The position numbers and the translations under genes were made by a program. Positions 1 through 64,000 of a DNA stretch of 64,000 nt are shown piece by piece. The notes below the pieces were generated by a model. That model was given only the letters and a program-made list of their open reading frames with translations. It searched no databases and had not been told where the DNA came from. The stretch is from Escherichia coli (lineage in GTDB: Bacteria; Pseudomonadota; Gammaproteobacteria; Enterobacterales; Enterobacteriaceae). The DNA is taken from assembly GCF_024223415.1 (NCBI RefSeq), contig NZ_CP100500.1; one strand, 5' to 3'. How positions within the stretch are numbered: the stretch's first letter is position 1; the number at the start of each line of letters is the position of its first letter.

Positions 1-13920: not shown

Positions 13921-14538
13921 TCACACCTCCTTCGGGTTTGCCAGATAGCCAGTGGTATCCCCGGTCGGGCGGCTATTGGCATTGGGTTTGATCACAATAT
14001 TCGGTTTGGTAAAGTGAGCTCGCGGCAACGGCGCAACGGCCGCCAGATCGCCATGTTTTTTACGCAGCTCGTCGATAGGGCCGAAATCCAGCGCCCGCAG
14101 CGGACAAGATTCAACACAGATCGGCTTTTTACCCTCCGCAACACGGTCATAACAACCATCGCATTTGGTCATATGGCCTTTCGTTTCGTTATATTGCGGT
14201 GCGCCATACGGGCAAGCCATATGGCAGTAGCGGCAGCCAATGCACACATCTTCATCGACCACAACAAAACCATCTTCACGTTTATGCATCGCACCGCTCG
14301 GGCAGACTTTAGTACAAGCCGGATCTTCGCAGTGGTTGCACGAAATCGACAGATAGTAGGCAAACACGTTCTGGTGCCAGACACCGTCATCTTCCTGCCA
14401 GTCGCCACCAGCATATTCATAAATGCGGCGGAAGCTGACTTCTGGCGTCAAATCTTTGTAGTCTTTACAAGCCAGCTCGCAGGTTTTGCAACCGGTGCAA
14501 CGGCTGGAATCAATAAAAAATCCATACTGGGTTGTCAT
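13921..14538 (-). CDS. dmsB: DMSO reductase iron-sulfur subunit
   Basis: 205 aa with four ferredoxin-type Cys clusters (CTGCKTCELACK, CNHCEDPACTKVCP, CIGCRYCHMACP, CDGC...C). Confidence 0.95.
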   Translation of the reverse strand: MTTQYGFFIDSSRCTGCKTCELACKDYKDLTPEVSFRRIYEYAGGDWQEDDGVWHQNVFAYYLSISCNHCEDPACTKVCPSGAMHKREDGFVVVDEDVCIGCRYCHMACPYGAPQYNETKGHMTKCDGCYDRVAEGKKPICVESCPLRALDFGPIDELRKKHGDLAAVAPLPRAHFTKPNIVIKPNANSRPTGDTTGYLANPKEV

Positions 14539-14548
14539 CGGTTACTCC

Positions 14549-16993
14549 TTACACCTTTTCAACCTGAACAAGGTTTGTATGTGACGGATTCCCCTTAGCG
14601 AGAGGAGACGGACGTTGAGTGGTCAGTACGTTAATACAACCACCCTTATCGACACGTTTTGTATCCGGGTCATACCAGGCACCTTCACCCAGTGCGACCA
14701 CACCCGGCATCATTCGTGGCGTCACTTTCGCCTCAATATGAACCTCACCACGATCGTTAAAGATCCTGACTTTATCGCCGTTGTGGATACCGCGTTTTTG
14801 GGCATCAAGCGGGTTGATCCACATTTCCTGACGGCAAGCCGCTTTCAGCACATCAACGTTGCCGTAAGTTGAGTGAACGCGAGATTTATAGTGGAAACCC
14901 GTAAGCTGCAGCGGATACTGTTTGTTCAGCGGATCCTGATAACTTTCAAAGCCCGGCGTATAGATCGGCAGTGGATCGATCACATCGCCTTCTGGCAATT
15001 CCCAGGTAGCGGCAATGTCAGCCAGCGCCTGCGAATAAATCTCAATTTTACCCGATGGCGTGGTCAGTGGATTTGCCTGCGGATCTTCACGGAAGGCTTT
15101 ATAAGCAACGTGATGCCCTTGTGGGTCGCGCTTTTTAAAGATCCCCTGCTTGCGGAACTCTTCAAACGTTGGCAGTTCAGGAATCGCTTCCCGCGACTGG
15201 GCATACAGATGCCGCATCCACTCTTCCTGGGTACGGCCTTCAGTAAACTGTTGCTCAACGCCAAGACGTTTTGCCAGTTCGCTGGTCATTTCATAGATGG
15301 TCTTACATTCAAAGCGCGGTTTAATCACCTGATCGTTGAAAATCACGTAAGACATATTCCCGCAGGATGCATCCAGTGCAAAGTCCATCTGTTCGGAAGC
15401 GGTGCAGTCAGGCAGCAGGATGTCAGCATATTTCGCCGATGAGGTCATGTGGCAGTCGATAACCACAATCAGCTCGCACTTCTTATCATCCTGGAGGATT
15501 TCATGGGTACGGTTGATTTCAGAATGCTGGTTAATCAGGCAGTTACCGGCATAGTTCCAGATCATTTTGATCGGCACATCCAGCTTATCTTTCCCGCGCA
15601 CACCATCACGCAGCGCCGTCATTTCCGGGCCACGTTCAATGGCATCGGTCCACATAAACATCGAAATGCTGGTCTGGATCGGGTTTTCCAAGGTCGGCAT
15701 ACGGACAAACGGTAAGCTGTATGAACCTTCACGCGCGCCGCTGTTCCCTCCATTAATACCAACGTTACCGGTCAGAATCGCCAGCATCGAGATAGCACGG
15801 GTTGCGATTTCACCGTTAGCGTGACGCTGCGGGCCCCATCCCTGGCTGATAAACGCCGGTTTGGTACTGCCGATTTCACGAGCCAGTTTGATGATTTTGT
15901 CTGCCGGAACACCGGTGATTTGCGAGGCCCATTCCGGTGATTTAGCCACGCCATCTGGCCCTTCACCCAGAATATAAGCTTTATAGTGGCCATTTTTCGG
16001 CGCACTGGCTGGCAGGGTTTTCTCATCGTAGCCAACGCAATATTTATCGAGGAATGCCTGATCCACCAGGTTTTCAGTGATCATGACGTACGCCAGACCG
16101 TTAACCAGTGCGGCATCTGTTCCCGGACGAATAGGGATCCACTCATCTTCGCGCCCGGCACCGGTGTCGGTATAGCGCGGATCGATGATGATCATGCGGG
16201 CATTAGATTTCTGGCGTGCCTGTTCAAGATAGTAAGTCACCCCACCGCCACTCATTCGCGTTTCGCCAGGGTTATTACCAAACAGCACTACCAGCTTACT
16301 GTTTTCGATATCCGACGGGCTGTTGCCATCTGCCCAGCCGCCGTAGGTATAGTTCAGACCTTCCGCAATTTGCGCGGAAGAGTAGTCACCGTAATGGTTC
16401 AGATAACCGCCGCAGCAGTTCATCAGGCGCGCGACCAGGGTATTTCCCGGCGGCCAGGAGCGGGTCATGGTGCCACCCAGCGTACCGGTGCCATAGTTCA
16501 GATAGATGGATTCGTTGCCGTACTCTTTGATCAGGCGCTGCATATTGGTCGCGATGATGTCGTAGGCTTCTTCCCAGCTAATGCGCTCGAATTTGCCTTC
16601 ACCGCGCGCCCCGACTCGTTTCATCGGATATTTCAGGCGGTCCGGATTATAGACACGGCGACGCATGGAACGCCCACGCAGGCAGGCGCGAACCTGGTGC
16701 AGGCCGTCGTAATTGTCATCGCCGGTATTGTCCGTTTCGACATATTTGATTTCACCGTCCACGACGTGCATACGTAGCGGGCAGCGACTACCACAGTTAA
16801 CTGTACAGGCGCTCCAGATAACCTTTTCGTCTGATTTTGTTGGAATAGCGCTATCGACAGCGTGCGCAATCCGACTAAAAGGTAATGTTAATGCGCTGCT
16901 GGCCATTGCCAGGCCGCCGATCGCTGTCGTTTTTACCAAACCACGGCGACTCACCTCAGCAGCCAATACCGCATCAGGGATTTTCGTTTTCAT
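14549..16993 (-). CDS. dmsA: DMSO reductase catalytic molybdopterin subunit
   Basis: 814 aa with an N-terminal twin-arginine signal (SRRGLVKTTAIGGLAMASSALTLPFSRIAHA) and molybdopterin oxidoreductase motifs. Confidence 0.95.
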   Translation of the reverse strand: MKTKIPDAVLAAEVSRRGLVKTTAIGGLAMASSALTLPFSRIAHAVDSAIPTKSDEKVIWSACTVNCGSRCPLRMHVVDGEIKYVETDNTGDDNYDGLHQVRACLRGRSMRRRVYNPDRLKYPMKRVGARGEGKFERISWEEAYDIIATNMQRLIKEYGNESIYLNYGTGTLGGTMTRSWPPGNTLVARLMNCCGGYLNHYGDYSSAQIAEGLNYTYGGWADGNSPSDIENSKLVVLFGNNPGETRMSGGGVTYYLEQARQKSNARMIIIDPRYTDTGAGREDEWIPIRPGTDAALVNGLAYVMITENLVDQAFLDKYCVGYDEKTLPASAPKNGHYKAYILGEGPDGVAKSPEWASQITGVPADKIIKLAREIGSTKPAFISQGWGPQRHANGEIATRAISMLAILTGNVGINGGNSGAREGSYSLPFVRMPTLENPIQTSISMFMWTDAIERGPEMTALRDGVRGKDKLDVPIKMIWNYAGNCLINQHSEINRTHEILQDDKKCELIVVIDCHMTSSAKYADILLPDCTASEQMDFALDASCGNMSYVIFNDQVIKPRFECKTIYEMTSELAKRLGVEQQFTEGRTQEEWMRHLYAQSREAIPELPTFEEFRKQGIFKKRDPQGHHVAYKAFREDPQANPLTTPSGKIEIYSQALADIAATWELPEGDVIDPLPIYTPGFESYQDPLNKQYPLQLTGFHYKSRVHSTYGNVDVLKAACRQEMWINPLDAQKRGIHNGDKVRIFNDRGEVHIEAKVTPRMMPGVVALGEGAWYDPDTKRVDKGGCINVLTTQRPSPLAKGNPSHTNLVQVEKV

Positions 16994-17289
16994 AATGGCT
17001 CACTCAAGCTTGCTCACGATTGATTCCAGTAACAAACCGTATTGTGTAATTATTTCTATAGCAGATCGCTATATAGGCTTGTATACATCGAATAATTTGA
17101 AAATCAAAGAGATAGGTAGATTTTCACTCGAAAGTAGTATTACGTGTAAGTGAGGAGTAATTATTGTTCGGTATCAAAGGGAGACAAAAAAAGCGCCCGC
17201 AGGAGATTTAACGGTACTTACTCCTCTTGCTGATTTCCTTATTTTTCAATAAGTAAACAAAAACAAGGGGAGCAAATTATCACAAATAA

Positions 17290-18294
17290 TTACTGGTCGA
17301 TGGACAGTTTATGGACACTTTCAGCCAGCGGATTAAAGCTGATCGCATCCTGTAAAAAGTCCGGTGAAAAATGCGCATACGTCATCGTTTGCTGAATCGT
17401 GGCGTGACCCAGGATCCTCTGCAACGTGACGATGTTCCCGCCGTTCATCATGAAATGCGTGGCGAACGTGTGCCGCATGACATGCGTGGCCTGCCCTTTG
17501 GGTAAGTCGGGCTTCACCTCCTGAAGGATCTCCCTGAAACTGAGATAATCAACCTGATATAACAGGCCGGTCCGGCGGGTTTTAATTAACGGCACAACGG
17601 AATCAGCTACAGGAACCGAGCGCGATTTCCCGTTCTTTGTGTTAAAGAACGTCACCCTGTTACCCACGATGTGTTCCCCGCGAAGCGTTGACGCCTCTTT
17701 CCATCTGGCCCCGGTCGAAAGGCACAGAATGGCAATGCGTCGTGCATCACCCTCAAGCCGTTTCAGAAGGCGATCAATCTCGTCATCTGAAAGAAAGGCC
17801 ATTTCTGTATTCTGAACCTTGAGTTTACGTATTCCGCGCACAGGGTTTTCGTTATGATAAACCTCCGCGTCAATTAACAACGAAAACATCGCAGATAAGG
17901 CGCACAGGTCGCGATTGATACTGGACGGCATCAGTCCCGCCTGCAACTTATCCGAGCGATACTCAATCATGAATTTTCGTGTCATCTGGCTGGCGCGCGG
18001 GTCCCCCATTTCACGTATCACCTTCTCCAGTCTGGTTCTGTAGGTATCACCATATGCCTGATTACGACCATCAAGCATCCACCACACCTCAATCAGTTCT
18101 GATAACCGCCGTTGATCGGCGGGCCTTGCCTGCCACGGGTTATTGTGGAAATTCTGAAGAACGTATCTTTCGAATTCCTGCGCCTTTGATTTCAGGGTGA
18201 AAATCTTACGAATCCGCCTTCCTCCCGCCCCCTGAGGCCTTACATCAACCTGATAACGTCCGTCTTTGAGTTGCTTAATCGACATGATCAGCAC
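17290..18294 (-). CDS. int: P2-type tyrosine integrase
   Basis: 334 aa; N-terminus (SIKQLKDGRYQVDVRPQG...) and C-terminal catalytic region (ILCLSTGARW..., HVMRHTFATHFMMNGGNIVTLQRILGH...YAHF) resemble P2 Int. Confidence 0.9.
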   Translation of the reverse strand: MLIMSIKQLKDGRYQVDVRPQGAGGRRIRKIFTLKSKAQEFERYVLQNFHNNPWQARPADQRRLSELIEVWWMLDGRNQAYGDTYRTRLEKVIREMGDPRASQMTRKFMIEYRSDKLQAGLMPSSINRDLCALSAMFSLLIDAEVYHNENPVRGIRKLKVQNTEMAFLSDDEIDRLLKRLEGDARRIAILCLSTGARWKEASTLRGEHIVGNRVTFFNTKNGKSRSVPVADSVVPLIKTRRTGLLYQVDYLSFREILQEVKPDLPKGQATHVMRHTFATHFMMNGGNIVTLQRILGHATIQQTMTYAHFSPDFLQDAISFNPLAESVHKLSIDQ

Positions 18295-18354
18295 CTCCGA
18301 CGGATAAACCTGTTAACCCCTGCTTACTGAACGCCGCCCGTTCAATATACAGCG

Positions 18355-18696
18355 TCAGCCAGCATTGCGGCCTGATTGGGGTGATTTTTGGGTATTGCGG
18401 GTTGAAACCTGATCGTCCTCCGACTGCGTGGAGCCATCAAGAGAGAGAGCCGGGGCGATCTGACCGGCAACAGGTAGCGTCTTATCTTTGATTAACCAGA
18501 ACATATATTTTTCAAACCGATCCACTTGAAGGACGGCCTCAACAATCTTTGCTCTGGCGATCTTTTGCCCTGACTCATAATTCCTGACAGTTGCCAGAGA
18601 TAACCCTGTAATATCAGCAAATTGCTTTTGAGTTAGCCCTTCCGTCTTGCGTATCAAACGCAACTTTTTCGCATAGTCTATTGACAAGATACTCAT
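18355..18696 (-). CDS. P2 C-like immunity repressor
   Basis: 113 aa with the motifs YESG, KYMFWLI and GQIAPAL in the same order as I recall for P2 C; transcribed divergently from the Cox-like gene. Confidence 0.75.
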   Translation of the reverse strand: MSILSIDYAKKLRLIRKTEGLTQKQFADITGLSLATVRNYESGQKIARAKIVEAVLQVDRFEKYMFWLIKDKTLPVAGQIAPALSLDGSTQSEDDQVSTRNTQKSPQSGRNAG

Positions 18697-18719
18697 TTGG
18701 GGATTAATCTCCTACAAAA

Positions 18720-18737
18720 GATAACCGTACGGTTATC
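18720..18737. promoter_or_regulatory. perfect 18-bp palindrome (putative operator) in the repressor / cox-like divergent intergenic region
   Basis: gataaccgtacggttatc is a perfect inverted repeat, followed by the direct repeat tcatcaaaa x2. Confidence 0.5.
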
Positions 18738-18799
18738 TTTACAAGTCATCAAAAATCATCAAAAGGCGCAACAAGCGCACCAATGCAAGAGGATAACAA

Positions 18800-19321
18800 A
18801 TGCGGGAGATTATTGCCGACAAAGAGTTATCTGGCGCTCAACCGGTTCAGGATGATGGCGCGGACAATGAATTCATTGAAGCTGCCAACGACAACGAACA
18901 CCTGGAAACCAAAACCAGACCGTCCTACAAAAAGGGCGCAACCCTACGACTGGACGGCCCAGTCGCAGGACTTGTGTCACTGGAAAAAGGGGCTGCCTAT
19001 CTGGGGGTAACAAAATCTGCGCTACGCGCCGCCATTCAGCGCGGGCAGATGCCGGGTCACAAAACGCGCTCAAATCCCGAAGATGAAAAGTCAGACGGTA
19101 CATGGTGGTTTAACGCCAAAGCCTGGGACGAACTAGCCGACGAACTACTGGAGTGCGAACCGCCAGAGTGGCACAACTGGAAAAGCTACTGGACGTACGA
19201 CCGCAAGAAAAGAAAGTTTTCACCGGCAAACAAGGAGGACTGCCAGACCGTTAAAGGTAAGCAGGTTTACTCCCCCAGAGTTTCAAAACTGGAGCAACTC
19301 AAAAACAACCAGCCCGGCTAA
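18800..19321 (+). CDS. Cox-like excisionase/regulator with an N-terminal extension
   Basis: 173 aa; the central region (AYLGVTKSALRAAIQRGQMPG ... GTWWFNAKAWDE) parallels P2 Cox. First rightward gene after the repressor. Confidence 0.6.
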   Translation: MREIIADKELSGAQPVQDDGADNEFIEAANDNEHLETKTRPSYKKGATLRLDGPVAGLVSLEKGAAYLGVTKSALRAAIQRGQMPGHKTRSNPEDEKSDGTWWFNAKAWDELADELLECEPPEWHNWKSYWTYDRKKRKFSPANKEDCQTVKGKQVYSPRVSKLEQLKNNQPG

Positions 19322-19329
19322 ACACGAAA

Positions 19330-19536
19330 ATGACCAGCAATATCATCAGCGCCATTCTGACACTTGTTTTTATTGAGATAGGCGTAATAGCGATCTATTT
19401 GTTTCGTAAGTTAACGGGACATGAAGAACGCTTTATTGAACTCAGCATTGAATATATCGCCGCTTATACCAAAGGACTTTTCCCGGCAGCTATTGGGGCG
19501 ATGTTTATAGCGTTTGTTATCTGGTTTATCGGGTGA
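19330..19536 (+). CDS. small hydrophobic membrane protein (hypothetical)
   Basis: 68-aa ORF with two hydrophobic segments; weak ribosome-binding site. Confidence 0.4.
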   Translation: MTSNIISAILTLVFIEIGVIAIYLFRKLTGHEERFIELSIEYIAAYTKGLFPAAIGAMFIAFVIWFIG

Positions 19537-19787
19537 GAAACCTGATAAACCACAACTACTGCAATGAGGGTAATTATGTGTGGCATGGACAAATTGGACC
19601 TTATGTTAATTGTAATACTATCAATTAACTTCGGTTACCTCTTAAGCGGCGTAATTCTCATGTGCGGAGGCAAACGAAAATGAACCAGCAGTCCGCAAAA
19701 CGTGAACACAATGCGATGCGATTTAATCGCAAATATTTTGAGTTCGCCGCTATGCCGGAATAATTAAATCTGTACAGAGTCTTTAAC

Positions 19788-20126
19788 ATGAAACAGCAAC
19801 GTAATTCACGCTTTCGTAATGGTGCTGAACGTCACGCTAACCGTTTCGCTACCAGTGCATCACGTAGTAACTCCCGCTACAGCCTGAGCGAGACACACGC
19901 AACACCGGGCGGTCATGCTGTAAAACAGACTGGTCAACACACCTGGCTGATTGAGCAGGCCGGACTCGTGATCCACAGATGCCACCGCAATCCGTTTACC
20001 GGAAACCGCATTTTTGCACTGAGCAGCGGCGACAATCAGTTCGGACAGGATTTCACACTGCACGAAGCCTTGCGAACTGCCGACCGCTTAATCGAGGGGC
20101 GCAGCTTTCAGCATACCGACTACTAA
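19788..20126 (+). CDS. hypothetical early-region protein
   Basis: 112-aa ORF in the rightward early operon; no recognisable motif. Confidence 0.45.
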   Translation: MKQQRNSRFRNGAERHANRFATSASRSNSRYSLSETHATPGGHAVKQTGQHTWLIEQAGLVIHRCHRNPFTGNRIFALSSGDNQFGQDFTLHEALRTADRLIEGRSFQHTDY

Positions 20127-20164
20127 GGCAAAAGGAGTCTTAATAAGACAGAAGAGGCAGCAAG

Positions 20165-20407
20165 ATGAAAAGAGCCTATAAAGAACTCATTAACCACGCG
20201 CTTCAGAATTACCATTACGGACTTACAAGCCGTGGCACTAACGGTGACGCTGTTTCACTTGCAGCACTGACTACAGCAATCAAGGGCCTGACCTGTTGCG
20301 CCTTTGGTTCCGGAGATAATGAAGCTCTGACGGAATTACAGGCCATTAATAAAGACCTGTCTGAAGGAAACGTAATAACCCCCTTTGTAATTCAGGAGGA
20401 AGCATGA
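20165..20407 (+). CDS. hypothetical early-region protein
   Basis: 80-aa ORF with an upstream AGAGG; its stop overlaps the next small ORF (ATGA). Confidence 0.5.
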   Translation: MKRAYKELINHALQNYHYGLTSRGTNGDAVSLAALTTAIKGLTCCAFGSGDNEALTELQAINKDLSEGNVITPFVIQEEA

Positions 20408-20529
20408 GCGTATTTATGTCATGGTTAATTCTTATCCTTGCCATTATTTGCGCTGTGGGGATTATGCGGGTAATTAACAGCATTAACACCATTGAATCGT
20501 TATTTACTGGCGATAAGCGCCGTAAATAA
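20404..20529 (+). CDS. 41-aa hydrophobic peptide (hypothetical)
   Basis: Strong Shine-Dalgarno (aggagga) precedes an ATG overlapping the upstream stop; MSVFMSWLILILAIICAVGIMRVINSINTIESLFTGDKRRK is a single-helix membrane peptide. Confidence 0.45.
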   Translation: MSVFMSWLILILAIICAVGIMRVINSINTIESLFTGDKRRK

Positions 20530-20609
20530 ACAGGCGTTTAACACCAGAAACAACCAGAAACATCCGCTCACGCGGAGGGGTTGACCCGCTCAAAAAGGAG
20601 AAATCAGGA

Positions 20610-20903
20610 ATGCTTAATAATAAAAAAAACCGAATCATTGATAACAGTGAACAGGTCAACAAAATAATCGAAGGCACAAACAAATTAATTAAGAAAAAAA
20701 ACAAACTAAGCCGTGAATTAATGGAACATCCGGAAGAAATATTATTAGCCATGATGCACCAGACAGAAGCGATAGCCATCGCCCTTGCCGTGCAGGCGCT
20801 TTCTGAGTTCCGGGAAGAAAACATCAGGCTGGCTCAGGAGCTGAAAAACCTCAGACGTCAGCTTCAGAGCACTGAGGCTGGCACGTCATCACGAATGCAC
20901 TGA
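20610..20903 (+). CDS. hypothetical Lys-rich coiled-coil protein
   Basis: 97-aa ORF with a good RBS (aaaggag), AT-rich. Confidence 0.5.
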   Translation: MLNNKKNRIIDNSEQVNKIIEGTNKLIKKKNKLSRELMEHPEEILLAMMHQTEAIAIALAVQALSEFREENIRLAQELKNLRRQLQSTEAGTSSRMH

Positions 20904-20913
20904 GGGCCACACC

Positions 20914-21123
20914 ATGACTGCAATTCTGAGAAGACGCAATAAAACGCTTTTTACCGATACATCCGGGATGGAATACGAAGTGGAAAGCAGTGTCATAGCC
21001 ACCACCACCCGATGCCCGGCAGGTGACGAACTGATTTACGTCCACCTGACGGACGGGTCACAGATAACCGTCCTGACAGAGTCATGGCGCGAACTCGAGA
21101 TAATAAGCGAGGTAAGAACATGA
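20914..21123 (+). CDS. hypothetical protein
   Basis: 69-aa ORF translationally coupled to the next ORF (ATGA at 21120). Confidence 0.4.
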   Translation: MTAILRRRNKTLFTDTSGMEYEVESSVIATTTRCPAGDELIYVHLTDGSQITVLTESWRELEIISEVRT

Positions 21124-21332
21124 GCAGCAAACACGATACCAACGCACGCAGACCAGGCAAAGAGGCGCGTCACCATATCGCCGTAATGCGCAACCTGCTT
21201 ATGAGTGAAATCGACGATTTTGTGGCAGGCCTGGGGCAACCGGGCGAACCAGCAACACCAGGCCAGATACACAGGGAATTACGCCGCCGCGTGGAAAACG
21301 TCGTGGATTACGTCATAAACCCGAACGACTGA
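21120..21332 (+). CDS. hypothetical protein
   Basis: 70-aa ORF (MSSKHDTNARRPGKEARHHIAVMRNLL...), start overlapping the upstream stop. Confidence 0.45.
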   Translation: MSSKHDTNARRPGKEARHHIAVMRNLLMSEIDDFVAGLGQPGEPATPGQIHRELRRRVENVVDYVINPND

Positions 21333-21371
21333 CGGGAACATGGCGAGCGTCAGATGACACACGCAGGGCAC

Positions 21372-21854
21372 TTATCGGGACAAACCGATCGTAATCGCAG
21401 CCATCATCTTTTCAGCGAAAGAGAGAGATTCACGATGACTGATATTCAGAGACATACAGGCTTTGTTGTACGCCACATTTTCCATGCATTCCAGGACAGG
21501 AGAGTCATGCATCTCAAGCTCTGGAAGGCGTGCCAGCAGAGCTTCCGTACTGAGGAGGGCGCTTTTGGTAATCAACTCATTGTAGCGATGGGCATGCTCA
21601 CTCGCCGCCTGCGCACGTTGCCCGAAACGACATATGAAATTACAGGCTCCGAGAACCACCACCACTGCCCCCAGCACCCAGCCGAAATGCCAGCCGGCTA
21701 CGATGAACGCACCCGCCGCAAGGATCAAAATGTTGATGATCGCATCAAGGCGACGATTGAACACCGCCGCGATGCGCTCCAGCCAGTAGCTGTACCAGAG
21801 ACGGAACATGACCTCATCCCGTTCTCTCGATTTTTTACGTTGGTTGTTTTGCAT
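21372..21854 (-). CDS. two-transmembrane-helix protein, reverse-oriented inside the early region (hypothetical)
   Basis: 160 aa; charged N-terminus (MQNNQRKKSRERDE), two adjacent hydrophobic helices (AIINILILAAGAFIVAGWHFGWVLGAVVVVLGACNFI), then a ~90-aa soluble tail. Opposite strand to the flanking early genes. Confidence 0.55.
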   Translation of the reverse strand: MQNNQRKKSRERDEVMFRLWYSYWLERIAAVFNRRLDAIINILILAAGAFIVAGWHFGWVLGAVVVVLGACNFICRFGQRAQAASEHAHRYNELITKSALLSTEALLARLPELEMHDSPVLECMENVAYNKACMSLNISHRESLSFAEKMMAAITIGLSR

Positions 21855-22088
21855 GGTGTTTTATCCCTCATCGTCATCGCTCTGCCCCTAATCAGCGCAG
21901 AGTGCAGGGTAACCTGGCTCGTGGAATTTTTGCAGCCAGACATCTTTACCCCCGGGCGTGTTGAACAAAGTGTCCGCCAGATCCACTGAACGGCGGATTC
22001 ATCAATGCTAACACGCCCTTCTTTTCCGGTTGAAGGCGAAAAAACCGGACCATTACCCCGACACAAAACAGAACAACGGAGAACAACT

Positions 22089-22643
22089 ATGCCCGCACTT
22101 AAACCTATGGGTGTATCAGGTGTACCACCGAAGCATGTCAGAGCCTGGACACAACAGGAAGATGCTCTACTGGTCGGTTTATACCCCTCCCACACCGTAC
22201 CAGAACTGACAAAACACTTTCAGAGAACCGGGCCAGCAATACGAAGCCGCATCCGTCTTTTGCTCTCTCAGGGGGTTATCCACACCAAACAACCCCCCCT
22301 GAATACAAAAGAACTCAACACGCTCATCAGGAATCGCCACACAAAAACCATCCGGGAACTCGCGAATGAACTGGGGCGCTCGACATCCACGGTGGGACTG
22401 AACCTGAGAAAAAGAGGGTACCGGTTCAGGAAATACGGGGAACTCCACCACAGAGCCAGATACAGCGATCACCTGGTGGAGTTGGTAACTGAACTGCGCG
22501 ATGAACAGGGGATGACATTCAGCGAAATCAGAAAGTACATCCGGGACACGACCGGGATATCCCTTAAAAGATGGGTCCTCGCCCGGCTTTACGCACGATA
22601 TACCGCCGCTGACACCGTGCTTTGCGAACTGCTACCGGACTGA
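22089..22643 (+). CDS. hypothetical early protein with repeated helix-rich modules (possible DNA-binding)
   Basis: ORF 22005-22643; ATG at 22089 (MPALKPMGVSG...) follows ggagaacaact. Contains repeated ~45-aa segments. Confidence 0.45.
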   Translation: MPALKPMGVSGVPPKHVRAWTQQEDALLVGLYPSHTVPELTKHFQRTGPAIRSRIRLLLSQGVIHTKQPPLNTKELNTLIRNRHTKTIRELANELGRSTSTVGLNLRKRGYRFRKYGELHHRARYSDHLVELVTELRDEQGMTFSEIRKYIRDTTGISLKRWVLARLYARYTAADTVLCELLPD

Positions 22644-22760
22644 GTAACCACTATGCACACACAAAAAAACCGCTTGCCATGCCGCAATCAGTCAGGTTAC
22701 ATTTCCGCTGCACCTCATAAAACGGGTGCCGGGATTGCAACCCCCGCTGACAAACGAAGC

Positions 22761-22790
22761 GCACAACCGCGCCAGCGGTTTTTTTGTGCG
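22761..22790 (+). terminator. rho-independent terminator (possibly bidirectional)
   Basis: gcacaaccgc-gcca-gcggtt followed by tttttt, embedded in a wider palindrome cgcacaa...ttgtgcg. Confidence 0.6.
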
Positions 22791-22966
22791 TACCGTATCG
22801 CCACGTCTTTTTCGCACCAGAATTATGGTGGGGCGTACGGGGCCGACTTCGGTCGGGCCGGTTTCTTCGTTTGCCGGTGGTTGCAACCCTGTACGTCTCG
22901 CCACCCAGAATTGCAACCTCTGGATGGTGAGTATCCAAAAACTCACAAACGAAGAGGCCAAACACC

Positions 22967-23194
22967 ATGGCAAACCGCAAACAACAGCGCGCATACGCTG
23001 CGCGTCGTCACATCCAGACTGAAATCAACCGCAGACTTTCCCGCGCATTCCGCGTCGCGCATATCATGCACATCAATATGCTGCATGAGCGCAGCCACGC
23101 ACTGTCAAACATGTATTCCGCCGCTGTATTCAGCTACCTGGCGGATGACCTGCGCAAGCTGCAGGACCTCATTAACCAGCACTACCACCACTAA
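22967..23194 (+). CDS. hypothetical protein
   Basis: 75-aa basic ORF (MANRKQQRAYAARRHIQTEINRRLSRAF...). Confidence 0.45.
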   Translation: MANRKQQRAYAARRHIQTEINRRLSRAFRVAHIMHINMLHERSHALSNMYSAAVFSYLADDLRKLQDLINQHYHH

Positions 23195-23262
23195 TCAACA
23201 TCCCGGAGCCATCCCGCCCCCGTACGCGGGAGGCTTCCGCACGTCCGTTTCCGGAGGTTCTC

Positions 23263-23676
23263 ATGAAGAGCGTTAAGGGACTTTCAGATATTCAGGATTT
23301 TTTTAACTGGATGTGGGCGGTGGATCCACGCCTCGCTTCCCGTCTCAATGACCTGCATGACTATTACCGCCGCGCCTGTAAACAGGCCGCCAGCAGCGCC
23401 ACCACATACGGGAATTTTTCCTTCACCGTTGATGACCGTTACCGCGTGGATGTCAGAGACCAGAACCACAGCATGGTGCTGGGCCTGTTCCACATCAACG
23501 GGTGCGACAGCAGCGTTATCAGCTGGTCATCGTCAGAAATGGTGCTCGTTCTGGAAATGACCACCCACAGCGTGGTCGTGAAAGGGATTAAAACAGCAGA
23601 AGACTTTATCGCTGAATACCAGCGCCTTCTTGTGCTGTACCGGGCTGCATTTGAGAAGGCAACAGCAGGGGAGTAA
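23263..23676 (+). CDS. hypothetical protein upstream of the replication gene
   Basis: 137-aa ORF immediately preceding gene A. Confidence 0.5.
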   Translation: MKSVKGLSDIQDFFNWMWAVDPRLASRLNDLHDYYRRACKQAASSATTYGNFSFTVDDRYRVDVRDQNHSMVLGLFHINGCDSSVISWSSSEMVLVLEMTTHSVVVKGIKTAEDFIAEYQRLLVLYRAAFEKATAGE

Positions 23677-23681
23677 GCGGA

Positions 23682-26192
23682 ATGAGCCATCACCACACGC
23701 ACCTGGCGTACCCGTGGAACGCCCCGCTGCCGGTTATTGATCCTGAGACATTCGGCAGAGCATTACCGCAGAAGCCAACCGCATTACAACGGGCAATCCG
23801 TGACTACCTCACCGAAGACATTCGCACTGAGGCCCGGCTGGATGAAGAAACCGTGGCCTTCCTGACAACCACGGACAAAGGTAAGCAAATTAATTCACAC
23901 CTTCACCGGGACGAAGAGCGGCAGATAAGGCTGGATAAGCTGGCACGACACAGACGCGAAAATCCGCCAACGGCGGTATCGGAGGCGATAGCCGAACTTC
24001 GCACCCTGCCCTCGTTTCTTGCCAGTGTGTTGATCCGTGATCTGGCACGACTGAACCGGAAACAGCAAAGTGCCCGCAGTGAAGGTGTAAAAAACAACAG
24101 CGCATACGTGGCCGATAATTTCGTTCGCCGTGGACTGCGTGCGCGCCTGAAACGTATTGAAAGGGTTAACGACCGCTTTGCAACGCCGGCATTCAAAACC
24201 ACCGTCGTGCGCCATCGCCTTGAAGAACTGCTCACACTGCCGCAACTCACCCGTGACGAAATCCAGCGCATCGCCACACTGACAGCCCAGGCATTCGCCG
24301 CAGAATTTGAACGCATATGTGATGAAGTTCTTGAACGGACAGGCAAGGATAATGACAGCCCGGTTATCTGGCTGCTGGCCTACCAGAAGGTGGCACGCAC
24401 AGCCTTAATTCTGGGCGTGGTCCCGCCATACTGGCCGGAACTCGAAATCAGGCACAACCGACGCACACCGCCGGACCCTGAACGGGTTCCGGGTGCGGTA
24501 CTGCGCATCACCTGCGCGACCTGGTGGAACAACCAGTTACGCCACGTCGCCGATCTCTGGCGGGAGGAGTTACTGCGCGCCGCCGGCAGAGTGTCACGTA
24601 AACAATCCCCCTATATCAGCCATGAGTCACTACTGGAGTTCCGCGAGAAGCGCCAGCGCACCCGTGACTTTCTCAAAAGCTGGGATATTGAAAACGAAGA
24701 CGGCGAGCGCCTGAGTCTGGAGGACGTGTACTGGGCTGGCCTGGGTAATCCACGCAACCGCCGCAATGAAATGATGGTCTGCGTCAGAGGGATGGAGATG
24801 GTGGCCGAATTACGGGCTGACGTCGCATTCTTCATCACAGTAACCACCCCTTCCCGCTTTCACAGCGTGAACGAGAACGGCAGCCTGAACCCGAAATACA
24901 ACGGTGCCACAGTACGAGATGCCAGTGATTATCTGGTTTACGACTTCTTCGCAGCCGTAAGAAAAAAAATAAAAAAAGAGGGGCTGGGCTGGTACGGCGT
25001 GCGAACCGCTGAGCCACACCATGACGGCACGCCACACTGGCATATGCTGGTATTCACTTCCCCGGAGAACGCAGAGCGCATCATCGAAATTATGCGCGAA
25101 GCAGCAATTAAATCAGATCGCCACGAACTGGGGGACGATATTTCACCGCGCTTTAAATGCGAGAAGATAGACCCGGAAAAAGGCACACCGGCAAGCTATA
25201 TCGCAACCTATATCGGTAAGAACCTGGACGCCAGCGCTTTCCACAACAATGATCCGAAAACCGGAAAACCTTACGTTGATGAGGAATCCGGGAAAACCAT
25301 GGCGGAAACCGTGGAGAACGCCATTGCCTGGGCAAGCCTTCACCGCATCCGTCAGTTCCAGTTTTTCGGCATTCCGCCCCGCCAGGTATGGCGTGAACTC
25401 CGCCGCCTTGCAAGCCAGATGGAGCGCAACCCGGCATCACCGAAGCACCTCGATCATGACGATATTGACGCCATTATGGCTGCCGCAGATGTGGGATGTT
25501 TTGCCACCTACATCATGAAACAGGGTGGTGTGCTCATTCCGCGCAACCAGTATCTGGTCCGCACCGCATACGAAACCGCAGACGAAGCCAACGACTACGG
25601 TGAATTCCCTCAACGTATCTACGGAATCTGCGCCCCGTCGCTCGGAGAGCGGTACACCATATGCACCCATCCGGACGAGTGGAAACTGGTTAAAAAAGAA
25701 ACAACACCAGACAACCGCACGGGCGAGGGTTTTGACCTTCAGGGCGACCCCGTCGCCCCTTGGACTCGTGGCAATAACTGTCCCCGGGATGAAAAAACAG
25801 ACAATCACGGACCAGAAAACAGGCAGGACCCCGGACGACTGACGCTTCCCGAAGAGAACCTGGAAAGCTGGCTGAATACGTTAAGCAGGGGCGATCGGAG
25901 AAAACTGCGTAATCAGATTAAAAATCAGCCGTCGGGCGCAAAAACCGGACAAAACGACACCACACCGGCATCTGACACCCCTGTAAGGGTGGGGATTGTC
26001 GTGCCTGCGGATACCGCGACGGACACGCAAATCGCCCGCGAACTTGATGCGCTGGGTGTGCAGTTGCCTGACGCGGCCATCATCTCCGTGCGTAACGGTG
26101 CCCGTGTGCGTCTGGATAACGGGGGAACAGCGTACTGGGATGAGTCAGCCCGTCACATCATCACAGAGCAGCCAGTGGAGGCGGGAGCATGA
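23682..26192 (+). CDS. P2 gpA-like rolling-circle replication initiation endonuclease
   Basis: 836 aa with a conserved core including the HxH-type motif (PHWHMLVF) and the surrounding region (FFITVTTPSRFHS...YGVRTAEPHHDGTPHWHMLVF) as in P2/186 A proteins. Confidence 0.85.
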   Translation: MSHHHTHLAYPWNAPLPVIDPETFGRALPQKPTALQRAIRDYLTEDIRTEARLDEETVAFLTTTDKGKQINSHLHRDEERQIRLDKLARHRRENPPTAVSEAIAELRTLPSFLASVLIRDLARLNRKQQSARSEGVKNNSAYVADNFVRRGLRARLKRIERVNDRFATPAFKTTVVRHRLEELLTLPQLTRDEIQRIATLTAQAFAAEFERICDEVLERTGKDNDSPVIWLLAYQKVARTALILGVVPPYWPELEIRHNRRTPPDPERVPGAVLRITCATWWNNQLRHVADLWREELLRAAGRVSRKQSPYISHESLLEFREKRQRTRDFLKSWDIENEDGERLSLEDVYWAGLGNPRNRRNEMMVCVRGMEMVAELRADVAFFITVTTPSRFHSVNENGSLNPKYNGATVRDASDYLVYDFFAAVRKKIKKEGLGWYGVRTAEPHHDGTPHWHMLVFTSPENAERIIEIMREAAIKSDRHELGDDISPRFKCEKIDPEKGTPASYIATYIGKNLDASAFHNNDPKTGKPYVDEESGKTMAETVENAIAWASLHRIRQFQFFGIPPRQVWRELRRLASQMERNPASPKHLDHDDIDAIMAAADVGCFATYIMKQGGVLIPRNQYLVRTAYETADEANDYGEFPQRIYGICAPSLGERYTICTHPDEWKLVKKETTPDNRTGEGFDLQGDPVAPWTRGNNCPRDEKTDNHGPENRQDPGRLTLPEENLESWLNTLSRGDRRKLRNQIKNQPSGAKTGQNDTTPASDTPVRVGIVVPADTATDTQIARELDALGVQLPDAAIISVRNGARVRLDNGGTAYWDESARHIITEQPVEAGA

Positions 26193-26620
26193 CGCGATTT
26201 TGCTGCACCATGCAGCGCCCACAGTTTGAGGCCATCATGCGCCAGCGTATGCCGGTGCTGACACTGTTCAGGCCTGCCACAAGGCCACAACCGGGCGACG
26301 AGCTGGAAATCACGATAGTCAGCCCCGATCGCACCACGGAGACCACCATCGCCGACATACTCAACAGGCGGCCGGGCAGCGAGAGCCATAGCTGGACTGT
26401 CGTCATTCGTCCGCGCCGTTCGCCGGAGGAACCGGAGCCGTGCACGCCTGCCGGGAAAATCATGCAGAGATATCACGAAGAGCGGACACGCAGGCACAAC
26501 GGCGGACTGGCCAGAACACTGAACACAGTCAATCACAAGGCCGCGCTGGCGCGAATGGTCTTTTCACCACAACGCAATTCATTCGCCAGACCAGCACAGA
26601 ACGGGAGGAAACAACAGTGA
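26189..26620 (+). CDS. hypothetical Arg-rich protein coupled to gene A
   Basis: 143-aa ORF whose ATG overlaps the A stop (ATGA); GC-rich like the phage core. Alternative start at MQRPQF. Confidence 0.45.
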   Translation: MTRFCCTMQRPQFEAIMRQRMPVLTLFRPATRPQPGDELEITIVSPDRTTETTIADILNRRPGSESHSWTVVIRPRRSPEEPEPCTPAGKIMQRYHEERTRRHNGGLARTLNTVNHKAALARMVFSPQRNSFARPAQNGRKQQ

Positions 26621-26811
26621 GCAGAATATTACTTTTTCTGCTGTTTTTCGCGCCATTCGCACAATCAGCCACGCCGAACTGCGTAGCGAAAAAGAGCAAC
26701 ACCGTTGTCATTGTCCAGTGTGATGACGGCACGGTAACAATCACCGACTCGAGCAAAGGAAGCGTCATTGTCTGCCGTAAAGAGAAACCCTGTCAGCGAA
26801 CCGAACTTTGA
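26617..26811 (+). CDS. small secreted Cys-containing protein (hypothetical)
   Basis: GTG start preceded by gggagg; product SRILLFLLFFAPFAQSA| has a signal-peptide-like N-terminus, followed by a ~45-aa mature region with four Cys. Confidence 0.45.
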   Translation: MSRILLFLLFFAPFAQSATPNCVAKKSNTVVIVQCDDGTVTITDSSKGSVIVCRKEKPCQRTEL

Positions 26812-26822
26812 AGGAAAAATAT

Positions 26823-27137
26823 ATGAACAGGAAACAGAAGCAGGAACTGAAAGGCTTCTTACGTAAAGAAATTGCCAGGCTGGAAGATGTGGAATCTCAG
26901 TCATCAGATATTCCATTCGGAATGGATATCAACGACGCCTGTATGCTCCAGGTATACCGCATAGCTCAGGCTGCACTACAGGCAAAACCGTCAGATGGAC
27001 TGGTTAGAGCAGTACGTTTCTATGAACTGGTAAAGCGTGAGAATCCGCCAGTCGAAACCGGAGCATGGCAAGACGCTGTTGACTGGGTGCTCAAAGAGGC
27101 TTGTCAGGTTGTAAACACTGGCATCAAAGGAGACTGA
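26823..27137 (+). CDS. hypothetical protein (cargo operon)
   Basis: 105-aa ORF (MNRKQKQELKGFLRKEIARLEDVES...) with an RBS (gaaggaaaaatat), tightly packed with its neighbours. Confidence 0.5.
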   Translation: MNRKQKQELKGFLRKEIARLEDVESQSSDIPFGMDINDACMLQVYRIAQAALQAKPSDGLVRAVRFYELVKRENPPVETGAWQDAVDWVLKEACQVVNTGIKGD

Positions 27138-27138
27138 T

Positions 27139-27348
27139 ATGGCTATTGCCGCAAGTTACACCATGCATCTCTATTGTGATTGTCGCCAGTGTACAAATGG
27201 TAAATATCAAACGCCAGACTTCGGTGAATATATCGGTACGTCATGGACTGGCTGTGCAAAAGAGGCGCGTAAGGATGGCTGGCGAATAAGCAAAGACAAA
27301 ACTCGTGCTTTTGCGCCCGGGCATAAAGTTTTGAGGATTAACAAATGA
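27139..27348 (+). CDS. hypothetical small Cys-rich protein, possible zinc ribbon
   Basis: 69 aa with a CxCxxC ... C arrangement (C13, C15, C18, C39); start overlaps the upstream stop. Confidence 0.45.
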   Translation: MAIAASYTMHLYCDCRQCTNGKYQTPDFGEYIGTSWTGCAKEARKDGWRISKDKTRAFAPGHKVLRINK

Positions 27349-27746
27349 CCACTATAACCAAAGAGCGACTACTGACAATCAGGCAGTGGCGCGAAACATA
27401 CGGACCTGGTAGCAACGTTGTACTGCCAGCCGAAGAAGCGGAAAAACTGGCACGGATTGCTTTGGCATCGCTGGAAGCAAAACCAATAGGTGCTTTCCAC
27501 ATTGCAGAACAGCAGGTCGATGGCACAAGTGACTACATCAAGGATGGGGAGTACCGCTTGCTGACATCTGAAGAACAAAAGATAGCCCAACTTTTAGGCG
27601 ATGCATGGAACCTGTATTTTACATTGCCAGTTGAGCATCCAATGGGTAGAGATGAATTTTGCCGGGCAATTCATCATTGCCAAAATATGGTGTTGGCACG
27701 CCCTGCCATCAGGGCGCTGGCCAGTAAGGGGCAAGGCTATAAATAG
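27345..27746 (+). CDS. hypothetical protein (cargo operon)
   Basis: 133-aa ORF whose start overlaps the upstream stop (ATGA); followed by a terminator. Confidence 0.5.
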   Translation: MTTITKERLLTIRQWRETYGPGSNVVLPAEEAEKLARIALASLEAKPIGAFHIAEQQVDGTSDYIKDGEYRLLTSEEQKIAQLLGDAWNLYFTLPVEHPMGRDEFCRAIHHCQNMVLARPAIRALASKGQGYK

Positions 27747-27761
27747 ATGAGCAAAACGCCC

Positions 27762-27790
27762 TCCTCCAGGGCGTTTATTTCAATGCACAA
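27762..27790 (+). terminator. rho-independent terminator after the cargo operon
   Basis: aacgccct-cctcc-agggcgtt hairpin followed by a T-rich tract. Confidence 0.55.
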
Positions 27791-27792
27791 TA

Positions 27793-27819
27793 GTGCACAA
27801 ATTTGCACAATTTTTTTGA
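27793..27819. promoter_or_regulatory. three TGCACAA direct repeats phased at exactly 10 bp
   Basis: TGCACAA at 27793, 27803 and 27813, i.e. one helical turn apart; candidate protein-binding array. Confidence 0.4.
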
Positions 27820-28236
27820 ACGACTTTTTGCCCTTCCGGCCCGTGTGGCGTCTGGATCCGTCGGGGATCCGTGCGTGCACGAAAAAAGGCCTTTTTCTGC
27901 GCGCAGGTGACGGGGGAACAGCCCGCGTTTCAGGGGGTAAATAGCATTCCCTGAACGATGTTGCAGCGACACAACAGAATGGCTGTATTTCTCACGCTGA
28001 GCGTAAAAAAGACGTAAAAGCTTGATTTGATGGGGGTGAAAGATAAGGCCGTCAAAATCGCACTGAGGCAGCGAGAATATGTCGTCAGAGTTGCGGGGTT
28101 GCGTAAGCATCCGCCCGGCGATGATGGCTACAAGGTTGGAGATGTTGTGAAATTATCTGAAGGAATAACCAGCTTGCAGGAGAACCCGGGCAAAGTCAGA
28201 ATAGCGGCAGGCATCAACTCAAAAGAGGATAATGTC

Positions 28237-28740
28237 ATGAGCCACTTTAATGATTTATGCCAGATCAATCGTGAAGCTGAAGAAAAACGCGCTGAGGCAG
28301 CTCAAATTTTGCGGGATGAAGCGGCAAGGCTGATTGATTTCTATGAAGAATGGCTGGGGCTTCCATCCATGTACTGGGAAGACGATGATGGCGACCTGCA
28401 CCGCTACGTGGAGACAGGCTTGCCATGTAAGACAGCGGCGGATTTTAGTCCTCTTTCAGTCCACAATATCGCATCTGCACCAGACAATATTTTCCGCATG
28501 GCCGTGCGAACCTGGGTTAAGTCATCTGACAGCAGCTACCCGGTAAGCGTGGTTATTGCACTTGAATTATATTCAGTAGATGCGGAACGGGTGTCTCTGA
28601 GAGTCCGGGTGGAAGACGATATTTCTGTTCGCGTATTTATCAATAAACCCAGCGAAGAAGCCTGGGGCGATGTTGTTATGCACATGAAAAAGCACATCGC
28701 TAATCACCTGAAAAAGCGAGCGCCATCAGCACTTCGTTAA
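28237..28740 (+). CDS. hypothetical acidic protein between the cargo operon and the portal gene
   Basis: ORF 28027-28740; ATG at 28237 has the best RBS (aagagga, 7 nt spacer), giving 167 aa (MSHFNDLCQINREAEEKRAEAAQ...). In-frame alternative start at 28030. Confidence 0.5.
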   Translation: MSHFNDLCQINREAEEKRAEAAQILRDEAARLIDFYEEWLGLPSMYWEDDDGDLHRYVETGLPCKTAADFSPLSVHNIASAPDNIFRMAVRTWVKSSDSSYPVSVVIALELYSVDAERVSLRVRVEDDISVRVFINKPSEEAWGDVVMHMKKHIANHLKKRAPSALR

Positions 28741-28755
28741 GCAGAGCTGGAGAGT

Positions 28756-28780
28756 CGGGGCATAAATTTTTTATGCCCCG
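28756..28780. terminator. bidirectional terminator hairpin between the convergent hypothetical gene and Q
   Basis: cggggcataaa/tttttatgccccg palindrome with A/T tracts on both sides. Confidence 0.55.
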
Positions 28781-28806
28781 GCGAAGCAGCAGACAAGCGA
28801 AGCGCG

Positions 28807-29862
28807 TCAGGATATGGGCTGGGTGTCTAACAGTGCGTAAGGGTTAAAACGGATCACCTCTTCGCCCAGCCAGTCGTTGACGTGTTTCATTGCTTCCATG
28901 ACGGGCATCAGTTCGTTAATGGCAAACACACGGGCTGCCTTCTCCACATCCCCGAATGACCCCTTCTCACCCGGCATGGCCCCCATCAGCTGCGGCGGTA
29001 CACGGTGCACGGACAGCACATCATCACGCGATGCAGCCTTGACGTTCATGAACTCATCCTTTGCGGTGATTTGCTGAAACGGCAAAATCTGTACGCCATC
29101 CTTACCACCTCCCGCCGCGTGGATGAGCAGATTTTTAAACGCCCCGCCACCACGCGCGCTTTGCAGTGTTTCCCGCAGTTTTTCCATGCTTTCACGGTCA
29201 ACCTGCGCCGCACCGATGTAGACAATACAGCCCGCGTGTGAGCCGTTATCGTAGTAGAGCTTGCGGAAGATATCGGCGGAATGTGACAGGCTGGCAGACA
29301 GCAGGCCGCCCAGGTAATCCGGCATCCCGTAAATCTCCTGGTTGATATCAGGATTCATCAGGTGGCATATCGTCCCCTCACGAAAGCGGTACTCTTCCTG
29401 TCCTTCCTGTATATACCACCATGATTTCATATCGCTGCCACGTCGCATGTATTTCGCCAGCGCCCGGCGCAGGGCCAGCGGTTCGCCAAGCATGTTGCGC
29501 CGCAGCTCAAGACAGGCATTACCGAACACAAACCAGTCCATCGCCACCCCGGCGAACTCCTGGCGGGACAGCAGAGGATGTGGAATATAGCAGCCCAGCA
29601 GCACATTACGTTTGAAGCTGAGCGCCGACTGGTGCCAGGACGTCTGGCGGGCAGCCCGTGCCAGTCCGTACCAGTCAACGGGCGTTTCAAACCACCGCCC
29701 GTTGTCGGCGCAGTACATGCTGTCCAGCAGGTCGGCCCCTGACAGCCGGTAAGGTCCTTCAAACGTGAAGGCACTTAGTGTCGGGTCGCTTCGCAGGGAA
29801 TCCGCAAGGCTGCCCTGCGCTGCGCGGGCGTTCGTACGTCGTTGTTTATTTTTTCTGCTCAT
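28807..29862 (-). CDS. P2 gpQ-like portal protein
   Basis: 351 aa; size, position next to the terminase gene (overlapping P's stop) and conserved blocks resemble P2 Q. Confidence 0.85.
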   Translation of the reverse strand: MSRKNKQRRTNARAAQGSLADSLRSDPTLSAFTFEGPYRLSGADLLDSMYCADNGRWFETPVDWYGLARAARQTSWHQSALSFKRNVLLGCYIPHPLLSRQEFAGVAMDWFVFGNACLELRRNMLGEPLALRRALAKYMRRGSDMKSWWYIQEGQEEYRFREGTICHLMNPDINQEIYGMPDYLGGLLSASLSHSADIFRKLYYDNGSHAGCIVYIGAAQVDRESMEKLRETLQSARGGGAFKNLLIHAAGGGKDGVQILPFQQITAKDEFMNVKAASRDDVLSVHRVPPQLMGAMPGEKGSFGDVEKAARVFAINELMPVMEAMKHVNDWLGEEVIRFNPYALLDTQPIS

Positions 29863-31613
29863 CAGAACTCCGTAACACTGAAGGGGGCGGCATCATGTTC
29901 ACCGCCGACAGGTTCGTTGATAACGGCCAGCATGGTGGCCCATGCAAGATCGCCATGGCTTACGCCTCTTGCGCGATCTGTTTCGTAGGTGATAAATCCG
30001 GCCTGCGTTTTTGTTTTGCGTACCGCGTTAAAGGCGCTCACCAGTTCGCGCTCGCTGCGGTCGTACTCCCACCGCCCGGCGCGCATGAGCTGCAGCATCT
30101 TCAGAACCAGCGTGCGCTTTGATGACAGGGTGAAGGTGTAGGGAATGGCTGCCGGAAAAAAGCGCTTCACAATCTGATACACCGCATCCCCGTGACCGCC
30201 GGTTACGTCAATACCGATATGCTCAACGTTATAGCGAAAGGTGAACTCTTCAATCACCTTCGCCTGCGCCTCAAACTCCAGCCCCTGCACCCGCCGCGTC
30301 TCCACGGTGCGAAAACGCCCGCCCGGTACGGCTGGCGGCACCACCACGACAACCGCCCCGCTGTCACCGTTCCCGCTACTGCCGTTGGCGTCGTACCCAA
30401 TCCACACAGGGCGGTTCCCCATCGGACGCGGTGCAAACGGCTTCCAGTCCGGCCACTCGTCGTATCCGTCAACACCGCAGCCAATCAGGATATTCAGGTT
30501 AAATGCCGATTCCCCTTCGCGAGCAAATTCACACATGTAGAGATTGCGGAACTCGTCTTCAGTGTTATTGCGCCGGATTTTGTCAATGTTGGTTAACGTC
30601 CATCCCTGACTGACCACATCTTCCAGCGTCACAATTTGCCGCCAGATATAGTCAGGACAGATAAGGCCGTTATGAAGCGCATTCCAGCTCACATCAAAAT
30701 GCTGACGTTTATGAGTACGAAGCCCTTCATTCCAGTGATCGCCGTTCCAGTATGCATACGCCTCATGTGTTTCACTTGATGGCGTGGAAAAATAGGTACA
30801 CCGCAAACCATCCAGCGTTGCCATAGCAGCAGCCACCTTGCGCAGCTCTGCGAAACGCCCCGTCCAGAAAAACTCATCAAAATACAGATTCCCTGTGTAC
30901 GCTTGCGCGGTGGCCGCAGAAGTGCCGAGAAAATGCAGCTCTGCACCGTTGGAGAGGATGACTTTATCGCCCCCTTTCAGTTCCACATCAACTTCAGATG
31001 CAGCCTTCTGAATAATGCTTTTAAACTGGAGCGCCTGACGACGAGACGCAGACAAAAAAATCTGGTTACGCTGGTAAGGTTGTGCCACATCGTCACGCAG
31101 CGCCATCAGCAGCGCTTCCTGCGCAAAATACCAGGTCGCCCCAATCTGGCGGGATTTCAGGATCATCCTGTCAGTAATTCCGGCACGCTCACAGGCACCG
31201 ATAGCATCAAGCCATTTGCGCTGGTGTCCGGCCAGCCTGTCGGTAATTTTTTCCCGCAGCGCCGCGATCTGTTCCGGCGTGAAATGATTTTTGCGTTTTT
31301 TCGCCCGGCCTTTCTTTCCTGTTGCCGTCTCATCCGGCAGACCGTCATGCAGCTTTTTAAGCTGACGGGTCAGCAAATCAATTTCCTTAAAGTCCCCGCC
31401 TGTTTTATTCTGTTTTTCCGTGAGCTGAATGAGTCGCGCATCCATGGACTGCGTGACACGCTGAACCGGGGGCGTCTCATCCCACTGGTCGCGTTTTTTC
31501 CACGAATGGATCGTGTTCTGGTTGATACCCATAAGGCGGGAAATTTCCGCAACAGGGTAACCCTGCCAGTACAGCTGGCGTGCCCGCTGGCGAACAAATG
31601 TATCCTGAATCAT
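29862..31613 (-). CDS. P2 gpP-like terminase large (ATPase) subunit
   Basis: 583 aa; MIQDTFVRQRARQLYWQGYPVAEISRLMGINQNTIHSWKKRD... matches the P2 P N-terminus; divergent from O. Confidence 0.88.
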   Translation of the reverse strand: MIQDTFVRQRARQLYWQGYPVAEISRLMGINQNTIHSWKKRDQWDETPPVQRVTQSMDARLIQLTEKQNKTGGDFKEIDLLTRQLKKLHDGLPDETATGKKGRAKKRKNHFTPEQIAALREKITDRLAGHQRKWLDAIGACERAGITDRMILKSRQIGATWYFAQEALLMALRDDVAQPYQRNQIFLSASRRQALQFKSIIQKAASEVDVELKGGDKVILSNGAELHFLGTSAATAQAYTGNLYFDEFFWTGRFAELRKVAAAMATLDGLRCTYFSTPSSETHEAYAYWNGDHWNEGLRTHKRQHFDVSWNALHNGLICPDYIWRQIVTLEDVVSQGWTLTNIDKIRRNNTEDEFRNLYMCEFAREGESAFNLNILIGCGVDGYDEWPDWKPFAPRPMGNRPVWIGYDANGSSGNGDSGAVVVVVPPAVPGGRFRTVETRRVQGLEFEAQAKVIEEFTFRYNVEHIGIDVTGGHGDAVYQIVKRFFPAAIPYTFTLSSKRTLVLKMLQLMRAGRWEYDRSERELVSAFNAVRKTKTQAGFITYETDRARGVSHGDLAWATMLAVINEPVGGEHDAAPFSVTEF

Positions 31614-31677
31614 TTCTCCCCCTCATGTGATTCAGGCAGTTTACTCACCCCTTACAGGCCTCCTGCCATGCCCGGTG

Positions 31678-31695
31678 TTGTCGGCATTCGCTTAC
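31678..31695. promoter_or_regulatory. candidate Ogr-dependent late promoter element (TGT-N12-ACA) in the P/O divergent region
   Basis: TGTcggcattcgcttACA matches the dyad consensus described for P2/P4 late promoters, between the divergent P and O starts. Confidence 0.5.
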
Positions 31696-31767
31696 AACAA
31701 ACGCACTTTGTCTGTCCCTGCCCCGTTTTGCCATCATGAGACAAACGATCATCACGAGGGCCCGACA

Positions 31768-32604
31768 ATGCCTGAACAGAAAAAAACATCCCGTAAAACA
31801 TTCCGCGTGGCCGTTTCCGGTCCCACCGCAGACGGTCGCGAAATCAGTGCCGCAGATTTGCGCGCGGCGGCCAGTAACTTCAACCCTGAGATTTACGGCG
31901 CACGCGTGAACGTGGAGCACTGGCTTTCACCGGTTCCGTCCAGTGAATTTTCCGCCATGGGTGATGTGACGGCACTGAGCACAGAAGAAATCACCGAAGG
32001 TCCGCTGGTCGGTCGTACTGCGCTGTATGCGGAAATCGAACCCACCGACCGCATGAAAAATCTGGTCTCCCGGGGTAAGAAAATTTACTCCAGTATTGAG
32101 CTGGCACGAAATTTCACCCCTACGGGCACCCCGTATCTTATTGGCCTTGCCATGACAGACACCCCGGCAAGCATCGGCACGGAGCGTCTTCAGTTCGCCC
32201 TGCAGCAGCGCCGTTCGGTCATGACCTTCAATAATCAGCAGACGGAAGCACCGATGTTCTCTGACGCCATTGAGGCTGAAGTGATCGAACTGACGGAGCG
32301 CCGCAGCGAGGAAGGTGCGCAGTGGCTTAACCGCGTGATGAACATGATTGGGCGAGGACGCAGGGCTGACGACACCCGGTTCTCCCGCATTCATGACGCC
32401 GTTGAGGGGATAGCCTCATCGCATGCCGACCTTCTCGACCGCTTCAGTGCACTGGAATCGCGCCATCAGGCAGACAGACAGAAAATCGCCACCCTGTCCA
32501 CTGAGCTGGCAGAGCTGAAAAACAGACTGCGCGGACTGGACGCTGATCAGGAAAGTCGTTTTACGGCAACCGGCGGGCAGTCCAGACAACTGGCTGACTA
32601 CTGA
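31768..32604 (+). CDS. P2 gpO-like capsid scaffolding protein
   Basis: ORF 31627-32604; ATG at 31768 follows gaggg (MPEQKKTSRKTFRVAVSGPTADGREISAADLRAAASN...), 278 aa. Confidence 0.85.
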   Translation: MPEQKKTSRKTFRVAVSGPTADGREISAADLRAAASNFNPEIYGARVNVEHWLSPVPSSEFSAMGDVTALSTEEITEGPLVGRTALYAEIEPTDRMKNLVSRGKKIYSSIELARNFTPTGTPYLIGLAMTDTPASIGTERLQFALQQRRSVMTFNNQQTEAPMFSDAIEAEVIELTERRSEEGAQWLNRVMNMIGRGRRADDTRFSRIHDAVEGIASSHADLLDRFSALESRHQADRQKIATLSTELAELKNRLRGLDADQESRFTATGGQSRQLADY

Positions 32605-32632
32605 CAGAAATAACCACAAGAGGTGATAACCG

Positions 32633-33772
32633 ATGAATCTGATCATGAGCGATGCCGCGCGGGCCGAGCTTTTTGCTTACCAGGCACAACAGGCGGAGAT
32701 GAATAACATCACAATATCTGCGCTCTCCTCCCGCTTTTCGGTACAGCCGGCAGTGCAGCAGAGATTTGAAAACGCATCAAAGGAAAGCCATGATTTTCTT
32801 CAGAAAGCCAACAGCATTGGTGTGACAGAGCAGAAAGGTGAAAAGGTACTCCTGGACACCACCGGGCCGGTTGCGCGCACGAACAGCAGTTATGACGGTA
32901 CAAATCGTCGTAACCCGCTGAATGTGGTGGACATGAAAGCGCGACGCTATGAGTGCGAGCAGGTGAACTACGACACCTTCATCTCCTACCCTCAGCTTGA
33001 CATGTGGGCCGGACACCCTGACTTCCAGCTGCGTGTGAGTCGCCAGATTGCCAGACAGGTGGCACTTGATCGCATCATGACAGGTTTTAACGGTACGCAC
33101 CATGCGGAAGTCTCGGATATAAAAAAACACCCGCGACTTGAGGACGTCAATAAGGGGTGGCTGCAGGATATCAGGGACCAGGCCCCGCAACGCGTCATGA
33201 AAGACGTGATGCTGACTGCGCGCAATATGGACAATTCGGTGGCATACACAGGCAGATACGCCAATCCCGATGCACTGGTCCAGGATGCACGCTCATCCCT
33301 GCTTGACGAATGGCACAAGGACGCAGACGACCTCGTTGTCATCATGGGGCGAAACCTCTTTAACTCCCTGCGCCTGCCGGTCCTGAACAGTATCAGCATG
33401 CAGAATGCGAATGCCGAACTGCTTGCCGGACAGCTCATTGTGTCAACGCGGACCATTGGCGGCCTTGATGTGTACCTTGCGCCATTTTTCCCGGCTCAGT
33501 CAATGCTCATCACCTCATTCAGCAACCTGTCGGTTTACTGGCAGAAGGGGTCCATGCGTCGTCTCATGAAGGATGAGCCCGAATACAACCGTATCGCCAT
33601 CTATCAGTCCGTTAACGACTGCTATGTGGTTGAGGACCATGGTAAGTGCGCACTGATTGAGAATATCAGCTTTGCCACATATGACCATGACGCGCCGGAC
33701 TGGTACCGGGAGGACATAAAAGCACTGTCAGCGCAGGCTGAAGACAAGGATGCAGGGGAAGAGGAGGATTAA
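32633..33772 (+). CDS. P2 gpN-like major capsid protein
   Basis: 379 aa with blocks paralleling P2 N (RYECEQVNYDTFISYPQLDMWAGHPDFQLR..., ...MLITSFSNLSVYW...). Confidence 0.88.
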   Translation: MNLIMSDAARAELFAYQAQQAEMNNITISALSSRFSVQPAVQQRFENASKESHDFLQKANSIGVTEQKGEKVLLDTTGPVARTNSSYDGTNRRNPLNVVDMKARRYECEQVNYDTFISYPQLDMWAGHPDFQLRVSRQIARQVALDRIMTGFNGTHHAEVSDIKKHPRLEDVNKGWLQDIRDQAPQRVMKDVMLTARNMDNSVAYTGRYANPDALVQDARSSLLDEWHKDADDLVVIMGRNLFNSLRLPVLNSISMQNANAELLAGQLIVSTRTIGGLDVYLAPFFPAQSMLITSFSNLSVYWQKGSMRRLMKDEPEYNRIAIYQSVNDCYVVEDHGKCALIENISFATYDHDAPDWYREDIKALSAQAEDKDAGEEED

Positions 33773-33774
33773 CC

Positions 33775-34551
33775 ATGCTGACACCGGCACAGGCTCATTT
33801 CCAGCACGTGATGGCTTTACGGGCAGGAACGGCAGCAGAAAACGAGGATATCGTGGCCCGCACGGCTCATGAGCAGGTCCTTCACCGTCTGCGCCTGGCA
33901 CAGCAACGCATAAAGGGCGTCCAGGCAAAAGCGGCAAAGGCCGCGCTCAAGCGTGAAATGCTGCCGGGTTTTGCAGGCTGGATAGACGGCACGCTGGAAG
34001 CCGACGGCGGACAGCAGGATGAGGTGATAGCCACACTCATGGTGTGGGCCGTGGACTGTGGCGACCTGGCGCTTGCACTGCGCATCGGGGATTATGTGGT
34101 TCGCCACAACCTCACGATGCCTGACAACTTCGGGCGTACGGCAGCCACGGTACTGACCGAGGAAATCTGCAACCCTGTTCTGACACAGGCCGGAACGGAT
34201 GCACACGCCGATTTGTCCGGCTACATCGAACCGCTGGACACCCTCTGGCAAATTGTCGCGAACCGGGACATGCCCGATGAGGTCCGCGCCAAGCTGTGCA
34301 AGGCATGCGCCTTTGCCCGTCGTGGCCTGACCGATGCCGACAGCATGGCGGTGAGTCTGAAGCTGTTCCGTGAGGCAATGCACCTTAACCCGAATGCGGG
34401 GGTAAAACGTGAGATTGCCACGCTTTCACGGGCCCTGAAAAAGGCCGGACAGGATGAAGCCGCTGCCGCACAGGAGCCTGCGGCACAGAAAGATACAACC
34501 AGAGAACAGACCACGACGCCGAAGGCGAAAGCGAAGGCGAAACGTGGTTAA
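33775..34551 (+). CDS. P2 gpM-like terminase small (endonuclease) subunit
   Basis: 258 aa in the position and size of P2 M, after N. Confidence 0.8.
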   Translation: MLTPAQAHFQHVMALRAGTAAENEDIVARTAHEQVLHRLRLAQQRIKGVQAKAAKAALKREMLPGFAGWIDGTLEADGGQQDEVIATLMVWAVDCGDLALALRIGDYVVRHNLTMPDNFGRTAATVLTEEICNPVLTQAGTDAHADLSGYIEPLDTLWQIVANRDMPDEVRAKLCKACAFARRGLTDADSMAVSLKLFREAMHLNPNAGVKREIATLSRALKKAGQDEAAAAQEPAAQKDTTREQTTTPKAKAKAKRG

Positions 34552-34654
34552 CGGCTGACCCCGTCAGAAGGCGGCGTGCCGGGCGTTCCGGTTACGGTTT
34601 TCCGTTCCCCTTACACCCGGCACCCACCGCCTTTTTTTTCTGAAGGAGCGATTT

Positions 34655-35149
34655 ATGAGCATGGTCGCAAGACCGGAAGCCGCCCCTGCACGGGACGATA
34701 TCCCCGACACCGACGACGGCGACGCCACCATCACCGCCGGGGCATTCTGGCCGGAGATTGTGCTGCGGGAGCTGCGCCTTGCAGTACGCCTGCCGGGCCG
34801 CATCACCTCCACACGTCTGGCGCACGTTGCCACGGGAGCCGTGGCTCACGTCACGCGGGAGCTGGAAGAGTGGCAGAAGACGCAGTCTGCCGCAGGGTTC
34901 AGCATCCTCGCAGAAGTGCCTGCCGCCACCATCAACGGTGAGAGCGTCAACGTATGGCATTACCGCAACGCCGTCTACAGCGCCACCCGCGCCCTGATTC
35001 TGGAACGCTGGCGGGATGTGGACACCACTGATAAAGGGAACCGCCGGGCTGACGCACTGGATGAGCAGATGGAAGACTTATGGCGCGATGTGCGCTGGTC
35101 CGTGGCAGATATTCTGGGTCGCCCCCGTCTTTTTGCGGAGCTGGTGTGA
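34655..35149 (+). CDS. P2 gpL-like head completion protein
   Basis: 164 aa, conserved position between M and X. Confidence 0.8.
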   Translation: MSMVARPEAAPARDDIPDTDDGDATITAGAFWPEIVLRELRLAVRLPGRITSTRLAHVATGAVAHVTRELEEWQKTQSAAGFSILAEVPAATINGESVNVWHYRNAVYSATRALILERWRDVDTTDKGNRRADALDEQMEDLWRDVRWSVADILGRPRLFAELV

Positions 35150-35346
35150 TGAAAGTGAGGGCACTCCAGGGGGATACCGTCGATTTACTCTGTTTCCGGC
35201 ACTACGGCACCACGCAGGGGGTGACCGCACAGGTACTTGATGCCAATCCCGGGCTCTGCCGCCAGGTAATTCTGGAAGCGGGACAGGAGGTGGAGATGCC
35301 GGAGCCGGAAAAGAAACAGCAACGCGAAAAGGTAAAGCTATGGTGA
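35149..35346 (+). CDS. P2 gpX-like tail protein
   Basis: 65 aa (MKVRALQGDTVDLLCFRHYGTTQGVTAQVLDANPGL...); start overlaps the L stop. Confidence 0.75.
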   Translation: MKVRALQGDTVDLLCFRHYGTTQGVTAQVLDANPGLCRQVILEAGQEVEMPEPEKKQQREKVKLW

Positions 35347-35630
35347 CGGGATTTTTTCAGCGCGTCAGTGACTGGATCACCTTCTGGGCGTCAGTGACGG
35401 CAACAACCATTGGTGTTATGACCATCAGCGAAAAAATTGCGCTGGCCGGGCTGCTTCTGGGGTCACTTTCCGCCATCCATGCCTGGTGCCACCGCAGGCG
35501 TACGGAGCAGGCAATGAAGCGCCGCAATGACCTTATCGCCCGCATCCTGGCACGTTCAGAAAACCGCGAGCTTCACGACGGTGAGAGACGGGCACTGGAC
35601 AGCGTGAGACAGGACGGAGAAGAGCGGTGA
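35340..35630 (+). CDS. holin (P2 gpY position)
   Basis: 96 aa with hydrophobic segments (FWASVTATTIGVMTI, ALAGLLLGSLSAIHAW) then a charged C-terminus; directly precedes the endolysin. Confidence 0.7.
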   Translation: MVTGFFQRVSDWITFWASVTATTIGVMTISEKIALAGLLLGSLSAIHAWCHRRRTEQAMKRRNDLIARILARSENRELHDGERRALDSVRQDGEER

Positions 35631-36172
35631 AACTGCCGGTAAAACGTTATGCGGTGGCGGCCATTGTGGCGCTGGGCGTCTCCATGGCACCCGGTGAACT
35701 GAGAACCTCACGGGAAGCACAGATAAAAATCGCCACCCGGGAAGAGTGCCGGGCGACACCGTACCGTGATATTGCAGGAGTAATGACCGTGGGATGTGGT
35801 TCAACAGGGGGCGTGGAGAACCGGGTTTACGGAGAAAAGGAGGTGGCCCGCCGCTGGGTGAATGACCTGCGGCACGCGGAAAACTGTATCAACCAGAACT
35901 TCAGCGGTGCCGCCATGCCCCAGTCCGCCTTTGAGGCGATGACCGACGCGGCGTTCAACGTCGGCTGTACCGGCCTGATGTGGTACCGGGACAGGAGCGG
36001 CAACCGGCAGCGCACCACCATCTGGAAGCACGCACAGGCGCACCGCTGGGTGGCGATGTGCGGGAGACTGACCGATTTTGTCAACAGTGGCGGACGCCGC
36101 TCACAGGGGCTGGTTAACCGCCGGGAGGAGTTCAGACAGTGGTGTCTTCGCGACACGGGAGGCAGCACATGA
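35627..36172 (+). CDS. endolysin, lysozyme family with an N-terminal signal-anchor-like segment
   Basis: 181 aa from GTG; hydrophobic N-terminus (AVAAIVALGVSMAPG) followed by a lysozyme-like region (ATPYRDIAGVMTVGCGST). Confidence 0.8.
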   Translation: MKLPVKRYAVAAIVALGVSMAPGELRTSREAQIKIATREECRATPYRDIAGVMTVGCGSTGGVENRVYGEKEVARRWVNDLRHAENCINQNFSGAAMPQSAFEAMTDAAFNVGCTGLMWYRDRSGNRQRTTIWKHAQAHRWVAMCGRLTDFVNSGGRRSQGLVNRREEFRQWCLRDTGGST

Positions 36173-36576
36173 GACCGGTTTACGCCGTGATTGTTGCCCT
36201 CATGGTGACCACCCTGACGGCGGCGGCCATGTGGCAGTCATACCGGCTGGGGCGTGCCGGTGAGGCACGTGACGCCGCAGAGCAGCAGCTGGGCGAATAC
36301 AGCCGGGCGCTGCGTGAGTCCTCCGCCGTTATCAGCGATGCCTCCGCCGTACTGCATGAGGTGATGACGCAGCGACAGAAAAGGGCACAGGAAGGAGAAG
36401 TCAGACGTGAACAGCTTCGCGAAATTGCTGCGACGGATGAGTGCGCCGGCACTCTTCCTGACCACCGTTTTACTGACCGGCTGCGCGAACACACGGAACG
36501 CGCCACTGCCCGCGCCCTCCTTCCGGTTCATTCCGGCGGGACTGACGACGGGAACACGGCCCCCGCCCTTCCCTGA
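36169..36576 (+). CDS. Rz-like inner-membrane spanin (P2 lysB position)
   Basis: 135 aa with an N-terminal transmembrane helix (VYAVIVALMVTTLTAAAMW) then a charged helical region. Confidence 0.7.
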   Translation: MRPVYAVIVALMVTTLTAAAMWQSYRLGRAGEARDAAEQQLGEYSRALRESSAVISDASAVLHEVMTQRQKRAQEGEVRREQLREIAATDECAGTLPDHRFTDRLREHTERATARALLPVHSGGTDDGNTAPALP

Positions 36577-36721
36577 ACACCCCACCTGGGGAAATATCGG
36601 GATATGGAGCGACAGCCTCCTGGATGCACTGGAAACCTGCAACGCAGACAAACGGGCCATTGAGGCGATGGAGCGCCGGAGACTCAACCGACAGAACGGA
36701 GAGGCGCATGCTGAAAAGTAA
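36407..36721 (+). CDS. Rz1-like outer-membrane lipoprotein spanin in the +1 frame overlapping the Rz-like gene
   Basis: GTG start with RBS gaaggag; signal plus lipobox (MNSFAKLLRRMSAPALFLTTVLLTG|C) followed by a Pro-rich sequence (PLPAPSFRFIPAGLTTGTRPPPFPEHP). Confidence 0.65.
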   Translation: MNSFAKLLRRMSAPALFLTTVLLTGCANTRNAPLPAPSFRFIPAGLTTGTRPPPFPEHPTWGNIGIWSDSLLDALETCNADKRAIEAMERRRLNRQNGEAHAEK

Positions 36722-37172
36722 ATCCCTGAGCACACACATGAGTACAGCGTGCCGGTGGTGCAGGGCCAACCCGGAAAAGTTCACCGTGTTCATTGAACGT
36801 GGCGGGATAGAGACCACCGGCGAGACGCCGACGTTCGTGTACAACTACCGGCTGGTGATGTTCGTGATGGACTACACGGGCGATCTGGACAACCTGACGC
36901 TTCCACTGATTGTCTGGCTGGCAGAGAACCAGCCGCAGTTGCTGCTTAATCCTGAGCGCAACAACGATATTCAGTTCACGGCGGCCATTAACGACGACGA
37001 CAGCGCGGACGTGCTGTTTGAGCTGCCGTTACGTGAACGCGTGCGCGTCACCCGCAGGGATGACGGCACCCTCATGACAGAACATCTACCGGAGCCGAAA
37101 TCACGCATCCCGCAGGACGGCGACTGGTCACACATTCTGGAGGATGTGACGTGGAACATTGTCACCGGATAA
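36708..37172 (+). CDS. P2 gpR-like tail completion protein
   Basis: 154 aa from MLKSKSL...; the central region (VMDYTGDLDNLTLPLIVWLAENQPQLL) parallels P2 R. Confidence 0.8.
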   Translation: MLKSKSLSTHMSTACRWCRANPEKFTVFIERGGIETTGETPTFVYNYRLVMFVMDYTGDLDNLTLPLIVWLAENQPQLLLNPERNNDIQFTAAINDDDSADVLFELPLRERVRVTRRDDGTLMTEHLPEPKSRIPQDGDWSHILEDVTWNIVTG

Positions 37173-37187
37173 CACGCGGAGAATGTT

Positions 37188-37844
37188 ATGGGGAAACTGA
37201 GATACCGTAACCTCGTTCCCGCTGAAGGAATGAGTAACATGTTTGTCAATATCCGGCTGGCAACCAGCCCGCAGGCAGTGAAGCGCATTGCCGCGCATGT
37301 GGGTAAGGAGCTGCGGCGCGTGAACCAGAGCCGGATGCGCGCCCAGAAAGCGCCGGACGGTTCGGTGTGGACACGCCGTAAACGCCGTATATCACGCCTT
37401 CAGGAGCGCATCAGCTTTATCTGGCAAAACCAGAACCGCACCCTGAAAAACTGGCATCACGGTTCAGGAAAATACGGCCAGACCATCACCGGCTGGGATG
37501 AAGACCGGAGCGGCATACGTACCTTTTACCGGAGTGATATCCTCCGTTTCCTTGAAATCAGGACACGCCGCATCAACCGTGACACCACAAAAACGGTGCC
37601 GATGTTTGCGAAGCTGCGCACGGCCCGTTATCTGAAAGTGAAGGCGGACGCATCAGGTGTGACGGTGGGCTACAGCGGCGTGGCGGCACGCATTGCCCGC
37701 GTTCACCAGTTCGGGGAGCGCGACCGGGTGGCCGCAGGGATGTATACGGATTATCCGGCCCGTGAACTTCTTGGAATAACACCGGCAGATGAACGACTTA
37801 TTCAGCGTATCATTATGGACAATATCGCGAGGGCTGTGGCATGA
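37188..37844 (+). CDS. P2 gpS-like tail completion / virion morphogenesis protein
   Basis: 218 aa; MRAQKAPDGSVW... and ...IARVHQFGERDRV... blocks match gpS-family motifs, with an internal insertion relative to P2 S. Confidence 0.75.
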   Translation: MGKLRYRNLVPAEGMSNMFVNIRLATSPQAVKRIAAHVGKELRRVNQSRMRAQKAPDGSVWTRRKRRISRLQERISFIWQNQNRTLKNWHHGSGKYGQTITGWDEDRSGIRTFYRSDILRFLEIRTRRINRDTTKTVPMFAKLRTARYLKVKADASGVTVGYSGVAARIARVHQFGERDRVAAGMYTDYPARELLGITPADERLIQRIIMDNIARAVA

Positions 37845-38422
37845 ACGCGGAATTAATGCGCCTTATCAGCAACATCATCAGAACCGGCGTGATTTTCGAC
37901 GTGAACCCGCAGACCTGGGAGGTCCGGGTGCGCAGTGGCGGACTGGAGACAGGCTGGCTTCGCTGGAGCACCGCGCGGGCGGGCGCGTTCAGTGTCTGGG
38001 TGCCGCCAGCCACCGGTGAACAGGTGGCGTTCGTCTGTATCGGTGGTAATCCCGAAACCGCGATAATCATCGGCAGCCTCTGGAGCGATGATATCCCGGC
38101 ACCGGGCAGCACACTGAAGGAAATCATCATGACAGCACCGGACGGTGCGGTATTCCGCTACGATGCAGACGCCGGTGCACTGGAGGTTAAGGGGATTAAA
38201 ACAGCCAGCATTCAGGCCGACACGCGCATCACCCTGGACACGTCGGAGGTGGTGTGTACCCGCAAACTTATCACCGCCACCCTGGAGGTGCAGAACGGCG
38301 GCGAGATGCGCGGCAGCATATCCCACAGCGGCGGCAGCCTGACATCCAACGGTATCACCGTTCATACGCACACCCACGGTGGCGTCAGGACGGGCCCGGG
38401 CACCACGGGAGGCCCGCAATGA
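37841..38422 (+). CDS. P2 gpV-like baseplate spike protein
   Basis: 193 aa; start overlaps the S stop. Confidence 0.85.
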   Translation: MNAELMRLISNIIRTGVIFDVNPQTWEVRVRSGGLETGWLRWSTARAGAFSVWVPPATGEQVAFVCIGGNPETAIIIGSLWSDDIPAPGSTLKEIIMTAPDGAVFRYDADAGALEVKGIKTASIQADTRITLDTSEVVCTRKLITATLEVQNGGEMRGSISHSGGSLTSNGITVHTHTHGGVRTGPGTTGGPQ

Positions 38423-38769
38423 CCGCTGTTTACAGGGGGATGAACCCGCAGGGAACCGGCACGCTGAGCGACAGCGAACACCTGAAAAACAGCGTGCGGG
38501 ATATCCTGACCACACCGCCAGGCAGCCGGGTGATGCGCCGCGAATACGGCAGCCTGTTACCGGACCTCATCGACGAGCCCATGAACGACACCACGCGTTT
38601 ACAGTGCATGAGCGCCACGGTGACTGCGCTGGCGCGCCATGAACCCCGTATAGCACTGCAGAACGTCGATGTGAACTGGCGGGCTGGCGGACGCGCCGTG
38701 GTGACGTTATCCGGCATCATCACCGAAACCATGCAGAACATCACATTCAGTATCACCCTGAGGGAGTAA
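38419..38769 (+). CDS. P2 gpW-like baseplate wedge protein
   Basis: 116 aa (MTAVYRGMNPQGTGTLSDSEHLKNSVRDILTTPPGSRVMRREYGS...); start overlaps the V stop. Confidence 0.85.
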   Translation: MTAVYRGMNPQGTGTLSDSEHLKNSVRDILTTPPGSRVMRREYGSLLPDLIDEPMNDTTRLQCMSATVTALARHEPRIALQNVDVNWRAGGRAVVTLSGIITETMQNITFSITLRE

Positions 38770-38772
38770 ATC

Positions 38773-39669
38773 ATGCCTTCCGTTGACCTGTCACAGTTAC
38801 CGGAACCGGCCATCATCGCGCAGCCGGATTTTGAGTCCATCCTGGCAGACATTAAAACCATGATGGTGAGCTCCTTCCCGGAAGAATACCGCGCCGCCGT
38901 CACCCGTGCCCTTACTCTGGAATCCGAGCCATTGAACATCATTTCCCAGGCCATGGCCTTTCGTGAAATGCTGCTTCGCCAGCGCATCAATGAAGCCGCC
39001 CGCGCCTGCATGCTCAGCCACAGCCGGGGCAGTGACCTGGACAATCTGGCCGCCAACAACAACACCCGCCGCCTGGTCATTCATCCGGCCACTGATACCA
39101 CGGAAGCAGTGATGGAAAGCGACACATCGCTGCGTCTGCGTGCCCAGTCAGCCTGGGACGGCCTGAGTGTGGCCGGACCGTCCGGCGCGTATGAGTATTT
39201 TGCCCGGAGCGCAAGCGGTCTTGTCCGTGATGCGCGCGCCATCAGCCCGTCACCGGCCACAGTCACCGTCTCCATCCTGTCAGCAGACGGTGACGGCACC
39301 GCCGGTGAGGCGTTACTGAACACGGTGCGCACCGCCCTGAATGCCGAGAACGTGCGCCCGGTTGCCGACCGCCTGACTGTGCAGAGTGCTACCATCGTGA
39401 ACTGGGTAATGGAAGCGAAGCTGTATTTTTATCCAGGGCCGGAGTCTGAACCCATGCTTGCGGCCGCTGACGCCGCTTTCCGTGCATGGCTGGCAGACCA
39501 GGGCCGTATCGGTCAGGACGTGGCCCTGTCAGCCATCACTGCAGCGCTGCATGTTCACGGTGTCCAGCGCGTTGAGGTCATAAAACCCACGCAGAACATC
39601 ACCATCAGTGACACTCAGGCAGCCAGATGTACCACATTCAGCATCAGCGAAGGAGGACGCAATGAGTGA
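38773..39669 (+). CDS. P2 gpJ-like baseplate protein
   Basis: 298 aa, conserved position after W. Confidence 0.85.
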   Translation: MPSVDLSQLPEPAIIAQPDFESILADIKTMMVSSFPEEYRAAVTRALTLESEPLNIISQAMAFREMLLRQRINEAARACMLSHSRGSDLDNLAANNNTRRLVIHPATDTTEAVMESDTSLRLRAQSAWDGLSVAGPSGAYEYFARSASGLVRDARAISPSPATVTVSILSADGDGTAGEALLNTVRTALNAENVRPVADRLTVQSATIVNWVMEAKLYFYPGPESEPMLAAADAAFRAWLADQGRIGQDVALSAITAALHVHGVQRVEVIKPTQNITISDTQAARCTTFSISEGGRNE

Positions 39670-40225
39670 CAGGAAAAAAACAGACAGCGCACAGCACAGT
39701 ACATCACTGCTTCCACCGTCCGCAGGGCCATTCATGCGCGCCACAGAGGCGACAGGAGTACGCATCAGTACCATACCGGTGGACGCCGACACCCTGTGGT
39801 CGCCGGACCGCTGCCCTGCTCACCTCCTGCCCTACCTTGCATGGGCATGTTCCGTTGACAGCTGGGACCGCAACTGGCCGGAAGAGACCAGGCGACAGGT
39901 GATTCGGGACGCATGGATGATACATCGCCACAAAGGGACCATCAGTGCACTCCGCCGCATCGTTGAACCACTGGGCTACCTCATCCGTGTATCAGAATGG
40001 TGGGAGTTTGACGGCTCGCCCGGGACCTTCACCATTGAGATTGGCACACTTGAAACCGGAGTAAGTGAAGAGCTGCATGAAGAAATGGAGCGTCTGATTG
40101 CCGATGCGCGCCCCGTCAGCCGCCACCTCGTGGGGCTTAGTATCATCCAGGAAATACACGGTGCCATTTACGCCGCTGCCGCAGGTTACGACGGCGACAT
40201 CATCACCATTTACCCGGAAGACTGA
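39662..40225 (+). CDS. P2 gpI-like baseplate protein
   Basis: 187 aa from an ATG following ggagg; overlaps the J end. Confidence 0.8.
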   Translation: MSDRKKTDSAQHSTSLLPPSAGPFMRATEATGVRISTIPVDADTLWSPDRCPAHLLPYLAWACSVDSWDRNWPEETRRQVIRDAWMIHRHKGTISALRRIVEPLGYLIRVSEWWEFDGSPGTFTIEIGTLETGVSEELHEEMERLIADARPVSRHLVGLSIIQEIHGAIYAAAAGYDGDIITIYPED

Positions 40226-40228
40226 ACC

Positions 40229-42463
40229 ATGAGCACGAGAAAATTCAGAACCCTTATCACCGACATCGGGCTGGCAAAGCTGGCCGCAACAACGGCGCCT
40301 GGCGGTAGACCTGTACGCCTTACGCACATGGCTGTAGGGGACGGCAATGGAGAGCTTCGTCAGCCGCAGAAAAACCAGACATCGCTTTACAATGAGGTTT
40401 GGCGCCAGTCTGTCAACCGCGTCTTCACCGACCCGGAGAACCCGAACCGCCTCATCGCCGAACTGGTCATTCCTCCTGAAACCGGCGGATTCTGGGTGCG
40501 TGAAATTGGTGTGTTTGATGATACAGGTACAATGATTGCAGTAGGAAATACCGCTGAAAGTTACAAGCCCACCAGAGAGGAAGGTTCAGGGCGGGCGCAG
40601 ATATTCCGTGCAGTAATCACCGTCACCTCCGACGCCGTGGTGGAACTGGTCATGGACACAACAACAATTCTGCCGACCACGGACTACATTGATGAGAAAA
40701 TAGCGGAACACGCACGTTCCCGTAACCACCCTGACGCGACACTGACAGAAAAAGGATTCACCCAACTGAGCAGCGCCACAAACAGCACCTCTGAAACACT
40801 GGCCGCCACACCGAAGGCCGTCAAGGCTGCATATGACCTTGCAGCCGGTAAAGCACCCGCCAGCCACACCCACCCGTGGAATCAGATAACAGGTGTGCCA
40901 TCAGCCTCGCTGACGGCAAAAGGCACCGTACAGCTGAGCAGTGCCACAAACAGTGAGTCAGAGACTGAGGCCGCCACCCCCAAAGCGGTTAAAGCCTTAC
41001 ACGATATGGTGACGAGCAAGTATACAGGACAGGATGCAACCACCGGACGCAAAGGCATCGTACAGCTGAGCAGCGCCACAAACAGCAATTCCGAAACACT
41101 GGCGGCCACACCGAAGGCAGTAAGTGATGCACTGAGCATGGCGTTCGTGAAGCCAACAACATCCCTGGGGGAAACAGACCTGAACACTCTGGGGAGTAAG
41201 GAAGACGCGGGAGATTATTACCAGCAGAGTGACTCAGGTGCGAGAACAGACAGAAACTATCCTGTAGAGAAGGCAGGAGAGTTACGCATCCGTGTTGGTG
41301 CATGGGGATTCTGCCAGCATGAATACACGAGCTGGGATCCGCCACGAAAATTTATCAGGACAGTTACCGGAAACTTTAACGGTAACGGCCCATGGTCAGA
41401 GTGGGTGGAGGTGACAAACACAGATGCAACAACTGGACGCAAAGGCATCGTACAGCTGAGCAGCGATACAAACAGCAATTCCGAAACGCTGGCGGCCACA
41501 CCAAGAGCCGTCAAGGCTGCATATGACCTTGCAGCCGGTAAAGCACCCGCCAGCCACACCCACCCGTGGAATCAGATAACAGGTGTGCCATCAGCCTCGC
41601 TGACGGCAAAAGGCACCGTACAGCTGAGCAGTGCCACAAACAGTGAGTCAGAGACTGAGGCCGCCACCCCCAAAGCGGTTAAAGCCTTACACGATATGGT
41701 GACGAGCAAGTATACAGGACAGGATGCAACCACCGGACGCAAAGGCATCGTACAGCTAAGCAGCGCCACAAACAGCAATTCCGAAACGCTGGCGGCCACA
41801 CCAAAAGCTGTTAAAGCTGCGTATGACCTTGCCAACAGCAAAGCCTCGGCAGCCCACACTCATCGCTGGGCTCAGATCACAGACGCCCCTGTTTTTTCGT
41901 CTGTTGCCCGCGTCATCATGGGTAAACAAAGCATAAAAGATATTCTTGATTACCTTGGTTTAGGAGAAGGCTCGACGCTGCCAGTTGGCGTACCCGTTCC
42001 GTGGCCTTCGTCAAGACCACCTGAGGGGTGGTTACAGTGCAACGGTGCCGCATTCACGCGTACAAAATACCCAAAACTGGCGGTGGCCTACCCTGACCTC
42101 AGGCTACCAGATTTGCGCGGGGAATTTATTCGTGGATGGGATGACCTGCGAATGATTGACAGGGGACGCTTATTGTTATCCACACAGGAAGCAACATATA
42201 TTTGTACCGCCATACAGGCGTACCACGGCGTAGCGGGAGGTGCAGATATTCAGGCAGGGATTTCATTTGCATCACATGATAACGACATCATAAACATAAC
42301 CCCTGATCAACCCAGAACCGGTAACGGCATCCTGTACGGCACAAAACCAGTTGACAGATGGGCAATAGCCAGAGCCGGTAAGCTGGTGAGTAATGAAAAA
42401 GACAGATGGATAGCGATCAGACCGCGCAATATCGCTTTTAATTATATTGTGAGGGCAGTTTAA
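40229..42463 (+). CDS. tail fiber protein (P2 gpH-like) with internal repeat modules
   Basis: 744 aa; N-terminus MSTRKFRTLITDIGLAKLAATTAPGGRPVRLTHMAVGDGNGE... is like P2 H. Six copies of the tail-fibre repeat motif (QLSSATNS..ETLAATPKAVKA) and a perfect 251-bp internal duplication. Confidence 0.88.
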   Translation: MSTRKFRTLITDIGLAKLAATTAPGGRPVRLTHMAVGDGNGELRQPQKNQTSLYNEVWRQSVNRVFTDPENPNRLIAELVIPPETGGFWVREIGVFDDTGTMIAVGNTAESYKPTREEGSGRAQIFRAVITVTSDAVVELVMDTTTILPTTDYIDEKIAEHARSRNHPDATLTEKGFTQLSSATNSTSETLAATPKAVKAAYDLAAGKAPASHTHPWNQITGVPSASLTAKGTVQLSSATNSESETEAATPKAVKALHDMVTSKYTGQDATTGRKGIVQLSSATNSNSETLAATPKAVSDALSMAFVKPTTSLGETDLNTLGSKEDAGDYYQQSDSGARTDRNYPVEKAGELRIRVGAWGFCQHEYTSWDPPRKFIRTVTGNFNGNGPWSEWVEVTNTDATTGRKGIVQLSSDTNSNSETLAATPRAVKAAYDLAAGKAPASHTHPWNQITGVPSASLTAKGTVQLSSATNSESETEAATPKAVKALHDMVTSKYTGQDATTGRKGIVQLSSATNSNSETLAATPKAVKAAYDLANSKASAAHTHRWAQITDAPVFSSVARVIMGKQSIKDILDYLGLGEGSTLPVGVPVPWPSSRPPEGWLQCNGAAFTRTKYPKLAVAYPDLRLPDLRGEFIRGWDDLRMIDRGRLLLSTQEATYICTAIQAYHGVAGGADIQAGISFASHDNDIINITPDQPRTGNGILYGTKPVDRWAIARAGKLVSNEKDRWIAIRPRNIAFNYIVRAV

Positions 42464-43074
42464 TGAGTAACACTGCAGTTCTGGATGAAAACGGTATCGC
42501 CACTTTCGCAGGCGATATCACTGTATATCACTATGATGAGGAAACCCGGGAATACACCTCATCCTCTGTGGAGTATCTGGCCCTGGGGGTGGGTACCCCG
42601 GCACATTCATGCGCCGATGCCCCGCCAGAGGCAATGCCGGGTTACGTGATTTGCCGGACGTCCACGCTGGACGGGTGGGAGTATGTCCCCGATCATCGTG
42701 GAGAGACGGTATACAGCACAGAGAACGGTAATCCGGTCCAGATTACCCAACCAGGTGACTACCCGGAAGGGACAACGACAAAACAGCCTGCCACACCATG
42801 GGATACCTGGAACGGTGAGGCGTGGGTAACCGATACAGAACGGCAGCAAGCCGAAGAGCTGGAGGTTGCCAGACAGCAACGCAAGGAACGGGTGGATCAG
42901 GCGATGAAGTCCATCGACCTCATCAACCTTAAGTTGCGGGCAGGTCGCAGTCTGACACCAGAAGAAACGGCAAAACTGAATGCCGTGCTGGATTATATCG
43001 ACGAGCTGAACGCACTGGATATCAGCACGGAGCCTGAAATAAGCTGGCCGGAAACACCACCAGAAATGGAATGA
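42463..43074 (+). CDS. tail fiber assembly chaperone (P2 gpG-like)
   Basis: 203 aa; start overlaps the H stop; MSNTAVLDENGIATFAGDITVYHYDEETREY... is typical of tail fibre assembly proteins. Confidence 0.85.
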   Translation: MSNTAVLDENGIATFAGDITVYHYDEETREYTSSSVEYLALGVGTPAHSCADAPPEAMPGYVICRTSTLDGWEYVPDHRGETVYSTENGNPVQITQPGDYPEGTTTKQPATPWDTWNGEAWVTDTERQQAEELEVARQQRKERVDQAMKSIDLINLKLRAGRSLTPEETAKLNAVLDYIDELNALDISTEPEISWPETPPEME

Positions 43075-43116
43075 GCGGGGAAAAGGAACGGGCATTCATA
43101 AATAATTCATCATGCA

Positions 43117-43136
43117 GGTGCCGCAAGAATGCGGCA
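43117..43136. terminator. bidirectional terminator hairpin between convergent G and U
   Basis: gtgccgca-agaa-tgcggcac perfect stem in the 70-bp gap between the G stop and the U stop. Confidence 0.5.
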
Positions 43137-43144
43137 CATTACCT

Positions 43145-43633
43145 TCACATCAGATCATTTACGCCGCTTACTGTGGTATTCCAGACCGAACTTAACTTCC
43201 CTTTCATTCCCGAAAGCATATCAGACACCGGTGACGAGGCCATACTCTCCCGCAAATCCTCATCACAGCGTTCCAGACTGACAGTGAACTCAATTTTTTT
43301 GGCCTTACCGTGGCGGTCAAGTTCGCTTCGCGTTGTGCGGACAGCCGTTATCACATACATGCCGTATATCTGCCCCACACCGTCAATCAGCGGCCATGGG
43401 CGACCAGTGTAAGCCTGCGTCGTTAAAAGGCTGAGGGAAACCTCACCGCCGGTAATTTCGGGATAAAGCACACCGGACAACGTGATCTGGTCGTCACCCG
43501 CCCCGATATACTGCCAGCTGGCCGAACGATTGATGCGTTCATTTTTAACGTGGCGCCAGGTTTTATTATGTTGCAGTTGTTGATGAGGCAGCGTACGCAA
43601 CTCAAAAACAAACATGCCGTAAATCATCATCAT
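43145..43633 (-). CDS. P2 gpU-like tail protein
   Basis: 162 aa (MMMIYGMFVFELRTLPHQQLQHNKTWRH...); last gene of the leftward sheath-tube-tape-measure block. Confidence 0.8.
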   Translation of the reverse strand: MMMIYGMFVFELRTLPHQQLQHNKTWRHVKNERINRSASWQYIGAGDDQITLSGVLYPEITGGEVSLSLLTTQAYTGRPWPLIDGVGQIYGMYVITAVRTTRSELDRHGKAKKIEFTVSLERCDEDLRESMASSPVSDMLSGMKGKLSSVWNTTVSGVNDLM

Positions 43634-43644
43634 GCGAGGTACTC

Positions 43645-46600
43645 CTAATCTCTGTCACGGAAACTACCGACTGTCTGGCGGATACGGCGTTCCATTTCCG
43701 CACGGACGGCATCACCCACCATTTTTGCCAGTTCGCGCGGGTTTTGCGTGTGAACATCATGCAGGTGAATATGCAGTTCGCCAGTTAATCCCCATGGTGC
43801 CGCCTCACTCTGGCGCGGTCGGGGCGATGCGGGGGATATGGGCTGGCGCACAGCCTCAACCACCGGACGGGATGTTGCCGCCATCACTGGTGTCATTAGC
43901 GGGGAGAACGTCGGCATGACATCGTGAGTCATAACCGGTTTGATCACCGGCGGAACCACTGGCGTAATATTACCGGACAGTACCGGACGGACGACCGGAG
44001 GAATAACCGGCACATTATTCACGGACACCACCGGCTTCACGACCGGCGACACGTTCGCCGTGGTGGATATCAGCGGCGAAACACTGACAGGCGGTGGCGC
44101 TGGCAGCGGTGGCAACGAAGGCACACTGACCGACGGCACCTGCGGCAGTCTGACAGGTGGCTCACTGACACTACCCGGTAACAGGGAAGCTGCGCGGTTA
44201 AAGCGTTCCTCCTTCCACTCACCACGAACGGCCAGCGCTTCCGGCAGGTTTTTAAAGATAATATCGCCGGGACCAGCGCGTTTTTTCGCCTGTTTCGCCT
44301 CATCCAGCAGACCACCGGTGTTATCGACGATTTTGTTCAGGCGGCGCATAGTGCCGGTATTCTCCCCCGTCAGGGGTGGTTGCCCCCCTTTGGGTTTTTC
44401 GCCGTATTTTTTATCCTCGTCCTTTTTCGGCGGATTAATGACGTTAACATCCGCCAGAAGCATGGCAGCTTTCTCGTTCAGCAACTCCTTCTGTTTTAGT
44501 TCTTCCGCTTTTTTCCGGGCGCGCTCAACCGCTGACGGAATCAGCCCGAGTTTTTCCAGCACCCGGGTTAATGAGTCAATCAGCAGCGTAACCGGACCGG
44601 TCACCAGATTGCTGATAAACTCCCCGACCTTCTGCCCGAACGTCCGCCCGGCTTCCGTGCACTTGTCCAGCTCATCCTTTGTTGTGCTTACCGGCGCGAA
44701 CAAATCCACGAACCACTGCCACACACGCCCGATTGTCTGCCCGACATACTCAAACAATGGTCCCAGTGGTGCCACAGCCTCGCGCAGTGGCGTAAGCCCC
44801 TGCCACAGGCCGGACAAGAACCCGCCCACGACAGCCTTCAGCTGGTCCCAGTGCCGCCAGATAAGCACTGCCGCACCGACCAGTGTCGCCACCACAAGGC
44901 CCACCGGACTTAACAGAAAACCCAGCGCCCCGCCAAGTGCGCCCACCGCACCACTCACCATCCCCCACAGTGCGGGCAGACCTGACAGTCTGAGCGCCAG
45001 TATTCCGATACCGCGCCCCAGTGAAATCAGTGCGCCGCCAGGTGAAGTGAACGCAGCCAGCAGACCACCACGCAGCGCGCCAAGTCCCGCCTGCACACCA
45101 CGAAGCCGCCCCGCAACTACGCCCAGCAGTGCAGCAAACCGTCCGGCACCGGAGGTGATACCGACAAACAGCACGCGCCAGCCACCGATACCGCCCAGCG
45201 GACCACCGAGTACGCCGCGCAGCTGCGTCAGTAACGGCAGCGCACGACCGAGGCCGGATGTGCCGGTCAGCAGGGCAAACCCAAGACGCAGTTTTGCCAG
45301 CGGCCCCATCAACACACCAGTGGCAAGTGACAGCGCCCCCATGGCCGCAACCGCAGCCAGCAGTACACCACCGGCAATCAGCAGTTGTTTTGTCAGTTCA
45401 GGGTGCGCCTGAGCCAGCGCGGTGACTTTCGCAATAACCCGGGTGAACGACTGCGTGACAGAACGCAGCGGCCCGTCAACGAGGTCAGCGATACGGATAC
45501 GCAGTCCTTCCCATGCGCTGTTCAGTGATTTCAGGTCACCGTCCAGGTTATCAACCATAACACGGGCAGTCTGATTAAGTTCCCCGGTGGCCAGTTCAAT
45601 CTCCTGCGTAAGACGGGGAAGATTATTTTCCCCCGCCGCAGTGACAAGATTCATCAGGGAAACATAGGACTCCTGCCCGGCAATAGCCCTGAAAAAGGAG
45701 ACCTGCGCGGCATTACCGTATTTTCGGGTGGCCTGGTACAGCTCATTCAGGATATTTTCCATCCGGCGCATGTTCCCGTAAGCATCCTGCGTCTCCACGC
45801 CAAGCTCTTTCAGTGCCATTGCAGCGGCCTTCGGCGGATCAACCAGACGTGACAGACTGGCACGCAGCGCCGTACCTGCATCACTTCCACGGATCCCCAC
45901 ACTGCCAAGGACACCCGTCATGGCTGCCGCCTGTTCAAGGGACAGGCCAAGTGAAGCTGCAACCGGCCCCGTGTACTTCATGGTTTCACCCAGCGAACGG
46001 AGATCCGTATTGGTTCGTGTGAAGGTGGCGGCCAGCGTGTCACCCACGCGATCCATCTGGTCAGCGGACAGACCAAACTGTGTGAGGATATTCGAACTGA
46101 TATCGGCAGTCTGTCCCAGGTCCATCCCTGCAGCCATTGCCAGATCAAGCACGCCGGGTAGCGCCGCCTGTATGGCCTGTGGTGTGAAGCTGGCCATGGC
46201 AAGGAACGCCTGACCGCTGGCAGCATCACCGGCGGTAAACTGCGTTTCAGAGCCCAGCTTAATGGCCTGTTCGCGCAGCGCCTTAAACTGCGGACTGTTT
46301 TTGTCAATACGGGTCAGCGCCTGGACGCGCGACATCTCCTTACCAAAACTGACCGCCGGTTGCAGGAAACGTCCGGCCGCATAGCCGCCTGCCGCCGCCG
46401 TACCAACCGCCGTAAGTCCGACCGTTTTAAGTTTTCCCGCCGTCTCCTGAGCACGGGAATATTGCTGGCGTGCCTGCGTGACACGTGCCAGCGCCTGCCG
46501 TTCGCGTTCCAGCTGGTCGTTGTATTGCTGTGTTCGCCGTATGGCCTGTTGAATGGTGTTGTCACTGCCGGAAAGCGCAATACCGTGGCGCCGCAGCTCA

Positions 46601-46956
46601 CCACCCAGTTCGCGCATTCGCTGAACTTCACGCGCACGGACCTCATTGAGACGCTCAAGTTTGAGGCTCAAATCGTTCATCAGCTTTTTCTGTTTGTCAG
46701 ACAGCACGGTTCCGGCGCGCTGAATTTGCTGAAGTGCGCTTAACTGGCGTTGCGCCCTGACAATGCCGTTTCCGGCCTTGTTTGCAGCCTCGCGGGCGCG
46801 ATCAAATGAACGGGCGTGGCGTTCCAGGTTTTTGATCGCACCCTGCGTTCTCTGTATGGAGTCGCCAAGCTGGCCCATCATGCGACGGGCGTTTTCGGTG
46901 GGACGGGTCAGCCTGTCAACAGCGCTGAAGGCGACCCGTATATCAAGCGTTTTCAT
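43645..46956 (-). CDS. tail tape measure protein (P2 gpT-like)
   Basis: ORF 43645-46992; ATG at 46956 (MKTLDIRVAF...) overlaps the predicted E' stop, giving ~1103 aa. Long helical N-terminus and Gly/Ala-rich membrane-like core typical of tape measure proteins. Confidence 0.85.
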   Translation of the reverse strand: MKTLDIRVAFSAVDRLTRPTENARRMMGQLGDSIQRTQGAIKNLERHARSFDRAREAANKAGNGIVRAQRQLSALQQIQRAGTVLSDKQKKLMNDLSLKLERLNEVRAREVQRMRELGGELRRHGIALSGSDNTIQQAIRRTQQYNDQLERERQALARVTQARQQYSRAQETAGKLKTVGLTAVGTAAAGGYAAGRFLQPAVSFGKEMSRVQALTRIDKNSPQFKALREQAIKLGSETQFTAGDAASGQAFLAMASFTPQAIQAALPGVLDLAMAAGMDLGQTADISSNILTQFGLSADQMDRVGDTLAATFTRTNTDLRSLGETMKYTGPVAASLGLSLEQAAAMTGVLGSVGIRGSDAGTALRASLSRLVDPPKAAAMALKELGVETQDAYGNMRRMENILNELYQATRKYGNAAQVSFFRAIAGQESYVSLMNLVTAAGENNLPRLTQEIELATGELNQTARVMVDNLDGDLKSLNSAWEGLRIRIADLVDGPLRSVTQSFTRVIAKVTALAQAHPELTKQLLIAGGVLLAAVAAMGALSLATGVLMGPLAKLRLGFALLTGTSGLGRALPLLTQLRGVLGGPLGGIGGWRVLFVGITSGAGRFAALLGVVAGRLRGVQAGLGALRGGLLAAFTSPGGALISLGRGIGILALRLSGLPALWGMVSGAVGALGGALGFLLSPVGLVVATLVGAAVLIWRHWDQLKAVVGGFLSGLWQGLTPLREAVAPLGPLFEYVGQTIGRVWQWFVDLFAPVSTTKDELDKCTEAGRTFGQKVGEFISNLVTGPVTLLIDSLTRVLEKLGLIPSAVERARKKAEELKQKELLNEKAAMLLADVNVINPPKKDEDKKYGEKPKGGQPPLTGENTGTMRRLNKIVDNTGGLLDEAKQAKKRAGPGDIIFKNLPEALAVRGEWKEERFNRAASLLPGSVSEPPVRLPQVPSVSVPSLPPLPAPPPVSVSPLISTTANVSPVVKPVVSVNNVPVIPPVVRPVLSGNITPVVPPVIKPVMTHDVMPTFSPLMTPVMAATSRPVVEAVRQPISPASPRPRQSEAAPWGLTGELHIHLHDVHTQNPRELAKMVGDAVRAEMERRIRQTVGSFRDRD

Positions 46957-47469
46957 GCTCTGCGTTCCCGCTGCGAAGGGCCGCCCGCTCACGCCAGGCG
47001 ACCACCTCGCCGGGATCCATCAGGAAGATTTCAGCGGGAGACCAGTTGAAAATAACGGCGATATCCGCCACAAAGTCTTCAATGTGCTCAAAGGGCACGA
47101 CGGTTATCAGCCTGCCGTCGCCGCCCCGCTCTTCCCGCCAGAGTCCTGACCGGCCAAAAAATTAACCGCCACCCCGCACAGCTGAATAAAATCAGCGGAC
47201 CCCATGCGCTTAAGCAGAACCTCGTCCAGTCGCGGCGAAGTGACGCGCGGGAGTAACTCAAACATCGCGTCCGTTTTCATGTTCAGCACGTCAAGCAGTG
47301 ACAGCCCGCGCAGTGAACCGGCCTGCTGTACAGCAGGCGTGATTTCCACATACGTGATTTTTTTGTTACCGAGCACAAGGGGCGTTTTCAGCGTCACGCC
47401 GCGCTCACTGGTCACGTCCGCCGCATCAGCACCGTCAGTAACAGGGGCAACAACCGGATTTTCTTTCAT
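46952..47469 (-). CDS. tail assembly chaperone E (47107-47469) and its -1 frameshift extension E+E' (to 46952)
   Basis: 120-aa E ORF ends at 47107. A TTTTTTG slippery heptamer (minus strand, 47155-47161) lies near its 3' end; after a -1 shift the frame runs to a TGA at 46952-46954 that overlaps the T start codon. Confidence 0.7.
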
Positions 47470-47519
47470 GCATAAAACCTCAAATCAGGGGGCGACGCCG
47501 CGCGCCGCCGTGGGAAACA

Positions 47520-48038
47520 TTAACCACCAAGACCAATCGCCGAGCGCACGCGGTCCGGGAAGACGTTTTTGCCGTCCTTGCGTTCGATGTGGTTCAGTAA
47601 ATCAATCTCCAGCACCGGACGGTCGTTAATGCTGAGTTTGTAGTAGGTACTCCTGACCGCATAGGTGTGAGACGTGACCTCACCCTGTTTTGCCTCCCCC
47701 GTATCAATTTCCGTCACGCGGCCGCGAAGCTCAATTTCATACAGGTCGCTCTGCTCTTCATCGTTGTAGTACTCACCGACAAAGCGCAGCAGCGTACCGT
47801 CGATCGTGCCGCCGTACTTAAGGAACAGTTCGCGGGTCGGCCCGCCCATGGTGAAACTCGCATCCAGCGCGCCGTCATCCAGACCAAGGTCGATATTCAC
47901 CGCGCCGGCCATACCACCACCGCGATAGGCTTCCGTTTTACGGGTCAGTTTGGGGGGCGTGAAGCCGGTCACCCTGCCAATCTGGTTCACCCCGTCAGTA
48001 AACAGCGTGAACACCCTGAGATTTTTTGGTACGGCCAT
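47520..48038 (-). CDS. P2 gpFII-like tail tube protein
   Basis: 172 aa (MAVPKNLRVFTLFTDGVNQIGRVTGFTPPKLTRKTEAYRGGGM...). Confidence 0.88.
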   Translation of the reverse strand: MAVPKNLRVFTLFTDGVNQIGRVTGFTPPKLTRKTEAYRGGGMAGAVNIDLGLDDGALDASFTMGGPTRELFLKYGGTIDGTLLRFVGEYYNDEEQSDLYEIELRGRVTEIDTGEAKQGEVTSHTYAVRSTYYKLSINDRPVLEIDLLNHIERKDGKNVFPDRVRSAIGLGG

Positions 48039-49321
48039 TAAGCACCTCCAAGCGTCGCAAATGCAGGACCAAAGAATTCATCAGTAAACGTCTGGTAAAG
48101 TTCCATATCCTCAAGCGGCGGAACGGGCGTGTACTTGTAGCGGATACGCACGCGTCCCTGACGAAGTTCCGTGGTGCTGTTATCCACCACGTCATACCAG
48201 CACTCCGCACCAATGAGACGTCCTGACGTAACCAGCGCATCCAGTTTTGCGCGAATTGCGCTTAACACGTCTTTCACATTAGCAGGGGTCAGCGGGGCAT
48301 CAATCGTTTCAAACTGCGCTTCCGCAATGGAATCAGCCAGCACCTGAGCGGTTCGCGTGTACACCTCAAAGATATACGCCTTCGTTTCCGGCGTACGGTT
48401 GCCCCAGAAGCGGAAACCGTTACGGCAAATGATGGTAGTGATTTCCTTGTTGTTGAGATTGTTGGCATCGCTGTCTTCGGACTGAAGGGACCAGAACACC
48501 GGGCTGGAAATACCCAGCACATTTGTTACCGGCACGTTGGACAGCGATTTATGCCAGCCCTGTTCGTGGTCAATACGTGCACGTAAACCGCAGGCGTACG
48601 CCGCAGCCGGGAAGACCTCATTAGCGCCGGATTTCGGGTTATAGGCGATGAAGTCAGGCCAGAGCAGCATAAGTTCGCGCTCGTTAAATCTGGCGCGGTA
48701 GCTGATTGCATCAGCGGGCTTCTTGCAGTTGTGACAGCCCGCGTAGACAAATGCGCGAAGTTTTTCTGCAATTACACACAGGGATTTTGTGACAGCTTCA
48801 GTATCCAGTCCGGGAGCTGCGATGATGCGCGGACGGTAACCGATGGCATCATCCTGTTCAGCTATCAGAAGTGCATACATACCGGTATAATTACCGTCGC
48901 CATCCGTGCCACCAATGACATACTGGTCCTGCGTTTTGTGTGGGTATACAGGATGTGCATCTTCAGACTCATCAATACCAAAAAATGCCCTGTCTTCAGG
49001 ATCCAGATGACCGAATGATGTAACTCCTGTATCCGGGGCGCCCTGAGAACTGGTATCAGGAACGCGCACCACAATCACCTTCGTGCTCACCTGGTCGGCG
49101 ACAGCCTTAAGCGATTTGTAAAGCGTCCCCTTTGTGCCGGCCTTACCCAGCACATCACTGACGCGGGTCAGCAGTGTGGGTTTGTTCAGCGGGAACAGAG
49201 TTTCATCCGCGTCATCTGCCGTAGCCACAATACCAATAACACTGGAATCCACATCATTAATGGCGGTGGCAAGGCCGGTACTTTCCCTTACGCGCGCACC
49301 ATGAAAGCGTGTTTCACTCAT
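48038..49321 (-). CDS. P2 gpFI-like tail sheath protein
   Basis: ORF 48038-49468; start placed at MSETRFHGARV... (49321). Blocks ...FPLNKPTLLT...GTKGTLYKSL..., ...LRARIDHEQGWHKSLSNV..., ...RNGFRFWGNRT..., ...YTRTAQV..., ...YTPVPPLE... parallel P2 FI. Confidence 0.88.
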   Translation of the reverse strand: MSETRFHGARVRESTGLATAINDVDSSVIGIVATADDADETLFPLNKPTLLTRVSDVLGKAGTKGTLYKSLKAVADQVSTKVIVVRVPDTSSQGAPDTGVTSFGHLDPEDRAFFGIDESEDAHPVYPHKTQDQYVIGGTDGDGNYTGMYALLIAEQDDAIGYRPRIIAAPGLDTEAVTKSLCVIAEKLRAFVYAGCHNCKKPADAISYRARFNERELMLLWPDFIAYNPKSGANEVFPAAAYACGLRARIDHEQGWHKSLSNVPVTNVLGISSPVFWSLQSEDSDANNLNNKEITTIICRNGFRFWGNRTPETKAYIFEVYTRTAQVLADSIAEAQFETIDAPLTPANVKDVLSAIRAKLDALVTSGRLIGAECWYDVVDNSTTELRQGRVRIRYKYTPVPPLEDMELYQTFTDEFFGPAFATLGGA

Positions 49322-49397
49322 ATGTTTCACCCTTGTCTGGCTGGTTGATTTTGCGTAATCATTACCCACACACGCGGTAATCTCACCCCTTTGATGT

Positions 49398-49415
49398 TGT
49401 CTCCTGACAGCGACA
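49398..49415. promoter_or_regulatory. candidate Ogr-dependent late promoter dyad (TGT-N12-ACA) in the divergent FI / D intergenic region
   Basis: TGTctcctgacagcgACA, nested in a longer palindrome (tgttgtc...gacaaca); lies ~75-80 bp from both the FI and D start codons. Confidence 0.5.
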
Positions 49416-49482
49416 ACAAAACAGCCATTCAACGCCGCTGCGGTGCATGAAACCATTACAGAACGCACCAGGAGAGAACACC

Positions 49483-50574
49483 ATGAAAGAGCTGTCAGTT
49501 ACCGTTCCGTCACCGGATATCGACATCACCATCAACAACAACACACTGGCAAACCTCACAGAGCGACTCATGACGCTGACCCTGACGGATAACCGGGCCT
49601 TTGAGGCAGACCGCGTCACCCTCACCCTTGACGATACGGACGGGCAGTTACAGTTGCCACCACGTGGCGCACGCCTGAGAGTGATGATTGGCTGGCGAGG
49701 AGAATCACTGGTTAACAAGGGCACCTACGTCGTTGATGAGGTTGCGTGGGAAGGACCTCCAGATAAACTGATCATCACCGCCAGCAGCGCAGATTTTCGG
49801 GAAGAGTTCAACGTGAGGCGGGAGGTATCCTGGCACGACGTGACCGTAAAACAGGTTGTGTCAGCCATCGCTCACCGCTACGGCCTGAAGACACAGATAA
49901 GCGAAATCCTCATGGATATCGAAATTGACCACGCTGACCAGACCGAAGAGAGCGATATATCCTTCCTGACCCGCATGGCTGAAATGCTGGGTGCGATTGC
50001 CACCGTAAAAAACGGCAGCCTGTTATTCATTCTGCCGGGTGGCGGAACCGGGCCGGACGGAAGAGCCCTGCCTTCGTTCGCCATTACCCGCAGCAGCGGC
50101 GACAGTCACCGCTTTCGCATTGCTGACCGTGATGCGTATACGGGGGTCCGGGCGCACTGGCTCGATCTGAAGTTCGGGCAAAAGAAAAAAGTGAACGTGA
50201 AGCGACGCAGGGAAGCCGGGAAACAGAAACAGGAGAAGAGCAGCAGCCGGGAGGGTGATTACATGGAAGGCGCGGAAGGGAACGTCTACGTTCTGCGCAG
50301 GACTTACCAGAATGAAGAAACCGCACGACGTGCAGCTGCGGCAAAGTGGCAGGAGTTACAGCGGGGAGCAGCGGCATTCTCCATCACTCTGGCACGGGGT
50401 CGTGCCGACCTGTACCCCGAAATGCACGGCAGGGTAACAGGTTTTAAAAGCGAGGTGGACAATCAGGACTGGATTATTGCCAGGGTGGAGCACATCATAG
50501 ATGAAAGCGGCTTCACCACACAACTGGAGCTGGAAGCGAAAATCCCCGAATGGATAGCAGATTCAGGCGGATAA
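49483..50574 (+). CDS. P2 gpD-like tail protein
   Basis: ORF 49447-50574; ATG at 49483 follows aggaga. Blocks LTLTDNRAFEAD, SWHDVTV, HADQTEESDISFLTRMAEMLGAIATVKNGSLLF, ITRSSGDSHRF, GRADLYPE parallel P2 D. Confidence 0.88.
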   Translation: MKELSVTVPSPDIDITINNNTLANLTERLMTLTLTDNRAFEADRVTLTLDDTDGQLQLPPRGARLRVMIGWRGESLVNKGTYVVDEVAWEGPPDKLIITASSADFREEFNVRREVSWHDVTVKQVVSAIAHRYGLKTQISEILMDIEIDHADQTEESDISFLTRMAEMLGAIATVKNGSLLFILPGGGTGPDGRALPSFAITRSSGDSHRFRIADRDAYTGVRAHWLDLKFGQKKKVNVKRRREAGKQKQEKSSSREGDYMEGAEGNVYVLRRTYQNEETARRAAAAKWQELQRGAAAFSITLARGRADLYPEMHGRVTGFKSEVDNQDWIIARVEHIIDESGFTTQLELEAKIPEWIADSGG

Positions 50575-50617
50575 AATTAAAATGAGCCATCTCCACTCAG
50601 CCAGATAAGGAGAAGCC

Positions 50618-50869
50618 ATGTTCCGTTGTCCCCTATGCGGTGCATCCGCACGTATCCGCACCAGTCGCAATGAAAATGATTCAGGCACAGTTCGCCTGAA
50701 GTACTACCAGTGCAATAACCTCGAATGCGGGATCGGCTTTACCACACTGGAGGGTTTTAACAAATTCACATCAAAACGCGCCCCGTCGCCGCAGGGTACA
50801 GAGCGGATACCGTGGGAAGATTTTCCGGGATCTCACAGGGGGAATACTCAGATTAATCTTGATATTTAA
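50618..50869 (+). CDS. ogr: Ogr/Delta-family zinc-finger late gene activator
   Basis: 83 aa; MFRCPLCGASARIRTSRNENDSGTVRLKYYQCNNLECGIGF parallels P2 Ogr (MFHCPLC...YHQCQNVNC...) with a C4 zinc finger (C4, C7, C32, C37). Confidence 0.85.
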   Translation: MFRCPLCGASARIRTSRNENDSGTVRLKYYQCNNLECGIGFTTLEGFNKFTSKRAPSPQGTERIPWEDFPGSHRGNTQINLDI

Positions 50870-51804
50870 GAACAATAATCAGGTTGAGAGGACATCATAA
50901 GGCAAGTAGATTAACGGCAGATACTTTCCCGCAACCACGGGCAAGTATTTAATTATCCATGATGAAATATGACCTAAATTGTTTTTTGCCCGCCGGAAAG
51001 CGGGCATTTTTTTATTCTTTTGTGGTTATGGGGTCATCAGGAACCACGTGCAGATTATATTTTTGTTTTTTTGGCGTTCCTCCGGCAGCAACGAGTTCAT
51101 CAATAAGACACTGACACGCCTGAACATCCCGGGCATGTCTTAGTTTCACCTTTATTGATTTAACCTTATCCTCACCGGAGGAGAAATGCAGTTCAATCTC
51201 AATATCGTTTCTTCGGAACAATCTCATACGCCCCCTGAATATATCAGAAATACTAGTATCGAAAAATGAGAAAACAGTTAGACAGGAGAAACATATTAAC
51301 ACAAATCATTTATACCTATAGATGAAATTATAATTTCATTCATGAATATGATAGATAACTATATTGTGAACAAAATGAAAAATGGCTAAATTAAAAATGG
51401 GCATGGAGGAATGCCCGGTTATCAATATAATGTGACGTAGATCATTGTTTTGCCCGCCGGAGAGCGGGCATTTTTTTTGCGCCTGCCATCGAGGCGCCTT
51501 CCCTGGCGCACACAAAGCAGCCCTGATTTTCCATGAAAACTTCAGGGTTGAGCTGCGGGCACAAAGTGAGTAGATTAGCTACGGGTACCTCCCCCTGACA
51601 ACAGGAAGGGTGTCCATTATCCATGATATACAAACGAAAAGTCTTGTTTTTTGCCCGCCGAAGCGCGGGCATTTTTTTATGCATCAGACAAGATACAGCC
51701 CACCCCAACTGACACCTGAAATATTGCCGCAACAAAAAGAAACAGTTAAATTACGCGCGGGTGCCTTTCGGCTGATGGCCGGAGGGAAAACCTGAAGGCC
51801 GGAT

Positions 51805-52038
51805 GTGGAAAGGCCCCGGAAAACATTTCTGTTTAACCGAGGCCCTAACCGCATTACCTTGACAAGTGAAAGGTTAGCGCCTCTCCGGAAAAGGAGCAAG
51901 TGCTATGTCGCAAAAATCGCTTACGGCCATCACGTTCTGCGTGACGGCAATCCTCATCATCTGGATATTGCACGGTTCGCTGTGCGAAATACGGATGAGC
52001 TTCTGGGGAGCGGAGTTTGCGGCGTTCTTACAATGTAA
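51805..52038 (+). CDS. mok-like overlapping reading frame upstream of and overlapping the hok-like gene
   Basis: 77-aa ORF in a different frame that overlaps the Hok-like ORF, as in hok/mok/sok loci; may be regulatory rather than a stable protein. Confidence 0.35.
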   Translation: MERPRKTFLFNRGPNRITLTSERLAPLRKRSKCYVAKIAYGHHVLRDGNPHHLDIARFAVRNTDELLGSGVCGVLTM

Positions 52039-52045
52039 GAAGTAA
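51905..52045 (+). CDS. Hok/Gef-family type I toxin-like small membrane protein
   Basis: 46 aa, MSQKSLTAITFCVTAILIIWILHGSLCEIRMSFWGAEFAAFLQCKK: N-terminal transmembrane helix plus the conserved SLCEI...AAF... C-terminal pattern of Hok proteins. RBS aaaggag upstream; terminator at ~52140-52170. Confidence 0.7.
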   Translation: MSQKSLTAITFCVTAILIIWILHGSLCEIRMSFWGAEFAAFLQCKK

Positions 52046-53909
52046 GGAAACCGCGACGGGGGAGCAATCCCCCGTCAATCGGTTGCCAGGGTAAGGTCGA
52101 TAAGGCACCCTATCTCACAGACATGAACAAACAAACCCGCAGCATAAAAACTGCGGGTTTTCTTTTTGGTGTCCTCACCGACTTGAAACAGTGATCAGAC
52201 TATAAGACAAAGCCCGCAATGTTGCGGGCTTACTCTACCTCTCGAAAATGTGGTCACTGCGTGGACATACGCTGATACAAATCCTTTATATCAATAAATT
52301 AAATCTTTGTTTTTTTCATCAACAATGATTTAACCTTATCCTCACCGGAGGAGAAATGCAGTTCAATCTCAATATCGTTTCTGTGGAACAGCCTCATAAG
52401 ACAACCTCCTGAATTCATCAGAAACACAGTCAACTGAAAACCAGAAAGCAGACAAACAGTGGACACACATTAATACAAATCATTTATACCTATAGATGAA
52501 ATTGCAGTTTCATCTATAACATGACAGGTAACAATATTGTGAAAAAACTCAAAACTCGTTAGATTAAAGACGGACAGAGCAATGCTACTTTATCAATAAC
52601 ATGTAACCTGTACTTCCTTATTTTGCCCGCCGAAGCACGGGCATTTTTTTTGCGCCTGCCATCGAGGCGCCTTCCCTGGCGCACACAAAGCAGCCCTGAT
52701 TTTCCATGAAAACTTCAGGGTTGAGCCAAAAGCACAAAGACAGTAGATTAACCACGGGTGCCTTCCACCTGACAACAGGAAGGGTGTCCAGTATCAATGA
52801 CAGACAACTCACATTGCTGTTTTGCCCGCCGGAAAGCGGGCATTTTTTTATTCTTTTGTGGTTATTGGGTCATCAGGAACAACATGCAGATTATGCTTTG
52901 ATTTTTTTGGTGTTATTACAGCAGCAACGAGTTTATTAATAAGACACTGACATGCCTGAACATCCCTGACATATCATAATATCACTTTATTTTTTTAGCT
53001 TGTCCTTTCTGGAGCAGAAATATCTCAACATCGTTTCTGTGGAACAACCTCATTTGCCCTTGAATGTATCATAAATATCAGCATCGGAAAACCAACAGCA
53101 ATACAGAAGAAACATGTTAATGCAAATCACTTATACCTATAGATGAAATTACAGTTTTGTTCATAAATATGATAAGTAACTATATTGTGAATAAAATGAA
53201 AACTAGCTAAATTAAACGTGGGCATGGTGGAATGCCTCGTAATCAATAATACATGATCCGTACTTCCTTGTTTTGCCCGCCGGAAAGCGGGCATTTTTTT
53301 GGCGGTTACCATCGCCTCACCTTCCTGGTTCACATGAAGCAACCCTGATTTTCCATGAAAACTTCAGGGTTGAGACAAAAGCACAAAGACAGTAGATTAA
53401 CCACGGGTACCTTCCACCTGACAACAGGAAGGCTGTCCAGTATCAATGACAGACAACTCACATTGCTGTTTTGCCCGCCGGAAAGCGGGCTTTTTTTGGC
53501 AGTTATCATAGCCGCACCTTCCTGGCACATATGAAGCAACCCTGATTTTCCATGAAAACTTCAGGGTTGAGACAAAAGCACAAAAACAGTAGATTAACCA
53601 CGGGTGCCTGCCACCTGACAACAGGAAGGGTGTCCATTATCCATGATATACAAACGAAAAGTCTTGTCTTTTGCCCGCCAAAGCGCGGGCATTTTTTTAT
53701 GCATCAGACAAGATACAGCCCACCCCAACTGACACCTGAAATATTGCCGCAACAAAAAGAAACGGGTGCCTTTCGGCTGATGGCCGGAGGGAAAACCTGA
53801 AGGCCGGATGTGGAAAGGCCCCGGAAAACATCTGTGTTTAACCGAGGCCTGACCCTTCCTACCGTGACAAGTGGAAGGTTAGCGCCTCTTTGTAAAAGGA
53901 GCAAGCGCT

Positions 53910-54050
53910 ATACCGCAAAAAACGATTATTGTTGGCATTTTATGCCTGACAATAACCCTGGTCATCTGGATGGTCCACGATTCGTTATGTGAATTCAGCT
54001 TTGATATCTGGGGAGCGCGTTTTGCGGCGTTCTTGCAGTGTAAACCGTAA
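53910..54050 (+). pseudogene. second Hok-family copy with a non-canonical start (ATA in place of ATG)
   Basis: Same frame and context as the first copy (...ggagcaagcgctATAccg...) giving (I)PQKTIIVGILCLTITLVIWMVHDSLCEFSFDIWGARFAAFLQCKP; ~60% identical to copy 1. The upstream mok-like ORF (53810-53992) is present. Confidence 0.5.
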
Positions 54051-54583
54051 GAAACCGCAGCGGGGGAGAAATTCCCCGCTATCCGGTTGTTGGGGTGGGC
54101 CGATATGGCGCCCTTTCCCTGTAGAGACAAAACAAAAAACCAGATTTGCCCGCCATTGAGAGGGCTTTTTTGTCACCCTCACCAGTGAGGGCATCATCAT
54201 TCAGAGGCGCGTAAGCCACCCGGCGTTAACATCCTGCCTGTCAACCCTGGCCGCAGAGTCTGAACGGCAGGTACCGGAAGGAGTACCAAAAACATCCCTG
54301 ACAAGTTCCGCCACCTTCCCGATATCATCAGGTGTCACATTCCTCACCTCGGCAGTGATCCGTGGCGTACCATCATCGTTAACAAGAGTGGCTTTAAAGC
54401 TGGTGCGAAGGGAAAACAACATCAACATCCCCTCCCTTTGGTTCGTTGCACTGACGGCACGACACCATCAGGAAAAAGAAAAGCCCACAACGTCAGTATT
54501 GTGGACTTTTTTCTTCAAAGATGGACATTATCTGGACACATGAAAATAAAATCCATTTATTTTCATATAGTTAAGTACCATGC

Positions 54584-54606
54584 AAAAGCGCCCGCAGGCG
54601 CTTTTT
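54584..54606 (-). terminator. serS rho-independent terminator (contains the attR core)
   Basis: aaaaGCGCCcgcaGGCGCttttt immediately downstream of the serS stop on the minus strand. Confidence 0.75.
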
Positions 54607-54626
54607 AGATTCAGAAAAATTAGGTA

Positions 54627-55940
<1,314 letters not shown>

Positions 55941-56009
55941 TTAAATGGGAGATGTGGCCACAGCCTGCGACCACAGGGATACAGTAACAACATTACCGCA
56001 ACGATAACA

Positions 56010-57353
56010 TTAACGGTAGCGTTTTATGGGGCTATTTTGATCCTGTTCAGCCAGCCAGGCGAGCTTTTCGCCAATCTTGCCTTCAAGGCCCCTGTTTGTC
56101 GGGAAATAATAGCGTGTTTGTGCTATTTCCGGCGGGAAGTAAACCTCACCGGCAGCATAAGCGTTTGATTCATCATGAGCGTAACGATATTCCTGCCCGT
56201 AGCCCATTTCCTTCATTAATTTCGTCGGCGCATTACGCAAATGAACCGGCACGTCATAATCCGGGCGTTCGCGAGCATCGGCCAGCGCGGCTTTAAACGC
56301 AGTGTAGACAGCGTTGCTTTTTGGCGCGCAGGCCAGGTAAACAATCGCCTGAGCAATGGCGCGTTCACCTTCCGCCGGGCCAACGCGAGTAAAGCAATCC
56401 CAGGCCGCAATTGCCACCTGCATCGCCCGTGGATCGGCATTACCGACGTCTTCAGACGCTATCGCCAAACAGCGACGCGCGACATATAACGGATCGCCAC
56501 CAGCGGTAATAATTCGCGCATACCAGTAGAGCGCCGCATCGGGTGCGCTACCACGTACCGACTTATGCAGTGCGGAAATCAGATCGTAAAAGCGATCGCC
56601 TTTGTTATCAAAGCGGGCGCTACGTTCACCGGCGATTTCGGTCAGTAATTCAGGCTTCAGGACCCGCTTACCGCTATCATCGACTTCGGCCATATCCGCC
56701 ATCATTTCCAGCGTATTTAACGCCCGGCGCGCGTCGCCATTCACCAGTTCTGCAATGGCACGTCGTGTTTCATCTGGCAGAACAATATCCTGACCACCAT
56801 AGCCACGGGTTTTGTCTTCCATCGCCTGAGTTAGTACTTGCTCAATATCCTCTGTACTCAGGGATTTCAACAGATAAACACGGGCACGGGAAAGCAGTGC
56901 CGAATTAAGCTCAAACGACGGGTTTTCAGTGGTTGCGCCAATAAAAGTGATGGTGCCGTCTTCAATATGTGGCAGAAATGCATCCTGCTGGCTTTTGTTG
57001 AAACGGTGAACTTCGTCAACAAAAAGAATAGTGCGGCGACCTGCATTGCGGTTTTGCCGGGCGCGCTCGATCGCCTCGCGAATCTCTTTCACGCCAGAGG
57101 TGACGGCAGAAATACGTTCCACATCAGCGTTCGCATAGCGGGCAATCACTTCAGCGAGGGTTGTTTTGCCGGTACCCGGTGGCCCCCAGAGGATCATAGA
57201 ATGCAAATGCCCGGCTTCGATAGCGCGCGGCAGCGGCTTCCCCGCAGCCAGCAAATGTTGCTGGCCGATATACTGTGCTAAATTTTCTGGCCGCATACGC
57301 GCGGCCAGAGGTTGAAAAGTATTATCCGAAAAATCGAGCGACAGATTGCTCAC
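56010..57353 (-). CDS. rarA: replication-associated recombination protein A (AAA+ ATPase)
   Basis: 447 aa with a Walker A motif ([11 protein letters not shown]) and the RarA/MgsA C-terminal domain; between serS and lolA. Confidence 0.95.
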
Positions 57354-57363
57354 TCAGGTGCCT

Positions 57364-57975
57364 CTACTTACGTTGATCATCTACCGTGACGCCTTGCGGC
57401 GGGGTGAAGGTAAATTTCGCTGCATCCACAGCCCCATTTTGCTGGGATTTCAGCTGATAACTGCTGCGCTGATCGTCCTGCTCCACCGCGCTAAACTGAT
57501 GGATTGTGCCATCACGTCCCACGTTAATGGTGAACTGCTTCAGATTGCCATTGCTGGCTTTCGGCGTCAGGACAAAGTCATCGCCATTCTGTTTGATATT
57601 GTACTGCTGCCAGTCGCTGGACTGGTTGCGGGCAATCAGCATAAACGGCGTATTACCGGTGGCATCTTTCAGCCAGGTTGCCGTAGCTTGCTCAACGAAC
57701 GGGTTATAGAACCACAGTGTTTTACCGTCAGAAACCAGAATGCTTTCATCAGGTTGTGTCATATGCCAGTTGAATAAGTTTGGACGTTTCACCCACAGAT
57801 CGCCCTGACCTTCCTGCACCGCCGCGCCGCTACCGTCAGTCACTTTTTGTGTGAAGCTGGCGTGGAAGCTGCTGACTTTATCCAGGCGGCTTTTCAGATC
57901 GCTTGCGGCATCAGCCCAAACGCTGCTTGCTACTAAGCTTGAGAGTAATGCACAGGTGATGGCAATTTTTTTCAT
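57364..57975 (-). CDS. lolA: outer-membrane lipoprotein carrier protein LolA
   Basis: [21 protein letters not shown] signal peptide followed by the LolA sequence ([24 protein letters not shown]...); the ORF carries one extra upstream Met. Confidence 0.95.
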
Positions 57976-58086
57976 CATTATTCCTCAAATTACGTCACTC
58001 CCGATCGGGAGTTCCCTCTACTCTCTATTCCAGGCTAATAATCAGCTTGAGGAAAGAAGAAAATACTGAATTTTCAGTTGATAGAG

Positions 58087-58122
58087 TGCCGGATGCGACG
58101 CTACCGCGCCTTATCCGGCATA
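58087..58122. repeat. REP (repetitive extragenic palindromic) element between lolA and ftsK
   Basis: gccggatgcgacgctaccgcgccttatccggc matches the E. coli REP consensus. Confidence 0.7.
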
Positions 58123-58133
58123 CGATGCATTAA

Positions 58134-61100
58134 TTAGTCAAACGGCGGTGGGGCCAGCACTTCACGATTACCGTTGTGCCCCTGTTCGCTGACAATCCCC
58201 TGCGCTTCCATCTGTTCGATAATACGCGCTGCACGGTTATAACCAATGCGGAACTGACGCTGTACGCCAGAAATTGACGCTTTGCGTTTTTCAGTGACAA
58301 ACTGCACCGCCTGATCGAACAACGGATCCAGTTCTTCAGCGCCATCGAAACCACCCGCACCACCTTCGCTTTCGCTGTCGGAGGTGATGCCATCAACATA
58401 CTGTGGGCGACCACGCGCTTTCCAGTCCTGCACCACGGCATGAACTTCCTGATCGCGAACAAAAGCACCATGGACACGTACCGGCAACGTGGAGTTCGGC
58501 CCAGAGTAGAGCATATCCCCCATACCCAGCAGTGATTCCGCGCCAGCCTGATCAAGAATGGTACGTGAGTCAATCTTACTGGATACGGTAAAGGCGATAC
58601 GGGTCGGAATATTCGCTTTAATCAGACCAGTAATAACATCAACCGATGGACGCTGAGTTGCCAGTACGAGGTGGATACCCGCGGCACGGGCTTTTTGCGC
58701 CAGACGTGCTATCAGCTCTTCCACTTTTTTACCTACCGTCATCATCAGGTCGGCAAATTCATCCACCAGCACCACAATGTATGGCTCTTTTTTCAGCACC
58801 GGATGCTGAGCATCCATACTGTCACCCGGCTTCCAGTACGGGTCTGGAATCGGACGCATCATGCGATCGGCTTCAGCAATTTTTTCGTTATAACCCGCCA
58901 GATTACGCACACCCAGCGCAGACATCAGTTTATACCGACGCTCCATCTCGTTAACACACCAGCGCAGCGCGTTGGCGGCATCTTTCATATCAGTAACGAC
59001 TTCCGTTAACAGATGCGGAATGCCTTCATAAACCGAAAGCTCCAGCATTTTCGGGTCGATCATGATGAAACGCACATCTTCTGGCTGCGCTTTATAAAGC
59101 ATGCTCAGGATCATCGCGTTCACACCGACAGACTTACCGGAACCGGTAGTCCCCGCAACCAACAAGTGCGGCATTTTCGCCAGATCGGCAACCACCGGCT
59201 CACCGGCGATATCTTTACCCAGCACCACGGTTAATGGCGACGGATTATCGCGGAATTTGGCGTTATCCAATACTTCGCGCAGATAAACGGTTTGTCGTTT
59301 TTTATTCGGTAACTCCAGACCTACATAGGGTTTGCCAGGAATAACTTCAACGACACGCACCGCCACCGTCGAAAGTGAACGGGCAAGGTCCCGTGACAAG
59401 TTAGAAATGCGCGCCGCTTTTACGCCCGGTGCCAGGTTAAGTTCAAAGCGAGTGATAACCGGCCCCGGAGAGTAATTGACGACATCGGCTTTAATACGGA
59501 AATCAGCCAGACGTGCTTCCACCAGACGCGCCATTTGTTCAAGCGCAAAGGTATCTACCGGCTCCACTTCGCTCGGCGGCGGTGTCAGCAAATCCAGAGA
59601 AGGCAGCGGCGTCGTCGGTTTATGCAACGGACGGCTGTCGCCATTACGCATCAACAGCGGATGAAGCAGAGTATCCTGCGGCTGTGGCGCAACTGGCTGT
59701 TGCGGCTGCTGATATTGCGGCTGTGGTGCAGCCGATTGTTGTGGCTGCTGATACTGCGGCTGCGGCGCAACTGGCTGTTGCGGCTGCTGATATTGCGGCT
59801 GCGGTGCAACCGGTTGTTGCGGCTGCTGATATTGCTGCTGCGGTGCAACCGGTTGTTGCGGCTGCTGATATTGCTGCTGTGGCGCAACCGGCTGTTGTGG
59901 CTGCTGATACTGCTGCTGCGGTGCAACCGGTTGTTGCGGCTGCTGTACAGGTTCAACAATTGGCGTAAACAACGGTTCGTGTGGACCATCATCCAGCAAC
60001 GCTTTCATTGGCGAAAATTCAAAATCATCCAGCGAGAACGGATTCGCCCCAGCCGGTTGTTCGCCGGAATAACGTTGTTGTTGAGTTTGCGCAAACTGAC
60101 GAGCCAGTTCAGCCTCTGCCGCAGCATCTGCATCTTCTGCGTTTACGGGCACATCATGTTGATACTGTTCGCCATAGCGTTGCTGCTGTGTCTGGGCGAA
60201 CTGACGTGCCAGTTCATCCTGCTGCATCGCATCGATTTCATCATCGTTATACTGATCGCCAGAATCGTACTGATTGCGCTGGGCTTCACGGGCTTTTTCT
60301 TCCGCCGCACGCTGTGAGGGCAGCTTAATACCGTAAGACGCCAATTCACGACGAGTTGGCACGCGGATACGTTTCGGTCGTGGCAACTGCGGGCCAATCC
60401 CCTCTTTGACCTGCGGACGCGGTCCACCGCTATTTGCCAGACTGAAGACTGGCGCGGCAACGGTTGCGGCAGCCCCCGTCGCCAGTGTCGCTTTTTTCAC
60501 GCCAGATGCCAGCGGAGAAACAGCGGCAGCGGCTTCTACTGGAGGTACTGCTGCAACAGAAGGTGCTTTCAGCGAAGATTTGATCGGTTCTGGTTCTTTA
60601 ACCGGTTCTGGAATCGGTTGATACCAGGCCGCAAGTTGTTCACGTTCACGGGCTCGCTTCTCTTCCACTTCTTCAAAGTAGTAAAGCGGCGGACGCGCGG
60701 GTTTTGTCTCTTCTACAACGGGTTCAGGCTCCACAATAGGCTGCTGTTCAACAGGTTGCTGCTGTTGGTACAACGGCTCCTGAGCGGCTGGCTGCTGATA
60801 AGTTTGCTCAGTCTGGTATGTAGACTGTGGAGCAAAAGTGGATTGCTGCTCTTCGGCTTGCCAGGCGTTACCTGCCACCGGTTGTTCTGGCGCAGGGGCA
60901 TAATACGGCTGTTGCGCAGGCTGTTCCGGCGCAGTTGCGTAATACGGTTGCTGAACAGGTTGTTCCGCCGCAGGAGCGTAGTAAGGTTGTTGCGCAGGTT
61001 GTTCAGCTGCAGGTGCATAATACGGCTGCTGCGGCTGTACTGGTTGTTGCAGCGGCTCATTATATTGCACTGCAGGCTGCGCATATTGTGACTGCTGTGG

Positions 61101-62240
61101 GTAACCTTCCGGTGCAGGAGCAATAACCGGCTCTCCCGTTTGTGGACCCGGTACAGGCTGCCAGGCTACTGTAGGTTGCGCAGGTGGAACATCAACAGAG
61201 GCAACAGGTGGCGTCTGAGTCACAGGTTCAACCGGTGCAGCCCAGCTTTGCGTCGCCGTGGTAGCAGCAGCTGCTACAGCGACAGGTTCGGTAATTGGCG
61301 CACCGTTTAATAATGGATCGTATTCGTCATATTCTGGCTGCGTTGCACGATTGCCCGAAAATAGGACGTCGTCCGGGTCGGCAGCCACACCGCGTGCAGT
61401 GTAGGTAATCTCTTCGTCATCATCCATCCGCTTACCGGAGAACAACGCAGCGTCTGTTTGCCGCCCCATCGGATTAATGAATTTTTCCGCCAACCGTTTA
61501 CGACGCGCTAGCGCGCCGCGAAGAATACGGGCACGGCGTGATTCATGCTGTTTGCCGTGATTTTCATCTTCATACTCTTCGTCGTCTTCATACTCATCTT
61601 CATCGACCCAGGTATCATCGCGACGGGTACGATTACTGGCGAAGGTGAGAATGTTTAAAATCCAGCCGCCGAGTTTTTCAGCAATGGTCACCCATGACCA
61701 ACCGGTGAACAACGTCAGGCCCGCTGCCCAAACGCAGAGCAGCGCAATAGTTCCCCCGCTACTGTGTAGCAGTGGTTGTAGCGTAGTGCTTAGTAAGCTG
61801 CCAATGACGCCACCGGAGGCAAAATACCAGATATCGTCAGCGTTGATTGCCGCCAGACCACAGGAGGTAAGGATGAGCGCCAAAACGCCAATGATGCGTA
61901 GCGAAACGGCAAAATAATCAATGTATTCGTCGCTGGACTGATGACGCCAGGCAAACCAACAACCGCCGACAATAATGACGGGAATGGTGTAAGCCATCAC
62001 GCCAAAAATAAAGAACAGCGTATCTGCCAACCACGCACCGGGCATCCCACCTAAATTATGGATAGGTTCATGCCAGGCCGTTTGCGACCAGCTGGGGTCC
62101 GAAGGGTTAAAGCTTAGTAAGGCAGCCATCAACCAGACGGCAAACAGGACAATAAGGATCAGCAACGCCTCCAGAAGGCGGCGGCCGCTACTTAACTTTG
62201 TCAATGTGACTTCTTTGTCTTCAGTGTATTCCTGGCTCAA
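58134..62240 (-). CDS. ftsK: DNA translocase FtsK
   Basis: 1368 aa with N-terminal transmembrane helices, a long Pro/Gln-rich linker with tandem repeats, and a C-terminal motor with Walker A ([10 protein letters not shown]) and the gamma domain. Confidence 0.97.
59680..59950 (-). repeat. in-frame tandem ~39-bp repeats encoding the PQ-rich FtsK linker
   Basis: Repeated unit on the plus strand (ggctgttgcggctgctgatattgcggctgcggtgcaacc and variants) encoding ...[13 protein letters not shown]... about seven times. Confidence 0.8.
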
Positions 62241-62374
62241 GAAAGGCTCTCCAGGTTACAGGCTTTTCCTGCCCGATGCTAAAACGGACAACAGTACCAG
62301 GTTACCCCAGTACTGTTGCTGTATGGATTAACAGGAGTGTAATCAAAATACGCCGATTTTGCACCTGTTCCGTG

Positions 62375-62869
62375 TTAGCGCGTCTTAATAACCAGACGAT
62401 TACTCTGCTTGACTTCTTCCATAACAACGTATGTCCGTGTGTCATTGACGCCAGGCAGACGCAGCAGGGTTTCCCCCAGCAACTTACGGTAAGCTGACAT
62501 ATCCGGCACGCGTGTTTTCAACAGGTAGTCGAAATCACCGGATACTAAATGACACTCCTGAATTTCTTCAAGTTTTTGTACAGCGGTATTGAATTGTTCA
62601 AACACATCCGGTGCGCCACGATTCAGAGTAATCTCAACGAATACCAGAAGTGATGCATCCAGATAATGGGGGTTCAGCAGCGCCGTATAGCCCTGAATAA
62701 ACCCTTGTCTTTCCAGCCGACGCACACGCTCAAGGCACGGCGTTGGGGAAAGTCCCACACGTTTAGAAAGCTCGACGTTAGAAATACGCCCATCCTTTTG
62801 CAACTCATTAAGAATGTTACGATCGATACGGTCGAGATCTTTGCCAGGGCGCTTCTTGCTATCTACCAT
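62375..62869 (-). CDS. lrp: leucine-responsive regulatory protein
   Basis: ORF 62375-62923; canonical start at MVDSKKRPGKDLDRIDRNILNELQKDGRISNVELSKRVGLSPTPCLERVRRLER... (164 aa). Confidence 0.97.
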   Translation of the reverse strand: MVDSKKRPGKDLDRIDRNILNELQKDGRISNVELSKRVGLSPTPCLERVRRLERQGFIQGYTALLNPHYLDASLLVFVEITLNRGAPDVFEQFNTAVQKLEEIQECHLVSGDFDYLLKTRVPDMSAYRKLLGETLLRLPGVNDTRTYVVMEEVKQSNRLVIKTR

Positions 62870-63296
62870 TATTATTGTCTCTCTGTATTCCTTCCCTACT
62901 CCTGTCTGACCCTGAAACATCACTGTTCAGAGTCGCTACCCGTCACGATAGACCGAAATCATGAAGATTCACGGCGCGCAATGCCTGGGTCTACGGTGAG
63001 AAGACCGTTGCCTTGTGGCAGCTATCGACATCACGAATGGCGTCTGTCCACGCCATACGTAGATTTCACTAGCACGGTAAACATGGTATTTACATGCATG
63101 GTTATGCGCATATAAGAATACTGTTTTTTTTCTTCCTCGAATGTTTTCGCAAAACACCAGGGGATTGTCAAAGCAAAACATCGATTTTTAGTACAACATG
63201 CCAGATATTCATTAACAGGGGCGTTTATTCATCATTTAATCGGCTTATAAAGCGGGAAATTTAAGTAGCAGAGGTGATAATGACGGGAGAATTTGA

Positions 63297-64000
<704 letters not shown>

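Follow-up and report, generated by a model that had tools for sequence, protein, structure and literature searches.

An apparently complete P88-related prophage at the terminator hairpin between serS and dmsA of Escherichia coli

Organization of the insert between dmsA and serS

The window analysed here, a stretch of 64,000 nucleotides of E. coli DNA, carries an insert between two host genes. The left host flank is dmsA (14549..16993, minus strand; an 814-aa ORF, annotated as dmsA in near-identical loci), which is transcribed away from the insertion point, and the right host flank is serS (54627..55919, minus strand; identified by its ORF and the annotation of related loci), the terminator of which is the attachment site. 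The element spans 37,395 bp (17204-54598, one core copy counted), has int and ogr at opposite ends, and contains the head, tail and lysis genes in full. Its gene set was assigned from the PGAP annotation of the 99.9%-identical prophage of DG341-1, from the ORFs in the window and from DNA similarity to P88-like phages.

The int end has the organization of a P2-type module. The int gene (17290..18285, minus strand) encodes a tyrosine integrase of 331 aa from its ATG, in an ORF that extends upstream to a GTG at 18294, and was recognized by Int comparisons and by Pfam, with Int_N at 3.4e-30 and two stretches of Phage_integrase. The motifs HVMRHTF, LGH and TYAHF align with those of P2-type Int and supply the R..HxxR..H..Y catalytic residues, and the N-terminal RYQVDVR carries the Y/D/R residues which discriminate P2-type integrases (PMC3448106). 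Next to it lie the gene of a helix-turn-helix, C-type immunity repressor (18355..18696, minus strand; phrog_147 transcriptional regulator, 3e-28, and PGAP in a near-identical locus) and, adjoining int and divergent from the repressor gene, that of a Cox-family regulator and excision directionality factor (18800..19321, plus strand; 'Cox family DNA-binding protein' in PGAP, phrog_23196 at 1.6e-92).

The early region further contains an isrK-like and C4-like antisense RNA pair (22710..22908, plus strand), for which the Rfam scores of 61.9 bits (isrK) and 79.3 bits (C4) both exceed the gathering scores, followed downstream by a 75-aa ORF named 'derepression protein' by PGAP (22967-23194) and by an 836-aa ORF for a gpA-type replication endonuclease (23682..26192, plus strand), annotated by PGAP in the DG341-1 prophage. 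The portal (Q) and large terminase (P) genes were identified as ORFs and by PGAP at 28807..31613 on the minus strand. PGAP places the late genes for scaffold O, the P2-family major capsid N, small terminase M, L, X, holin, lysozyme, LysB/C, R, S, V, W, J, I, tail fibre H and G at 31768..43074 on the plus strand, and this region has 77-80% DNA identity to P88-like phages. The tail operon with FI, FII, E/E', T and U (43145..49321, minus strand; ORFs, PGAP) is inverted relative to its P2 orientation, and gpD and the ogr/Delta late activator follow (49483..50869, plus strand; ORFs, PGAP). The insert thus holds the genes expected of Peduoviridae, namely the P2-family capsid, gpO scaffold, P/M terminase, Q portal, contractile tail, baseplate, gpA and ogr, and going by these similarities it is P88-like (Xuanwuvirus-related, Peduoviridae) and not P2 itself.

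Attachment core, arm repeats and empty site

The window contains exactly two copies of the 15-mer AAAAGCGCCCGCAGG, both on the plus strand (17189-17203 and 54584-54598), and no third copy even with one mismatch allowed. The chance expectation is 0.01 copies, and none of 100 shuffles reached two copies. The left copy forms the int-proximal junction, its end separated by 87 bp from the int stop codon (17290-17292), and the right copy, at a distance of 29 bp from the stop of serS (54627), lies within the terminator hairpin of that gene (54584-54606) and covers the hairpin GCGCC-CGCA-GGCGC (54588-54601) from its left arm through the loop to the second nucleotide of the right arm. The repeat can be extended imperfectly to 21 bp with two mismatches, AAAAGCGCCCGCAGG[A/C]G[A/C]TTT.

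When position 17203 is joined to 54599, the sequence AAAAAAAGCGCCCGCAGGCGCTTTTT is obtained, and the spacer between dmsA and serS becomes 210 + 28 = 238 bp. The same 238 bp were found in the prophage-free loci L001 and L002 (dmsA end 791, serS start 1030), and alignment with prophage-free sequence showed that the junction of the joined flanks matches base for base, so that the empty attB and the two prophage junctions share an identical core of 15 bp. When the joined flanks were used as query, 5076 of the 5426 complete E. coli genomes proved to have the empty site (query coverage of at least 80%; identities 96-99.9%), and in these 5076 genomes no prophage-free relative was seen with a serS-dmsA spacer that deviates from the joined flanks. 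The initial annotation had proposed a clean site-specific insertion bounded by this direct repeat, about 87 bp past the int stop, with flanks that join into a perfect hairpin and a spacer of ordinary length; each of these points was borne out by the measurements, including the alignment to prophage-free genomes for which it had called.

Both sides of the core carry predicted arm-type sites. On the int side, the predicted Int-binding repeats ATGGACAG and ATGGACAC (17300..17318, plus strand), read from the sequence, are 11 bp apart, overlap the final int codons and fit the P2-type arm consensus tgTGGaCa (PMC3448106), and they are kept in PhiECO5-type junctions although the neighbouring sequence diverges. 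The ogr-side arm (54521..54566, plus strand), recognized in the same way, has the TGGACA repeats ATGGACAT and CTGGACAC (54521-54539), again 11 bp apart, and next to them an AT-rich near-palindrome (54540-54566), a candidate site for IHF; this arm is conserved in UTI89 and S10EC and has its parallel in the P2-labelled record. Both pairs therefore have an 11-bp period and the same orientation, with at least two tgTGGaCa repeats on each side of the core, and the attP layout as a whole parallels that of the P2-labelled record.

The route of integration follows from these elements. The prophage attP recombined with a chromosomal attB consisting of the hairpin AAAAAAAGCGCC-CGCA-GGCGCTTTTT between serS and dmsA, with the N-terminal domain of Int presumably binding the TGGACA repeats and the two halves of the hairpin palindrome probably serving as core-type sites. 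Strand exchange would take place within AAAGCGCCCGCAGG, the 14 bp that the 15-bp core has in common with the 20-bp core of PhiECO5-type phages, with an overlap that is most likely up to 8 bp long and centred on the hairpin dyad, and Cox would direct excision. We infer the activity of the integrase, since the three 'phage' records that contain it are prophage predictions that retain dmsA.

The site is regularly used. The same left junction was found in 343 of the 5426 complete E. coli genomes (6.3%), about 18 with the window lineage and about 325 with the type of PhiECO5 in UTI89, which answers the suggestion of the initial annotation to search other genomes for occupancy. PhiECO5 was listed at 911187-948481 of UTI89 by Nilsson & Haggard-Ljungquist 2011 (PMC3448106), and it lies between serS (end 911155) and dmsA (start 948688). 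The serS-dmsA attachment site is therefore neither rare nor new, having been known since 2011, and with about 6% of complete E. coli genomes occupied the finding is correct but ordinary. As a discovery it has little weight, but it confirms the serS-dmsA terminator as a regular attachment site for one P2-like integrase group and narrows the core to 14 common base pairs, and the site with its two core variants can be used for exact annotation of prophage ends.

Consequences for the shared terminator

The hairpin at the insertion point belongs to more than serS. A match to Rfam STnc130 (RF02084), a putative enterobacterial sRNA, was found at 17084..17218 on the plus strand by cmscan, and the 'putative sRNA' adjoining dmsA in PMC3632133 is STnc130. 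The cmscan scores are 140.1 bits for the empty site (L001), 139.3 bits for UTI89 as lysogen of PhiECO5 and 125.8 bits for the window. The family match in the window holds, as this score stands against a gathering score of 55, and the decrease from the empty site is due to the replacement of the 3' arm of the hairpin by phage DNA. On the strand given by the Rfam model, the hairpin would also terminate the putative sRNA STnc130, convergent with serS. Serving serS on the minus strand and STnc130 on the plus strand, the attachment site would be a shared bidirectional terminator, which is a small new point.

Hairpin energies and U-runs were computed. The serS-side junction has the entire stem restored, with four U residues after it, compared with seven otherwise. 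The initial annotation had the phage supply the distal arm of the terminator; this stood for the serS stem, which the phage copy restores, but not for the whole terminator, in which only four of the seven U residues are present. At the int-side junction, the prophage lineage has GGAGATTT where GGCGCTTT stands otherwise, and both STnc130 and int are consequently left without a proper hairpin there. Two substitutions in the window lineage thus keep the serS hairpin with its 4-U run and cost STnc130 its 3' arm. A terminator-like hairpin in the phage end (54479..54510), legible on either strand and matched by a hairpin at the same position in the P2-labelled record, lies about 75 nt past the serS-side junction and could halt read-through from serS. 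In the commoner phages of the PhiECO5 type, the whole hairpin is duplicated and both transcripts would remain terminated; phage lineages therefore differ in rebuilding the terminator on both sides.

A more far-reaching reading, which we regard as improbable, combines two proposals: that loss of the int-side terminator couples the STnc130 promoter to int or dmsA, and that the repeat array near serS is an undescribed family of prophage sRNAs. If the first were true, transcripts started at the host promoter of STnc130 would enter the 3' end of int in antisense, those of int would continue into the dmsA control region, and a host sRNA promoter would be coupled to expression of the prophage integrase or to dmsA. 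Separately, the five units of about 132 nt and three of about 250 nt in the array, each with the same terminator, could constitute the small-RNA family.

Identity of the element and comparison with known systems

The region 17204-54598 is, with high probability, one apparently complete P88-related P2-family prophage, which entered by site-specific attP/attB recombination at the serS-dmsA hairpin. Three other readings were weighed against it. First, the element could have inserted as described and now be a cryptic remnant, fixed and unable to excise or to yield phage, which we consider unlikely. Consistent with such decay, LH10-b-1 carries at the same site a 21-kb deletion derivative from which replication and head genes are missing, the tape-measure gene of the DG341-1 copy is incomplete according to PGAP, and the window core deviates from the host hairpin at two positions just past the 15-bp identity. 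In addition, no virion-derived or circular genome with the prophage attP was found among phage records and IMG/VR, and two IMG/VR scans for the excised attP form gave 0 and 1 matches, the single match being a prophage junction. However, the P2-family structural, lysis, replication and regulatory genes are all present as ORFs, and int, cox, the two cores and the arm repeats on either side are intact. For the tape measure there is a single 1115-aa ORF without interruption (43645-46992; TIGR01760, 1.7e-75), which aligns end to end with that of UTI89, with two expansions and no frameshift. About 19 genomes, of chicken and human origin and from several countries, also carry the prophage at 99.7-99.9% identity, which fits recent spread. 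The element may be decaying in some hosts, as the incomplete tape measure of DG341-1 and the LH10-b-1 deletion illustrate.

Second, the insert could be a composite, in which the low-GC cargo region near serS (50880..54200; GC profile, repeat analysis and annotation) is the right-end remnant of an earlier resident. This region contains two hok/sok modules 2005 bp apart, the second degenerate, the repeat units u and v (the array mentioned above, every unit ending in the same plus-strand terminator) and three copies of a small ORF, only the first of full length, and at least 80% of it was found in just about 30 of the 5426 genomes. We nevertheless hold a composite origin to be very improbable, given that the window has no third core copy and no second integrase, and that the repeats stop at 54077 and leave the last 500 bp, with arm repeats, terminator and core, in single copy. 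Moreover, a related prophage at another site, adjoining copA, has a single u/v module within its right end, which indicates that the module belongs to the phage and was amplified internally. Finally, short GC-rich hairpin sequences do recur in genomes, but nothing else favours the idea that the 15 bp recur by chance or through the nature of the terminator sequence, with the true ends elsewhere. Its chance expectation and the same core in independent lineages speak against this idea, and the empty sites in 5076 genomes, which break exactly at the repeat and align base for base, refute it.

A single site-specific insertion being the preferred reading, the prophage can be placed among known systems. 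Integration into the 3' end of a small-RNA gene is represented by P2-type remnants adjoining cyaR. Other temperate phages in small-RNA 3' ends are 186 in tRNA-Ile and Fels-2 and SopEPhi in ssrA (PMC3448106). As in these, the core overlaps a 3' stem-loop that the phage copy rebuilds; in contrast, the rebuilt structure is the terminator of the protein-coding gene serS, the partner left truncated in the window lineage is the convergent putative sRNA, and tRNA sites, at 50-110 nt, have much longer cores.

With P2 the prophage shares an integrase that combines an N-terminal arm-binding domain with core-binding and catalytic ones, direct repeats of the tgTGGaCa type in each arm, the C/Cox switch, a terminal int gene whose stop codon is overlapped by arm repeats, and integration between genes instead of into a tRNA gene, which is typical of P2-type integrases (PMC3448106). 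It differs in its Int, about 56% identical to that of the P2-labelled record, in core sequence and chromosomal site, in the inverted tail operon and in a late-gene GC content of 55-62%. The P2 site is at 2165238 in MG1655 coordinates, and those of WPhi and PhiD160 are also elsewhere (PMC3448106 Table 1); the initial annotation was thus right that serS-dmsA is not a classical P2 site.

At the DNA level, the closest isolated phages are P88 and its relatives (Xuanwuvirus, Peduoviridae), with 77-80% identity over the replication, terminase, portal and capsid genes and a hok/mokW module at the right end in common, but only 22-29% of the query is covered. As the P88 match begins at query position 2606, the int region of P88 has no DNA-level match.

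The closest counterpart in attachment is PhiECO5 of UTI89, with which the prophage shares the attB, the integrase specificity group and the arm architecture. Common to both are the serS-dmsA site and orientation, with int beside dmsA and ogr and hok beside serS, an Int of 91% identity, the same arm repeats and AT-rich palindrome, and the order of the genes, the inverted FI-U tail operon and isrK/C4 RNA pair among them. The PhiECO5 core of 20 bp (AAAGCGCCCGCAGGCGCTTT) duplicates the whole hairpin, whereas the window lineage shares 15 bp only; the two cores differ at two positions outside the 14 common bp. The structural genes have diverged, with the tape measure 54% identical and DNA identity to ST131-type relatives about 78%, and PhiECO5 has a tail-fibre invertase and parM and is without the 3-kb repeat cargo of the window prophage.

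Attachment core and empty site

The 15-mer AAAAGCGCCCGCAGG described in the initial annotation has exactly two copies in the 64-kb window (17189-17203 and 54584-54598), each on the + strand, and no third copy was found in the window when one mismatch was allowed; shuffled sequence contained 0.01 copies on average. Counted from the end of the left copy, a 331-334-aa ORF (17290-18294, - strand) has its stop codon at a distance of 87 bp; the serS stop codon (ORF 54627-55919, - strand) is 29 bp away from the right copy, which is included in the hairpin GCGCC-CGCA-GGCGC bordered by A and T runs. The length between the two junctions is 37,395 bp, corresponding to one P2-family prophage, and no second element or further att copy was found within the insert.

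The initial annotation had also proposed a clean insertion between dmsA and serS. The flanks (16703-17203 joined to 54599-55098) were used as a query against 5426 complete E. coli genomes, and they were contiguous in 5076 of these (at least 80% covered, 96-99.9% identity), always with dmsA annotated next to serS. Two of the empty-site genomes were aligned with both window junctions and showed base-for-base identity across the junction, and their dmsA-serS spacer of 238 bp is the same as that of the window after subtraction of the insert (210 + 28 bp). The clean insertion with an ordinary spacer thus survived the alignment with prophage-free genomes, which had been named as the comparison that could overturn it. 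From these junctions, the restored attB is predicted to read ...GACAAAAAAAGCGCCCGCAGGCGCTTTTTAG... and the attP to read ...GTTAAGTACCATGC-AAAAGCGCCCGCAGG-AGATTTAACGGTAC.... The observation is confirmed, and its interpretation is supported with four refinements, namely a known and common site, a bidirectional terminator, rebuilding on the serS side only, and a P88-like phage. The finding is an ordinary one.

Occupancy of the site in other genomes, for which a search had been suggested, was examined using a 400-bp left-junction probe (150 bp of host and 250 bp of phage, at least 80% covered). The junction was occupied in 343 of the 5426 complete E. coli genomes (6.3%), which agrees with the 350 genomes without a contiguous empty site. 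With identity bands of 80-95%, approximately 325 of these genomes represent the type of PhiECO5, the prophage of E. coli UTI89 (PhiECO5/ST131 type), and approximately 18 are of the window type, matching the 18-19 genomes in which the right 24.6 kb of the prophage is present to 80% or more. Table 1 of a 2011 paper (PMC3448106) gives PhiECO5 at 911187-948481; this interval is enclosed, in the UTI89 record, by the end of serS (911155) and the start of dmsA (948688), and hok and ogr adjoin serS whereas int adjoins dmsA. Based on the published coordinates and this record, PhiECO5 is at the same site and in the same orientation as the window prophage. The initial annotation was right that the serS terminator is not a classical P2 attachment site; the serS-dmsA site is, however, already catalogued, and it is often used. 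Our literature search found no source naming serS and dmsA together with a prophage, and it was the coordinate list of PMC3448106 (Table 1) alone that led to the site.

Host terminator and recombination module

Judged from its sequence, the terminator at this site is probably bidirectional, common to serS and the putative STnc130, and the window lineage appears to rebuild it on the serS side only. At the right junction, the hairpin of the serS strand is kept (-15.1 kcal/mol; empty site, -15.4), the U-run that follows it is shortened from 7 to 4 in the lysogen, and the hairpin is no longer called by a simple terminator scan; a phage-end terminator-like hairpin on both strands is present at 54479-54510, about 75 nt past the serS hairpin. 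On the strand opposite to serS, Rfam places the putative sRNA STnc130 at 17084-17218, and the terminal stem of the model is the same hairpin. Its Rfam score is 140.1 bits in the empty site, 139.3 in UTI89 and 125.8 in the window, in which phage DNA forms the 3' arm of the hairpin, and the energy of the left-junction hairpin changes from -14.1 to -1.1 kcal/mol. Since STnc130 is known as a 'putative sRNA' beside dmsA (PMC3632133), any effect of the insertion is speculative. A 9-bp perfect inverted repeat, GAGGAGTAA (17152-17160) and TTACTCCTC (17223-17231), pairs host STnc130 sequence with phage sequence right of the core in a predicted long hairpin at the left junction (-25 kcal/mol); it is missing from PhiECO5-type junctions and may have arisen by chance.

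In PhiECO5-type prophages (UTI89, S10EC and 569R5), 20 bp are common to both junctions, and this sequence, AAAGCGCCCGCAGGCGCTTT, is the entire hairpin. The window lineage has GGAGATTT at positions where the PhiECO5 type has GGCGCTTT, and its junction identity therefore ends at 15 bp. On this comparison, the crossover would have to fall in AAAGCGCCCGCAGG, the intersection of both cores, and because two substitutions remain phage-side of the left junction, the exchange would be to their left. The Int-mediated overlap would lie within CCCGCAGG, where changes are predicted to block recombination unless matched in both partners. As the attB hairpin is palindromic, its halves are natural candidates for inverted core-type sites.

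In each phage arm, TGGACA is present as two direct repeats spaced at a period of 11 bp (17300-17318 and 54521-54539), which fit the P2-type arm consensus tgTGGaCa as given by Nilsson & Haggard-Ljungquist (PMC3448106). These repeats are conserved in the diverged PhiECO5-type junctions, and the sequence around them is not. When the attP was rebuilt from both phage-side arms and compared with the int-ogr interval of a P2-labelled record, the order of elements was the same: arm repeats overlapping the int stop, the core, an AT-rich near-palindrome, two arm repeats and a terminator-like hairpin.

Activity, derivatives and right-end cargo

Excised attP was searched for by two exact-pattern scans of IMG/VR, each using one core type together with the int-side arm; one scan gave no match, and the single match in the other was a prophage junction with dmsA. 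With no excised attP in IMG/VR, we infer that the element is probably active from its intact parts and its near-identical copies in unrelated hosts. Three records with the same integrase are outwardly isolated phages (vB_EcoM-569R5, vB_EcoM-705R2 and Entero_P88_NC_026014(23)). The first was rejected as an isolated phage, since ON470599 contains dmsA and represents a prophage prediction at the same site; ON470599.1, titled 'Escherichia phage vB_EcoM-569R5, partial genome', has most of dmsA beside the integrase (9500-13500) and is a prophage region with host flank, not a virion genome. E. coli LH10-b-1 (NZ_CP100530.1) has a derivative of the window-type prophage of about 21 kb at the same site, in which both ends and the tail genes are kept; because the replication, terminase and head genes are missing, this copy is a decaying prophage.

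Between ogr and the right junction, the prophage contains a low-GC cargo region (50880-54200; 0.42-0.44) with almost no annotated genes, at least 80% of which is found in only about 30 of the 5426 E. coli genomes. It includes five units of about 132 nt starting with GGTTGAG (50882, 51546, 52719, 53368 and 53565) and three of about 250 nt (51228-51480, 52398-52655 and 53054-53300), and all eight finish in a common + strand terminator with the sequence GCCCGCCGGAAAGCGGGCATTTTTTT or one closely similar to it. The consensus of the short units folds into two hairpins and the terminator with little covariation, and no Rfam family matched the repeat cargo; apart from noise, the search gave sok matches below threshold. 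These units may represent small RNAs of the prophage or duplications that have decayed.

The same region carries two hok/sok (mokW-like) modules 2005 bp apart (51759-52072 and 53764-54077). The Hok ORF of the first module (46 aa, 51905-52045) is intact; the second module, with 72-82% identity, seems to be degenerate, and the Rfam sok matches reach 46-48 bits, under the gathering score of 59. A 71-aa ORF (MRLFRRNDIEIELHFSSGEDKVKS...; 51012-51227, - strand) is repeated three times, at full length only in the first copy and partially near 52299-52397 and 53022-53053, and its match to phrog_14142, a family of unknown function, is confined to the C-terminal half of that family. In a search for defence systems, 10 proteins had no match in PADLOC, the cargo ORFs had none in NCBIfam, and the 71-aa ORF was without a match in either. 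A related prophage of E. coli CS5L (NZ_CP158311.1, 3902897-3913807) shares its tail, D and ogr genes with the window prophage and carries a single copy of the small-ORF/repeat cargo. It adjoins copA, not serS; one phage backbone is thus combined with different attachment sites, consistent with int/att modules being exchanged among P2-like phages.

Identity and relatives of the prophage

The ORF at the end of the prophage encodes a tyrosine integrase, in which Pfam identifies the Int_N and Phage_integrase domains. Its identity to Int from a P2-labelled record (Peduovirus P2) is 56%, the HxxR, H and Y catalytic motifs are visible in the alignment, and a C-type repressor and a Cox-family gene adjoin it. 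A 99.9%-identical copy of the prophage is present in the chicken isolate DG341-1, in which PGAP annotated a full P2-family set: replication endonuclease, portal, both terminase subunits, gpO scaffold, P2-family capsid, lysis genes, baseplate, tail fibre, sheath, tube, tape measure, gpD and ogr. The tape-measure gene of DG341-1 is flagged by PGAP as incomplete; in the window it is a single 1115-aa ORF that aligns with the UTI89 homologue over its whole length and differs from it by two expansions, without a frameshift. One of the expansions is hydrophobic and Gly/Leu-rich, and the other is Pro/Val-rich.

In the early region, Rfam identified isrK (61.9 bits) and C4 antisense RNA (79.3 bits) side by side (22710-22908, + strand), followed by a 75-aa ORF named 'derepression protein' by PGAP (22967-23194), an arrangement that resembles the C4-controlled antirepressor modules of the P1/P7 type. 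The GC content of the late-gene region (33000-40000) is 56-62%, vs about 51% in the flanking E. coli chromosome and the early region, which suggests a higher-GC host lineage as the source of the structural module.

The nearest isolated phages by DNA are P88 and its relatives, with 77-80% identity over part of the genome; on sequence grounds, the term "P2-like" is correct at the family level, and the phage is best described as P88-like, not P2. In P2 the tail operon is not inverted, whereas in the window prophage FI-FII-E-T-U (43145-49321, - strand) is inverted relative to H/G and D/ogr. The PhiECO5 prophage of UTI89 shows the same inversion and has the same isrK/C4 pair, and P88-like and Stx phages also carry the hok/sok module.

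Follow-up and report, generated by a model that had tools for sequence, protein, structure and literature searches.

The 103-bp gap between the divergent repressor and cox genes of a P2-like prophage of Escherichia coli was found to carry a perfect 24-bp palindrome. With a probability of roughly 0.8, judged from the sequence and its natural variants, this palindrome serves a P2 C-family immunity repressor as O2, its high-affinity site next to the promoter, within a two-site operator over the early promoter Pe. The sequence-only reading of this DNA had taken the palindrome together with two tcatcaaaa repeats as the operator of a P2-type switch; the first part of that proposal stood, as the palindrome arms track the recognition helix of the repressor, and the second part did not, as the tcatcaaaa repeats are not conserved.

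The dmsA-serS interval of the E. coli chromosome carries a ~37-kb P2-like prophage of the P88/Xuanwuvirus kind (Peduoviridae), and the window (the whole stretch of 64,000 nucleotides that was analysed) was 100% identical to E. coli strain DG341-1. Copies of the att core were located at ~17190-17213 (from the attL alignment) and at 54584-54605 (as a dyad), the second copy being the serS terminator. The gene order at the left end is integrase (minus strand), a 113-aa HTH protein (minus strand), the 103-bp spacer and a 173-aa protein (plus strand), and 18697-18799 is the exact gap separating the start codons of the divergent C-like and Cox-like genes (Table 1). At the other end, the region between ogr and attR (50900-54600) was seen to hold ~3.7 kb of extra cargo, including a Hok/Gef toxin gene (51905-52045) and repeated terminator-like GC hairpins, e.g., TTTTGCCCGCCG...CGGGCATTTTT at ~50985, 51450 and 51650.

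Table 1. Positions of the genes and sequence elements of the immunity switch and its neighbourhood in the window.
Feature	Position	Strand	Basis or remark
P2-type tyrosine integrase	17290-18285	-	Pfam Int_N + Phage_integrase; RefSeq annotation of the DG341-1 locus; adjoins attL
P2 C-family immunity repressor, 113 aa	18355-18696	-	HTH_3; match to P2 C structure
TTGACA, predicted -35 of Pe	18681-18686	+	formed by repressor codons L4-S5
O1, putative degenerate operator copy, AAGATACTC-ATTT-GGGGATT	18686-18705		overlaps repressor start codon
TAATCT, candidate -10 of Pe	18705-18710	+	18-nt spacer; inferred by position
O2 (probable), perfect 24-bp palindrome, AAAGATAACC-GTAC-GGTTATCTTT	18717-18740		rarity, arm conservation, dyad offset
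TCATCAAAA x2	18746-18764	+	candidate Cox recognition repeats and/or Pc -10 region
GC-rich stem-loop, GGTGCG-CTTGT-TGCGCC	18765-18781	-	conserved; terminator-like call, T-run next in window
Cox-family protein, 173 aa	18800-19321	+	Pfam Phage_Cox; phrog_23196

It had been claimed that the palindrome lies between divergent C-like and Cox-like genes, and both flanking families were confirmed. The repressor matched the P2 C structures 2L49/2XCJ (E=3.7e-15, residues 8-92, ~41% of aligned positions identical) and shared 49% identity with WPhi C over residues 10-96; by these alignments it is a true P2 C homologue. Its predicted recognition helix (residues 34-42, LATVRNYES) aligns with helix 3 of P2 C, which is the DNA-reading helix as defined by alanine scanning (PMC2995052). 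The 173-aa protein gave a Pfam Phage_Cox match at residues 56-129 (E=1.5e-8, 34.8 bits with a cut-off of 27.5) and a phrog_23196 match at E=1.6e-92; a search of solved structures by sequence gave no match. In this protein the Cox/excisionase core is held between an acidic N-terminal extension of ~55 aa and a basic/aromatic C-terminal extension of ~45 aa, an architecture that was identical in all relatives. It is about twice the size of P2 Cox, as are the homologues in relatives L001 and L006-L010, with the N-terminal extension variable and the C-terminal extension strongly conserved (EPPEWHNWKSYWTYDRKKRKF...).

The 18-bp perfect inverted repeat gataaccgtacggttatc was present at 18720-18737 as claimed, and it turned out to be longer than first stated, extending without a gap to 12+12 perfectly matched nucleotides (AAAGATAACCGT/ACGGTTATCTTT, 18717-18740). 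This 24-mer is the longest perfect palindrome within the 64-kb window. When the window was simulated 200 times with a first-order Markov model, arms of 12 nt were never reached; the largest arms were of 11 nt, in five of the simulations.

To see which positions are kept in nature, variants of the same gene arrangement were taken from E. coli genomes, phage records and IMG/VR contigs (loci L012-L059). Across ~40 related loci a footprint emerged in which each specificity group has constant arms, with free variation in the 4-nt centre and at the outer flanks. In group A (23 loci with 12 distinct 42-mers), AAAGATA and TATCTTT never varied, the centre occurred in eight forms (GTAC, TTTT, ATTT, GTTT, TTTC, GTAT, GTGC and GCAC), and the inner arm positions drifted between AACC, AATC and ACTC. 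Group B (17 loci with 11 distinct 42-mers) carried CTTCACC-N4-GGTGAAG at the same position; here again the arms never varied, the centre took seven forms and the outer flanks were variable. Both arms change jointly, from GATAACC/GGTTATC to CTTCACC/GGTGAAG, with an altered recognition helix: LSLAT[VI]RNYESG is paired with GATAACC in group A and VSVGTIGNYESG with CTTCACC in group B, and the group A to group B changes L34V, A35G and R38G fall in the helix defined for P2 C (PMC2995052). Conserved inverted arms, a variable centre and arms that co-vary with the recognition helix make up the pattern of a dyad-symmetric operator, although the co-variation of the palindrome with the repressor is partly confounded by its physical linkage to the repressor gene.

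The arms do not follow Cox, because near-identical Cox proteins were found next to different palindromes, such as GATAACC in 569R5 and CTTCACC in EC361 (S792 and SCU-172 behave likewise), and different Cox types were found with the same palindrome. This bears directly on the reading that the palindrome is a site of the Cox-like protein (lytic repressor/excisionase) and not of the immunity repressor. The palindrome does lie between both genes, and binding of P2 Cox has been placed in the Pe-Pc region (PMC3936717); known Cox/Apl sites, however, are multiple direct repeats with 10-11-bp spacing and not single dyads (PMC7498355, PMC3936717), and the arm motif has no copy in the attL arm. We consider a Cox site hardly credible.

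When group A was compared with group B by BLAST, homology picked up again at 18741-18753, directly past the palindrome, which indicates an exchangeable immunity module made up of the N-terminal half of the repressor, O1 and O2. A module boundary at this place would also fit a palindrome that is a recombination hotspot at the module edge, or that is read by some other host or phage factor, with the repressor not involved; a host-factor site, however, would not be replaced as a whole, in step with the repressor helix, between prophages of one species, and such explanations are very improbable.

The predicted -35 element TTGACA was invariant in all loci of the 113-aa family despite changes in the flanking codons. 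In P2, TTGACA overlaps the C start and codon S2 (TCA), which aligns with the S5 codon of the window TTGACA, and in WPhi it stands 3 nt past the C start codon. The published half-sites of P2 and WPhi flank the -10 downstream of TTGACA (PMC1904268). The hexamer was thus taken as the -35 of Pe on account of its invariance and of its matching place in P2 and WPhi, where half-sites flank the -10 that follows. The candidate -10 has counterparts at the same offset in the relatives (TAACCT or TATCCT), with TAGTAT in P2 and TATATT in WPhi, both one base to the left, and the transcription start of Pe is predicted near 18717. A consensus promoter scan called no promoter in the intergenic region, the candidate -10 included, so Pe rests on positional homology.

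Measured from TTGACA, the 18-mer of the window palindrome occupies offsets 39-56 with its centre at 47.5, and the mapped O2 of WPhi (TATTGGTGAC, offsets 46-55) has a pseudo-dyad whose centre is also at 47.5. In addition, a real P2-style direct repeat that had been missed earlier was recognized, namely AAGATA at 18686 and 18718, 32 bp apart. The corresponding putative half-site pair, ACAAGATAcTC (18684-18694) and AAAAGATAaCC (18716-18726), flanks the candidate -10, is conserved and co-varies in the relatives. The upstream member belongs to the putative O1: with its left arm, the left arm of O2 recurs in direct orientation 32 bp upstream, on the far side of the candidate -10. In most group A relatives the O1 arm is AAGATAACC, and in group B it is GTTCACC, resembling that group's own arm CTTCACC; this upstream arm copy, 31-34 bp from O2 and within repressor codons 1-4, changes with the group and is followed by a partial inverted arm at the right spacing. 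O1 of the window is itself a poor copy, with 9/14 matches to the O2 arms.

The same layout was observed further afield. Matches to the own arm occur at +5 to +8 from TTGAC across lineages, and a 7-4-7 dyad is found at +35 to +40 from TTGAC in nearly all surveyed lineages (at +38 to +40 in all but one), often with a second dyad at +5 to +9. Distant members carry dyads such as GTCTCC-ATAT-GGAGAC, GGTAATC-AATG-GATTACC, GGTTGC-N4-GTAACC and TACATC-AAAC-GATGTA. In P88_4B11 (L002, 2874-2920), ATGCC-N6-GGCAT occurs twice, 31 bp apart; in L054-L058, GGTTGC-N4-GTAACC occurs twice, 32 bp apart; and L059 also has a dyad-pair switch. From these switches, the dyad-pair layout may be general in the P2 C family.

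Two further candidate sites were tried and rejected. A distal operator AGATAACC in the repressor gene (18598-18605) recurs in only one checked relative and is probably due to chance; its genome-wide excess (7 against 1.1 expected) is not informative, as it includes two dmsA copies. The dyad GATAA-AGAG-TTATC in cox codons 7-11 (~18818-18832) is present whatever the repressor specificity and has another arm spacing, and it was put down to coding.

A palindrome folds into a hairpin by construction, and the element could in principle act mainly as an RNA stem-loop, either as a 5′ hairpin of the Pe transcript or within the repressor mRNA leader, with effects on stability, translation or attenuation. 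The fold comprises a 10-bp stem with a 4-nt loop on either strand (-11.5 and -11.0 kcal/mol, z = -5.3 and -3.8); its stem is kept and its loop varies, all arm changes between groups keep pairing, and GGTTATC to GATTATC variants retain a G-U pair on the minus strand. However, the arm mismatches of L025 and L043 disrupt pairing on both strands, no Rfam family matched and nothing relevant was found in 18200-19400, and the minus strand has only four T after the stem, where the terminator scan made no call. A hairpin also leaves unexplained the upstream arm copy at 32 bp, which changes with the group inside coding sequence, as well as the match between arm and recognition helix and the fixed distance from the -35 that is common to the mapped WPhi operator. 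It is therefore unlikely that RNA structure is the main function of the palindrome, which may nevertheless have a secondary RNA role.

Returning to the palindrome as an operator, we infer repressor binding, its stoichiometry and the promoter and start positions from the sequence features, repressor family, conservation and helix co-variation observed above. One symmetric repressor dimer would sit on O2 with its recognition helices on the arms AAAGATAnnC and GnnTATCTTT, and the four central base pairs would be left uncontacted, as in the 7-4-7 geometry of P22 c2. As O2 lies just downstream of the predicted Pe, it would cover ~+1 to +24 of this promoter. A second dimer on the weaker O1, in the -35/spacer region, would cooperate with the dimer on O2, so that the two bracket the -10, shut Pe (with cox and the early lytic operon) and keep the prophage silent. 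Such bracketing of the -10 by repressor has been demonstrated experimentally in P2 and WPhi (PMC1904263, PMC1904268). As Pc would point at Pe from the right-hand side, a repressor-bound O2 would probably also tune repressor synthesis.

In the proposed comparison with P2-family operators, the offset of the O2 centre equalled that of WPhi, and P2 lacked the dyad. WPhi is similar in its homologous repressor, in the TTGACA -35 adjoining the repressor start codon (PMC1904268, PMC1904263), in the offset of the O2 centre from the -35 and in having two sites about three helical turns apart that bracket the -10 (34 bp in WPhi and 32 bp here). It differs in that its operator has been described as two 10-bp direct repeats, TATTGGTGAC, and in the quality of the two sites: in WPhi, the near-dyad is O1 (AGTAACC-TATT-GGTGACT, 6/7), and of the O2 arms a single one is good, whereas the window is reversed, with a perfect 24-bp palindrome as O2 and a degenerate O1. 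P2 shares the repressor family and fold (2XCJ), an operator over the -10 of Pe and divergent C and Cox genes (PMC2995052). In contrast, the direct repeats of its operator, of 8 bp each, are 22 bp apart, P2 itself gave no 7-4-7 dyad that reached 5/7, and its C and Cox proteins are of 99 and 91 aa, against 113 and 173 aa here.

The P22 operator is an 18-bp dyad of which the outer arms are contacted and the central 4 bp are read indirectly. The same 7-4-7 geometry with a free 4-bp centre is seen in the window, and c2 is the repressor nearest to P2 C in structure. [quoted passage not shown] P22 differs in belonging to another phage family with lambdoid back-to-back promoters, and its RecA-sensitive c2 includes a C-terminal domain. 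Phage 186, finally, is a P2-like phage with inverted-repeat operators over its lytic promoter pR and with face-to-face promoters (PMC1904263). Its CI, however, is unrelated, has 196 aa in two domains and assembles into a wheel of dimers, and the phage has a cII gene; none of these features was found here.

The type of the switch had earlier been given as P2 and not 186 on the ground that a LexA box was lacking. No LexA box was indeed detected in or near the switch when CTGT-N8-ACAG-type sites were scanned. The reasoning was weak and the conclusion was right on other grounds: the LexA site of 186 serves the tum gene, far from the switch, and the absence of such a box from a switch therefore does not discriminate between the two types. 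The assignment to the P2 type follows from a C-type repressor of ~100 aa and from the lack of a CII-family match, as no Pfam match to Phage_CP76/CII was obtained among the eight early-region ORFs scanned. The repressor is a small P2 C-family protein (113 aa for an expected ~100) that aligns with P2 C, and not a two-domain CI of ~190 aa; the first gene of the opposing early operon is of the Cox family, its protein being atypically long; and putative directly repeated half-sites, two to three helical turns apart, lie over the predicted -10/-35 of Pe.

Phage 186 is SOS-inducible through its LexA-controlled antirepressor Tum, which was not found here. The scan revealed no intergenic LexA box in the prophage, and it did recover the positive control, the ftsK/dinH box at 62317-62336. 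The number of CTGT-N8-ACAG sites was at chance level (19 found, 21 expected), and the sole perfect match was the host ftsK box. With a LexA weight matrix built from known SOS boxes, the top site was AGCTGTATTTTTATCCAGGG at 39419-39438 (19.7 bits, the ftsK/dinH box scoring only 17.5 bits). This candidate, the only strong one in the prophage, was dismissed: the baseplate J gene contains it, the CCAG of its right half is CCCG in P88 and Shae, and the match is probably a coding coincidence.

A 75-aa ORF of the early region (22967-23194, plus strand) was observed to match PF25738, "Derepression protein family" (28.2 bits, cut-off 27); it is named "derepression protein" in RefSeq and has no LexA box upstream. 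"Derepression protein" is the name of epsilon of satellite phage P4, the antirepressor of P2 C. A P2-like prophage with an epsilon-like gene of its own could derepress itself or a co-resident heteroimmune prophage.

The tcatcaaaa repeat reported earlier was present as TCATCAAAA at 18746-18754 and 18756-18764, with a 10-bp period. Exact 9-mers repeated at 10-11 bp occur in only two places in the window, and the simulated mean is 0.56 matches per window. The only other exact repeat of at least 9 nt at 10-bp spacing in the window is ACCAGAAACA x2 (20543-20562), in a short gap of the early operon where one ORF ends at 20529 and the next starts at 20610. Prophages that share the palindrome arms (569R5 type: CCAAAACAAACCATCAC) have not kept the TCATCAAAA repeat and carry CCAAAACAAA/CCATCACAAG instead; relatives have 10-bp A/C-rich units on the Pc/Cox side, one unit more in L027.

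The repeat lies to the right of the immunity-module boundary, and P2-like phages place Pc and the Cox sites to the right of this module (PMC7498355, PMC3936717). The RDF (Cox/Apl) of P2-like switches recognizes direct repeats of 10-11 bp that are located between the promoters and resemble those at att (PMC7498355, PMC3936717). A 14-mer over the repeat, AAATCATCAAAAGG, agreed with the minus strand of the attL arm (17220-17233) at 12 of its 14 positions. Matches between 9-mers from the right part of the switch and the attL arm numbered 8 with 1.9 expected (p ~0.05), which is suggestive only, and the same 9-mers gave no enrichment in the attR arm. Alongside the TCATCAAAA units, AAATCAGCAAGAGG was noted as a candidate Cox box. 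Judged from sequence, the repeat is more likely a Cox-binding or Pc sequence than a C operator; its assignment to Cox boxes and/or Pc is tentative, and we hold the odds to be somewhat against it.

The sole candidate for Pc was TTGGTG-17-GATGAT on the minus strand, with GATGAT at 18755-18760, and its -10 was poorly conserved on that strand (GATGAT, GATGGT and GAAGGT). Within the spacer of this candidate, between the palindrome and cox, stands the GC-rich stem-loop. When the alignment was folded, the stem-loop had six pairs, one of which had changed on both sides (GC to AU in 2 of 15 relatives), and one-sided wobble changes were seen at two further pairs (UG to UA in one sequence and GC to GU in three).

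The palindrome is very probably an ordinary phage operator and not a new kind of system, with the modest twist that its perfect dyad symmetry stands out in a family for which binding to direct repeats has been described. Neither this immunity class nor the P88-type switches were the subject of any paper retrieved in the literature search. The published operators of P2, P2 Hy dis and WPhi have been described as direct repeats and not as palindromes. At odds slightly under even, the "direct-repeat half-sites" may be, across the family, the better-kept arms of 18-bp 7-4-7 (pseudo)palindromes that bind one symmetric dimer each in the manner of P22 c2. If so, the window palindrome would be the fully symmetric form of the P2 C-family site, the long-noted puzzle of a symmetric C dimer recognizing non-palindromic repeats would be resolved, and a 7-nt arm together with a few residues of the recognition helix would suffice to predict immunity specificity in these common E. 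coli prophages.

The exact repressor and Cox proteins were each found on at least 1000 contigs, and related switches were present in 350 of 5426 complete E. coli genomes. The natural repressor/operator pairs (GATAACC, GATACTC, CTTCACC, GTCTCC, GGTAATC and others) offer material with which DNA reading by the P2 C fold can be tested. The immunity module is common, and its operator and specificity determinants would let superinfection immunity groups be predicted from sequence.

Follow-up and report, generated by a model that had tools for sequence, protein, structure and literature searches.

We consider it quite likely that two very small open reading frames of an Escherichia coli prophage, here designated ORF1 (35 amino acids; MCGMDKLDLMLIVILSINFGYLLSGVILMCGGKRK) and ORF2 (41 amino acids; MSVFMSWLILILAIICAVGIMRVINSINTIESLFTGDKRRK), are genuine genes of a P2-like prophage, that they encode single-pass inner-membrane micro-proteins, and that they form part of the early lytic operon. 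Both ORFs are located in a DNA stretch of 64,000 nucleotides, to which we refer as the window. An initial annotation of this stretch had reported the two peptides, and both of them are encoded as it described. The position that it gave for ORF2 (20404-20529) was exact, but ORF1 is located at 19576-19683 rather than at 19577-19684, the latter frame being full of stop codons. The comparative evidence alone identifies these two ORFs of fewer than 50 codons, from a common type of E. coli prophage, as real genes.

A P2-like prophage and its early region

Between 17.3 and 23 kb, the window covers a prophage early region, the prophage being a P2-like one of E. coli and of the P88/Xuanwuvirus type (Table 1). 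The genes on the plus strand follow each other in the order cox, p68, ORF1, orf1b, DUF4761, DUF4754 and ORF2, after which more small genes are found, and in identical RefSeq records the same run extends to the genes for a 'derepression protein' and a replication endonuclease. This same-strand run begins at cox, beside the integrase and repressor genes that point the other way, and thus has the arrangement of a P2-type early (Pe) operon. The DNA of the early region is 100% identical to the chromosomes of several E. coli isolates from chicken, phages of the P88/Xuanwuvirus type match parts of it, and about 1016 of 5426 complete E. coli genomes match at least part of a 2.7-kb query from this region. 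Phage PhiR44_2, the record of which lists E. coli C as the host, bears ORF1 together with an ORF2 homologue. When the region was scanned for consensus promoters and terminators, no strong signal of either kind was found to break the operon. The scan, which as a consensus scan is weak evidence, returned five promoter-like sites versus 3.0 expected, none of which is well placed for either ORF. In P2-type phages the early operon downstream of cox (Pe/C) is repressed in lysogens. From the operon layout we infer that ORF1 and ORF2 would be expressed early in lytic growth. Both lie in the early region between cox and the replication gene and not beside an endolysin gene, so that neither qualifies as part of a holin or lysis cassette.

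The clustering of two small hydrophobic ORFs that had been proposed for this region is real, but the cluster comprises three hydrophobic genes, of which p68 had not been listed. The p68 protein shows 61-100% identity among the loci compared, and its pN/pS ratio is 0.36 in frame versus 0.74 and 1.28 out of frame. Within the plus-strand run of early genes, the minus strand (21372-21854) codes for a different hydrophobic protein, which has 160 amino acids and two hydrophobic segments next to each other. This protein is kept in related prophages (4832-5317 in locus L091 and 3172-3657 in locus L097) and has no above-threshold match in Pfam; on account of its opposite orientation, conservation and hydrophobicity it is a candidate for a moron gene expressed during lysogeny.

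Table 1. Positions of genes and signals in the prophage early region of the window
Feature	Position	Strand	Description	Basis
Phage integrase	17290-18294	minus		
CI-like HTH repressor	18355-18696	minus		
Cox	18800-19321	plus		
p68	19330-19536	plus	68 aa, two hydrophobic segments, directly after cox	phrog_14475, E 2e-40
143-nt segment	19537-19679	plus	bears ORF1	junction alignment
Shine-Dalgarno sequence of ORF1	19566-19570	plus	GAGGG, 5 nt before the ATG	read from sequence
ORF1	19576-19683	plus	35 aa, predicted single-TM micro-protein	translation, diverged homologue
orf1b	19680-19763	plus	27 aa, its ATG overlapping the stop of ORF1	frameshifted copy of a 35-aa ORF
DUF4761 gene	19788-20126	plus		
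DUF4754 gene	20165-20407	plus	80 aa, constant upstream partner of ORF2	Pfam PF15946, E 1.7e-10
ORF2 start context	20394-20407	plus	AGGAGG (20394-20399) and ATGA overlap (20404-20407)	read from sequence
ORF2	20404-20529	plus	41 aa, predicted single-TM micro-protein, WP_024211217.1	translation, conservation

ORF2 and the preceding DUF4754 gene

For comparison we used 80 loci on viral contigs that were anchored on the DUF4761 gene, together with six loci fetched earlier, which amounts to 86 loci. A homologue of ORF2 is present in all 86, with identities ranging from 46 to 100%, and its start codon is disrupted in a single copy. The ORF of the ORF2 family always directly follows the DUF4754 gene in related loci, and this arrangement is the same for the variants P0136, P0137 and P0007 and for loci L095-L097. 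The ATG of ORF2 overlaps the TGA of the DUF4754 gene in the sequence ATGA, and this type of overlap, in which the ATG begins one nucleotide before the first base of the stop codon, was observed in 90 of 92 loci (the window included), spanning three types of DUF4754 with a mutual identity of 26-33%. Good ribosome-binding sites had been noted for both ORFs, and we could confirm this for the GAGGG sequence 5 nt before ORF1 as well as for the AGGAGG sequence that ends 4 nt before the ATG of ORF2. This Shine-Dalgarno sequence is strong in the window type, whereas it is weak in most other types (GGGGAA, GGCGG). The overlap itself is thus the conserved feature, and its conservation despite weak Shine-Dalgarno sequences argues for coupling by termination and reinitiation. 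The translational coupling through overlapping start and stop codons that had been suggested for both ORFs is in this respect well founded for ORF2.

The substitution pattern indicates that the reading frame of ORF2 is under purifying selection. Among 38 distinct nucleotide sequences, the dN/dS ratios calculated by the Nei-Gojobori method were 0.21-0.26 in frame versus 0.56-2.6 in the two shifted frames, and the variable sites were distributed over the three codon positions as 9, 6 and 20, which is an excess at the third position. The pooled pN/pS ratio was 0.32 for ORF2 compared to 0.43 for DUF4754, the constraint on ORF2 being at least equal. Residues M1, S6, W7, L10, I11, A17 and G19 are invariant, residues R22, I24, I30 and E31 are nearly so, and the small-residue spacing S/A13-x-x-x-A17 is kept. 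The ORF2 product contains one hydrophobic stretch, with a best 19-residue Kyte-Doolittle mean of 2.78, and AlphaFold2 predicts a single helix comprising residues 2-38 (pLDDT 83).

The ORF2 family is narrow. A profile search of 1.84 billion representative proteins identified 18 clusters (best E 1e-21), and tblastn identified 12 records of P88-like phages with E-values from 1e-9 to 3e-4, the similarity extending over the full length. An alignment scan of species-representative genomes with DUF4761 yielded only four loci, two of which are doubtful. In loci from Hafnia and Citrobacter, uncalled ORFs of 49 and 47 amino acids, respectively, are present in the gap after the DUF4754 gene; the ATGA overlap is kept in these loci, and the two versions share the core ...CFSW-hydrophobic helix-R.... 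An apparent relation of the Hafnia variant to the YnaM/YnfT family of small prophage proteins (NCBIfam) was dismissed as noise, the score being 11 bits against a cutoff of 35. The expectation that such micro-proteins would be unannotated does not apply to ORF2, which is already included in RefSeq, and a homologue of which is named 'membrane protein' in phage P88 and 'Prophage membrane protein' in UniRef.

The predicted structure of the DUF4754 protein is a three-helix bundle (pLDDT 88), and a fold search with this model against the PDB and BFVD returned generic helical bundles only, with best E-values of about 0.5-1. A literature search found no mention of DUF4754 or DUF4761. Because DUF4754 is divergent, only two phage records were obtained when it was used as a tblastn query. 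We propose that DUF4754 and ORF2 form a fixed two-gene cassette in which ORF2 takes the second place. In view of the ATGA overlap, ribosomes that finish the translation of DUF4754 would most likely re-initiate on ORF2, so that the two products would be made together. The helix of ORF2 would then reside in the membrane, and the most likely role of its amphipathic cytoplasmic tail would be to work with the soluble three-helix-bundle protein. The pairing could, however, also reflect mere adjacency within one mosaic module. A bolder interpretation, to which we attach only a tentative and rather low likelihood, is that DUF4754 and ORF2 constitute an obligate two-component, membrane-targeted module with a hitherto undescribed early role in P88-like phages, for instance in host takeover or in counter-defence at the inner membrane, the soluble bundle being tethered or regulated by a co-translated membrane helix of 37-49 amino acids. 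Separately, the ORF1 family would represent a 'micro-moron', with about 110 nt that would pass as one unit from phage genome to phage genome, its limits lying almost exactly at its own Shine-Dalgarno sequence and stop codon. The strictly conserved and translationally coupled combination of DUF4754 and a micro-protein provides a concrete way into the study of two uncharacterised domains.

Downstream of ORF2 we observed a hairpin (20563-20576) with a GC-rich stem of 5 bp, TCCGC-loop-GCGGA followed by GG, which is present in every cassette type and is located 33-46 nt after the ORF2 stop codon in loci L003-L097. The loop is free to vary (TCAC, ATTC, ATTA, ACTC, ATCT, AACA, AACG), and compensatory changes were found at two stem pairs (CCGC/GCGG to CCGT/ACGG, and to CTGC/GCAG). 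Pairing holds in 96.9% of cells, and 8 of 500 shuffles had as many double changes as were observed. The 3' arm of the hairpin together with the GG reads GGAGG, and the hairpin is situated where the downstream genes switch mosaic types.

ORF1 in the variable slot between cox and DUF4761

ORF1 starts 39 nt past the stop codon of p68 and is therefore not coupled to the upstream gene. An overlap does exist at the other end of ORF1, the TGA of which overlaps the ATG of orf1b in the sequence ATGA (19680-19683), but this partner is frameshifted in the window, and coupling to a downstream ORF is missing in the diverged homologue of ORF1 that is described below. In the window, orf1b has one G missing relative to every other copy, resulting in a product of 27 instead of 35 amino acids. 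Its Shine-Dalgarno sequence GGAGG (19666-19670) falls within the 3' end of ORF1, and the C-terminal GGKRK of ORF1 is encoded by this sequence and the adjacent spacer. The orf1b family (MN.QQ..E..NM.F.R.YF..GRY.G) resembles the N-terminus of DUF4761, to which it is fused in frame in loci of the L028 type. In view of this in-frame read-through, orf1b may have arisen from an N-terminal extension of DUF4761 by detachment or duplication.

ORF1 was found in 234 of the 5426 complete E. coli genomes, always with at least 95% identity, and in 25 of the 86 DUF4761-anchored loci. Here the expectation of a missing annotation was correct for PGAP, the pipeline of RefSeq, but not for other pipelines, as ORF1 has been called in phage PhiR44_2 and in several GenBank or UniRef entries (deposits include ELC37333.1 and XSB42690.1). 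Gene callers, including PGAP, leave gaps in the prophage loci (2892-3041 in L092, 3906-4049 in L094 and around 1840-1950 in L121), and the genes missed by them include the Hafnia and Citrobacter homologues of ORF2 as well as both subtypes of ORF1, PGAP also missing the L097 type. In one metagenomic record a form of ORF1 with 39 amino acids carries the label 'DUF1146', which Pfam does not reproduce.

Sister prophages lack the 143-nt segment that bears ORF1. In these, the p68 stop codon is followed by about 14 nt and then by the start of orf1b/DUF4761 (ATGAATAAG). The interval between cox and DUF4761 (19322-19787 in the window; loci L002, L020, L028, L052, L091 and L097) is a hotspot where the cargo varies, and different prophages contain in it p68 alone, p68 with ORF1 and orf1b, a 137-amino-acid protein with a minus-strand ORF, a pair of 48 and 69 amino acids, or an L097-type homologue of ORF1 with an ORF of 71 amino acids. 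ORF1 was found alongside both subtypes of ORF2, and its L097-type homologue occurs without p68, which shows that ORF1, ORF2 and p68 are independent and do not form one system.

Locus L097, which had been fetched for its ORF2 variant, contains behind a different upstream gene an ORF of 36 amino acids (MCDLSKAELIAIILFAIDFGFLLSGAILLPAINRKN) with the sequence AAGGAG 7 nt before its 'MC' start; the same type is also present in L120/L121. This ORF aligns with ORF1 without gaps at 46-49% identity. A reciprocal tblastn search of the L097 ORF against all phage records recovered ORF1 with E = 1e-3, and the observed BLOSUM62 score was reached by none of 20000 shuffles. The nucleotide identity is 60% within the ORF versus 27% and 25% in the two 60-nt flanks. 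The differences fall on the three codon positions as 13, 9 and 20, and the in-frame values of pS and pN are 0.76 and 0.31, as compared to pS values of 0.30-0.35 and a pN value of 0.44 in the shifted frames. This selection test on ORF1 is one deep comparison with saturated dS, because the family consists of two subtypes only. No further subtype was detected in the fetched loci or in an index of 5.8 billion proteins that was searched with a padded alignment as query. Conserved positions are C2, K6, F19-G20, L22-L23-S24-G25, the terminal R-K and a mid-helix Asn/Asp at position 18. There is an upstream in-frame ATG for ORF1 at 19564, but the homology starts at 'MC' and the Shine-Dalgarno sequence of L097 precedes that point, which supports the start that gives 35 amino acids. 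Taken together, the pattern of divergence indicates that ORF1 is a real gene in a protein family of two subtypes that is under purifying selection. The L097 homologue thereby overturned the view that ORF1 was an orphan that does not vary and gives no signal of selection. The initial annotation had called for conservation of the reading frames in related prophages, and for both ORFs the comparison with diverged homologues bears this out in the form of coding-type substitution patterns.

It has to be considered whether ORF1 is no functional gene but an ORF that arose by chance or is decaying within an AT-rich insert, its hydrophobicity being due to T-rich sequence, so that ORF2 alone would be real. 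The 11 distinct ORF1 sequences of the window subtype differ by one substitution, Val26Ala, which is nonsynonymous and which, being the only one, makes a selection test within the subtype impossible; the helix change G25R is among the rare variants. This sole nonsynonymous change would suit a chance ORF, as would the omission of ORF1 by PGAP, its absence from sister prophages where p68 abuts orf1b, and the fact that its GGKRK C-terminus is encoded by the Shine-Dalgarno sequence and spacer of orf1b. Moreover, 5.4% of 5000 dinucleotide-preserving shuffles of the ORF1 segment yielded an ATG-initiated ORF of at least 35 codons. However, only 1 of the 5000 shuffles gave an ORF of this length that was also comparable in hydrophobicity, at the level of a transmembrane segment, and the hydrophobic ORF is not an artefact of composition. 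A homologue of about 47% identity keeps frame, start, length and hydrophobic pattern, the homology ends at the borders of the ORF, and the substitutions are enriched at synonymous and third positions. Both family members have a well-placed Shine-Dalgarno sequence, and there is 1 variable site in 104 nt of ORF1 DNA as opposed to 23 in 354 nt of the flanks. We therefore regard a chance origin of ORF1 as improbable.

Folding of the RNA of the ORF1 region was no better than that of shuffled sequences (z = +0.14), and a structured RNA was rejected as an explanation of this region on that value. An inverted repeat is present at the p68 stop codon (19522-19552), which is not conserved, since its right arm contains 19546 and 19549, two of the three positions that vary between p68 and ORF1.

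Judging from its borders in the different prophages, ORF1 appears to move as a self-contained cassette, bounded by its own Shine-Dalgarno sequence and stop codon, within the variable slot. We propose that it is an independent and self-contained micro-gene: it is preceded by a ribosome-binding site of its own and lies in the slot for variable cargo that separates cox from DUF4761. The GC content of the ORF1 segment is 0.39, below the values of 0.53-0.54 for the neighbouring cox and DUF4761 genes. Such a mobile cassette of low GC content in a variable slot would also be in line with ORF1 and ORF2 being lysogenic-conversion (moron) genes, which as membrane proteins would keep the DNA of superinfecting phages from entering (superinfection exclusion) or alter a function of the host envelope in the lysogen. 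Superinfection exclusion is a common role of small phage membrane proteins. Against such a role, both ORFs are placed within the plus-strand early operon after cox, which is repressed in P2-type lysogens, the consensus scan, which as noted is weak evidence, found no well-placed promoter or terminator at either ORF, and ORF2 depends on the overlap with an upstream early gene. Expression from the prophage for lysogenic conversion is thus an explanation with little probability.

Possible roles and relation to known small membrane proteins

ORF1, ORF2, orf1b and their variants had no match in Pfam, NCBIfam, PHROGs or PADLOC (E limits of 0.1, 10, 0.1 and 1, respectively), and Rfam returned no family over 18300-21400 at E-values up to 1. 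No match to a family, fold, defence system or RNA points to a function of ORF1 or ORF2, and the suggested modulation of host membrane functions is conjectural. Each product was initially predicted to have one transmembrane helix, and the hydrophobicity profiles agree with this: ORF1 has one hydrophobic stretch with a best 19-residue Kyte-Doolittle mean of 2.26, and the ORF2 value and AlphaFold2 model given above likewise correspond to a single helix. The basic residues are C-terminal in both proteins (KRK in ORF1; R22 and KRRK in ORF2), from which the positive-inside rule would predict an N-out/C-in orientation. Both would accordingly consist of a very short periplasmic N-terminus, one transmembrane helix and a basic cytoplasmic tail. 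The conserved mid-helix Asn/Asp and the G-x-x-x-S-G motif suggest that ORF1 may act by helix-helix association, either with itself or with a membrane protein of the host.

The same features raise the question whether ORF1 and ORF2 are membrane-damaging proteins, either toxins resembling those of type I systems (Ldr/Fst/Hok-like) or viroporins, that would form inner-membrane oligomers and dissipate the proton-motive force for host shut-off, lysis timing or abortive infection. Ldr peptides are 35 amino acids long and end in a basic tail, which is the size and ending of ORF1 as well. More generally, a length of 35-41 amino acids, a single transmembrane helix and a short basic C-terminal tail fit type I toxins (PMC12648545), and the mid-helix Asn/Asp and GxxxSG motif of ORF1 would favour oligomerisation of helices. 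Nevertheless, we consider such toxin activity unlikely. With permissive E-values, too, Pfam, NCBIfam, PHROGs and PADLOC gave no match to a toxin family, and neither ORF was assigned to the Hok, Ldr, Fst, Ibs, ShoB, TisB, DinQ or Zor families. Rfam gave no known antitoxin RNA family within 18300-21400, which leaves some room for a novel RNA, no antisense or minus-strand promoter or terminator was found near either ORF, and the ORF1 mRNA did not differ from shuffles in its folding (z = +0.14). Both genes are embedded in an operon, with ORF2 being translationally coupled, unlike stand-alone toxin loci, and early depolarisation of the membrane would hurt the replication of the phage itself.

The reading that we prefer, with ORF1 and ORF2 as early membrane micro-proteins of a P2-like prophage, places them in the well-known category of small phage accessory membrane proteins. 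Their biology is probably ordinary, that of a phage accessory membrane protein, and the value of these genes thus lies mainly in annotation and in their use as a tractable test case. As far as annotation is concerned, ORF2 was already covered, while ORF1 and its only relative are systematically missed by the RefSeq pipeline.

Among known proteins, ORF2 is most directly related to the 37-amino-acid 'membrane protein' of P88 ('Prophage membrane protein' in UniRef; MSIFISWLVLIISVACAIGIMRIIHSVKKIERFFTGE), which belongs to the same family with 54-57% identity. The members of this family share with ORF2 the place after DUF4754, the ATGA overlap and the N-terminal transmembrane helix, while ORF2 of the window differs from them by its length of 41 amino acids, its KRRK tail and its strong AGGAGG Shine-Dalgarno sequence. 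Type I toxins such as Ldr, Fst, Hok, TisB, IbsC, ShoB and ZorO have fewer than 60 amino acids, one transmembrane helix and short charged ends, and some of them are borne by prophages (PMC12648545). ORF1 and ORF2 share the small size and the single predicted transmembrane helix with these toxins. However, they are embedded in an operon and driven by a Shine-Dalgarno sequence or by coupling, whereas the toxins are encoded by RNA-repressed stand-alone loci. Small membrane-protein regulators of bacteria, with fewer than 50 amino acids and a single transmembrane helix, bind and modulate a larger membrane protein (PMC12648545). The small-xxx-small motifs of ORF2 (S13xxxA17) and ORF1 (G20xxxS24) would fit this mode of action, although these regulators, to which ORF1 and ORF2 have no homology, are encoded by the host chromosome and have known partners. 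ORF1 and ORF2, as predicted integral membrane helices, differ from lambda Kil and T7 Gp0.4, which inhibit FtsZ as soluble proteins that lack a transmembrane helix, and have no sequence similarity to them. Kil and Gp0.4 are also very small, apparently non-essential early lytic proteins that act on host machinery (PMC11323111), and small early phage proteins of this kind may offer the nearest functional analogy for ORF1 and ORF2.

Follow-up and report, generated by a model that had tools for sequence, protein, structure and literature searches.

Introduction

RNAs of the C4 type, known from phages P1 and P4, are cut from a longer precursor, with RNase P acting at the 5′ end and a tRNA-like CCA at the 3′ end. 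Ravin and colleagues are said to have found in 1999 that a processed RNA of N15 brings about premature termination of the anti-repressor operon. In P4, the immunity region consists, in order, of the promoter PLE, the seqA leader, the CI RNA with seqB, seqC, kil/eta, epsilon and alpha. IsrK is the counterpart of P4 seqA and C4 that of the P4 CI RNA, and the pair has been named the 'IsrK-C4 immunity system' (PMC3632133); IsrK has also been described as homologous to seqA in structure and as followed by a processed RNA (PMC4825925). The c4 RNA stops the translation of ant at its ribosome-binding site, and differences between alleles result in heteroimmunity (PMC12197685). The P4 eta frame is translated only from an upstream promoter, and its translation prevents termination (PMC10111431). 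Different roles are proposed for the upstream target sites in the model systems, namely to promote termination in P4 and, in Gifsy-1, to lock the transcript in an inactive fold and serve as an activator RNA; the P1 record calls them 'putative'.

Here, we describe an unannotated gap in a prophage of Escherichia coli that is very probably an IsrK-C4 antisense-RNA immunity cassette of the P4/N15/P1 type, carried by a P88-type P2-like prophage. The cassette is an ordinary member of an already known system. What is mildly new is its presence in a P2-like helper-type phage, the breadth of its specificity alleles, and a conserved open reading frame (ORF) resembling eta.

Results

An unannotated gap in a P88-type prophage

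The window, by which we mean the whole 64-kb stretch of the E. coli chromosome analysed, carries a P2-like (P88-type, Xuanwuvirus) prophage, the nearest named relatives of which are P88 and Citrobacter phage Shae_phiSM, both of the genus Xuanwuvirus. In the RefSeq annotation, the prophage begins with an integrase gene, a gene on the opposite strand for a helix-turn-helix C-type repressor, cox and several small genes, after which come a gene for a 184-aa DNA-binding protein (22089-22643) and the gap, which carries no annotation of any kind. On the 3′ side of the gap, RefSeq places a 75-aa 'derepression protein' (22967-23194), a 137-aa protein and an 836-aa replication endonuclease, which matches the Pfam family Phage_GPA (E = 2e-104). 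Portal, terminase and capsid genes lie beyond, so that this is a complete P2-like prophage. It has a C repressor/Cox switch of the P2 type already, and a need for a second layer of control is presumed. Among 5426 complete E. coli genomes, 1219 contain near matches to the cassette stretch, and chicken isolates such as DG341-1 are among the closest (100% identity). The features discussed below are as follows.

22653-23276, + strand: ORF of 207 codons, analogue of P4 eta (list of ORFs; frame open in relatives)
22674-22703, + strand: sigma-70 promoter-like site, TTGCCA-18-TACATT (consensus scan)
22710-22785, + strand: IsrK-family leader RNA, counterpart of P4 seqA (Rfam RF01394, 61.9 bits)
22735-22742, + strand: upstream target b1, TTGCAACC, complement of the C4 junction segment b′
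22751-22759, + strand: upstream target a1, CAAACGAAG, complement of the C4 hairpin-2 loop a′
22765-22786, + strand: intrinsic terminator at the end of the leader (last hairpin in the isrK model, plus U7)
22821-22908, + strand: C4 antisense RNA, counterpart of P4 CI RNA (Rfam RF01695, 79.3 bits)
22843-22856, + strand: C4 hairpin 1 with UUCG tetraloop, structural and not target-pairing
22865-22873, + strand: specificity segment a′, CUUCGUUUG, in the 12-nt loop of C4 hairpin 2
22879-22888, + strand: specificity segment b′, palindrome GGUUGCAACC, in the C4 multiloop junction
22911-22918, + strand: downstream target b2, TTGCAACC, complement of b′
22946-22959, + strand: downstream target a2, CAAACGAAGAGGCC, complement of a′, overlapping the Shine-Dalgarno sequence
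22967-23194, + strand: 75-aa epsilon-like gene (BLASTP, Pfam, RefSeq product name)

Repeated motifs and two RNA families

An initial annotation made from the letters of this stretch had reported repeats, a hairpin and a terminator in the gap, and all of these motifs were recovered at or near the positions reported. Copies of TTGCAACC lie at 22735-22742, 22881-22888 and 22911-22918, the middle one within the perfect palindrome GGTTGCAACC (22879-22888); the UUCG hairpin, CCGAC-UUCG-GUCGG, spans 22843-22856, and the terminator, AACCGC-GCCA-GCGGUU followed by U7, spans 22765-22786. A duplicated decamer, ACAAACGAAG, is present on the + strand at 22750-22759 and 22945-22954; in the 11-nt form in which it had been quoted, cacaaacgaag, however, it is exact in the second copy only, the first copy reading gACAAACGAAG. 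The motifs are clustered beyond chance. In the whole window, TTGCAACC has six matches on both strands against 3.45 expected, four of them within 184 nt here, and ACAAACGAAG matches only at its two cassette sites against 0.14 expected. Two relationships had been overlooked: CTTCGTTTG at 22865-22873, the reverse complement of the second repeat, occupies a hairpin loop between the copies of that repeat, and the middle copy of TTGCAACC is the functional complement of the outer two.

The annotation had also suggested that part of the gap could encode a small RNA, to be checked by an Rfam scan. The scan returned isrK and C4, both above the curated gathering thresholds, and both were also recovered when the whole window was scanned. 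The unit proposed as a small RNA, gggattgcaacc...gcggttttttt, forms the 3′ two-thirds of the IsrK-family leader (RF01394), and the UUCG hairpin is part of the other RNA, C4 (RF01695; 79.3 bits against a threshold of 45). Both matches are full length, covering positions 1-77 of 77 in the isrK model (61.9 bits against a gathering threshold of 50, E = 3e-12) and positions 1-87 of 87 in the C4 model (E = 2.6e-15), and C4 begins 35 nt 3′ of the leader. Rfam finds the same tandem of isrK and C4 in P88, Shae_phiSM, N15, P4, phiP27, mEp460, Salmonella F1055/sal3, Stx2 phages and Klebsiella NAR688, with a spacing of 24-35 nt between the members of a pair and of 107 nt in P4. The GenBank record of one Stx2 phage has an 'isrK Hfq binding RNA' and a 'C4 antisense RNA' annotated; in several GenBank phage records, protein-coding sequences are laid over the RNAs.

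The promoter-like site at 22674-22703, the only one within 22500-23100, ends 6 nt 5′ of the start of the IsrK model, and transcription from it would begin at about 22710, the first base of the model. Comparable promoters lie 5-8 nt 5′ of the IsrK start in P4 (at the position of PLE), N15, lambdoid/Stx phages and P88. The leader consists, in order, of hairpin 1, hairpin 2 presenting b1, the single-stranded a1 and the terminator; in its minimum-free-energy (MFE) fold, hairpin 1 and the terminator are formed, and the fold is modestly better than those of shuffled sequences (z = −2.1). The equivalent stem-loop in the GenBank record of N15 is labelled as a putative rho-independent terminator. Two features of isrK, a promoter of its own and a rho-independent terminator, are present here at the level of sequence matches.

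The MFE structure of C4 is the Rfam fold (−46.4 kcal/mol, z = −5.1; equalled by none of 200 shuffles), in which a long closing stem surrounds two hairpins, with the hairpin-2 loop and a junction strand unpaired. These unpaired regions hold a′ and b′, the core of b′ being GUUGCAA (22880-22886). Across 36 variants, pairing is 100% at all 27 stem pairs, three of them having changed on both sides, and two pairs of hairpin 1 covary in relatives. From homology with the annotated c4 RNA of P1, which the P1 record places at 48343-48419 within an Rfam C4 match at 48337-48422, the mature C4 RNA is predicted to span about 22827-22905. The sequence at its 3′ end is GCCACCCAG; in P1, the homologous RNA ends in ...CCACC.

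Target sites and the downstream gene

The segments a′ and b′ are each complementary to one site in the leader and one site downstream of C4. The duplex of b′ with b1 has a predicted energy of −20.5 kcal/mol, reached by 2 of 1000 shuffles, and that with b2 extends over just 8 bp, with an energy (−13.3 kcal/mol) that 7% of shuffles equal. At a2, C4 positions 22860-22873 pair with 22946-22959 over 14 bp (−21.7 kcal/mol; 0 of 1000 shuffles as good), and this pairing covers AAGAGG (22952-22957), the Shine-Dalgarno sequence of the 75-aa gene. Taken together, a′ and b′ pair with the leader at −32.8 kcal/mol and with the downstream region at −36.7 kcal/mol.

The 75-aa protein is, by sequence similarity, a distant homologue of the P4 derepression protein epsilon: BLASTP aligns the two with 29% identity over 66 aa (E = 3e-8), and the Pfam match to Derepression (PF25738) scores 28.2 bits, just above the cut-off of 27. 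No Pfam family was found for the 137-aa protein encoded next. We considered the latter as a relative of P4 orf151 and found no similarity between the two.

Complementarity is maintained while the sites change

If the repeats act by pairing with C4, complementarity should persist among alleles that differ in sequence. We compared 12 diverse phages, including P4, N15, lambdoid phages and Stx phages, by defining the cores through fixed C4 columns (nine hairpin-2 loop bases for a′ and seven junction bases for b′) and searching each phage's own flanks for complements of its own cores. A MAFFT alignment of the 12 modules set the short sites out of register, and the fixed columns were used instead. 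All 12 have a complement of b′ at leader offset 25 and again 2-7 nt 3′ of C4, and a complement of a′ at about leader offset 40 and again 33-37 nt 3′ of C4, where it directly precedes the Shine-Dalgarno sequence. Both target copies follow each of the 11 distinct a′ cores and nine distinct b′ cores, and cognate duplexes are clearly better in energy than non-cognate ones. Because most departures from perfect complementarity are G-U wobbles in the + strand transcript, the sites appear to be recognised by RNA pairing rather than as DNA.

These alleles also clarify the geometry of the repeats. The b copies in the window resemble direct repeats because TTGCAA is its own reverse complement; other b′ alleles are non-palindromic, GTGGAAA going with TTTCCAC and GTTCCAA with TTGGAAC. 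In P88, the three b positions read TTTCCAC / GTGGAAA / TTTCCAC and the three a positions CAACTACAG / CTGTAGTTG / CAACTACAG, and in Shae_phiSM, the b positions read TTGGAAC / GTTCCAA / TTGGAAC. As these alleles indicate, the true arrangement is site/antisite/site.

Close relatives were collected by using the 75-aa protein as a query against viral contigs, which gave 80 loci, and C4 lies upstream in all 80. They contain 20 combinations of a′ and b′, each with complementary sites; the mean pairing at the sites is 9.0/9, 8.7/9, 7.0/7 and 7.0/7, against non-cognate means of 5.1-7.2. For formal pair counts we used an alignment of close relatives comprising 36 distinct modules, in which pairing over the whole tested structure reaches 99.5% for the upstream sites and 99.3% for the downstream sites, compared with 37-45% in controls that shift the partner by 1-3 columns. 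Changes on both sides affect 11 of 16 target pairs upstream and 10 of 16 downstream: 4 of 7 at b1 (99% paired), 7 of 9 at a1 (99%), 4 of 7 at b2 (100%) and 6 of 9 at a2 (97%).

In P2-like prophages that are nearly identical elsewhere, a and b alleles are reassorted independently of each other. Shae_phiSM and phiP27 have the same b′ and different a′ segments, and the window and NAR688 have most of a′ in common and differ in b′. In one relative (L085), the leader sites mismatch its own C4.

The covariation that had been named as a check on the small RNA is present, both partners having changed in 10-11 of 16 target pairs in the 36 modules. As for the expectation that the repeats would be conserved in related prophages, it is borne out for their position and complementarity but not for the site sequence itself, which is variable. 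The suggestion that the repeats bind a regulator or a replication protein gives way to a better explanation, namely that they are sites of RNA:RNA pairing, their complementarity being kept across alleles.

A long open reading frame across the cassette

The 207-codon ORF begins with an ATG 10 nt 3′ of the stop codon of the 184-aa gene and 21 nt 5′ of the −35 element of the cassette promoter, crosses the leader, the terminator, C4 and the target sites, runs through the epsilon-like gene in the +1 frame, and stops 14 nt into the ORF of the 137-aa protein. Its frame is open in nearly all of the approximately 80 related loci despite the hypervariable sites. Among 42 distinct sequences, none of the 28 polymorphic stop sites is in this frame, all of them belonging to the other two, and within the epsilon-like gene (45 variants), there are 10 stop sites in the +2 frame and none in the frame of the ORF. 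In the window allele, one additional base in b1 is balanced by one base fewer 5′ of b2. The position of the ATG, right after the upstream stop codon, is kept across several unrelated left junctions. The equivalent ORF of P4, eta, is open from −314 to +339 relative to C4, and several lambdoid phages have a long ORF in frame with the downstream gene; in N15, NAR688 and P1, a long ORF spanning the RNAs was not found. No Pfam match was found for the 207-aa product, and its only PHROG match is weak and of unknown function. By analogy with eta, the ORF may be translated, and the comparative data suggest that the 'translate-through' device of P4 eta is conserved in a helper-type phage.

We also considered that a 21-nt inverted repeat (22657-22677 / 22771-22791) might provide an upstream antiterminator arm and so take upstream transcripts past the terminator, as the MFE structure of 22644-22800 forms this helix (z = −4.9). 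Both arms are invariant in the P88-like group, so covariation is lacking, and one relative (L040) carries an uncompensated G-to-A change; the arm is missing from the lambdoid, N15 and P4 versions. Moreover, it overlaps the −35 element and an A-tract, for which a promoter UP-like element is a simpler account. The eta-like ORF is the better supported of the two routes past the terminator.

Discussion

Alternative explanations for the repeats

Might the repeats instead be operators or iterons, recognised on DNA by the 184-aa protein or by replication protein A? The three b copies and the three a copies are the same short sequences in direct, inverted and direct orientation, which a protein could in principle recognise, and a gene for a DNA-binding protein lies directly upstream and gene A downstream. 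Yet the central copies coincide exactly with the loop and junction left unpaired in an RNA described by a curated covariance model, a2 overlaps a ribosome-binding site, and most mismatches in the 12 diverse phages are transitions that preserve G-U pairs in the + strand transcript. A protein would have had to change its specificity 20 times among phages whose neighbouring proteins are 82-100% identical, and the same layout recurs in P4 (with alpha), N15 and lambdoid phages, the flanking genes and replication systems of which are unrelated. We therefore regard recognition of the repeats as DNA as extremely unlikely. It is also very unlikely that the gap is a decaying remnant of a P4-like cassette, gained by recombination and now without function. 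The cassette is indeed mosaic, with its a and b specificities reassorting independently and with the mismatched leader of L085, but the four targets, the promoter, the terminator, the C4 stems and the long frame are kept in nearly all 80 loci, despite extensive sequence turnover at the sites, and near matches are found in 1219 of the 5426 complete E. coli genomes.

The remaining alternatives accept the two RNAs and differ in what they do. In a scheme of the P1 type, C4 would act at a2 and b2 only, and the upstream sites and terminator would have no regulatory part. The a2/b2 pair is the functional target in P1, where the record lists a1/b1 as 'putative', and the duplex of a′ with a2 is the strongest in the window; nevertheless, the upstream sites are as strictly conserved in position and complementarity as the downstream ones, the leader belongs to the isrK/P4-seqA family and not to P1 c4-a1b1, and the upstream sites are separated from C4 by an intrinsic terminator, which is also the case in P4 and N15. 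We consider this scheme unlikely. Positive control of the Gifsy-1 type, in which the read-through transcript is inactive in cis and a short IsrK-like RNA opens it in trans, so that IsrK rather than C4 would be the main regulator, is a minor possibility. The MFE structure of the whole leader region (22710-22975, z = −4.8) pairs b1/a1 with a′/b′ in cis, in a fold that resembles the 'structure A' shown experimentally in Gifsy-1 (PMC4825925), and the short leader bears perfect decoy sites for C4. Such control leaves unexplained the equally tight covariation of b2/a2 and the cover of the ribosome-binding site; furthermore, the orf45 through which IsrK works in Gifsy-1 begins in the C4-like region, and the corresponding ATG here, at 22825, opens an ORF of non-conserved length in the relatives. 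It is, however, compatible with the IsrK-C4 immunity cassette rather than exclusive of it, and a component in which IsrK acts as an activator is plausible here.

A model for regulation by the cassette

Returning to the IsrK-C4 immunity cassette, we infer its processing, read-through and regulatory outcome from the studied homologues, namely P1/P7 c4, P4 CI RNA, N15 and Gifsy-1 IsrK. Part of the transcripts would read through the leader terminator, and C4 would be excised from these as a stable RNA of about 79 nt. In a lysogen, C4 would pair with a2/b2 and block translation of the epsilon-like anti-repressor, and polarity would lower the expression of the 137-aa gene and of replication gene A. 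On the nascent leader, C4 bound to a1/b1 would favour a stop at the terminator, and the short terminated leader might titrate C4. Immunity specificity would be set by the two short variable segments, and this could be why there are many alleles. Transcripts from the early promoter, by contrast with those controlled in this way, might escape because they carry the start codon of the eta-like ORF and would be translated across the cassette. A by-eye search of the spacer for a LexA box that could link the cassette to SOS induction found no full site.

We speculate further that the cassette forms part of a two-promoter switch, a tentative proposal that we hold to be possible rather than probable, in which a P4-style cassette has been placed in the early operon of a P88-type phage just 5′ of the replication gene. 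Transcripts from the cassette's own promoter would be held in check by C4, and the only role of the 207-codon ORF would be its translation across the terminator and C4 on transcripts from the early promoter. The ORF would run out of frame through the epsilon-like gene and end at the start of the next gene, so that the replication genes would be on while both the control by the cassette and epsilon are bypassed. The at least 20 freely reassorting two-part specificities would then constitute an RNA-coded second layer of immunity, possibly aimed also at P4-like satellites.

As a discovery, this locus means little: Rfam has curated families for the two RNAs, and an antisite flanked by two sites is the textbook design of P1 c4 and P4 CI RNA. 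It does offer a clean natural example of two short RNA segments encoding immunity specificity.

Comparison with known systems

The anti-immunity region of N15 resembles this cassette in having isrK and C4 equally far apart and separated by a stem-loop annotated as a rho-independent terminator, and differs in its downstream genes (gp32-gp30) and in having no long ORF over the RNAs. The Gifsy-1 locus of Salmonella (IsrK, STnc1160/orf45 and AnrP) has an IsrK-family leader, a partly read-through terminator, a processed C4-like RNA and an anti-repressor-type gene (PMC4825925), and the cis pairing of leader and C4 is predicted here as well. In Gifsy-1, however, short IsrK activates through translation of orf45 coupled to anrP; a conserved equivalent of orf45 was not seen in our cassette, and the downstream gene is unrelated to AnrP.

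The immI region of P1/P7 shares a C4-family RNA (68.8 bits in P1) and two short complementary segments that are repeated upstream and downstream, the downstream set lying at the ribosome-binding site of a small first gene; the P1 GenBank record shows a1, b1, a2 and b2 around c4, ahead of icd and ant. The leader of P1 is c4-a1b1 (RF03163) and not isrK, and RF03163, which matches P1, has no match in 21500-24000 here even at E up to 10. The order of the sites is reversed, a preceding b in P1 and following it here, and where P1 has icd/ant downstream, our cassette is followed by a member of the Derepression family and a protein without a family.

P4 differs from the present locus in several respects. 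The spacer between terminator and C4 is 107 nt in P4 and 35 nt here. P4 has kil, in frame with eta; here kil is absent, the epsilon-like gene comes first after C4, and the long ORF is out of frame and overlaps that gene entirely. The replication gene is of the P2 gpA type here and alpha primase in P4, and P4 is a satellite, whereas the host element here is a complete P2-like phage. The likeness to P4 nevertheless extends through the whole design. P4 has RNAs of the same families in the same order (isrK at 8692-8615 and C4 at 8507-8420, minus strand), with targets that flank the RNA on both sides, the second lying at the ribosome-binding site of the first downstream gene; its seqA, seqB and seqC show the same complementarity and score alike in the same test. 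In both, an epsilon-family gene lies downstream, and a long ORF that starts 5′ of the internal promoter spans the RNAs.

Recombination and self-complementarity in the cassette

The cassette of the P2-like (P88-type) prophage consists of an IsrK-like leader RNA followed by the C4 antisense RNA. One of the approximately 80 close-relative loci, L085, carries a natural recombinant of it (L085:223-483), in which the leader sites, TTTCCAC and CAAACGAAG, match neither the C4 RNA of the same locus (TTGAGAA and CTTTGCTCT) nor the downstream sites there. The terminator of L085 is also altered, in its 5′ half.

In the window, the allele of b', an unpaired specificity segment of C4, is a perfect palindrome, GGUUGCAACC (22879-22888), with a self-duplex energy of −17.9 kcal/mol, versus −1 to −3 for other alleles. 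On this modelled pairing, C4 RNA could dimerise, or one target site could pair with another.

Further complementary segments lie in and around the RNA genes:

22657-22677 and 22771-22791, arms of a 21-nt inverted repeat (90% complementary)
22794-22804, CGTATCGCCAC, near copy of the C4 closing stem's 3′ strand, in the terminator-C4 spacer
22894-22904, CGTCTCGCCAC, that 3′ strand itself
22923-22932, GGATGGTGAG, another near copy, this one of the stem's 5′ strand, after downstream site b2

The left arm of the inverted repeat, on the cassette's left edge, is an A-tract/CCGC element, and the right arm is the 3′ half of the terminator with its U-tract. The repeat does not vary among P88-like phages and is missing from other families, and no covariation was found between its arms; its role may be that of a promoter UP-like element or of an antiterminator. 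The near copies CGTATCGCCAC and GGATGGTGAG may allow the precursor to pair in other ways.

Long reading frames across and near the RNA genes

Window features:

17084-17218, plus strand, STnc130 (Rfam RF02084, 125.8 bits)
21354-21989, plus strand, unannotated 211-aa ORF
21372-21854, minus strand, 160-aa gene
22653-23276, plus strand, 207-codon ORF

STnc130 adjoins the prophage end, between dmsA and the integrase gene. The 160-aa gene breaks an otherwise rightward early operon; the 211-aa ORF overlaps it and shows that the region does hold long unannotated ORFs. The start of the 207-codon ORF precedes the promoter that belongs to the cassette itself. The ORF covers both RNA genes and the entire epsilon-like gene, the latter out of frame, and reaches its stop where the next gene begins. 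Of the ~80 relatives, nearly all keep this frame unbroken, hypervariable sites notwithstanding.

GenBank draws protein CDSs over isrK and C4:

L002:5033-5221 (P88), strand opposite to the RNAs
L008:841-1992 (mEp460)
L009:847-2004 (F1055)
L011:1147-1806 (phiP27)

The opposite-strand P88 CDS is probably spurious. The lambdoid CDSs are long ORFs, in frame with a downstream anti-repressor-type gene, and resemble P4 eta, whose layout is also that of the 207-codon ORF.

Follow-up and report, generated by a model that had tools for sequence, protein, structure and literature searches.

A predicted cos site between the cargo genes and the portal gene of a P88-like prophage in Escherichia coli

The prophage and the interval between cargo and portal genes

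The window, that is the whole 64-kb stretch of E. coli DNA analysed here, contains a P88-like prophage of the P2 family (Peduoviridae), integrated between rraA and zapB. Its nearest named relatives are phage P88 and other Xuanwuvirus and Gemsvirus phages. The prophage genes run in the order integrase, repressor, Cox, replication endonuclease A and five small cargo ORFs, up to the interval under study (27750-28236). Past this interval come the portal gene Q and the large terminase gene P, both on the minus strand, then the scaffold and capsid genes, gpM, the tail genes and ogr.

Genes for all three packaging proteins are present in the element that carries the candidate cos site described below, with the terminase genes 1-6 kb away from it. 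The portal protein (gpQ homologue, 28807-29862, minus strand) is 45% identical to P2 gpQ, the terminase large subunit (gpP homologue, 29862-31613, minus strand) is 46% identical to P2 gpP and the terminase small subunit (gpM homologue, annotated as such, 33775-34551, plus strand) is 36% identical to P2 gpM. Identities of 36-46% are in line with a cos site that has diverged from that of P2. The small subunit is the presumed reader of the sequence boxes discussed in the next section. Elsewhere in the structural genes, the tape-measure ORF of the window is unbroken over 1115 codons. For a strain whose cos-Q region is identical over 1.2 kb, however, this gene carries a pseudogene label in RefSeq, and the prophage could for that reason be defective.

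The interval is bounded on one side by variable cargo, downstream of gene A, and on the other by a terminator and the leftward gene Q. In P2, 186 and PSP3, the same slot holds the annotated cohesive ends, just beyond the terminator that follows Q, and both a P2-like hotspot and cos have been located between gpA and gpQ (Rousset et al., 2022, PMC9122126).

An earlier sequence-only reading had described this interval as an unusually long, structured non-coding gap containing three TGCACAA repeats, a double palindrome, a 14-bp palindrome, a hairpin with a 7-bp stem and a cos-like motif at 27906-27924. Each of these motifs is found where that reading placed it. The description of the gap as non-coding holds with one qualification, namely that a 236-amino acid RefSeq coding sequence starting at 28030 overlaps it. 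We rejected this call in favour of a 167-amino acid ORF (28237-28740, plus strand), since the family profile (phrog_5091, function not known) begins at Met 28237. The ORF is preceded by the ribosome-binding site AAGAGGA, and its product matched no Pfam family and no PADLOC defence model.

The interval can be divided into four parts. The leftmost part, 27750-27783, terminates the cargo operon and lies outside cos: directly after the stop of the ORF at 27345-27746, a rho-independent-type hairpin on the plus strand (AAACGCCCT / AGGGCGTTT with a T-rich tail, 27754-27781) contains a 9-bp perfect inverted repeat (27754-27776). It is followed by a module of about 165 bp (27784-27948), about a third of the 480-bp gap, to which we return below.

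The third part is a leader (27949-28160, plus strand) conserved only among E. coli P88-like phages, within which its column variability is 0.00-0.15; homology to P88 ends at 28160. A 42-codon frame within the leader (equivalent to 28036-28161; relatives have a GTG at 28036) is open in the majority of relatives and cut to 23 codons in six loci. It was rejected as a gene, as variability by codon position (0.049, 0.066 and 0.045) showed no third-position excess. A patch of about 90 bp at 27925-28012 has a counterpart with 74.5% identity in a non-essential part of the lambdoid phage 434, where it lies outside a cos context. A small minus-strand protein common to both was considered and rejected because the frames are not conserved; the likeness is at the DNA level only.

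The fourth part, 28161-28236, is the 5' untranslated portion of an inserted cassette of about 584 bp (28161-28744, plus strand), which lies between cos and the Q terminator, holds the 167-amino acid ORF and is absent from P88. Indeed P88, 500465-2 and others join 28160 straight to approximately 28745. The version of the cassette seen here is rare: of about 1150 E. coli genomes with a match, no more than 28 cover at least 80% of the query, and other loci carry a divergent 174-amino acid allele at the same spot. To the right of the cassette, the hairpin CGGGGCATAAATTTTTTATGCCCCG (28756-28780) is a two-way terminator for both the P-Q operon and the moron. The hairpin is conserved beside Q in P88, and its P2 equivalent is tQ, which is annotated at 160-181 and immediately precedes Q. 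Insertions are known to occur in P2-like phages in the interval from cos to Q, and those documented between cosL and the portal gene include ctx in phiCTX and ORF1-4 in phiRSY1. The earlier proposal that the 167-amino acid ORF sits between cos and Q, where P2 has no such gene, is borne out and has precedent.

Phased boxes and the predicted cohesive end

The outer edge of the 27784-27948 module is formed by three YGCACAA boxes in 10-bp phase (starting at 27784, 27794 and 27804 and spanning 27784-27810, plus strand), a putative array for the terminase small subunit. The TGCACAA triplet pattern has a single match in the window and none in 100 shuffles. The motif itself is otherwise scarce, with six copies in the window against 15.3 expected, and three of the six are in this array. 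Box 3 is followed by a conserved T7 tract and GA (27811-27819, plus strand), the 'caattt-ttttga' columns being at least 80% conserved in an alignment of 65 sequences. A fourth box, TGCAC followed by an A-run (27876-27887, plus strand), is near-invariant in 64 relatives.

To place these boxes against known sites, we read the right ends of P2, 186, P4, PSP3 and phiCTX from their records and measured how far each TGCA-core box lies from the cut, as annotated or published. The fixed-offset criterion that results is a product of this analysis and draws on records in which cohesive ends are annotated or cleavage sites have been published. With the cut of the window set at 27905/27906, its boxes lie at -122, -112, -102 and -30. 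The corresponding positions are -123, -111, -101 and -29 in P2, -124, -111, -101 and -29 in both 186 and P4, and -120, -111, -101 and -29 in PSP3; the TGCAG series of phiCTX has TGCAGAAAAA as its last member, at -28. The offsets of the window agree with the mapped cos sites of P2, 186, P4 and PSP3 to within 1-2 nt, and the gap between the third and fourth boxes is 72 bp in these four and in the window alike.

The fourth box also connects the module to what is known of the classical site. According to papers citing Ziermann and Calendar (1990), the cos sites of P2, 186, PSP3 and P4 have 19-nt 5' cohesive ends within a conserved core of 55 bp. The fourth box corresponds to TGCATTAAAACC, which opens this P2/P4 core at -29; given that 29 + 19 + 7 = 55, the box at -29 starts the published 55-bp core. 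Compared ungapped from -29 to +26, the window matches P2 at 27 of 55 positions, whereas 186, P4 and PSP3 match P2 at 48-52 of 55. What the window keeps from the core is the TGCA and A-run at its start and the GCA/GG junction, where the slash marks the cut. The left flank of the predicted top-strand cut is CTGCGCGCA (27897-27905), giving GCA/GG, and 186 and PSP3 have GGGCA/GG. The columns 27897-27905 were forced by the pattern used for the IMG/VR search described below, and their conservation in the resulting loci is not independent evidence.

Several further motifs lie between or beside these landmarks. Two copies of GGATCCGT, 11 bp apart (27854 and 27865; 27854-27872, plus strand), are the form taken in the E. 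coli P88 group by a semi-conserved spacer block that reads GGTCTGA...GGATC in other clades and in P4, as judged from the alignment and the right end of P4. The 14-bp palindrome AAAAAGGCCTTTTT (27883-27896) occupies a variable spacer between box 4 and the cut. Its sequence is not conserved in relatives, many of which still have some dyad there; the equivalent position in P2, 186 and P4 is occupied by a short hairpin. Immediately to the right of the predicted cohesive end, a hairpin with a 7-bp stem (TTCAGGG/CCCTGAA, 27929-27935/27949-27955; 27929-27955 overall, plus strand) falls within the patch common to phage 434, and its right arm is missing in one of the satellites described below (L027). 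The single-stranded DNA fold of 27780-27960 is better than that of shuffled sequences (z = -2.9).

The sequence-only reading had started from the likeness of 27906-27924, where ggtgacgggggaacagccc is present, to the cohesive ends of P2 and 186. The ends given there agree with the records (GGCGAGGCGGGGAAAGCAC and GGCGTGGCGGGGAAAGCAT, respectively). The likeness itself amounts to 13 of 19 positions identical to the P2 end, which is at chance level given that 13 other 19-mers in the window score 13 and two score 14; too weak as a basis when taken alone, the 19-mer served as a lead only, and it is the architecture around it that carries the support.

Box geometry places a predicted 19-nt 5' cohesive end, GGTGACGGGGGAACAGCCC, at 27906-27924 on the plus strand, to within about 2 nt. 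Over its first 12 nt it is similar to the cohesive end of phiRSA1, GGTGAGGCGGGG, and the family consensus GGYGWGGCGGGG... (from P2, 186, phiCTX, Smp131 and phiRSA1) is approximated by GGTGACGGGGGA. In P2, 186 and phiCTX, a TGCGCGC element is found on the right of the overhang; in the window, it lies to the left of the predicted one. With GCGCGC on the side opposite to that in P2, the predicted cut could be off by a few nucleotides.

Sequence databases were also searched for molecules ending at the site. BLAST of the core and of a Klebsiella variant against 50,697 phage records returned no record with its ends there, and two scans of IMG/VR returned no contig starting with GGTGACG or ending with AGCCC. 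Where contigs do break near the module, repeat-induced assembly breaks are a likelier cause than true ends, and a look-up of contigs that encode the exact portal protein gave chromosomal assemblies only. The record LR595891 starts 77 nt before the predicted cut; we rejected this start as a true end, because its authors set nucleotide 1 by reference genomes. Literature searches on the 19-mer, the accession and a P88 cos returned nothing relevant and no mapped ends for this lineage.

Conservation of the module and its presence in P4-like satellites

When IMG/VR was scanned with GCGCAGGTGACGGGGG, about 110 genuine loci were recovered, along with a few chance matches. The 16 bases of the search pattern are conserved in these loci by construction and carry no weight as evidence. 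The spacing of the boxes is highly regular: the 10 + 10 bp phase is found in all 64 non-redundant IMG/VR relatives, the gap between boxes 3 and 4 is 72 bp in 51 of the 64 (range 68-72) and in 59 of the 64 the cut lies 31 nt from box 4. In most IMG/VR loci, the portal gene lies 205-340 bp downstream of the module.

The limits of the module are equally well defined. Sequence to the left of box 1 is unrelated between loci and conservation starts exactly at 27784, which is also where the BLAST matches of phages and E. coli genomes begin whenever the cargo differs. Distant phages align from 27774/27784 to 27927/27939, and phage phiT5282H to 27777-27927. The stretch 27784-27948 is the only part of the interval conserved beyond close relatives and is common to distant P2-like phages and to satellites of the P4 type. 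Among 5426 complete E. coli genomes, about 1150 match, or about a fifth.

At four loci (L027, L073, L123 and L139), the module is present and no portal gene lies beside it. These loci are P4-like satellites, with proteins similar to P4 int (52%), alpha (34%), cI (52%) and delta (31%), and also a toprim primase. The homology of these satellites to the window is restricted to 27784-27948; L027, for one, aligns there and nowhere else, with 81.8% identity over 170 nt. The same satellite element is found in E. coli ETEC4067, adjoining a tRNA-Arg gene, where it contains an Icd-like gene, a toprim primase, an ogr/Delta-like gene and a MazEF pair. For P2 and P4 themselves, cos is the sole common region (Rousset et al., 2022, PMC9122126). 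Such sharing is the strongest indirect argument that the module of about 165 bp is a packaging signal and suggests that both of its edges matter.

Assignment as a cos site, alternative explanations and significance

Taken together, synteny, box geometry, conservation in about 100 related loci and the presence of the module in P4-like satellites lead us to assign 27784-27948, with a probability of roughly 85%, as the cos site of this P88-like, P2-family prophage. The same evidence supports the earlier suggestion of a packaging region with a cohesive end at 27906-27924.

By the precedent of P2 and P4, whose terminase cuts circular monomers, its preferred substrate, at cos to give 19-nt 5' ends, we propose the following sequence of events. 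After excision and replication of the prophage as circles, terminase (gpM and gpP) would recognise the module and introduce two staggered nicks, leaving the overhang of about 19 nt described above; the linear genome would then be threaded through the portal gpQ. The recognition elements would be the three YGCACAA boxes and the fourth TGCAC/A-run box 72 bp further on, and judging from geometry and conservation they are probably those of gpM. Lying roughly on one face of the helix, the boxes may position the enzyme at a cut 30 nt past the fourth box.

The predicted site resembles the cos sites of P2, 186, PSP3 and P4 in several respects. It lies between a cargo (TO-type) region and Q and has a predicted G-rich overhang of about 19 nt that starts with GGYG. 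A TGCA and A-rich box precedes the cut by 29-30 nt, with a short dyad between box and cut, three TGCA-core boxes are found approximately 100-124 nt before the cut, the last two of them 10 bp apart, and the site is common to P4-type satellites. It differs from P2, 186 and P4 in having TGCACAA rather than TGCAT boxes and a strict spacing of 10 + 10 bp rather than 12-13 + 10 bp, and from the P2/186/PSP3/P4 group in the conserved T7 tract after box 3. Unlike the mapped ends of P2-type phages, the cut in the window is a prediction from sequence.

Comparisons can be extended to less similar systems. In phiCTX, repeat families (R4-R6) also flank cos and the converting gene ctx is found between cosL and the portal homologue, as is the 167-amino acid ORF here; phiCTX differs in its 21-nt overhang, in the sequence and spacing of its boxes, in the attP that adjoins its cos and in that its inserted gene is a known toxin. 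As in the cos-adjacent hotspots of P2 and P4 (Rousset et al., 2022, PMC9122126), the cargo stops at the left edge of the module, at 27784. Unlike that hotspot, which extends from gpA to cos, the insertion described here is on the cos-Q side and its product has no PADLOC defence match.

A similar outline, by analogy only and with no sequence relationship, is seen in lambda. The lambda cos (cosQ-cosN-cosB) has R sites bound by the small terminase gpNu1 and a 12-nt overhang, and its nicking site is flanked by a repeat array and a bendable tract.

Among alternative explanations, the one that survives best, which we nevertheless consider unlikely, is that the interval is mainly a regulatory or non-coding RNA region for the 167-amino acid gene, containing a promoter, operator repeats, a structured leader or a small RNA. 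A long untranslated stretch does precede the ORF, the leader at 27949-28160 is well conserved in the E. coli P88-like group with its function unexplained, and the patch at 27925-28012 recurs in phage 434 outside any cos. However, the repeats and the G-rich core are found in P88 and in about 1100 E. coli genomes that do not have the ORF, the ORF came on its own 584-bp cassette downstream of 28160, and the satellites keep the module without the 167-amino acid gene. The RNA structure prediction and Rfam scan proposed by the sequence-only reading, which had raised this possibility, lend it no support. Rfam has no match inside 27750-28236 and only a sub-threshold gyrA match at the 28748-28801 terminator, RNA folds of 27925-28165 are not significantly better than those of shuffled sequences (z = -1.6 and -1.7) and a promoter scan of the interval found no sigma-70-like match on the plus strand.

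We regard it as very improbable that the TGCACAA repeats are iterons, whether a parC-like partition centromere or the repeats of a replication origin, that act for plasmid-type genes nearby. Centromeres of this kind typically have short direct repeats in phase, and immediately upstream P88 and some relatives have genes for partition-like proteins (the annotations read plasmid partition or chromosome partitioning). Yet the window has no partition gene between A and the repeats, 186 annotates tum and orf97 and no partition genes upstream of its cos, and the repeats persist next to wholly different upstream cargo and in satellites. An iteron array is also hard to reconcile with the fixed distance between the repeats and the G-rich core, and with TGCAT boxes at equivalent offsets from the mapped cuts of P2, 186, P4 and PSP3.

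Least probable of all, to the point that we give it hardly any credence, is that cos lies elsewhere, for example by Q at 28741-28806 as the sequence-only reading had allowed, and that 27784-27948 is an unrelated conserved element: the distance from the cohesive end to the Q stop is indeed 187 bp in P2 against a predicted 900 bp here (326 bp in P88), but the larger distance is due to the 584-bp insertion, the 28741-28806 segment consists of a GC-stem/T-run hairpin, the counterpart of P2 tQ, and the approach to the Q stop, with no G-rich 19-mer and no boxes, and the satellites share 27784-27948 and not 28741-28806.

Returning to the cos assignment, the box geometry suggests a broader and more tentative reading, to which we give somewhat less than even odds: the four phased YGCA boxes may serve the small terminase subunit across the whole family as a recognition array that extends the functional cos well beyond the 55-bp core, with the box sequence setting the pairing of helper and satellite. 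In one report, P2 cosmid transduction rose 10^3-10^4-fold with longer P2/P4 cos flanks, an effect that is consistent with a contribution from sequences beyond the 55-bp core without identifying them. A literature search for binding or mutational data on gpM at the boxes found none for any P2-like phage. If this reading is true, the TGCAT boxes of P2, 186 and P4, the TGCACAA boxes of the P88 group and the TGCAG boxes of phiCTX would decide which helper packages which satellite.

A cos site is an ordinary and expected feature of a P2-family prophage, and current understanding is not overturned by this assignment. Its location would fix the ends of the virion genome for a lineage, carried by roughly one in five complete E. 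coli genomes, in which variable genes are inserted on both sides of cos. The analysis also identifies satellites that P88-like phages, rather than P2, probably mobilise. Finally, the box geometry provides a concrete model of how P2-type terminases may find their site, and could guide the design of cosmids.

Dam sites and the right flank of the predicted cohesive end

Inside the cos module (window 27784-27948), two GGATCC sites, each containing a Dam site (GATC), are found 11 bp apart at 27854-27870. Other clades carry a single GGATC at the equivalent position, and P2 has none in the part of its right end that was read. Directly to the right of the predicted cohesive end (27906-27924), a patch of about 90 bp (27925-28012) has 74.5% identity (E = 3e-4) to the lambdoid phages 434 and 2B8, in which the corresponding segment is a non-essential region. 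Because reading frames are not conserved across this patch, the resemblance is one of DNA sequence.

Gene models around the cos module

RefSeq annotates a 236-aa CDS (WP_223942718.1) at 28030-28740, which reaches 207 nt into the interval that the sequence-only reading had treated as non-coding. The N-terminal extension of this gene model is probably an annotation artefact, since the phrog_5091 family profile begins at an internal methionine (28237) that is preceded by a good ribosome-binding site, corresponding to a protein of 167 aa. In one E. coli genome (GCA_014863425.1), an IS21-family element (IstA/IstB) lies within this 167-aa ORF, at a position equivalent to about 28250-28370 of the window, and consequently the distance from cos to the portal gene exceeds 2.5 kb.

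On the other side of the cos module, the final cargo ORF (27345-27746, 133 aa) precedes a terminator; the only RefSeq annotation for it is a truncated pseudogene fragment (window-equivalent 27345-27479). E. coli strain SCU-115 is identical to the window over the 1.2-kb stretch from cos to Q, and its tape-measure gene is labelled in RefSeq as an incomplete pseudogene. The tape-measure ORF of the window (43645-46992, minus strand) is unbroken over 1115 codons and is longer than the P2 tape-measure protein.

Atypical cos modules in related loci

Two loci from IMG/VR carry atypical forms of the cos module. In the first (L112), the A-run of box 4 (TGCAC followed by A residues) is fused straight to the second TGCACAA box with a loss of about 80 bp, and the adjoining portal gene has only 30% identity to that of the window. 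Recombination between boxes may have produced this arrangement, or the site may be degenerate. The second (L080) contains two copies of the cos motif 292 bp apart; the downstream module is complete, and the upstream copy is truncated, its homology ending 13 nt into the predicted overhang. The truncated copy looks like a recombination joint within the predicted cohesive-end sequence.

P88-type cos modules in P4-like satellites

A P88-type cos module is also present in three P4-like satellites, two from IMG/VR (L027 and L073) and one from E. coli ETEC4067 (L139, 9001-13300; NZ_CP122685.1, about 1548-1560 kb). The genes of these satellites include one for a P2-family major capsid homologue of their own, with about 33% identity to the capsid protein of the window, together with one for a Sid/Psu-like protein of 236 aa, an ogr/Delta-like gene and a MazEF pair. 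At least 80% of the query is covered by similar sequence in 55 complete E. coli genomes.

Follow-up and report, generated by a model that had tools for sequence, protein, structure and literature searches.

A probable cargo gene of the phrog_5091 family between a candidate cos region and the portal gene of a P88-like Escherichia coli prophage

Our analysis of a 64,000-nucleotide stretch of Escherichia coli DNA (the window) supports a model in which a 167-aa open reading frame next to the portal gene of a P88-like prophage (Xuanwuvirus, P2 family) is very probably an optional cargo cassette, or moron. The best overall explanation, to which we assign a probability of roughly 0.4, is that it is a self-contained cargo gene whose product would be a lysogenic-conversion protein acting in phage–phage or phage–host conflict. 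Parts of this picture were already known, namely the hotspot in which the gene lies and its family, catalogued as phrog_5091 with unknown function, and an unannotated cargo gene at such a place is to be expected. What is new is a corrected gene model, a portal-side sub-slot within the hotspot, a conserved promoter motif, a link to a common paralogue and to lambdoid relatives, and a fold predicted with confidence that lacks a solved analogue.

The prophage setting is clear. This region of the window is 100% identical to the chromosomes of several E. coli strains, in which PGAP annotates a P2-family prophage with a replication endonuclease, portal, large terminase, GPO scaffold and P2-family capsid, and the nearest named phages are Escherichia phage P88 and its relatives (Xuanwuvirus, Peduoviridae). 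When aligned with P88 and P88_4B11, the window is ~90% identical over 27829–28160, and the identity resumes from about 28744; the ~580 bp in between form a cassette (Table 1) at a place where P88 has only ~9 bp, CTGATACAG. The GC content of the cassette is 48% and its GC3 47%, compared with a GC3 of 61–67% in the Q, P, A and N genes, and no direct or inverted repeats flank it at 28161–28743. A transposon-like insertion was therefore rejected, and the foreign composition together with the lack of flanking repeats leads us to conclude that the cassette was probably gained by recombination in the conserved flanks and not by transposition.

[quoted passage not shown] 2022, PMC9122126) and whose context also appears in 2024 and 2026 preprints. 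Within this hotspot its position marks out a separate sub-slot, which lies between the candidate cos region and the portal gene and has nested insertion points. Recombination junctions in this sub-slot reach the last portal codons, and where a paralogous cassette lies beyond the terminator module that follows our gene, the portal gene has different C-terminal codons (DTQPIS vs EKTAP).

Table 1. Features of the cassette and its surroundings, in window coordinates
Feature	Position	Strand	Remarks
Conserved non-coding core, candidate cos/packaging site of P88-type phage	27784..27929	.	From conservation and position; ends approximate
In-frame upstream extension, annotated by PGAP, outside the protein	28030..28236	+	
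Inserted cassette (putative promoter, 5' UTR, CDS)	28161..28743	+	From alignment with P88 and P88_4B11
Putative sigma-70-type promoter, TTGCAG-17 nt-CAGAAT	28174..28202	+	-10 element ends 34 nt before the ATG
Shine-Dalgarno sequence GAGGA	28225..28229	+	7 nt upstream of ATG 28237
CDS of the 167-aa protein, phrog_5091 family	28237..28740	+	ATG 28237 to TAA 28738-28740, 167 codons plus stop
Backbone 'terminator module'	28744..28810	.	Hairpin plus conserved GCGAAGCAGCAGACAAGCGAAGCGCGTCAG, portal stop codon included
Portal gene (Q homologue), convergent neighbour	28807..29862	-	Last ~5 codons inside the terminator module

An accessory role for the gene, as the original prediction proposed, is well supported by its distribution. 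It is an optional insertion relative to P88 and is found in 31 of 5426 complete E. coli genomes, in up to four copies per genome, whereas its flanks are found in ~1140; P88 and most of the genomes that share its surroundings thus lack it. In strain NRZ14408 the gene is split by ISEc12, and the neighbouring prophage genes are intact. In P2 itself, Q is preceded by no more than cosL, tQ and 187 bp, and nothing stands at the corresponding position, in agreement with the earlier view that the gene has no P2 counterpart. A tblastn search with the 167-aa protein returned nothing at E ≤ 1e-5 among 50,697 phage records and no match among 72,556 plasmid records. Nor did the protein prove homologous to any conserved virion or packaging component, and the family carries no structural or packaging PHROG annotation.

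We are highly confident that this is a real gene that starts at 28237. Pairwise dN/dS values against five homologues are 0.12–0.25, at dS values from 0.4 to above 2 (saturating), and these sequence comparisons indicate that the 167-aa reading frame is under purifying selection. The phrog_5091 profile also matches the protein over its full length (residues 1–166 against positions 2–163 of 164; E = 3.1e-52), and both observations uphold the original proposal of a real reading frame beside the portal gene. The lack of an annotated function anywhere and the rarity of the gene in E. coli (31 of 5426 genomes) might suggest a decaying remnant or a chance reading frame with no functional gene, but such low dN/dS at saturating dS, a length kept across genera and a confident predicted fold with 59 structural relatives in AFDB50 make this explanation hardly credible.

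The position of the start codon needs closer attention, since the databases disagree with our model. The reading frame has upstream in-frame starts at TTG 28027, ATG 28030 and GTG 28036; the PGAP long form is WP_223942718.1, and longer forms of 236, 234 and 197 aa are recorded by PGAP/RefSeq, JGI and UniProt. If the long form were the true product (236 aa from ATG 28030 or 234 aa from GTG 28036), a basic N-terminal domain would be added to the protein, and the frame is indeed open from 28027. However, the extension is backbone DNA that is found in P88 without the gene: positions 28036–28160 correspond to the P88 'gp22' backbone reading frame (42 aa, GTG start) and supply the first 44 extension codons, and 28161–28236 is the putative promoter and the UTR of the cassette, not a coding extension. 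The P88 counterpart of ATG 28030 is out of frame in the alignment by a 1-nt indel. In the closest homologue (L012; 87% identity), whose left junction lies ~70 bp further upstream than in the window, the extension frame meets a TGA before the cassette.

The protein comparisons point the same way. Six of the seven aligned close homologues start at the Met encoded by ATG 28237 (five of them at 167 aa and one at 169 aa), the M-x-H-F N-terminus is invariant in close homologues, and the family N-terminus is MSHF; the family profile also begins at this internal Met, and the extension encoded by 28030–28236 has no match in it. There is no Shine-Dalgarno sequence before 28030 but a strong one before 28237, where a good ribosome-binding site had been predicted, and a GAGGA/GGAG-type motif is kept at a like distance in homologous cassettes. 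The conserved promoter motif, moreover, lies downstream of 28030. We therefore consider the long form very unlikely; the longer annotated forms result from the loss, on insertion, of the stop codon that closes a short reading frame in the backbone. The alternative start at 28030 that had been suggested is in frame and annotated by PGAP, but the ~70-aa extension that it would add is a junction artefact in which the backbone gp22 reading frame is fused to the gene. The corrected model removes an error that has spread through databases, in that the RefSeq, JGI and UniProt forms all fuse backbone DNA to the 167-aa protein.

The sequence immediately upstream had been described as a long structured leader, a reading that our results do not support. 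Most of 27776–28236 is backbone DNA that is also present in relatives without the gene. Its RNA folding is unremarkable overall (z = -1.68), and an Rfam search of 27600–28900 gave only a sub-threshold gyrA match on the hairpin downstream of the gene (22 bits vs a threshold of 45), so the idea of an RNA element was rejected. The region looks instead like a cos-type part of the phage backbone. Its conserved core (27784–27929) is the only upstream part still shared by diverged P2-like phages from Salmonella, Edwardsiella and E. coli, is present in 1139 of 5426 complete E. coli genomes, where it is never annotated, and matches the position of P2 cos in adjoining Q. The P2 cos 19-mer has no match here at ≤3 mismatches, and local alignment to the P2 cos junction yields a 20-nt patch only; the core is a candidate packaging site, somewhere inside which the cohesive ends would lie. 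Further upstream, the neighbouring four-gene operon ends in a terminator-like hairpin with a T-run (27754–27776). The claim that the gene is separate from this operon therefore stands, and the operon's own terminator is consistent with independent transcription of the cassette.

The cassette appears to bring its own promoter. Of 12 cassettes from P2-like contexts, 10 carry a motif of the form CTTGC[ACT][GA]-N17-CA[ACG]AAT at 30–39 nt before the ATG, and these cassettes span three subfamilies with 20–30% protein identity and have different spacer sequences. Chance could hardly account for nine fixed bases at a constant distance, and we therefore interpret the motif as a conserved sigma-70-type promoter. 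One of the two exceptions (L006) has the gene 50 bp after a ParM/StbB operon, and in the other (L012) the junction removed the -35 element. The copy in the window, with TTGCAG at 28174–28179 and CAGAAT at 28197–28202, is weak, matching 7 of 12 consensus positions, and a consensus scan made no call; the predicted activity, inferred from the motif, is that of a weak sigma-70-type promoter, from which transcription would be expected to begin near 28209–28211.

At the other end, a strong hairpin begins 16 nt after the stop codon of the gene. Its arms are perfect over 11 nt (28756–28766 and 28770–28780) and form 13 pairs in the RNA fold, with a folding energy of -28.9 kcal/mol on the + strand (z = -6.1) and -22.2 kcal/mol on the - strand. 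It has no U-tract on either strand, and the module that contains it is 92–100% identical in P88, which lacks the gene, and downstream of every close homologue. The earlier picture of the gene and Q converging on a bidirectional terminator is correct as to the convergence and the strong hairpin, but the element belongs to the backbone, and the term is only partly apt because of the missing U-tract.

The product is a soluble, cytoplasmic protein as judged from its sequence, with no signal peptide or membrane segment (the maximum Kyte-Doolittle value in a 19-residue window is 1.15, which gives no membrane span). It had been called acidic, which is true of its pI of 5.36 and net charge of -7, but the acidity is mild and is not universal in the family, where the median pI is 5.4 (range 4.3–8.5) and the closest homologue has a net charge of 0. 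AlphaFold2 with a 34-sequence alignment gave a model with pLDDT 91.4 and pTM 0.86, with which an 8-sequence model agrees. The predicted fold consists of a helix (3–40), seven antiparallel strands between 46 and 134, and a second helix (139–159). Similar two-layer sandwiches, built as helix, antiparallel sheet and helix, are found in the FP domain of PI31/Fbxo7, actin-capping subunits, class I type III secretion chaperones and frataxin/CyaY. Across the 34 sequences L40, W47, Y57 and G61 are invariant and L32, Y36, L42, G52, V58, F70, T92 and K151 nearly so. Conserved positions are almost all core hydrophobic residues or glycines, the surface is variable, and no recurring catalytic-type constellation is seen among the conserved positions.

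HMM and structure searches, which had been suggested as a check on the gene, found no match of known function, and phrog_5091 (PHROGs v4; function annotated as unknown) was the only family match. Foldseek against AFDB50 returned 59 full-length matches with TM scores of 0.7–0.9, all uncharacterised, from Enterobacterales, Pseudomonas, Halomonas and Aquitalea; against the PDB, nothing fell below E = 0.07, and sequence searches of the PDB with the single sequence and two profiles gave nothing usable. The query matched nothing in Pfam or NCBIfam even at E ≤ 10, and 34 family members matched nothing there at E ≤ 0.001. PADLOC-DB v2 likewise had no match at E ≤ 0.01 for the short form, the long form or 10 distant relatives. 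An 'L-x-L-P' motif had raised the idea of a SUKH-type immunity protein, which was rejected given the absence of Pfam or structural matches, and homology to Tin was rejected as well (hhalign probability 0.6%).

The family is confined to temperate phages and to cargo slots in every context that we recovered. Close homologues were collected by a word-indexed search and the broad family by an exhaustive profile search of 1.84 billion representatives. The former gave nine close clusters at 62–100% identity in E. coli, Salmonella and Edwardsiella, and each recovered context was a P2-like prophage in which the gene shares its strand with gene A, lies past the cos-type core and converges on the portal gene. 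In three of these loci (L006–L008) the gene follows a partition operon, and two other genes lie between it and the portal gene; the neighbouring 209-aa gene in L006 is not a family member. The exhaustive search found 31 proteins, nearly all of 158–183 aa; little was gained from repeating the word-indexed search with the broad profile. The distant members too match the phrog_5091 profile, and the broad family alignment is too diverse for a pattern scan. Scans of viral contigs for three proteins (P0022, P0031 and P0033) found nothing, and the contexts of two others (P0015 and P0017) were left out because their contigs are too short.

Within the P2-like phages, a subgroup with 31% identity (L019–L022) is directly convergent with the portal gene in diverged lineages. 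A 174-aa paralogue (WP_000236495, or URE76763.1 in phage vB_EcoM-705R2) also belongs to phrog_5091 (hhalign probability 99.6%) and occupies the cos-to-portal slot of P88-like phages in 397 of 5426 complete E. coli genomes. It shares with the window gene its slot and promoter-like motif at ~22% protein identity, but it lies downstream of the terminator module, whereas the window gene lies upstream, and it brings its own U-tract terminator and different final portal codons, whereas the window gene uses the backbone hairpin. Two loci (L010 and L011) carry the 167-aa-type and the 174-aa paralogue in tandem, and their products might form a heterodimer. Together, members of the family are found in some 8% of complete E. 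coli genomes. Among the genomes that bear the family is that of EC958, the reference strain for ST131, which shares the cos core; an O25b:H4-ST131 prophage record carries the 174-aa paralogue. WP_000236495 is listed as 'hypothetical' in the locus table (S5) of PMC9122126 and appears in no other supplementary file of that paper, the table of tested systems included, and no paper on the accessions or on phrog_5091 turned up in a literature search.

Outside the P2-like phages, two lambdoid subgroups (L023 and L029) lie between a Q-like antiterminator and the lysis genes, and another lambdoid member (L026) lies between endolysin/Rz and the small terminase gene. These relatives sit inside the late operon and lack the promoter motif, and their position suggests expression during lytic growth, which could mean a role for the phage itself. 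One such role would be that of a semi-conserved helper of the phage cycle tied to packaging or the portal, such as a cos- or portal-associated factor. That the family keeps so constant a place beside the portal gene and cos in P2-like phages of diverged lineages, members with 31% identity included, fits this idea, as does the lambdoid member just upstream of the small terminase gene. Nonetheless, the gene is absent from P88, P2 and most phages with the same flanks, its disruption by an IS element is tolerated, its orientation is opposite to that of the late Q–P operon, its GC content is foreign, two lambdoid members sit at the antiterminator–lysis slot away from the packaging genes, and no PHROG structural annotation exists. 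Taken together, these observations make a packaging or portal helper improbable.

Our preferred reading, a cargo gene with a part in conflict, comprises a series of steps. A ~580-bp low-GC cassette was inserted, probably by recombination, into the short interval that separates the cos-type region from the hairpin at the end of the portal/terminase operon. It would be transcribed from its own weak sigma-70-type promoter and translated from its own ribosome-binding site, with the backbone hairpin serving as the 3' end of the transcript. The protein would then bind another macromolecule in stoichiometric amounts and without catalysis, possibly in the manner of Tin, that is, by poisoning a competitor through binding one of its proteins, although it is not a Tin relative. 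We lean towards a non-enzymatic binder because the conserved residues are core hydrophobic residues and glycines with no catalytic signature.

The biological role is harder to assign. Exclusion or defence would be our tentative guess, short of an even chance, because the gene seems to have its own promoter, lies in the gpA–gpQ hotspot and has relatives in lambdoid cargo slots. A 2026 preprint reports a machine-learning antiviral signal for 15–32% of P2 proteins of unknown function. Against a defence function stand the absence of any homology link to a defence or anti-defence system in PADLOC, NCBIfam or Pfam, for the query and for distant relatives, and the absence of an effector-type domain in the 167-aa protein. 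The weakness of the predicted promoter in the window and the late-operon position of the lambdoid relatives also count against it, and the presence of several copies in one genome argues against exclusion of closely related P2-like phages.

A related alternative is that the protein is a counter-defence or host-modulating factor that binds and inhibits some host protein, for instance a defence sensor or a repair or stress protein, to the phage's advantage during induction or lytic growth, as DinI-like cargo would. Its small size and solubility, the lack of a catalytic signature and the variable surface on a conserved core would suit such an inhibitor. The lambdoid relatives come first after the Q-like antiterminator and would thus be abundant late in lytic growth, and the hotspot often contains DinI-type genes as well (Table S5, PMC9122126). 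However, known anti-defence genes are usually early, whereas the P2-type cassettes have a constitutive-looking promoter, and there is no homology to any known inhibitor. A DNA mimic is also unlikely, because the acidity is modest and not conserved. We regard counter-defence as rather unlikely, and return to exclusion or defence as the working guess.

If the conflict reading is right in either form, phrog_5091 might be a new, structurally novel class of stand-alone prophage conflict proteins, active in exclusion, defence or counter-defence; we consider this possible, if on the doubtful side. It would mean that promoter-bearing single-gene cassettes are shuffled among the cos-to-portal slots of P2-like phages and the antiterminator-to-lysis slots of lambdoid phages. 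The family would be of interest as a compact, confidently folded, phage-restricted group without a solved analogue, one paralogue of which is present in 7% of complete E. coli genomes. If there is no conflict phenotype, the gene would be an ordinary hypothetical cargo gene.

Finally, the cassette can be compared with known cargo of temperate phages. P2 Tin is non-enzymatic and poisons the replication of a competitor by binding one of its proteins. P2 tin and old are optional cargo in the gpA–gpQ hotspot, which the window gene shares, and have their own promoter independent of the early and late circuits; their place is on the gpA side of cos, however, whereas the window gene is found between the candidate cos and the portal gene. 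A closer positional parallel is the ctx cytotoxin moron of the P2-like Pseudomonas phage phiCTX, which reportedly, in work by Nakayama et al. from 1999, lies between cosL and the portal-gene homologue. Like the window gene, ctx is single-gene foreign cargo in a cos-to-portal position, but its product is a secreted pore-forming toxin, whereas the window protein is predicted to be soluble and cytoplasmic and is unrelated to it. Among lambdoid phages, the slot between the Q antiterminator and the holin is the position of stx in Stx phages, and this cargo slot holds the two family subfamilies represented by L023 and L029. The copies in that slot have no promoter motif and would be on the late transcript, whereas the window copy is of the P2 type and convergent with the late operon.

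The right-hand end of the exchanged DNA lies within the portal gene (see table). The portal C terminus reads ...ALLDTQPIS in the window and in P88 and ...ALLDEKTAP in phages with the 174-aa cassette; in these, the portal stop codon falls in the loop of that cassette's own terminator. Copies of the ~65-bp terminator module (the backbone hairpin with the portal stop codon) are also found away from the portal gene, at L006:8510–8574 in another P2-like prophage and in NZ_AP045178.1 (hit H65). These copies adjoin Ogr/Delta-like zinc-finger genes and include the bases that, in the window, end the portal reading frame. Because the module occurs away from the portal gene, beside Ogr/Delta-like genes, our results suggest that it serves as a recombination anchor in cargo exchange.

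Features discussed, with their positions in the window and at related loci
Feature	Window	Related locus	Remark
Right-hand recombination junction	28807–28825	L018:4025–4045 (phage vB_EcoM-705R2)	Inside portal gene
Conserved non-coding core	27784–27929		5' of cassette; candidate cos/packaging site
174/175-aa distant paralogue (WP_000236495)		L018:3486–4010 (phage vB_EcoM-705R2); L010:6648–7175 (locus with both paralogues)	
133-aa ORF	27345–27746		Last of upstream operon
42-aa "hypothetical protein" ORF	28036–28160	L002:4306–4434 (P88)	Annotated in P88, P88_4B11 and vB_EcoM-705R2
In-frame upstream ATG of lambdoid members		L023:5001–5036; L024; L025; L029:4965–5000	
IS-split gene copy	~28333–28339	L028 (NZ_LT599825.1 3384996–3388293)	E. 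coli NRZ14408

The WP_000236495 paralogue occupies a second insertion point, with the terminator module on one side and the portal gene on the other. Among 5426 E. coli genomes, 397 carry it; its matches among phage records include an O25b:H4-ST131 prophage, and at two loci (L010 and L011) it stands in tandem with a family member of 167 aa. Some E. coli genomes, such as those of TUM9803 (NZ_CP135671.1) and GF60 (NZ_CP172185.1), have three to four places matching the 167-aa gene at loci ~1 Mb apart, which implies that several P2-like prophages with the same cassette reside together. In NRZ14408, the family gene is split by an IS21-family ISEc12 element (istA/istB), with ~7 bp of the gene in duplicate at the junction, and PGAP annotates the halves as two hypothetical proteins.

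The lambdoid members have an in-frame ATG further upstream that adds ~12 residues (MLIPYKNCLEK...). Since this apparently "conserved" peptide overlaps the GGAG/GGTGG Shine-Dalgarno sequence of an internal ATG, itself at the position of the family N terminus, the start codons annotated for these relatives are likewise doubtful. The 133-aa ORF has the look of a chimera, with matches to phrog_60, 3323 and 660 (function unknown) in the N-terminal half and to phrog_13916, which carries the label "DNA ligase", in the last 62 residues. For this region in strain SCU-115, PGAP calls just a 135-bp partial pseudogene.

Between that ORF and the cassette lies the highly conserved non-coding core. Of 5426 complete E. 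coli genomes searched with a query running on to 27935, 1139 contain it, and in none is it annotated. It is the only segment of the upstream DNA shared by diverged P2-like phages. The core probably serves P88-type phages as their cos/packaging site. The adjacent 42-aa ORF, whose frame is cut to 12 codons at the locus of the closest homologue (L012) and runs into the cassette in the window, is probably not a gene and instead part of the conserved cos-adjacent DNA. The P2 cohesive-end 19-mer has no match in the core. Two palindromes lie within it, GGATCCGTCGGGGATCC and AAAAAGGCCTTTTT, and the P88 counterpart of the latter, AAAAACGCGCTTTTT, is still near-palindromic.

Follow-up and report, generated by a model that had tools for sequence, protein, structure and literature searches.

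In phage lambda the gene Rz1 is wholly embedded in Rz, and the mature Rz1 protein, at 40 aa, is much shorter than the LysC protein described here. Together the two products define the paradigm for two-component spanins, in which an inner-membrane anchor and an outer-membrane lipoprotein form a complex that spans the periplasm and fuses the membranes after the murein has been degraded (PMC6139136). Phage P2 is the type of the "overlapped" spanin architecture, in which the o-spanin gene has its start codon within the i-spanin gene, in a different frame, and its end past the stop of the i-spanin gene; this is the commonest class, accounting for 228 of 528 two-component systems (Kongari et al. 2018, PMC6139136). 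The P2 lysC gene begins within lysB, in its +1 frame, and has its stop out of frame in the tail gene R (Lynch et al. 2010, PMC3091744). On the P2 genome (NC_001895), lysB lies at 7922–8347 and lysC at 8202–8492, in the +1 frame and with 145 nt beyond the end of lysB; R, which begins at 8455, overlaps lysC by 38 nt.

Results

An overlapped gene pair in the lysis cassette of a P2-like prophage

The window analysed here is a stretch of 64,000 nt from an Escherichia coli chromosome that is colinear with strain TUM1886 (NZ_CP128970) and 98–99.4% identical to it. Between dmsA and serS it carries a P2-like prophage (Peduoviridae) of about 34 kb, which is apparently intact and reaches from an integrase near 17.3 kb to ogr near 50.9 kb. 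Positions 36169–36721 very probably constitute the spanin module of its lysis cassette, laid out in the overlapped manner of P2. The relevant features, all on the plus strand, are as follows.

35149 to 35346, plus strand: tail protein X gene (Pfam PF05489 Phage_tail_X, E = 1.5e-20)
35340 to 35630, plus strand: holin gene, 96 aa (PHROG 1350 holin, E = 7.4e-23)
35627 to 36172, plus strand: SAR-type endolysin gene (GH24 lysozyme) with a GTG start (Pfam PF00959, E = 1.4e-21)
36169 to 36576, plus strand: i-spanin gene (LysB/Rz analogue), ATG 36169 to TGA 36576, 135 aa (PHROG 214)
36392 to 36397, plus strand: Shine-Dalgarno sequence AAGGAG for lysC, inside lysB codons (read from the sequence)
36407 to 36721, plus strand: o-spanin gene (LysC/Rz1 family), GTG 36407 to TAA 36721, 104-aa precursor (PF23793)
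36470 to 36484, plus strand: lipobox codons for L-L-T-G-C (PS51257-style rule); Cys26 is the first mature residue and putatively lipidated
36708 to 37172, plus strand: tail completion gene R, ATG 36708 (Pfam PF06891 P2_Phage_GpR, E = 3.7e-38)

Holin, endolysin and lysB/lysC follow one another in this order, with successive genes overlapping by 4 nt and the spanin pair adjoining the endolysin. The X gene forms the left border of the cassette, as it also does in P2. The lysC gene lies in the +1 frame of lysB, overlaps it by 170 nt and continues for 145 nt past its stop, and its 3′ end overlaps the first 14 nt of R; the R profiles (P2_Phage_GpR and PHROG 65) match from the Met at 36708 as residue 1. 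A sequence-only reading of this DNA had placed an Rz1-like gene from GTG 36407 to 36721, past an Rz-like stop at 36576 and into the start of R, and all of these coordinates proved correct. That reading also implied that an o-spanin gene running past the Rz-like stop into R was unusual; it is, in fact, the arrangement of P2 itself, where lysC likewise extends 145 nt beyond lysB. Both P2 and the prophage have the spanin pair between the endolysin and R, and in both lysC ends out of frame inside R, the overlap with R being 14 nt in the prophage and 38 nt in P2. The pair has the features of an overlapped two-component spanin in its geometry, its lipobox with a residue other than Asp at +2, the single transmembrane domain (TMD) of its i-spanin, and its position in the cassette. 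Three antisense ORFs on the minus strand (36180–36506, 36238–36735 and 36470–36844) cover the spanin locus; none has a PHROG match, and we dismissed them.

Of 5426 complete E. coli genomes, 25 contain the lysis region, with the same lysC, at an identity of at least 95%. Sequenced phages are more distant: a megablast search of the phage collection with the cassette returned no match, and relatives surfaced only in a distant-mode search, the nearest sharing 66–74% nucleotide identity with the cassette.

The 36407 product is a LysC-family protein and a probable lipoprotein

The product of the +1 frame matches the Pfam family PF23793, LysC (Rz1-like lysis system protein), with E = 4.6e-13 and a score of 49.3 bits, the cut-off being 27, and the match spans positions 2–67 of the 69-position profile. 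It also matches PHROG 3001 and 456, both Rz-like spanin families, while NCBIfam has no model for either LysC or the holin. The 104-aa precursor begins with MNSFAKLLRRMSAPALFLTTVLLTG followed by the lipobox Cys, and thus shows a basic n-region (K6, R9 and R10), a hydrophobic core and a lipobox in that order. The stretch LFLTTVLLTG-C agrees with the PROSITE PS51257-style rule and makes Cys26 the first residue of the mature protein, and Ala rather than Asp occupies the +2 position, which is compatible with outer-membrane sorting. The mature protein of 79 aa has nine Pro, all within mature residues 8–34, and one further Cys. The lipobox (LLTG-C) and Pro-rich body described by the sequence-only reading are thus both present; our lipoprotein assignment draws on the pattern rule together with homology.

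Conservation of the frame extends well beyond the prophage. An ORF in the +1 frame with a lipobox is also found in phiT5282H, ST16-OXA48phi5.4, P88 and P2, and a tblastn search with the LysC of the window reached 98 phage records, including Mu, D108, SfMu, SfII, APSE and many Klebsiella P2-like phages. In an alignment of seven homologues that includes P2 LysC, the lipobox Cys is invariant, as are the second Cys (in a CNADK motif) and an L..AL..C motif. The closest sequenced relative of LysC and of the C-terminal half of its partner is found in phage P88 (Xuanwuvirus), in a DUF2570 i-spanin and a lysC that shares with its prophage counterpart the GTG start with Shine-Dalgarno sequence, the geometry of the overlap and the overlap with R, although the P88 record does not annotate lysC. 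Nucleotide identity to P88 is 47% in the part of lysB that lies outside lysC (36169–36406), which is essentially unalignable, as against 69% in the overlap and 72% in the part that belongs to lysC alone. In this last part, differences from P88 fall on the first, second and third lysC codon positions in the numbers 8, 6 and 18, a bias towards third positions that we read as the signature of purifying selection in the lysC frame.

One may postulate that the +1 frame is simply a chance open frame in G+C-rich DNA and that lysB is the sole gene here. Long ORFs that are not genes are indeed abundant, and the length of the lysC ORF by itself is not evidence, since this G+C-rich window of 64 kb contains 129 ORFs of at least 100 aa in its six frames; neither is the lipobox pattern significant by itself for lysC, as 5 other ORFs of 289, all spurious, contain a relaxed form of it. 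Such a chance frame would not be expected to match PF23793 above the gathering score and the PHROG spanin families as well, to encode a protein 67% identical in amino acids to P88 LysC while the upstream lysB-only DNA is unalignable at 47%, to accumulate substitutions mainly at its own third positions, or to keep the lipobox Cys invariant. In our assessment, the family-profile match and the conservation across phages put the lysC ORF far beyond chance; the profile match and the codon-position pattern already refute a chance origin, to which we assign a negligible probability. Gene structure, family memberships, signal features and evolutionary constraint of the pair can be stated as direct observations.

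GTG 36407 as the probable start of LysC translation

The strong ribosome-binding site that had been proposed for lysC is present as AAGGAG at 36392–36397, 9 nt before GTG 36407. A GTG 25 codons before the lipobox Cys, accompanied by a Shine-Dalgarno sequence, has been kept in three diverged lineages; P88, L008 and phiT5282H all have a GGAG-type sequence at an equal distance before the GTG, and in P88 this GTG is the first possible lysC start after a stop codon. P88, phiT5282H and ST16-OXA48phi5.4 retain the ORF together with its lipobox Cys and its GTG with Shine-Dalgarno sequence, so the gene passes the test of conservation in related phages that the sequence-only reading had named as able to refute it.

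Database annotation differs from this gene model. In the prophage of TUM1886, which is 99.4% identical, PGAP calls lysC from ATT 36530 as a protein of 63 aa that has neither signal peptide nor lipobox; it also calls the lysozyme from ATG 35684, which cuts off the SAR segment, and leaves the holin and the i-spanin as "hypothetical", although RefSeq does name lysC. If the annotated model were right, lysC would not be a lipoprotein gene at all. We consider this very improbable: ATT is very rare as a start codon and no Shine-Dalgarno sequence precedes 36530, and a 63-aa product could not act as an o-spanin, since without a signal peptide it could not reach the outer membrane. The 41 codons upstream, with the lipobox, the charges of the n-region and the GTG with its Shine-Dalgarno sequence, are moreover conserved in P88, phiT5282H and the database homologues P0002 and P0010. 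O-spanins that are missed or started at the wrong codon are also a documented annotation artefact, with 196 missed and 64 wrongly started among 528 systems (Kongari et al. 2018, PMC6139136). The gene model of the sequence-only reading is biologically better than that of the database.

A less drastic alternative accepts lysC as a lipoprotein gene and places its start at TTG 36425 or ATG 36437, both of which are in frame and upstream of the lipobox; relatives in RefSeq are often called from the equivalent ATG (e.g., P0004, MHVPALF...). Neither codon has a Shine-Dalgarno sequence, however, whereas AAGGAG stands 9 nt before GTG 36407, and the product of ATG 36437 (MSAPALF...), whose n-region is without K and R, does not satisfy the PS51257 rule. 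Since three lineages have also kept the GTG at 25 codons before the Cys, we regard a start at either codon as unlikely, though less so than the ATT start, and retain GTG 36407.

The i-spanin and its relation to P2 LysB

The 36169 product matches PHROG 214, an Rz-like spanin family, with E = 1.3e-25, and with the PF23793 and PHROG memberships of the 36407 product this bears out the proposal that the two genes form a spanin pair. Its sole hydrophobic segment is an N-terminal TMD at residues 4–20 (Kyte-Doolittle hydropathy 2.14), beyond which a highly charged, helical periplasmic part with a single Cys (Cys92) is predicted. Against the NCBIfam equivalog model for P2 LysB (TIGR03495 phage_LysB) the protein scored 17.8 bits and did not reach the cut-off of 92.75, and it reached no family threshold in Pfam. 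As both the TIGR03495 and the Pfam thresholds were missed, we name the product an i-spanin and not a LysB orthologue, an assignment that we base on PHROG 214, topology and gene position; lysB is used here as a gene name in the sense of an analogue.

Comparison with P2, as called for by the sequence-only reading, gave the same architecture with strongly diverged proteins. P2 LysC is also a member of PF23793 (64.9 bits, E = 6.2e-18), and both LysC proteins have a lipobox Cys, a proline-rich N-terminal part and the conserved L..AL..C motif. They are only 24% identical in amino acids, and pairwise BLAST between them gives at best a marginal match; P2 LysB and the prophage i-spanin likewise have no significant pairwise match. 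Homology to P2 LysB and LysC is therefore found at the profile level only. In prophage lysC we found no terminator-like site that would be the counterpart of P2's annotated attenuator hairpin (folding z-scores 0.37 and −0.53).

A holin and SAR endolysin unlike those of P2, and no lysA

P2 has lysA upstream of its spanin genes, together with a non-SAR endolysin, K, and the holin Y, whereas the prophage has a SAR endolysin, a holin with two TMDs and no lysA. The holin has two hydrophobic segments, at about residues 13–29 and 33–49, and a long charged C-terminus, which corresponds to a class II topology; besides PHROG 1350, it has a weak match to the Pfam HP1 holin family (E = 8e-4) that is below the cut-off. 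T, S, A and G abound in its TMD1 (WITFWASVTATTIGVMTI), and its gene forms a pair with that of a SAR endolysin. A search for a dual-start antiholin motif in the holin gave nothing convincing: there is no in-frame upstream start, and Met1-Val2 follow each other without an intervening charge. The holin is a possible pinholin (S21 type), and its SAR-like TMD1 together with the SAR endolysin may point to a pinholin-type pathway that would need no separate antiholin.

In the endolysin, residues of about 8–24 are weakly hydrophobic (YAVAAIVALGVSMAPG), with a hydropathy maximum of 1.7 at residues 9–25, and 8 of the 16 residues of the SAR segment are A, G or S. The catalytic E-8-D-5-T motif can be read directly from REECRATPYRDIAGVMT and EECRATPYRDIAGVMT. 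The best relative of solved structure is the Lyz protein of phage P1 (1XJT, E = 6.9e-36), in an alignment that includes the N-terminal SAR segment; R21 of phage 21 (3HDE) is a weaker match. P1 Lyz is a disulfide-caged SAR endolysin, and R21 represents an alternative type of regulation. Where P1 Lyz has Cys51, however, the prophage endolysin has Asp, and its SAR segment has no Cys, so that disulfide caging in the P1 style would be impossible; regulation of this endolysin, if any, would have to be of the R21 type.

The sequence-only reading had also remarked that the cassette appears to lack a lysA-like gene, and our searches agree. The endolysin stop (36172) overlaps the start of the Rz-like gene in ATGA, which leaves no room for a gene between the two, and the best tblastn hit of P2 LysA in the whole window has E = 0.64. 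The implication that this absence is odd did not hold. P2 LysA has homologues in 79 phage records, 75 of them with at least 90% identity to it and the other 4, Erwinia phage EtG among them, with less than 60%, and LysA thus appears confined almost entirely to P2's closest relatives. The endolysin gene is followed directly by the i-spanin gene, with no lysA, in phiT5282H (Novemvirus), ST16-OXA48phi5.4 (Reipivirus) and P88 (Xuanwuvirus). From this sampling of phage sequences, absence of lysA is the norm among Peduoviridae other than P2's genus.

A scenario in which an ancestor of the prophage had lysA and lost it by simple deletion, with impaired timing of lysis as the consequence, would account for the fact that P2 has lysA between K and lysB while endolysin and lysB abut here. 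It is nevertheless highly unlikely. In tblastn searches of the window, P2 Y, K, LysA, LysB and LysC had no significant match, and the holin and endolysin of the prophage are not homologues of Y and K by BLAST: P2 Y belongs to Phage_holin_3_2, while the holin here belongs to PHROG 1350 or is HP1-like and the endolysin is of the GH24/SAR type. The near limitation of LysA to P2's closest relatives, with few distant exceptions among the 79 records, and the lysA-less layout shared by three other Peduoviridae genera also speak against a loss in this lineage. Because the whole holin/endolysin module differs, the lack of lysA did not arise by deletion from a P2-type cassette, and we rejected loss by deletion in favour of module replacement; as judged from these comparisons, the absence reflects a holin/endolysin module unlike that of P2 and not a defect.

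A candidate recombination junction inside lysB

Relationships to P88 change along the cassette. The products of L, X, lysC, R and S are all closest to those of P88, at about 67–78% amino acid identity (69–78% for the flanking L, X, R and S), and LysB matches the P88 i-spanin at 60% identity over its C-terminal 60 residues. In a gene-by-gene comparison, LysB residues 1–75 had no match in P88. Nor does P88 have a counterpart of the prophage holin or endolysin; it has a holin of the lambda S family and an M15 peptidase endolysin instead. The holin and endolysin of the prophage resemble only those of phiT5282H and ST16-OXA48phi5.4, at 52% identity for the holin and 66–69% for the endolysin.

As LysB residues 1–75 are without a match in P88, we place the right-hand junction near 36385, within lysB and just upstream of the Shine-Dalgarno sequence of lysC. 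The i-spanin may accordingly be a natural chimera, in which a block comprising holin, SAR endolysin and some 75 initial codons of lysB was exchanged relative to a P88-like backbone (L, X, the C-terminal half of LysB, LysC, R and S, 60–78% identical) with a right crossover near 36385. We give this interpretation about an even chance. The junction within lysB is a single observation.

Discussion

The pair described here belongs to a known family in a known architecture, and as such is ordinary. Its scientific consequence is small, since it is a textbook P2-type pair, can already be found in 25 complete E. coli genomes and includes a lysC that RefSeq names as such. For localisation, complex formation and membrane fusion, we infer the likely course of events from the lambda and P2 paradigms. 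X, the holin, the endolysin, lysB/lysC and R would be transcribed late as one unit. LysB would be translated from ATG 36169, and LysC independently of it, in the +1 frame, from the internal GTG 36407 with its Shine-Dalgarno sequence AAGGAG. By analogy, LysB would be held in the inner membrane by its N-terminal TMD, with the helical domain in the periplasm, while LysC, after export, would be lipidated at Cys26 and cut by signal peptidase II; we propose that it is then sorted to the outer membrane because the +2 residue is Ala and not Asp. The two proteins would bind through their periplasmic C-terminal parts and so span the periplasm. Once the holin had collapsed the membrane potential, the SAR endolysin would be released and would destroy the murein, after which the LysB/LysC complex would fuse the inner membrane with the outer one and complete lysis.

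The practical value of these results is in annotation. For all four lysis proteins, RefSeq either lacks or leaves unlabelled the localisation signals by which they are defined, and the mis-calls at this locus are instances of the annotation problem that Kongari et al. 2018 described (PMC6139136).

The possible junction inside lysB would also make this locus a clean example of lysis-module mosaicism with the junction inside a spanin gene. If the pattern is general, the TMD and first helix of the i-spanin could be exchanged freely and would move together with the holin and endolysin, while the C-terminus of the i-spanin and the o-spanin would form a co-evolving unit that is physically held together by the overlap of their genes.

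Lysis cassette

Comparison with related phages indicates that there is a mosaic junction inside the i-spanin gene lysB, at ~36385 in the window. On the 5′ side of this position, LysB residues 1-75, like the holin and the endolysin, show no relationship to P88; on the 3′ side, the C-terminal half of LysB, the o-spanin lipoprotein LysC, and R and S of the downstream tail region have 60-71% identity to P88. The holin and endolysin of the window are similar to those of phiT5282H and ST16-OXA48phi5.4 rather than to those of P88.

Several E. coli database proteins (P0015, P0021 and P0023, the last representing 53 member sequences) have the N-terminal part of LysB joined in frame to the C-terminal part of LysC. 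The frame switch occurs in P88-type DNA at a C-run (CCTCCCCCCTTCCC) directly 5′ of the lysB stop; these fusions could have arisen in decaying prophages by insertion or deletion of 1 nt, or they could reflect homopolymer sequencing error. A frameshift in lysB is also found in a further lysC-bearing locus (L008, 2756-3321).

On NZ_CP128970 (strain TUM1886, loci L004 and L006), two genes of the cassette carry the following RefSeq labels, given here at their window positions:

35340-35630, holin, labeled hypothetical
36169-36576, i-spanin, labeled hypothetical

At the same loci, the PGAP model of lysC begins at window ATT 36530 (36530-36721), and its product therefore has neither signal peptide nor lipobox; the lysozyme model begins at window ATG 35684 (35684-36172), so that the SAR segment is lost from it.

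P2 has an annotated transcription attenuator inside lysC, a perfect 8-bp hairpin (GCTGGCAC-GCT-GTGCCAGC; P2 8399-8417, or 1900-1918 of the P2 locus L003). No terminator-like counterpart was found in window 36577-36721, where fold energies were not better than those of shuffled sequences.

Small RNAs and tail genes

Rfam matches above the gathering score were located at 17084-17218, 22710-22785 and 22821-22908 in the window. They are an STnc130 sRNA at the left boundary of the prophage, adjoining the integrase, and an isrK and C4-antisense-RNA pair in the early region, which is similar to the C4 antisense RNA of phages P1 and P7.

The tail-fibre gene region contains a 351-nt direct repeat of ~96% identity (40763-41112 and 41453-41802). 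The tape-measure gene lies beyond it:

43645-46992, minus strand, tape-measure ORF, intact, 1115 aa

The TUM1886 prophage is otherwise 99.4% identical, but its annotation gives this ORF as a truncated pseudogene; being intact, the window copy thus looks potentially functional.

Repeats beyond ogr

Directly past ogr, window 50900-54200 is mostly without annotated genes and holds several diverged (66-95%) direct-repeat modules. Features in and next to this stretch are:

50618-50869, prophage ogr
51905-52045, Hok/Gef-family ORF
~53.9 kb, second Hok/Gef copy, degenerate

In one of the repeat families, three copies were aligned, and each has a GCCCGCC....GCGGGC hairpin with a T-run, which looks like a terminator. 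The repeat modules are probably a tandem set of hok/sok-type loci.
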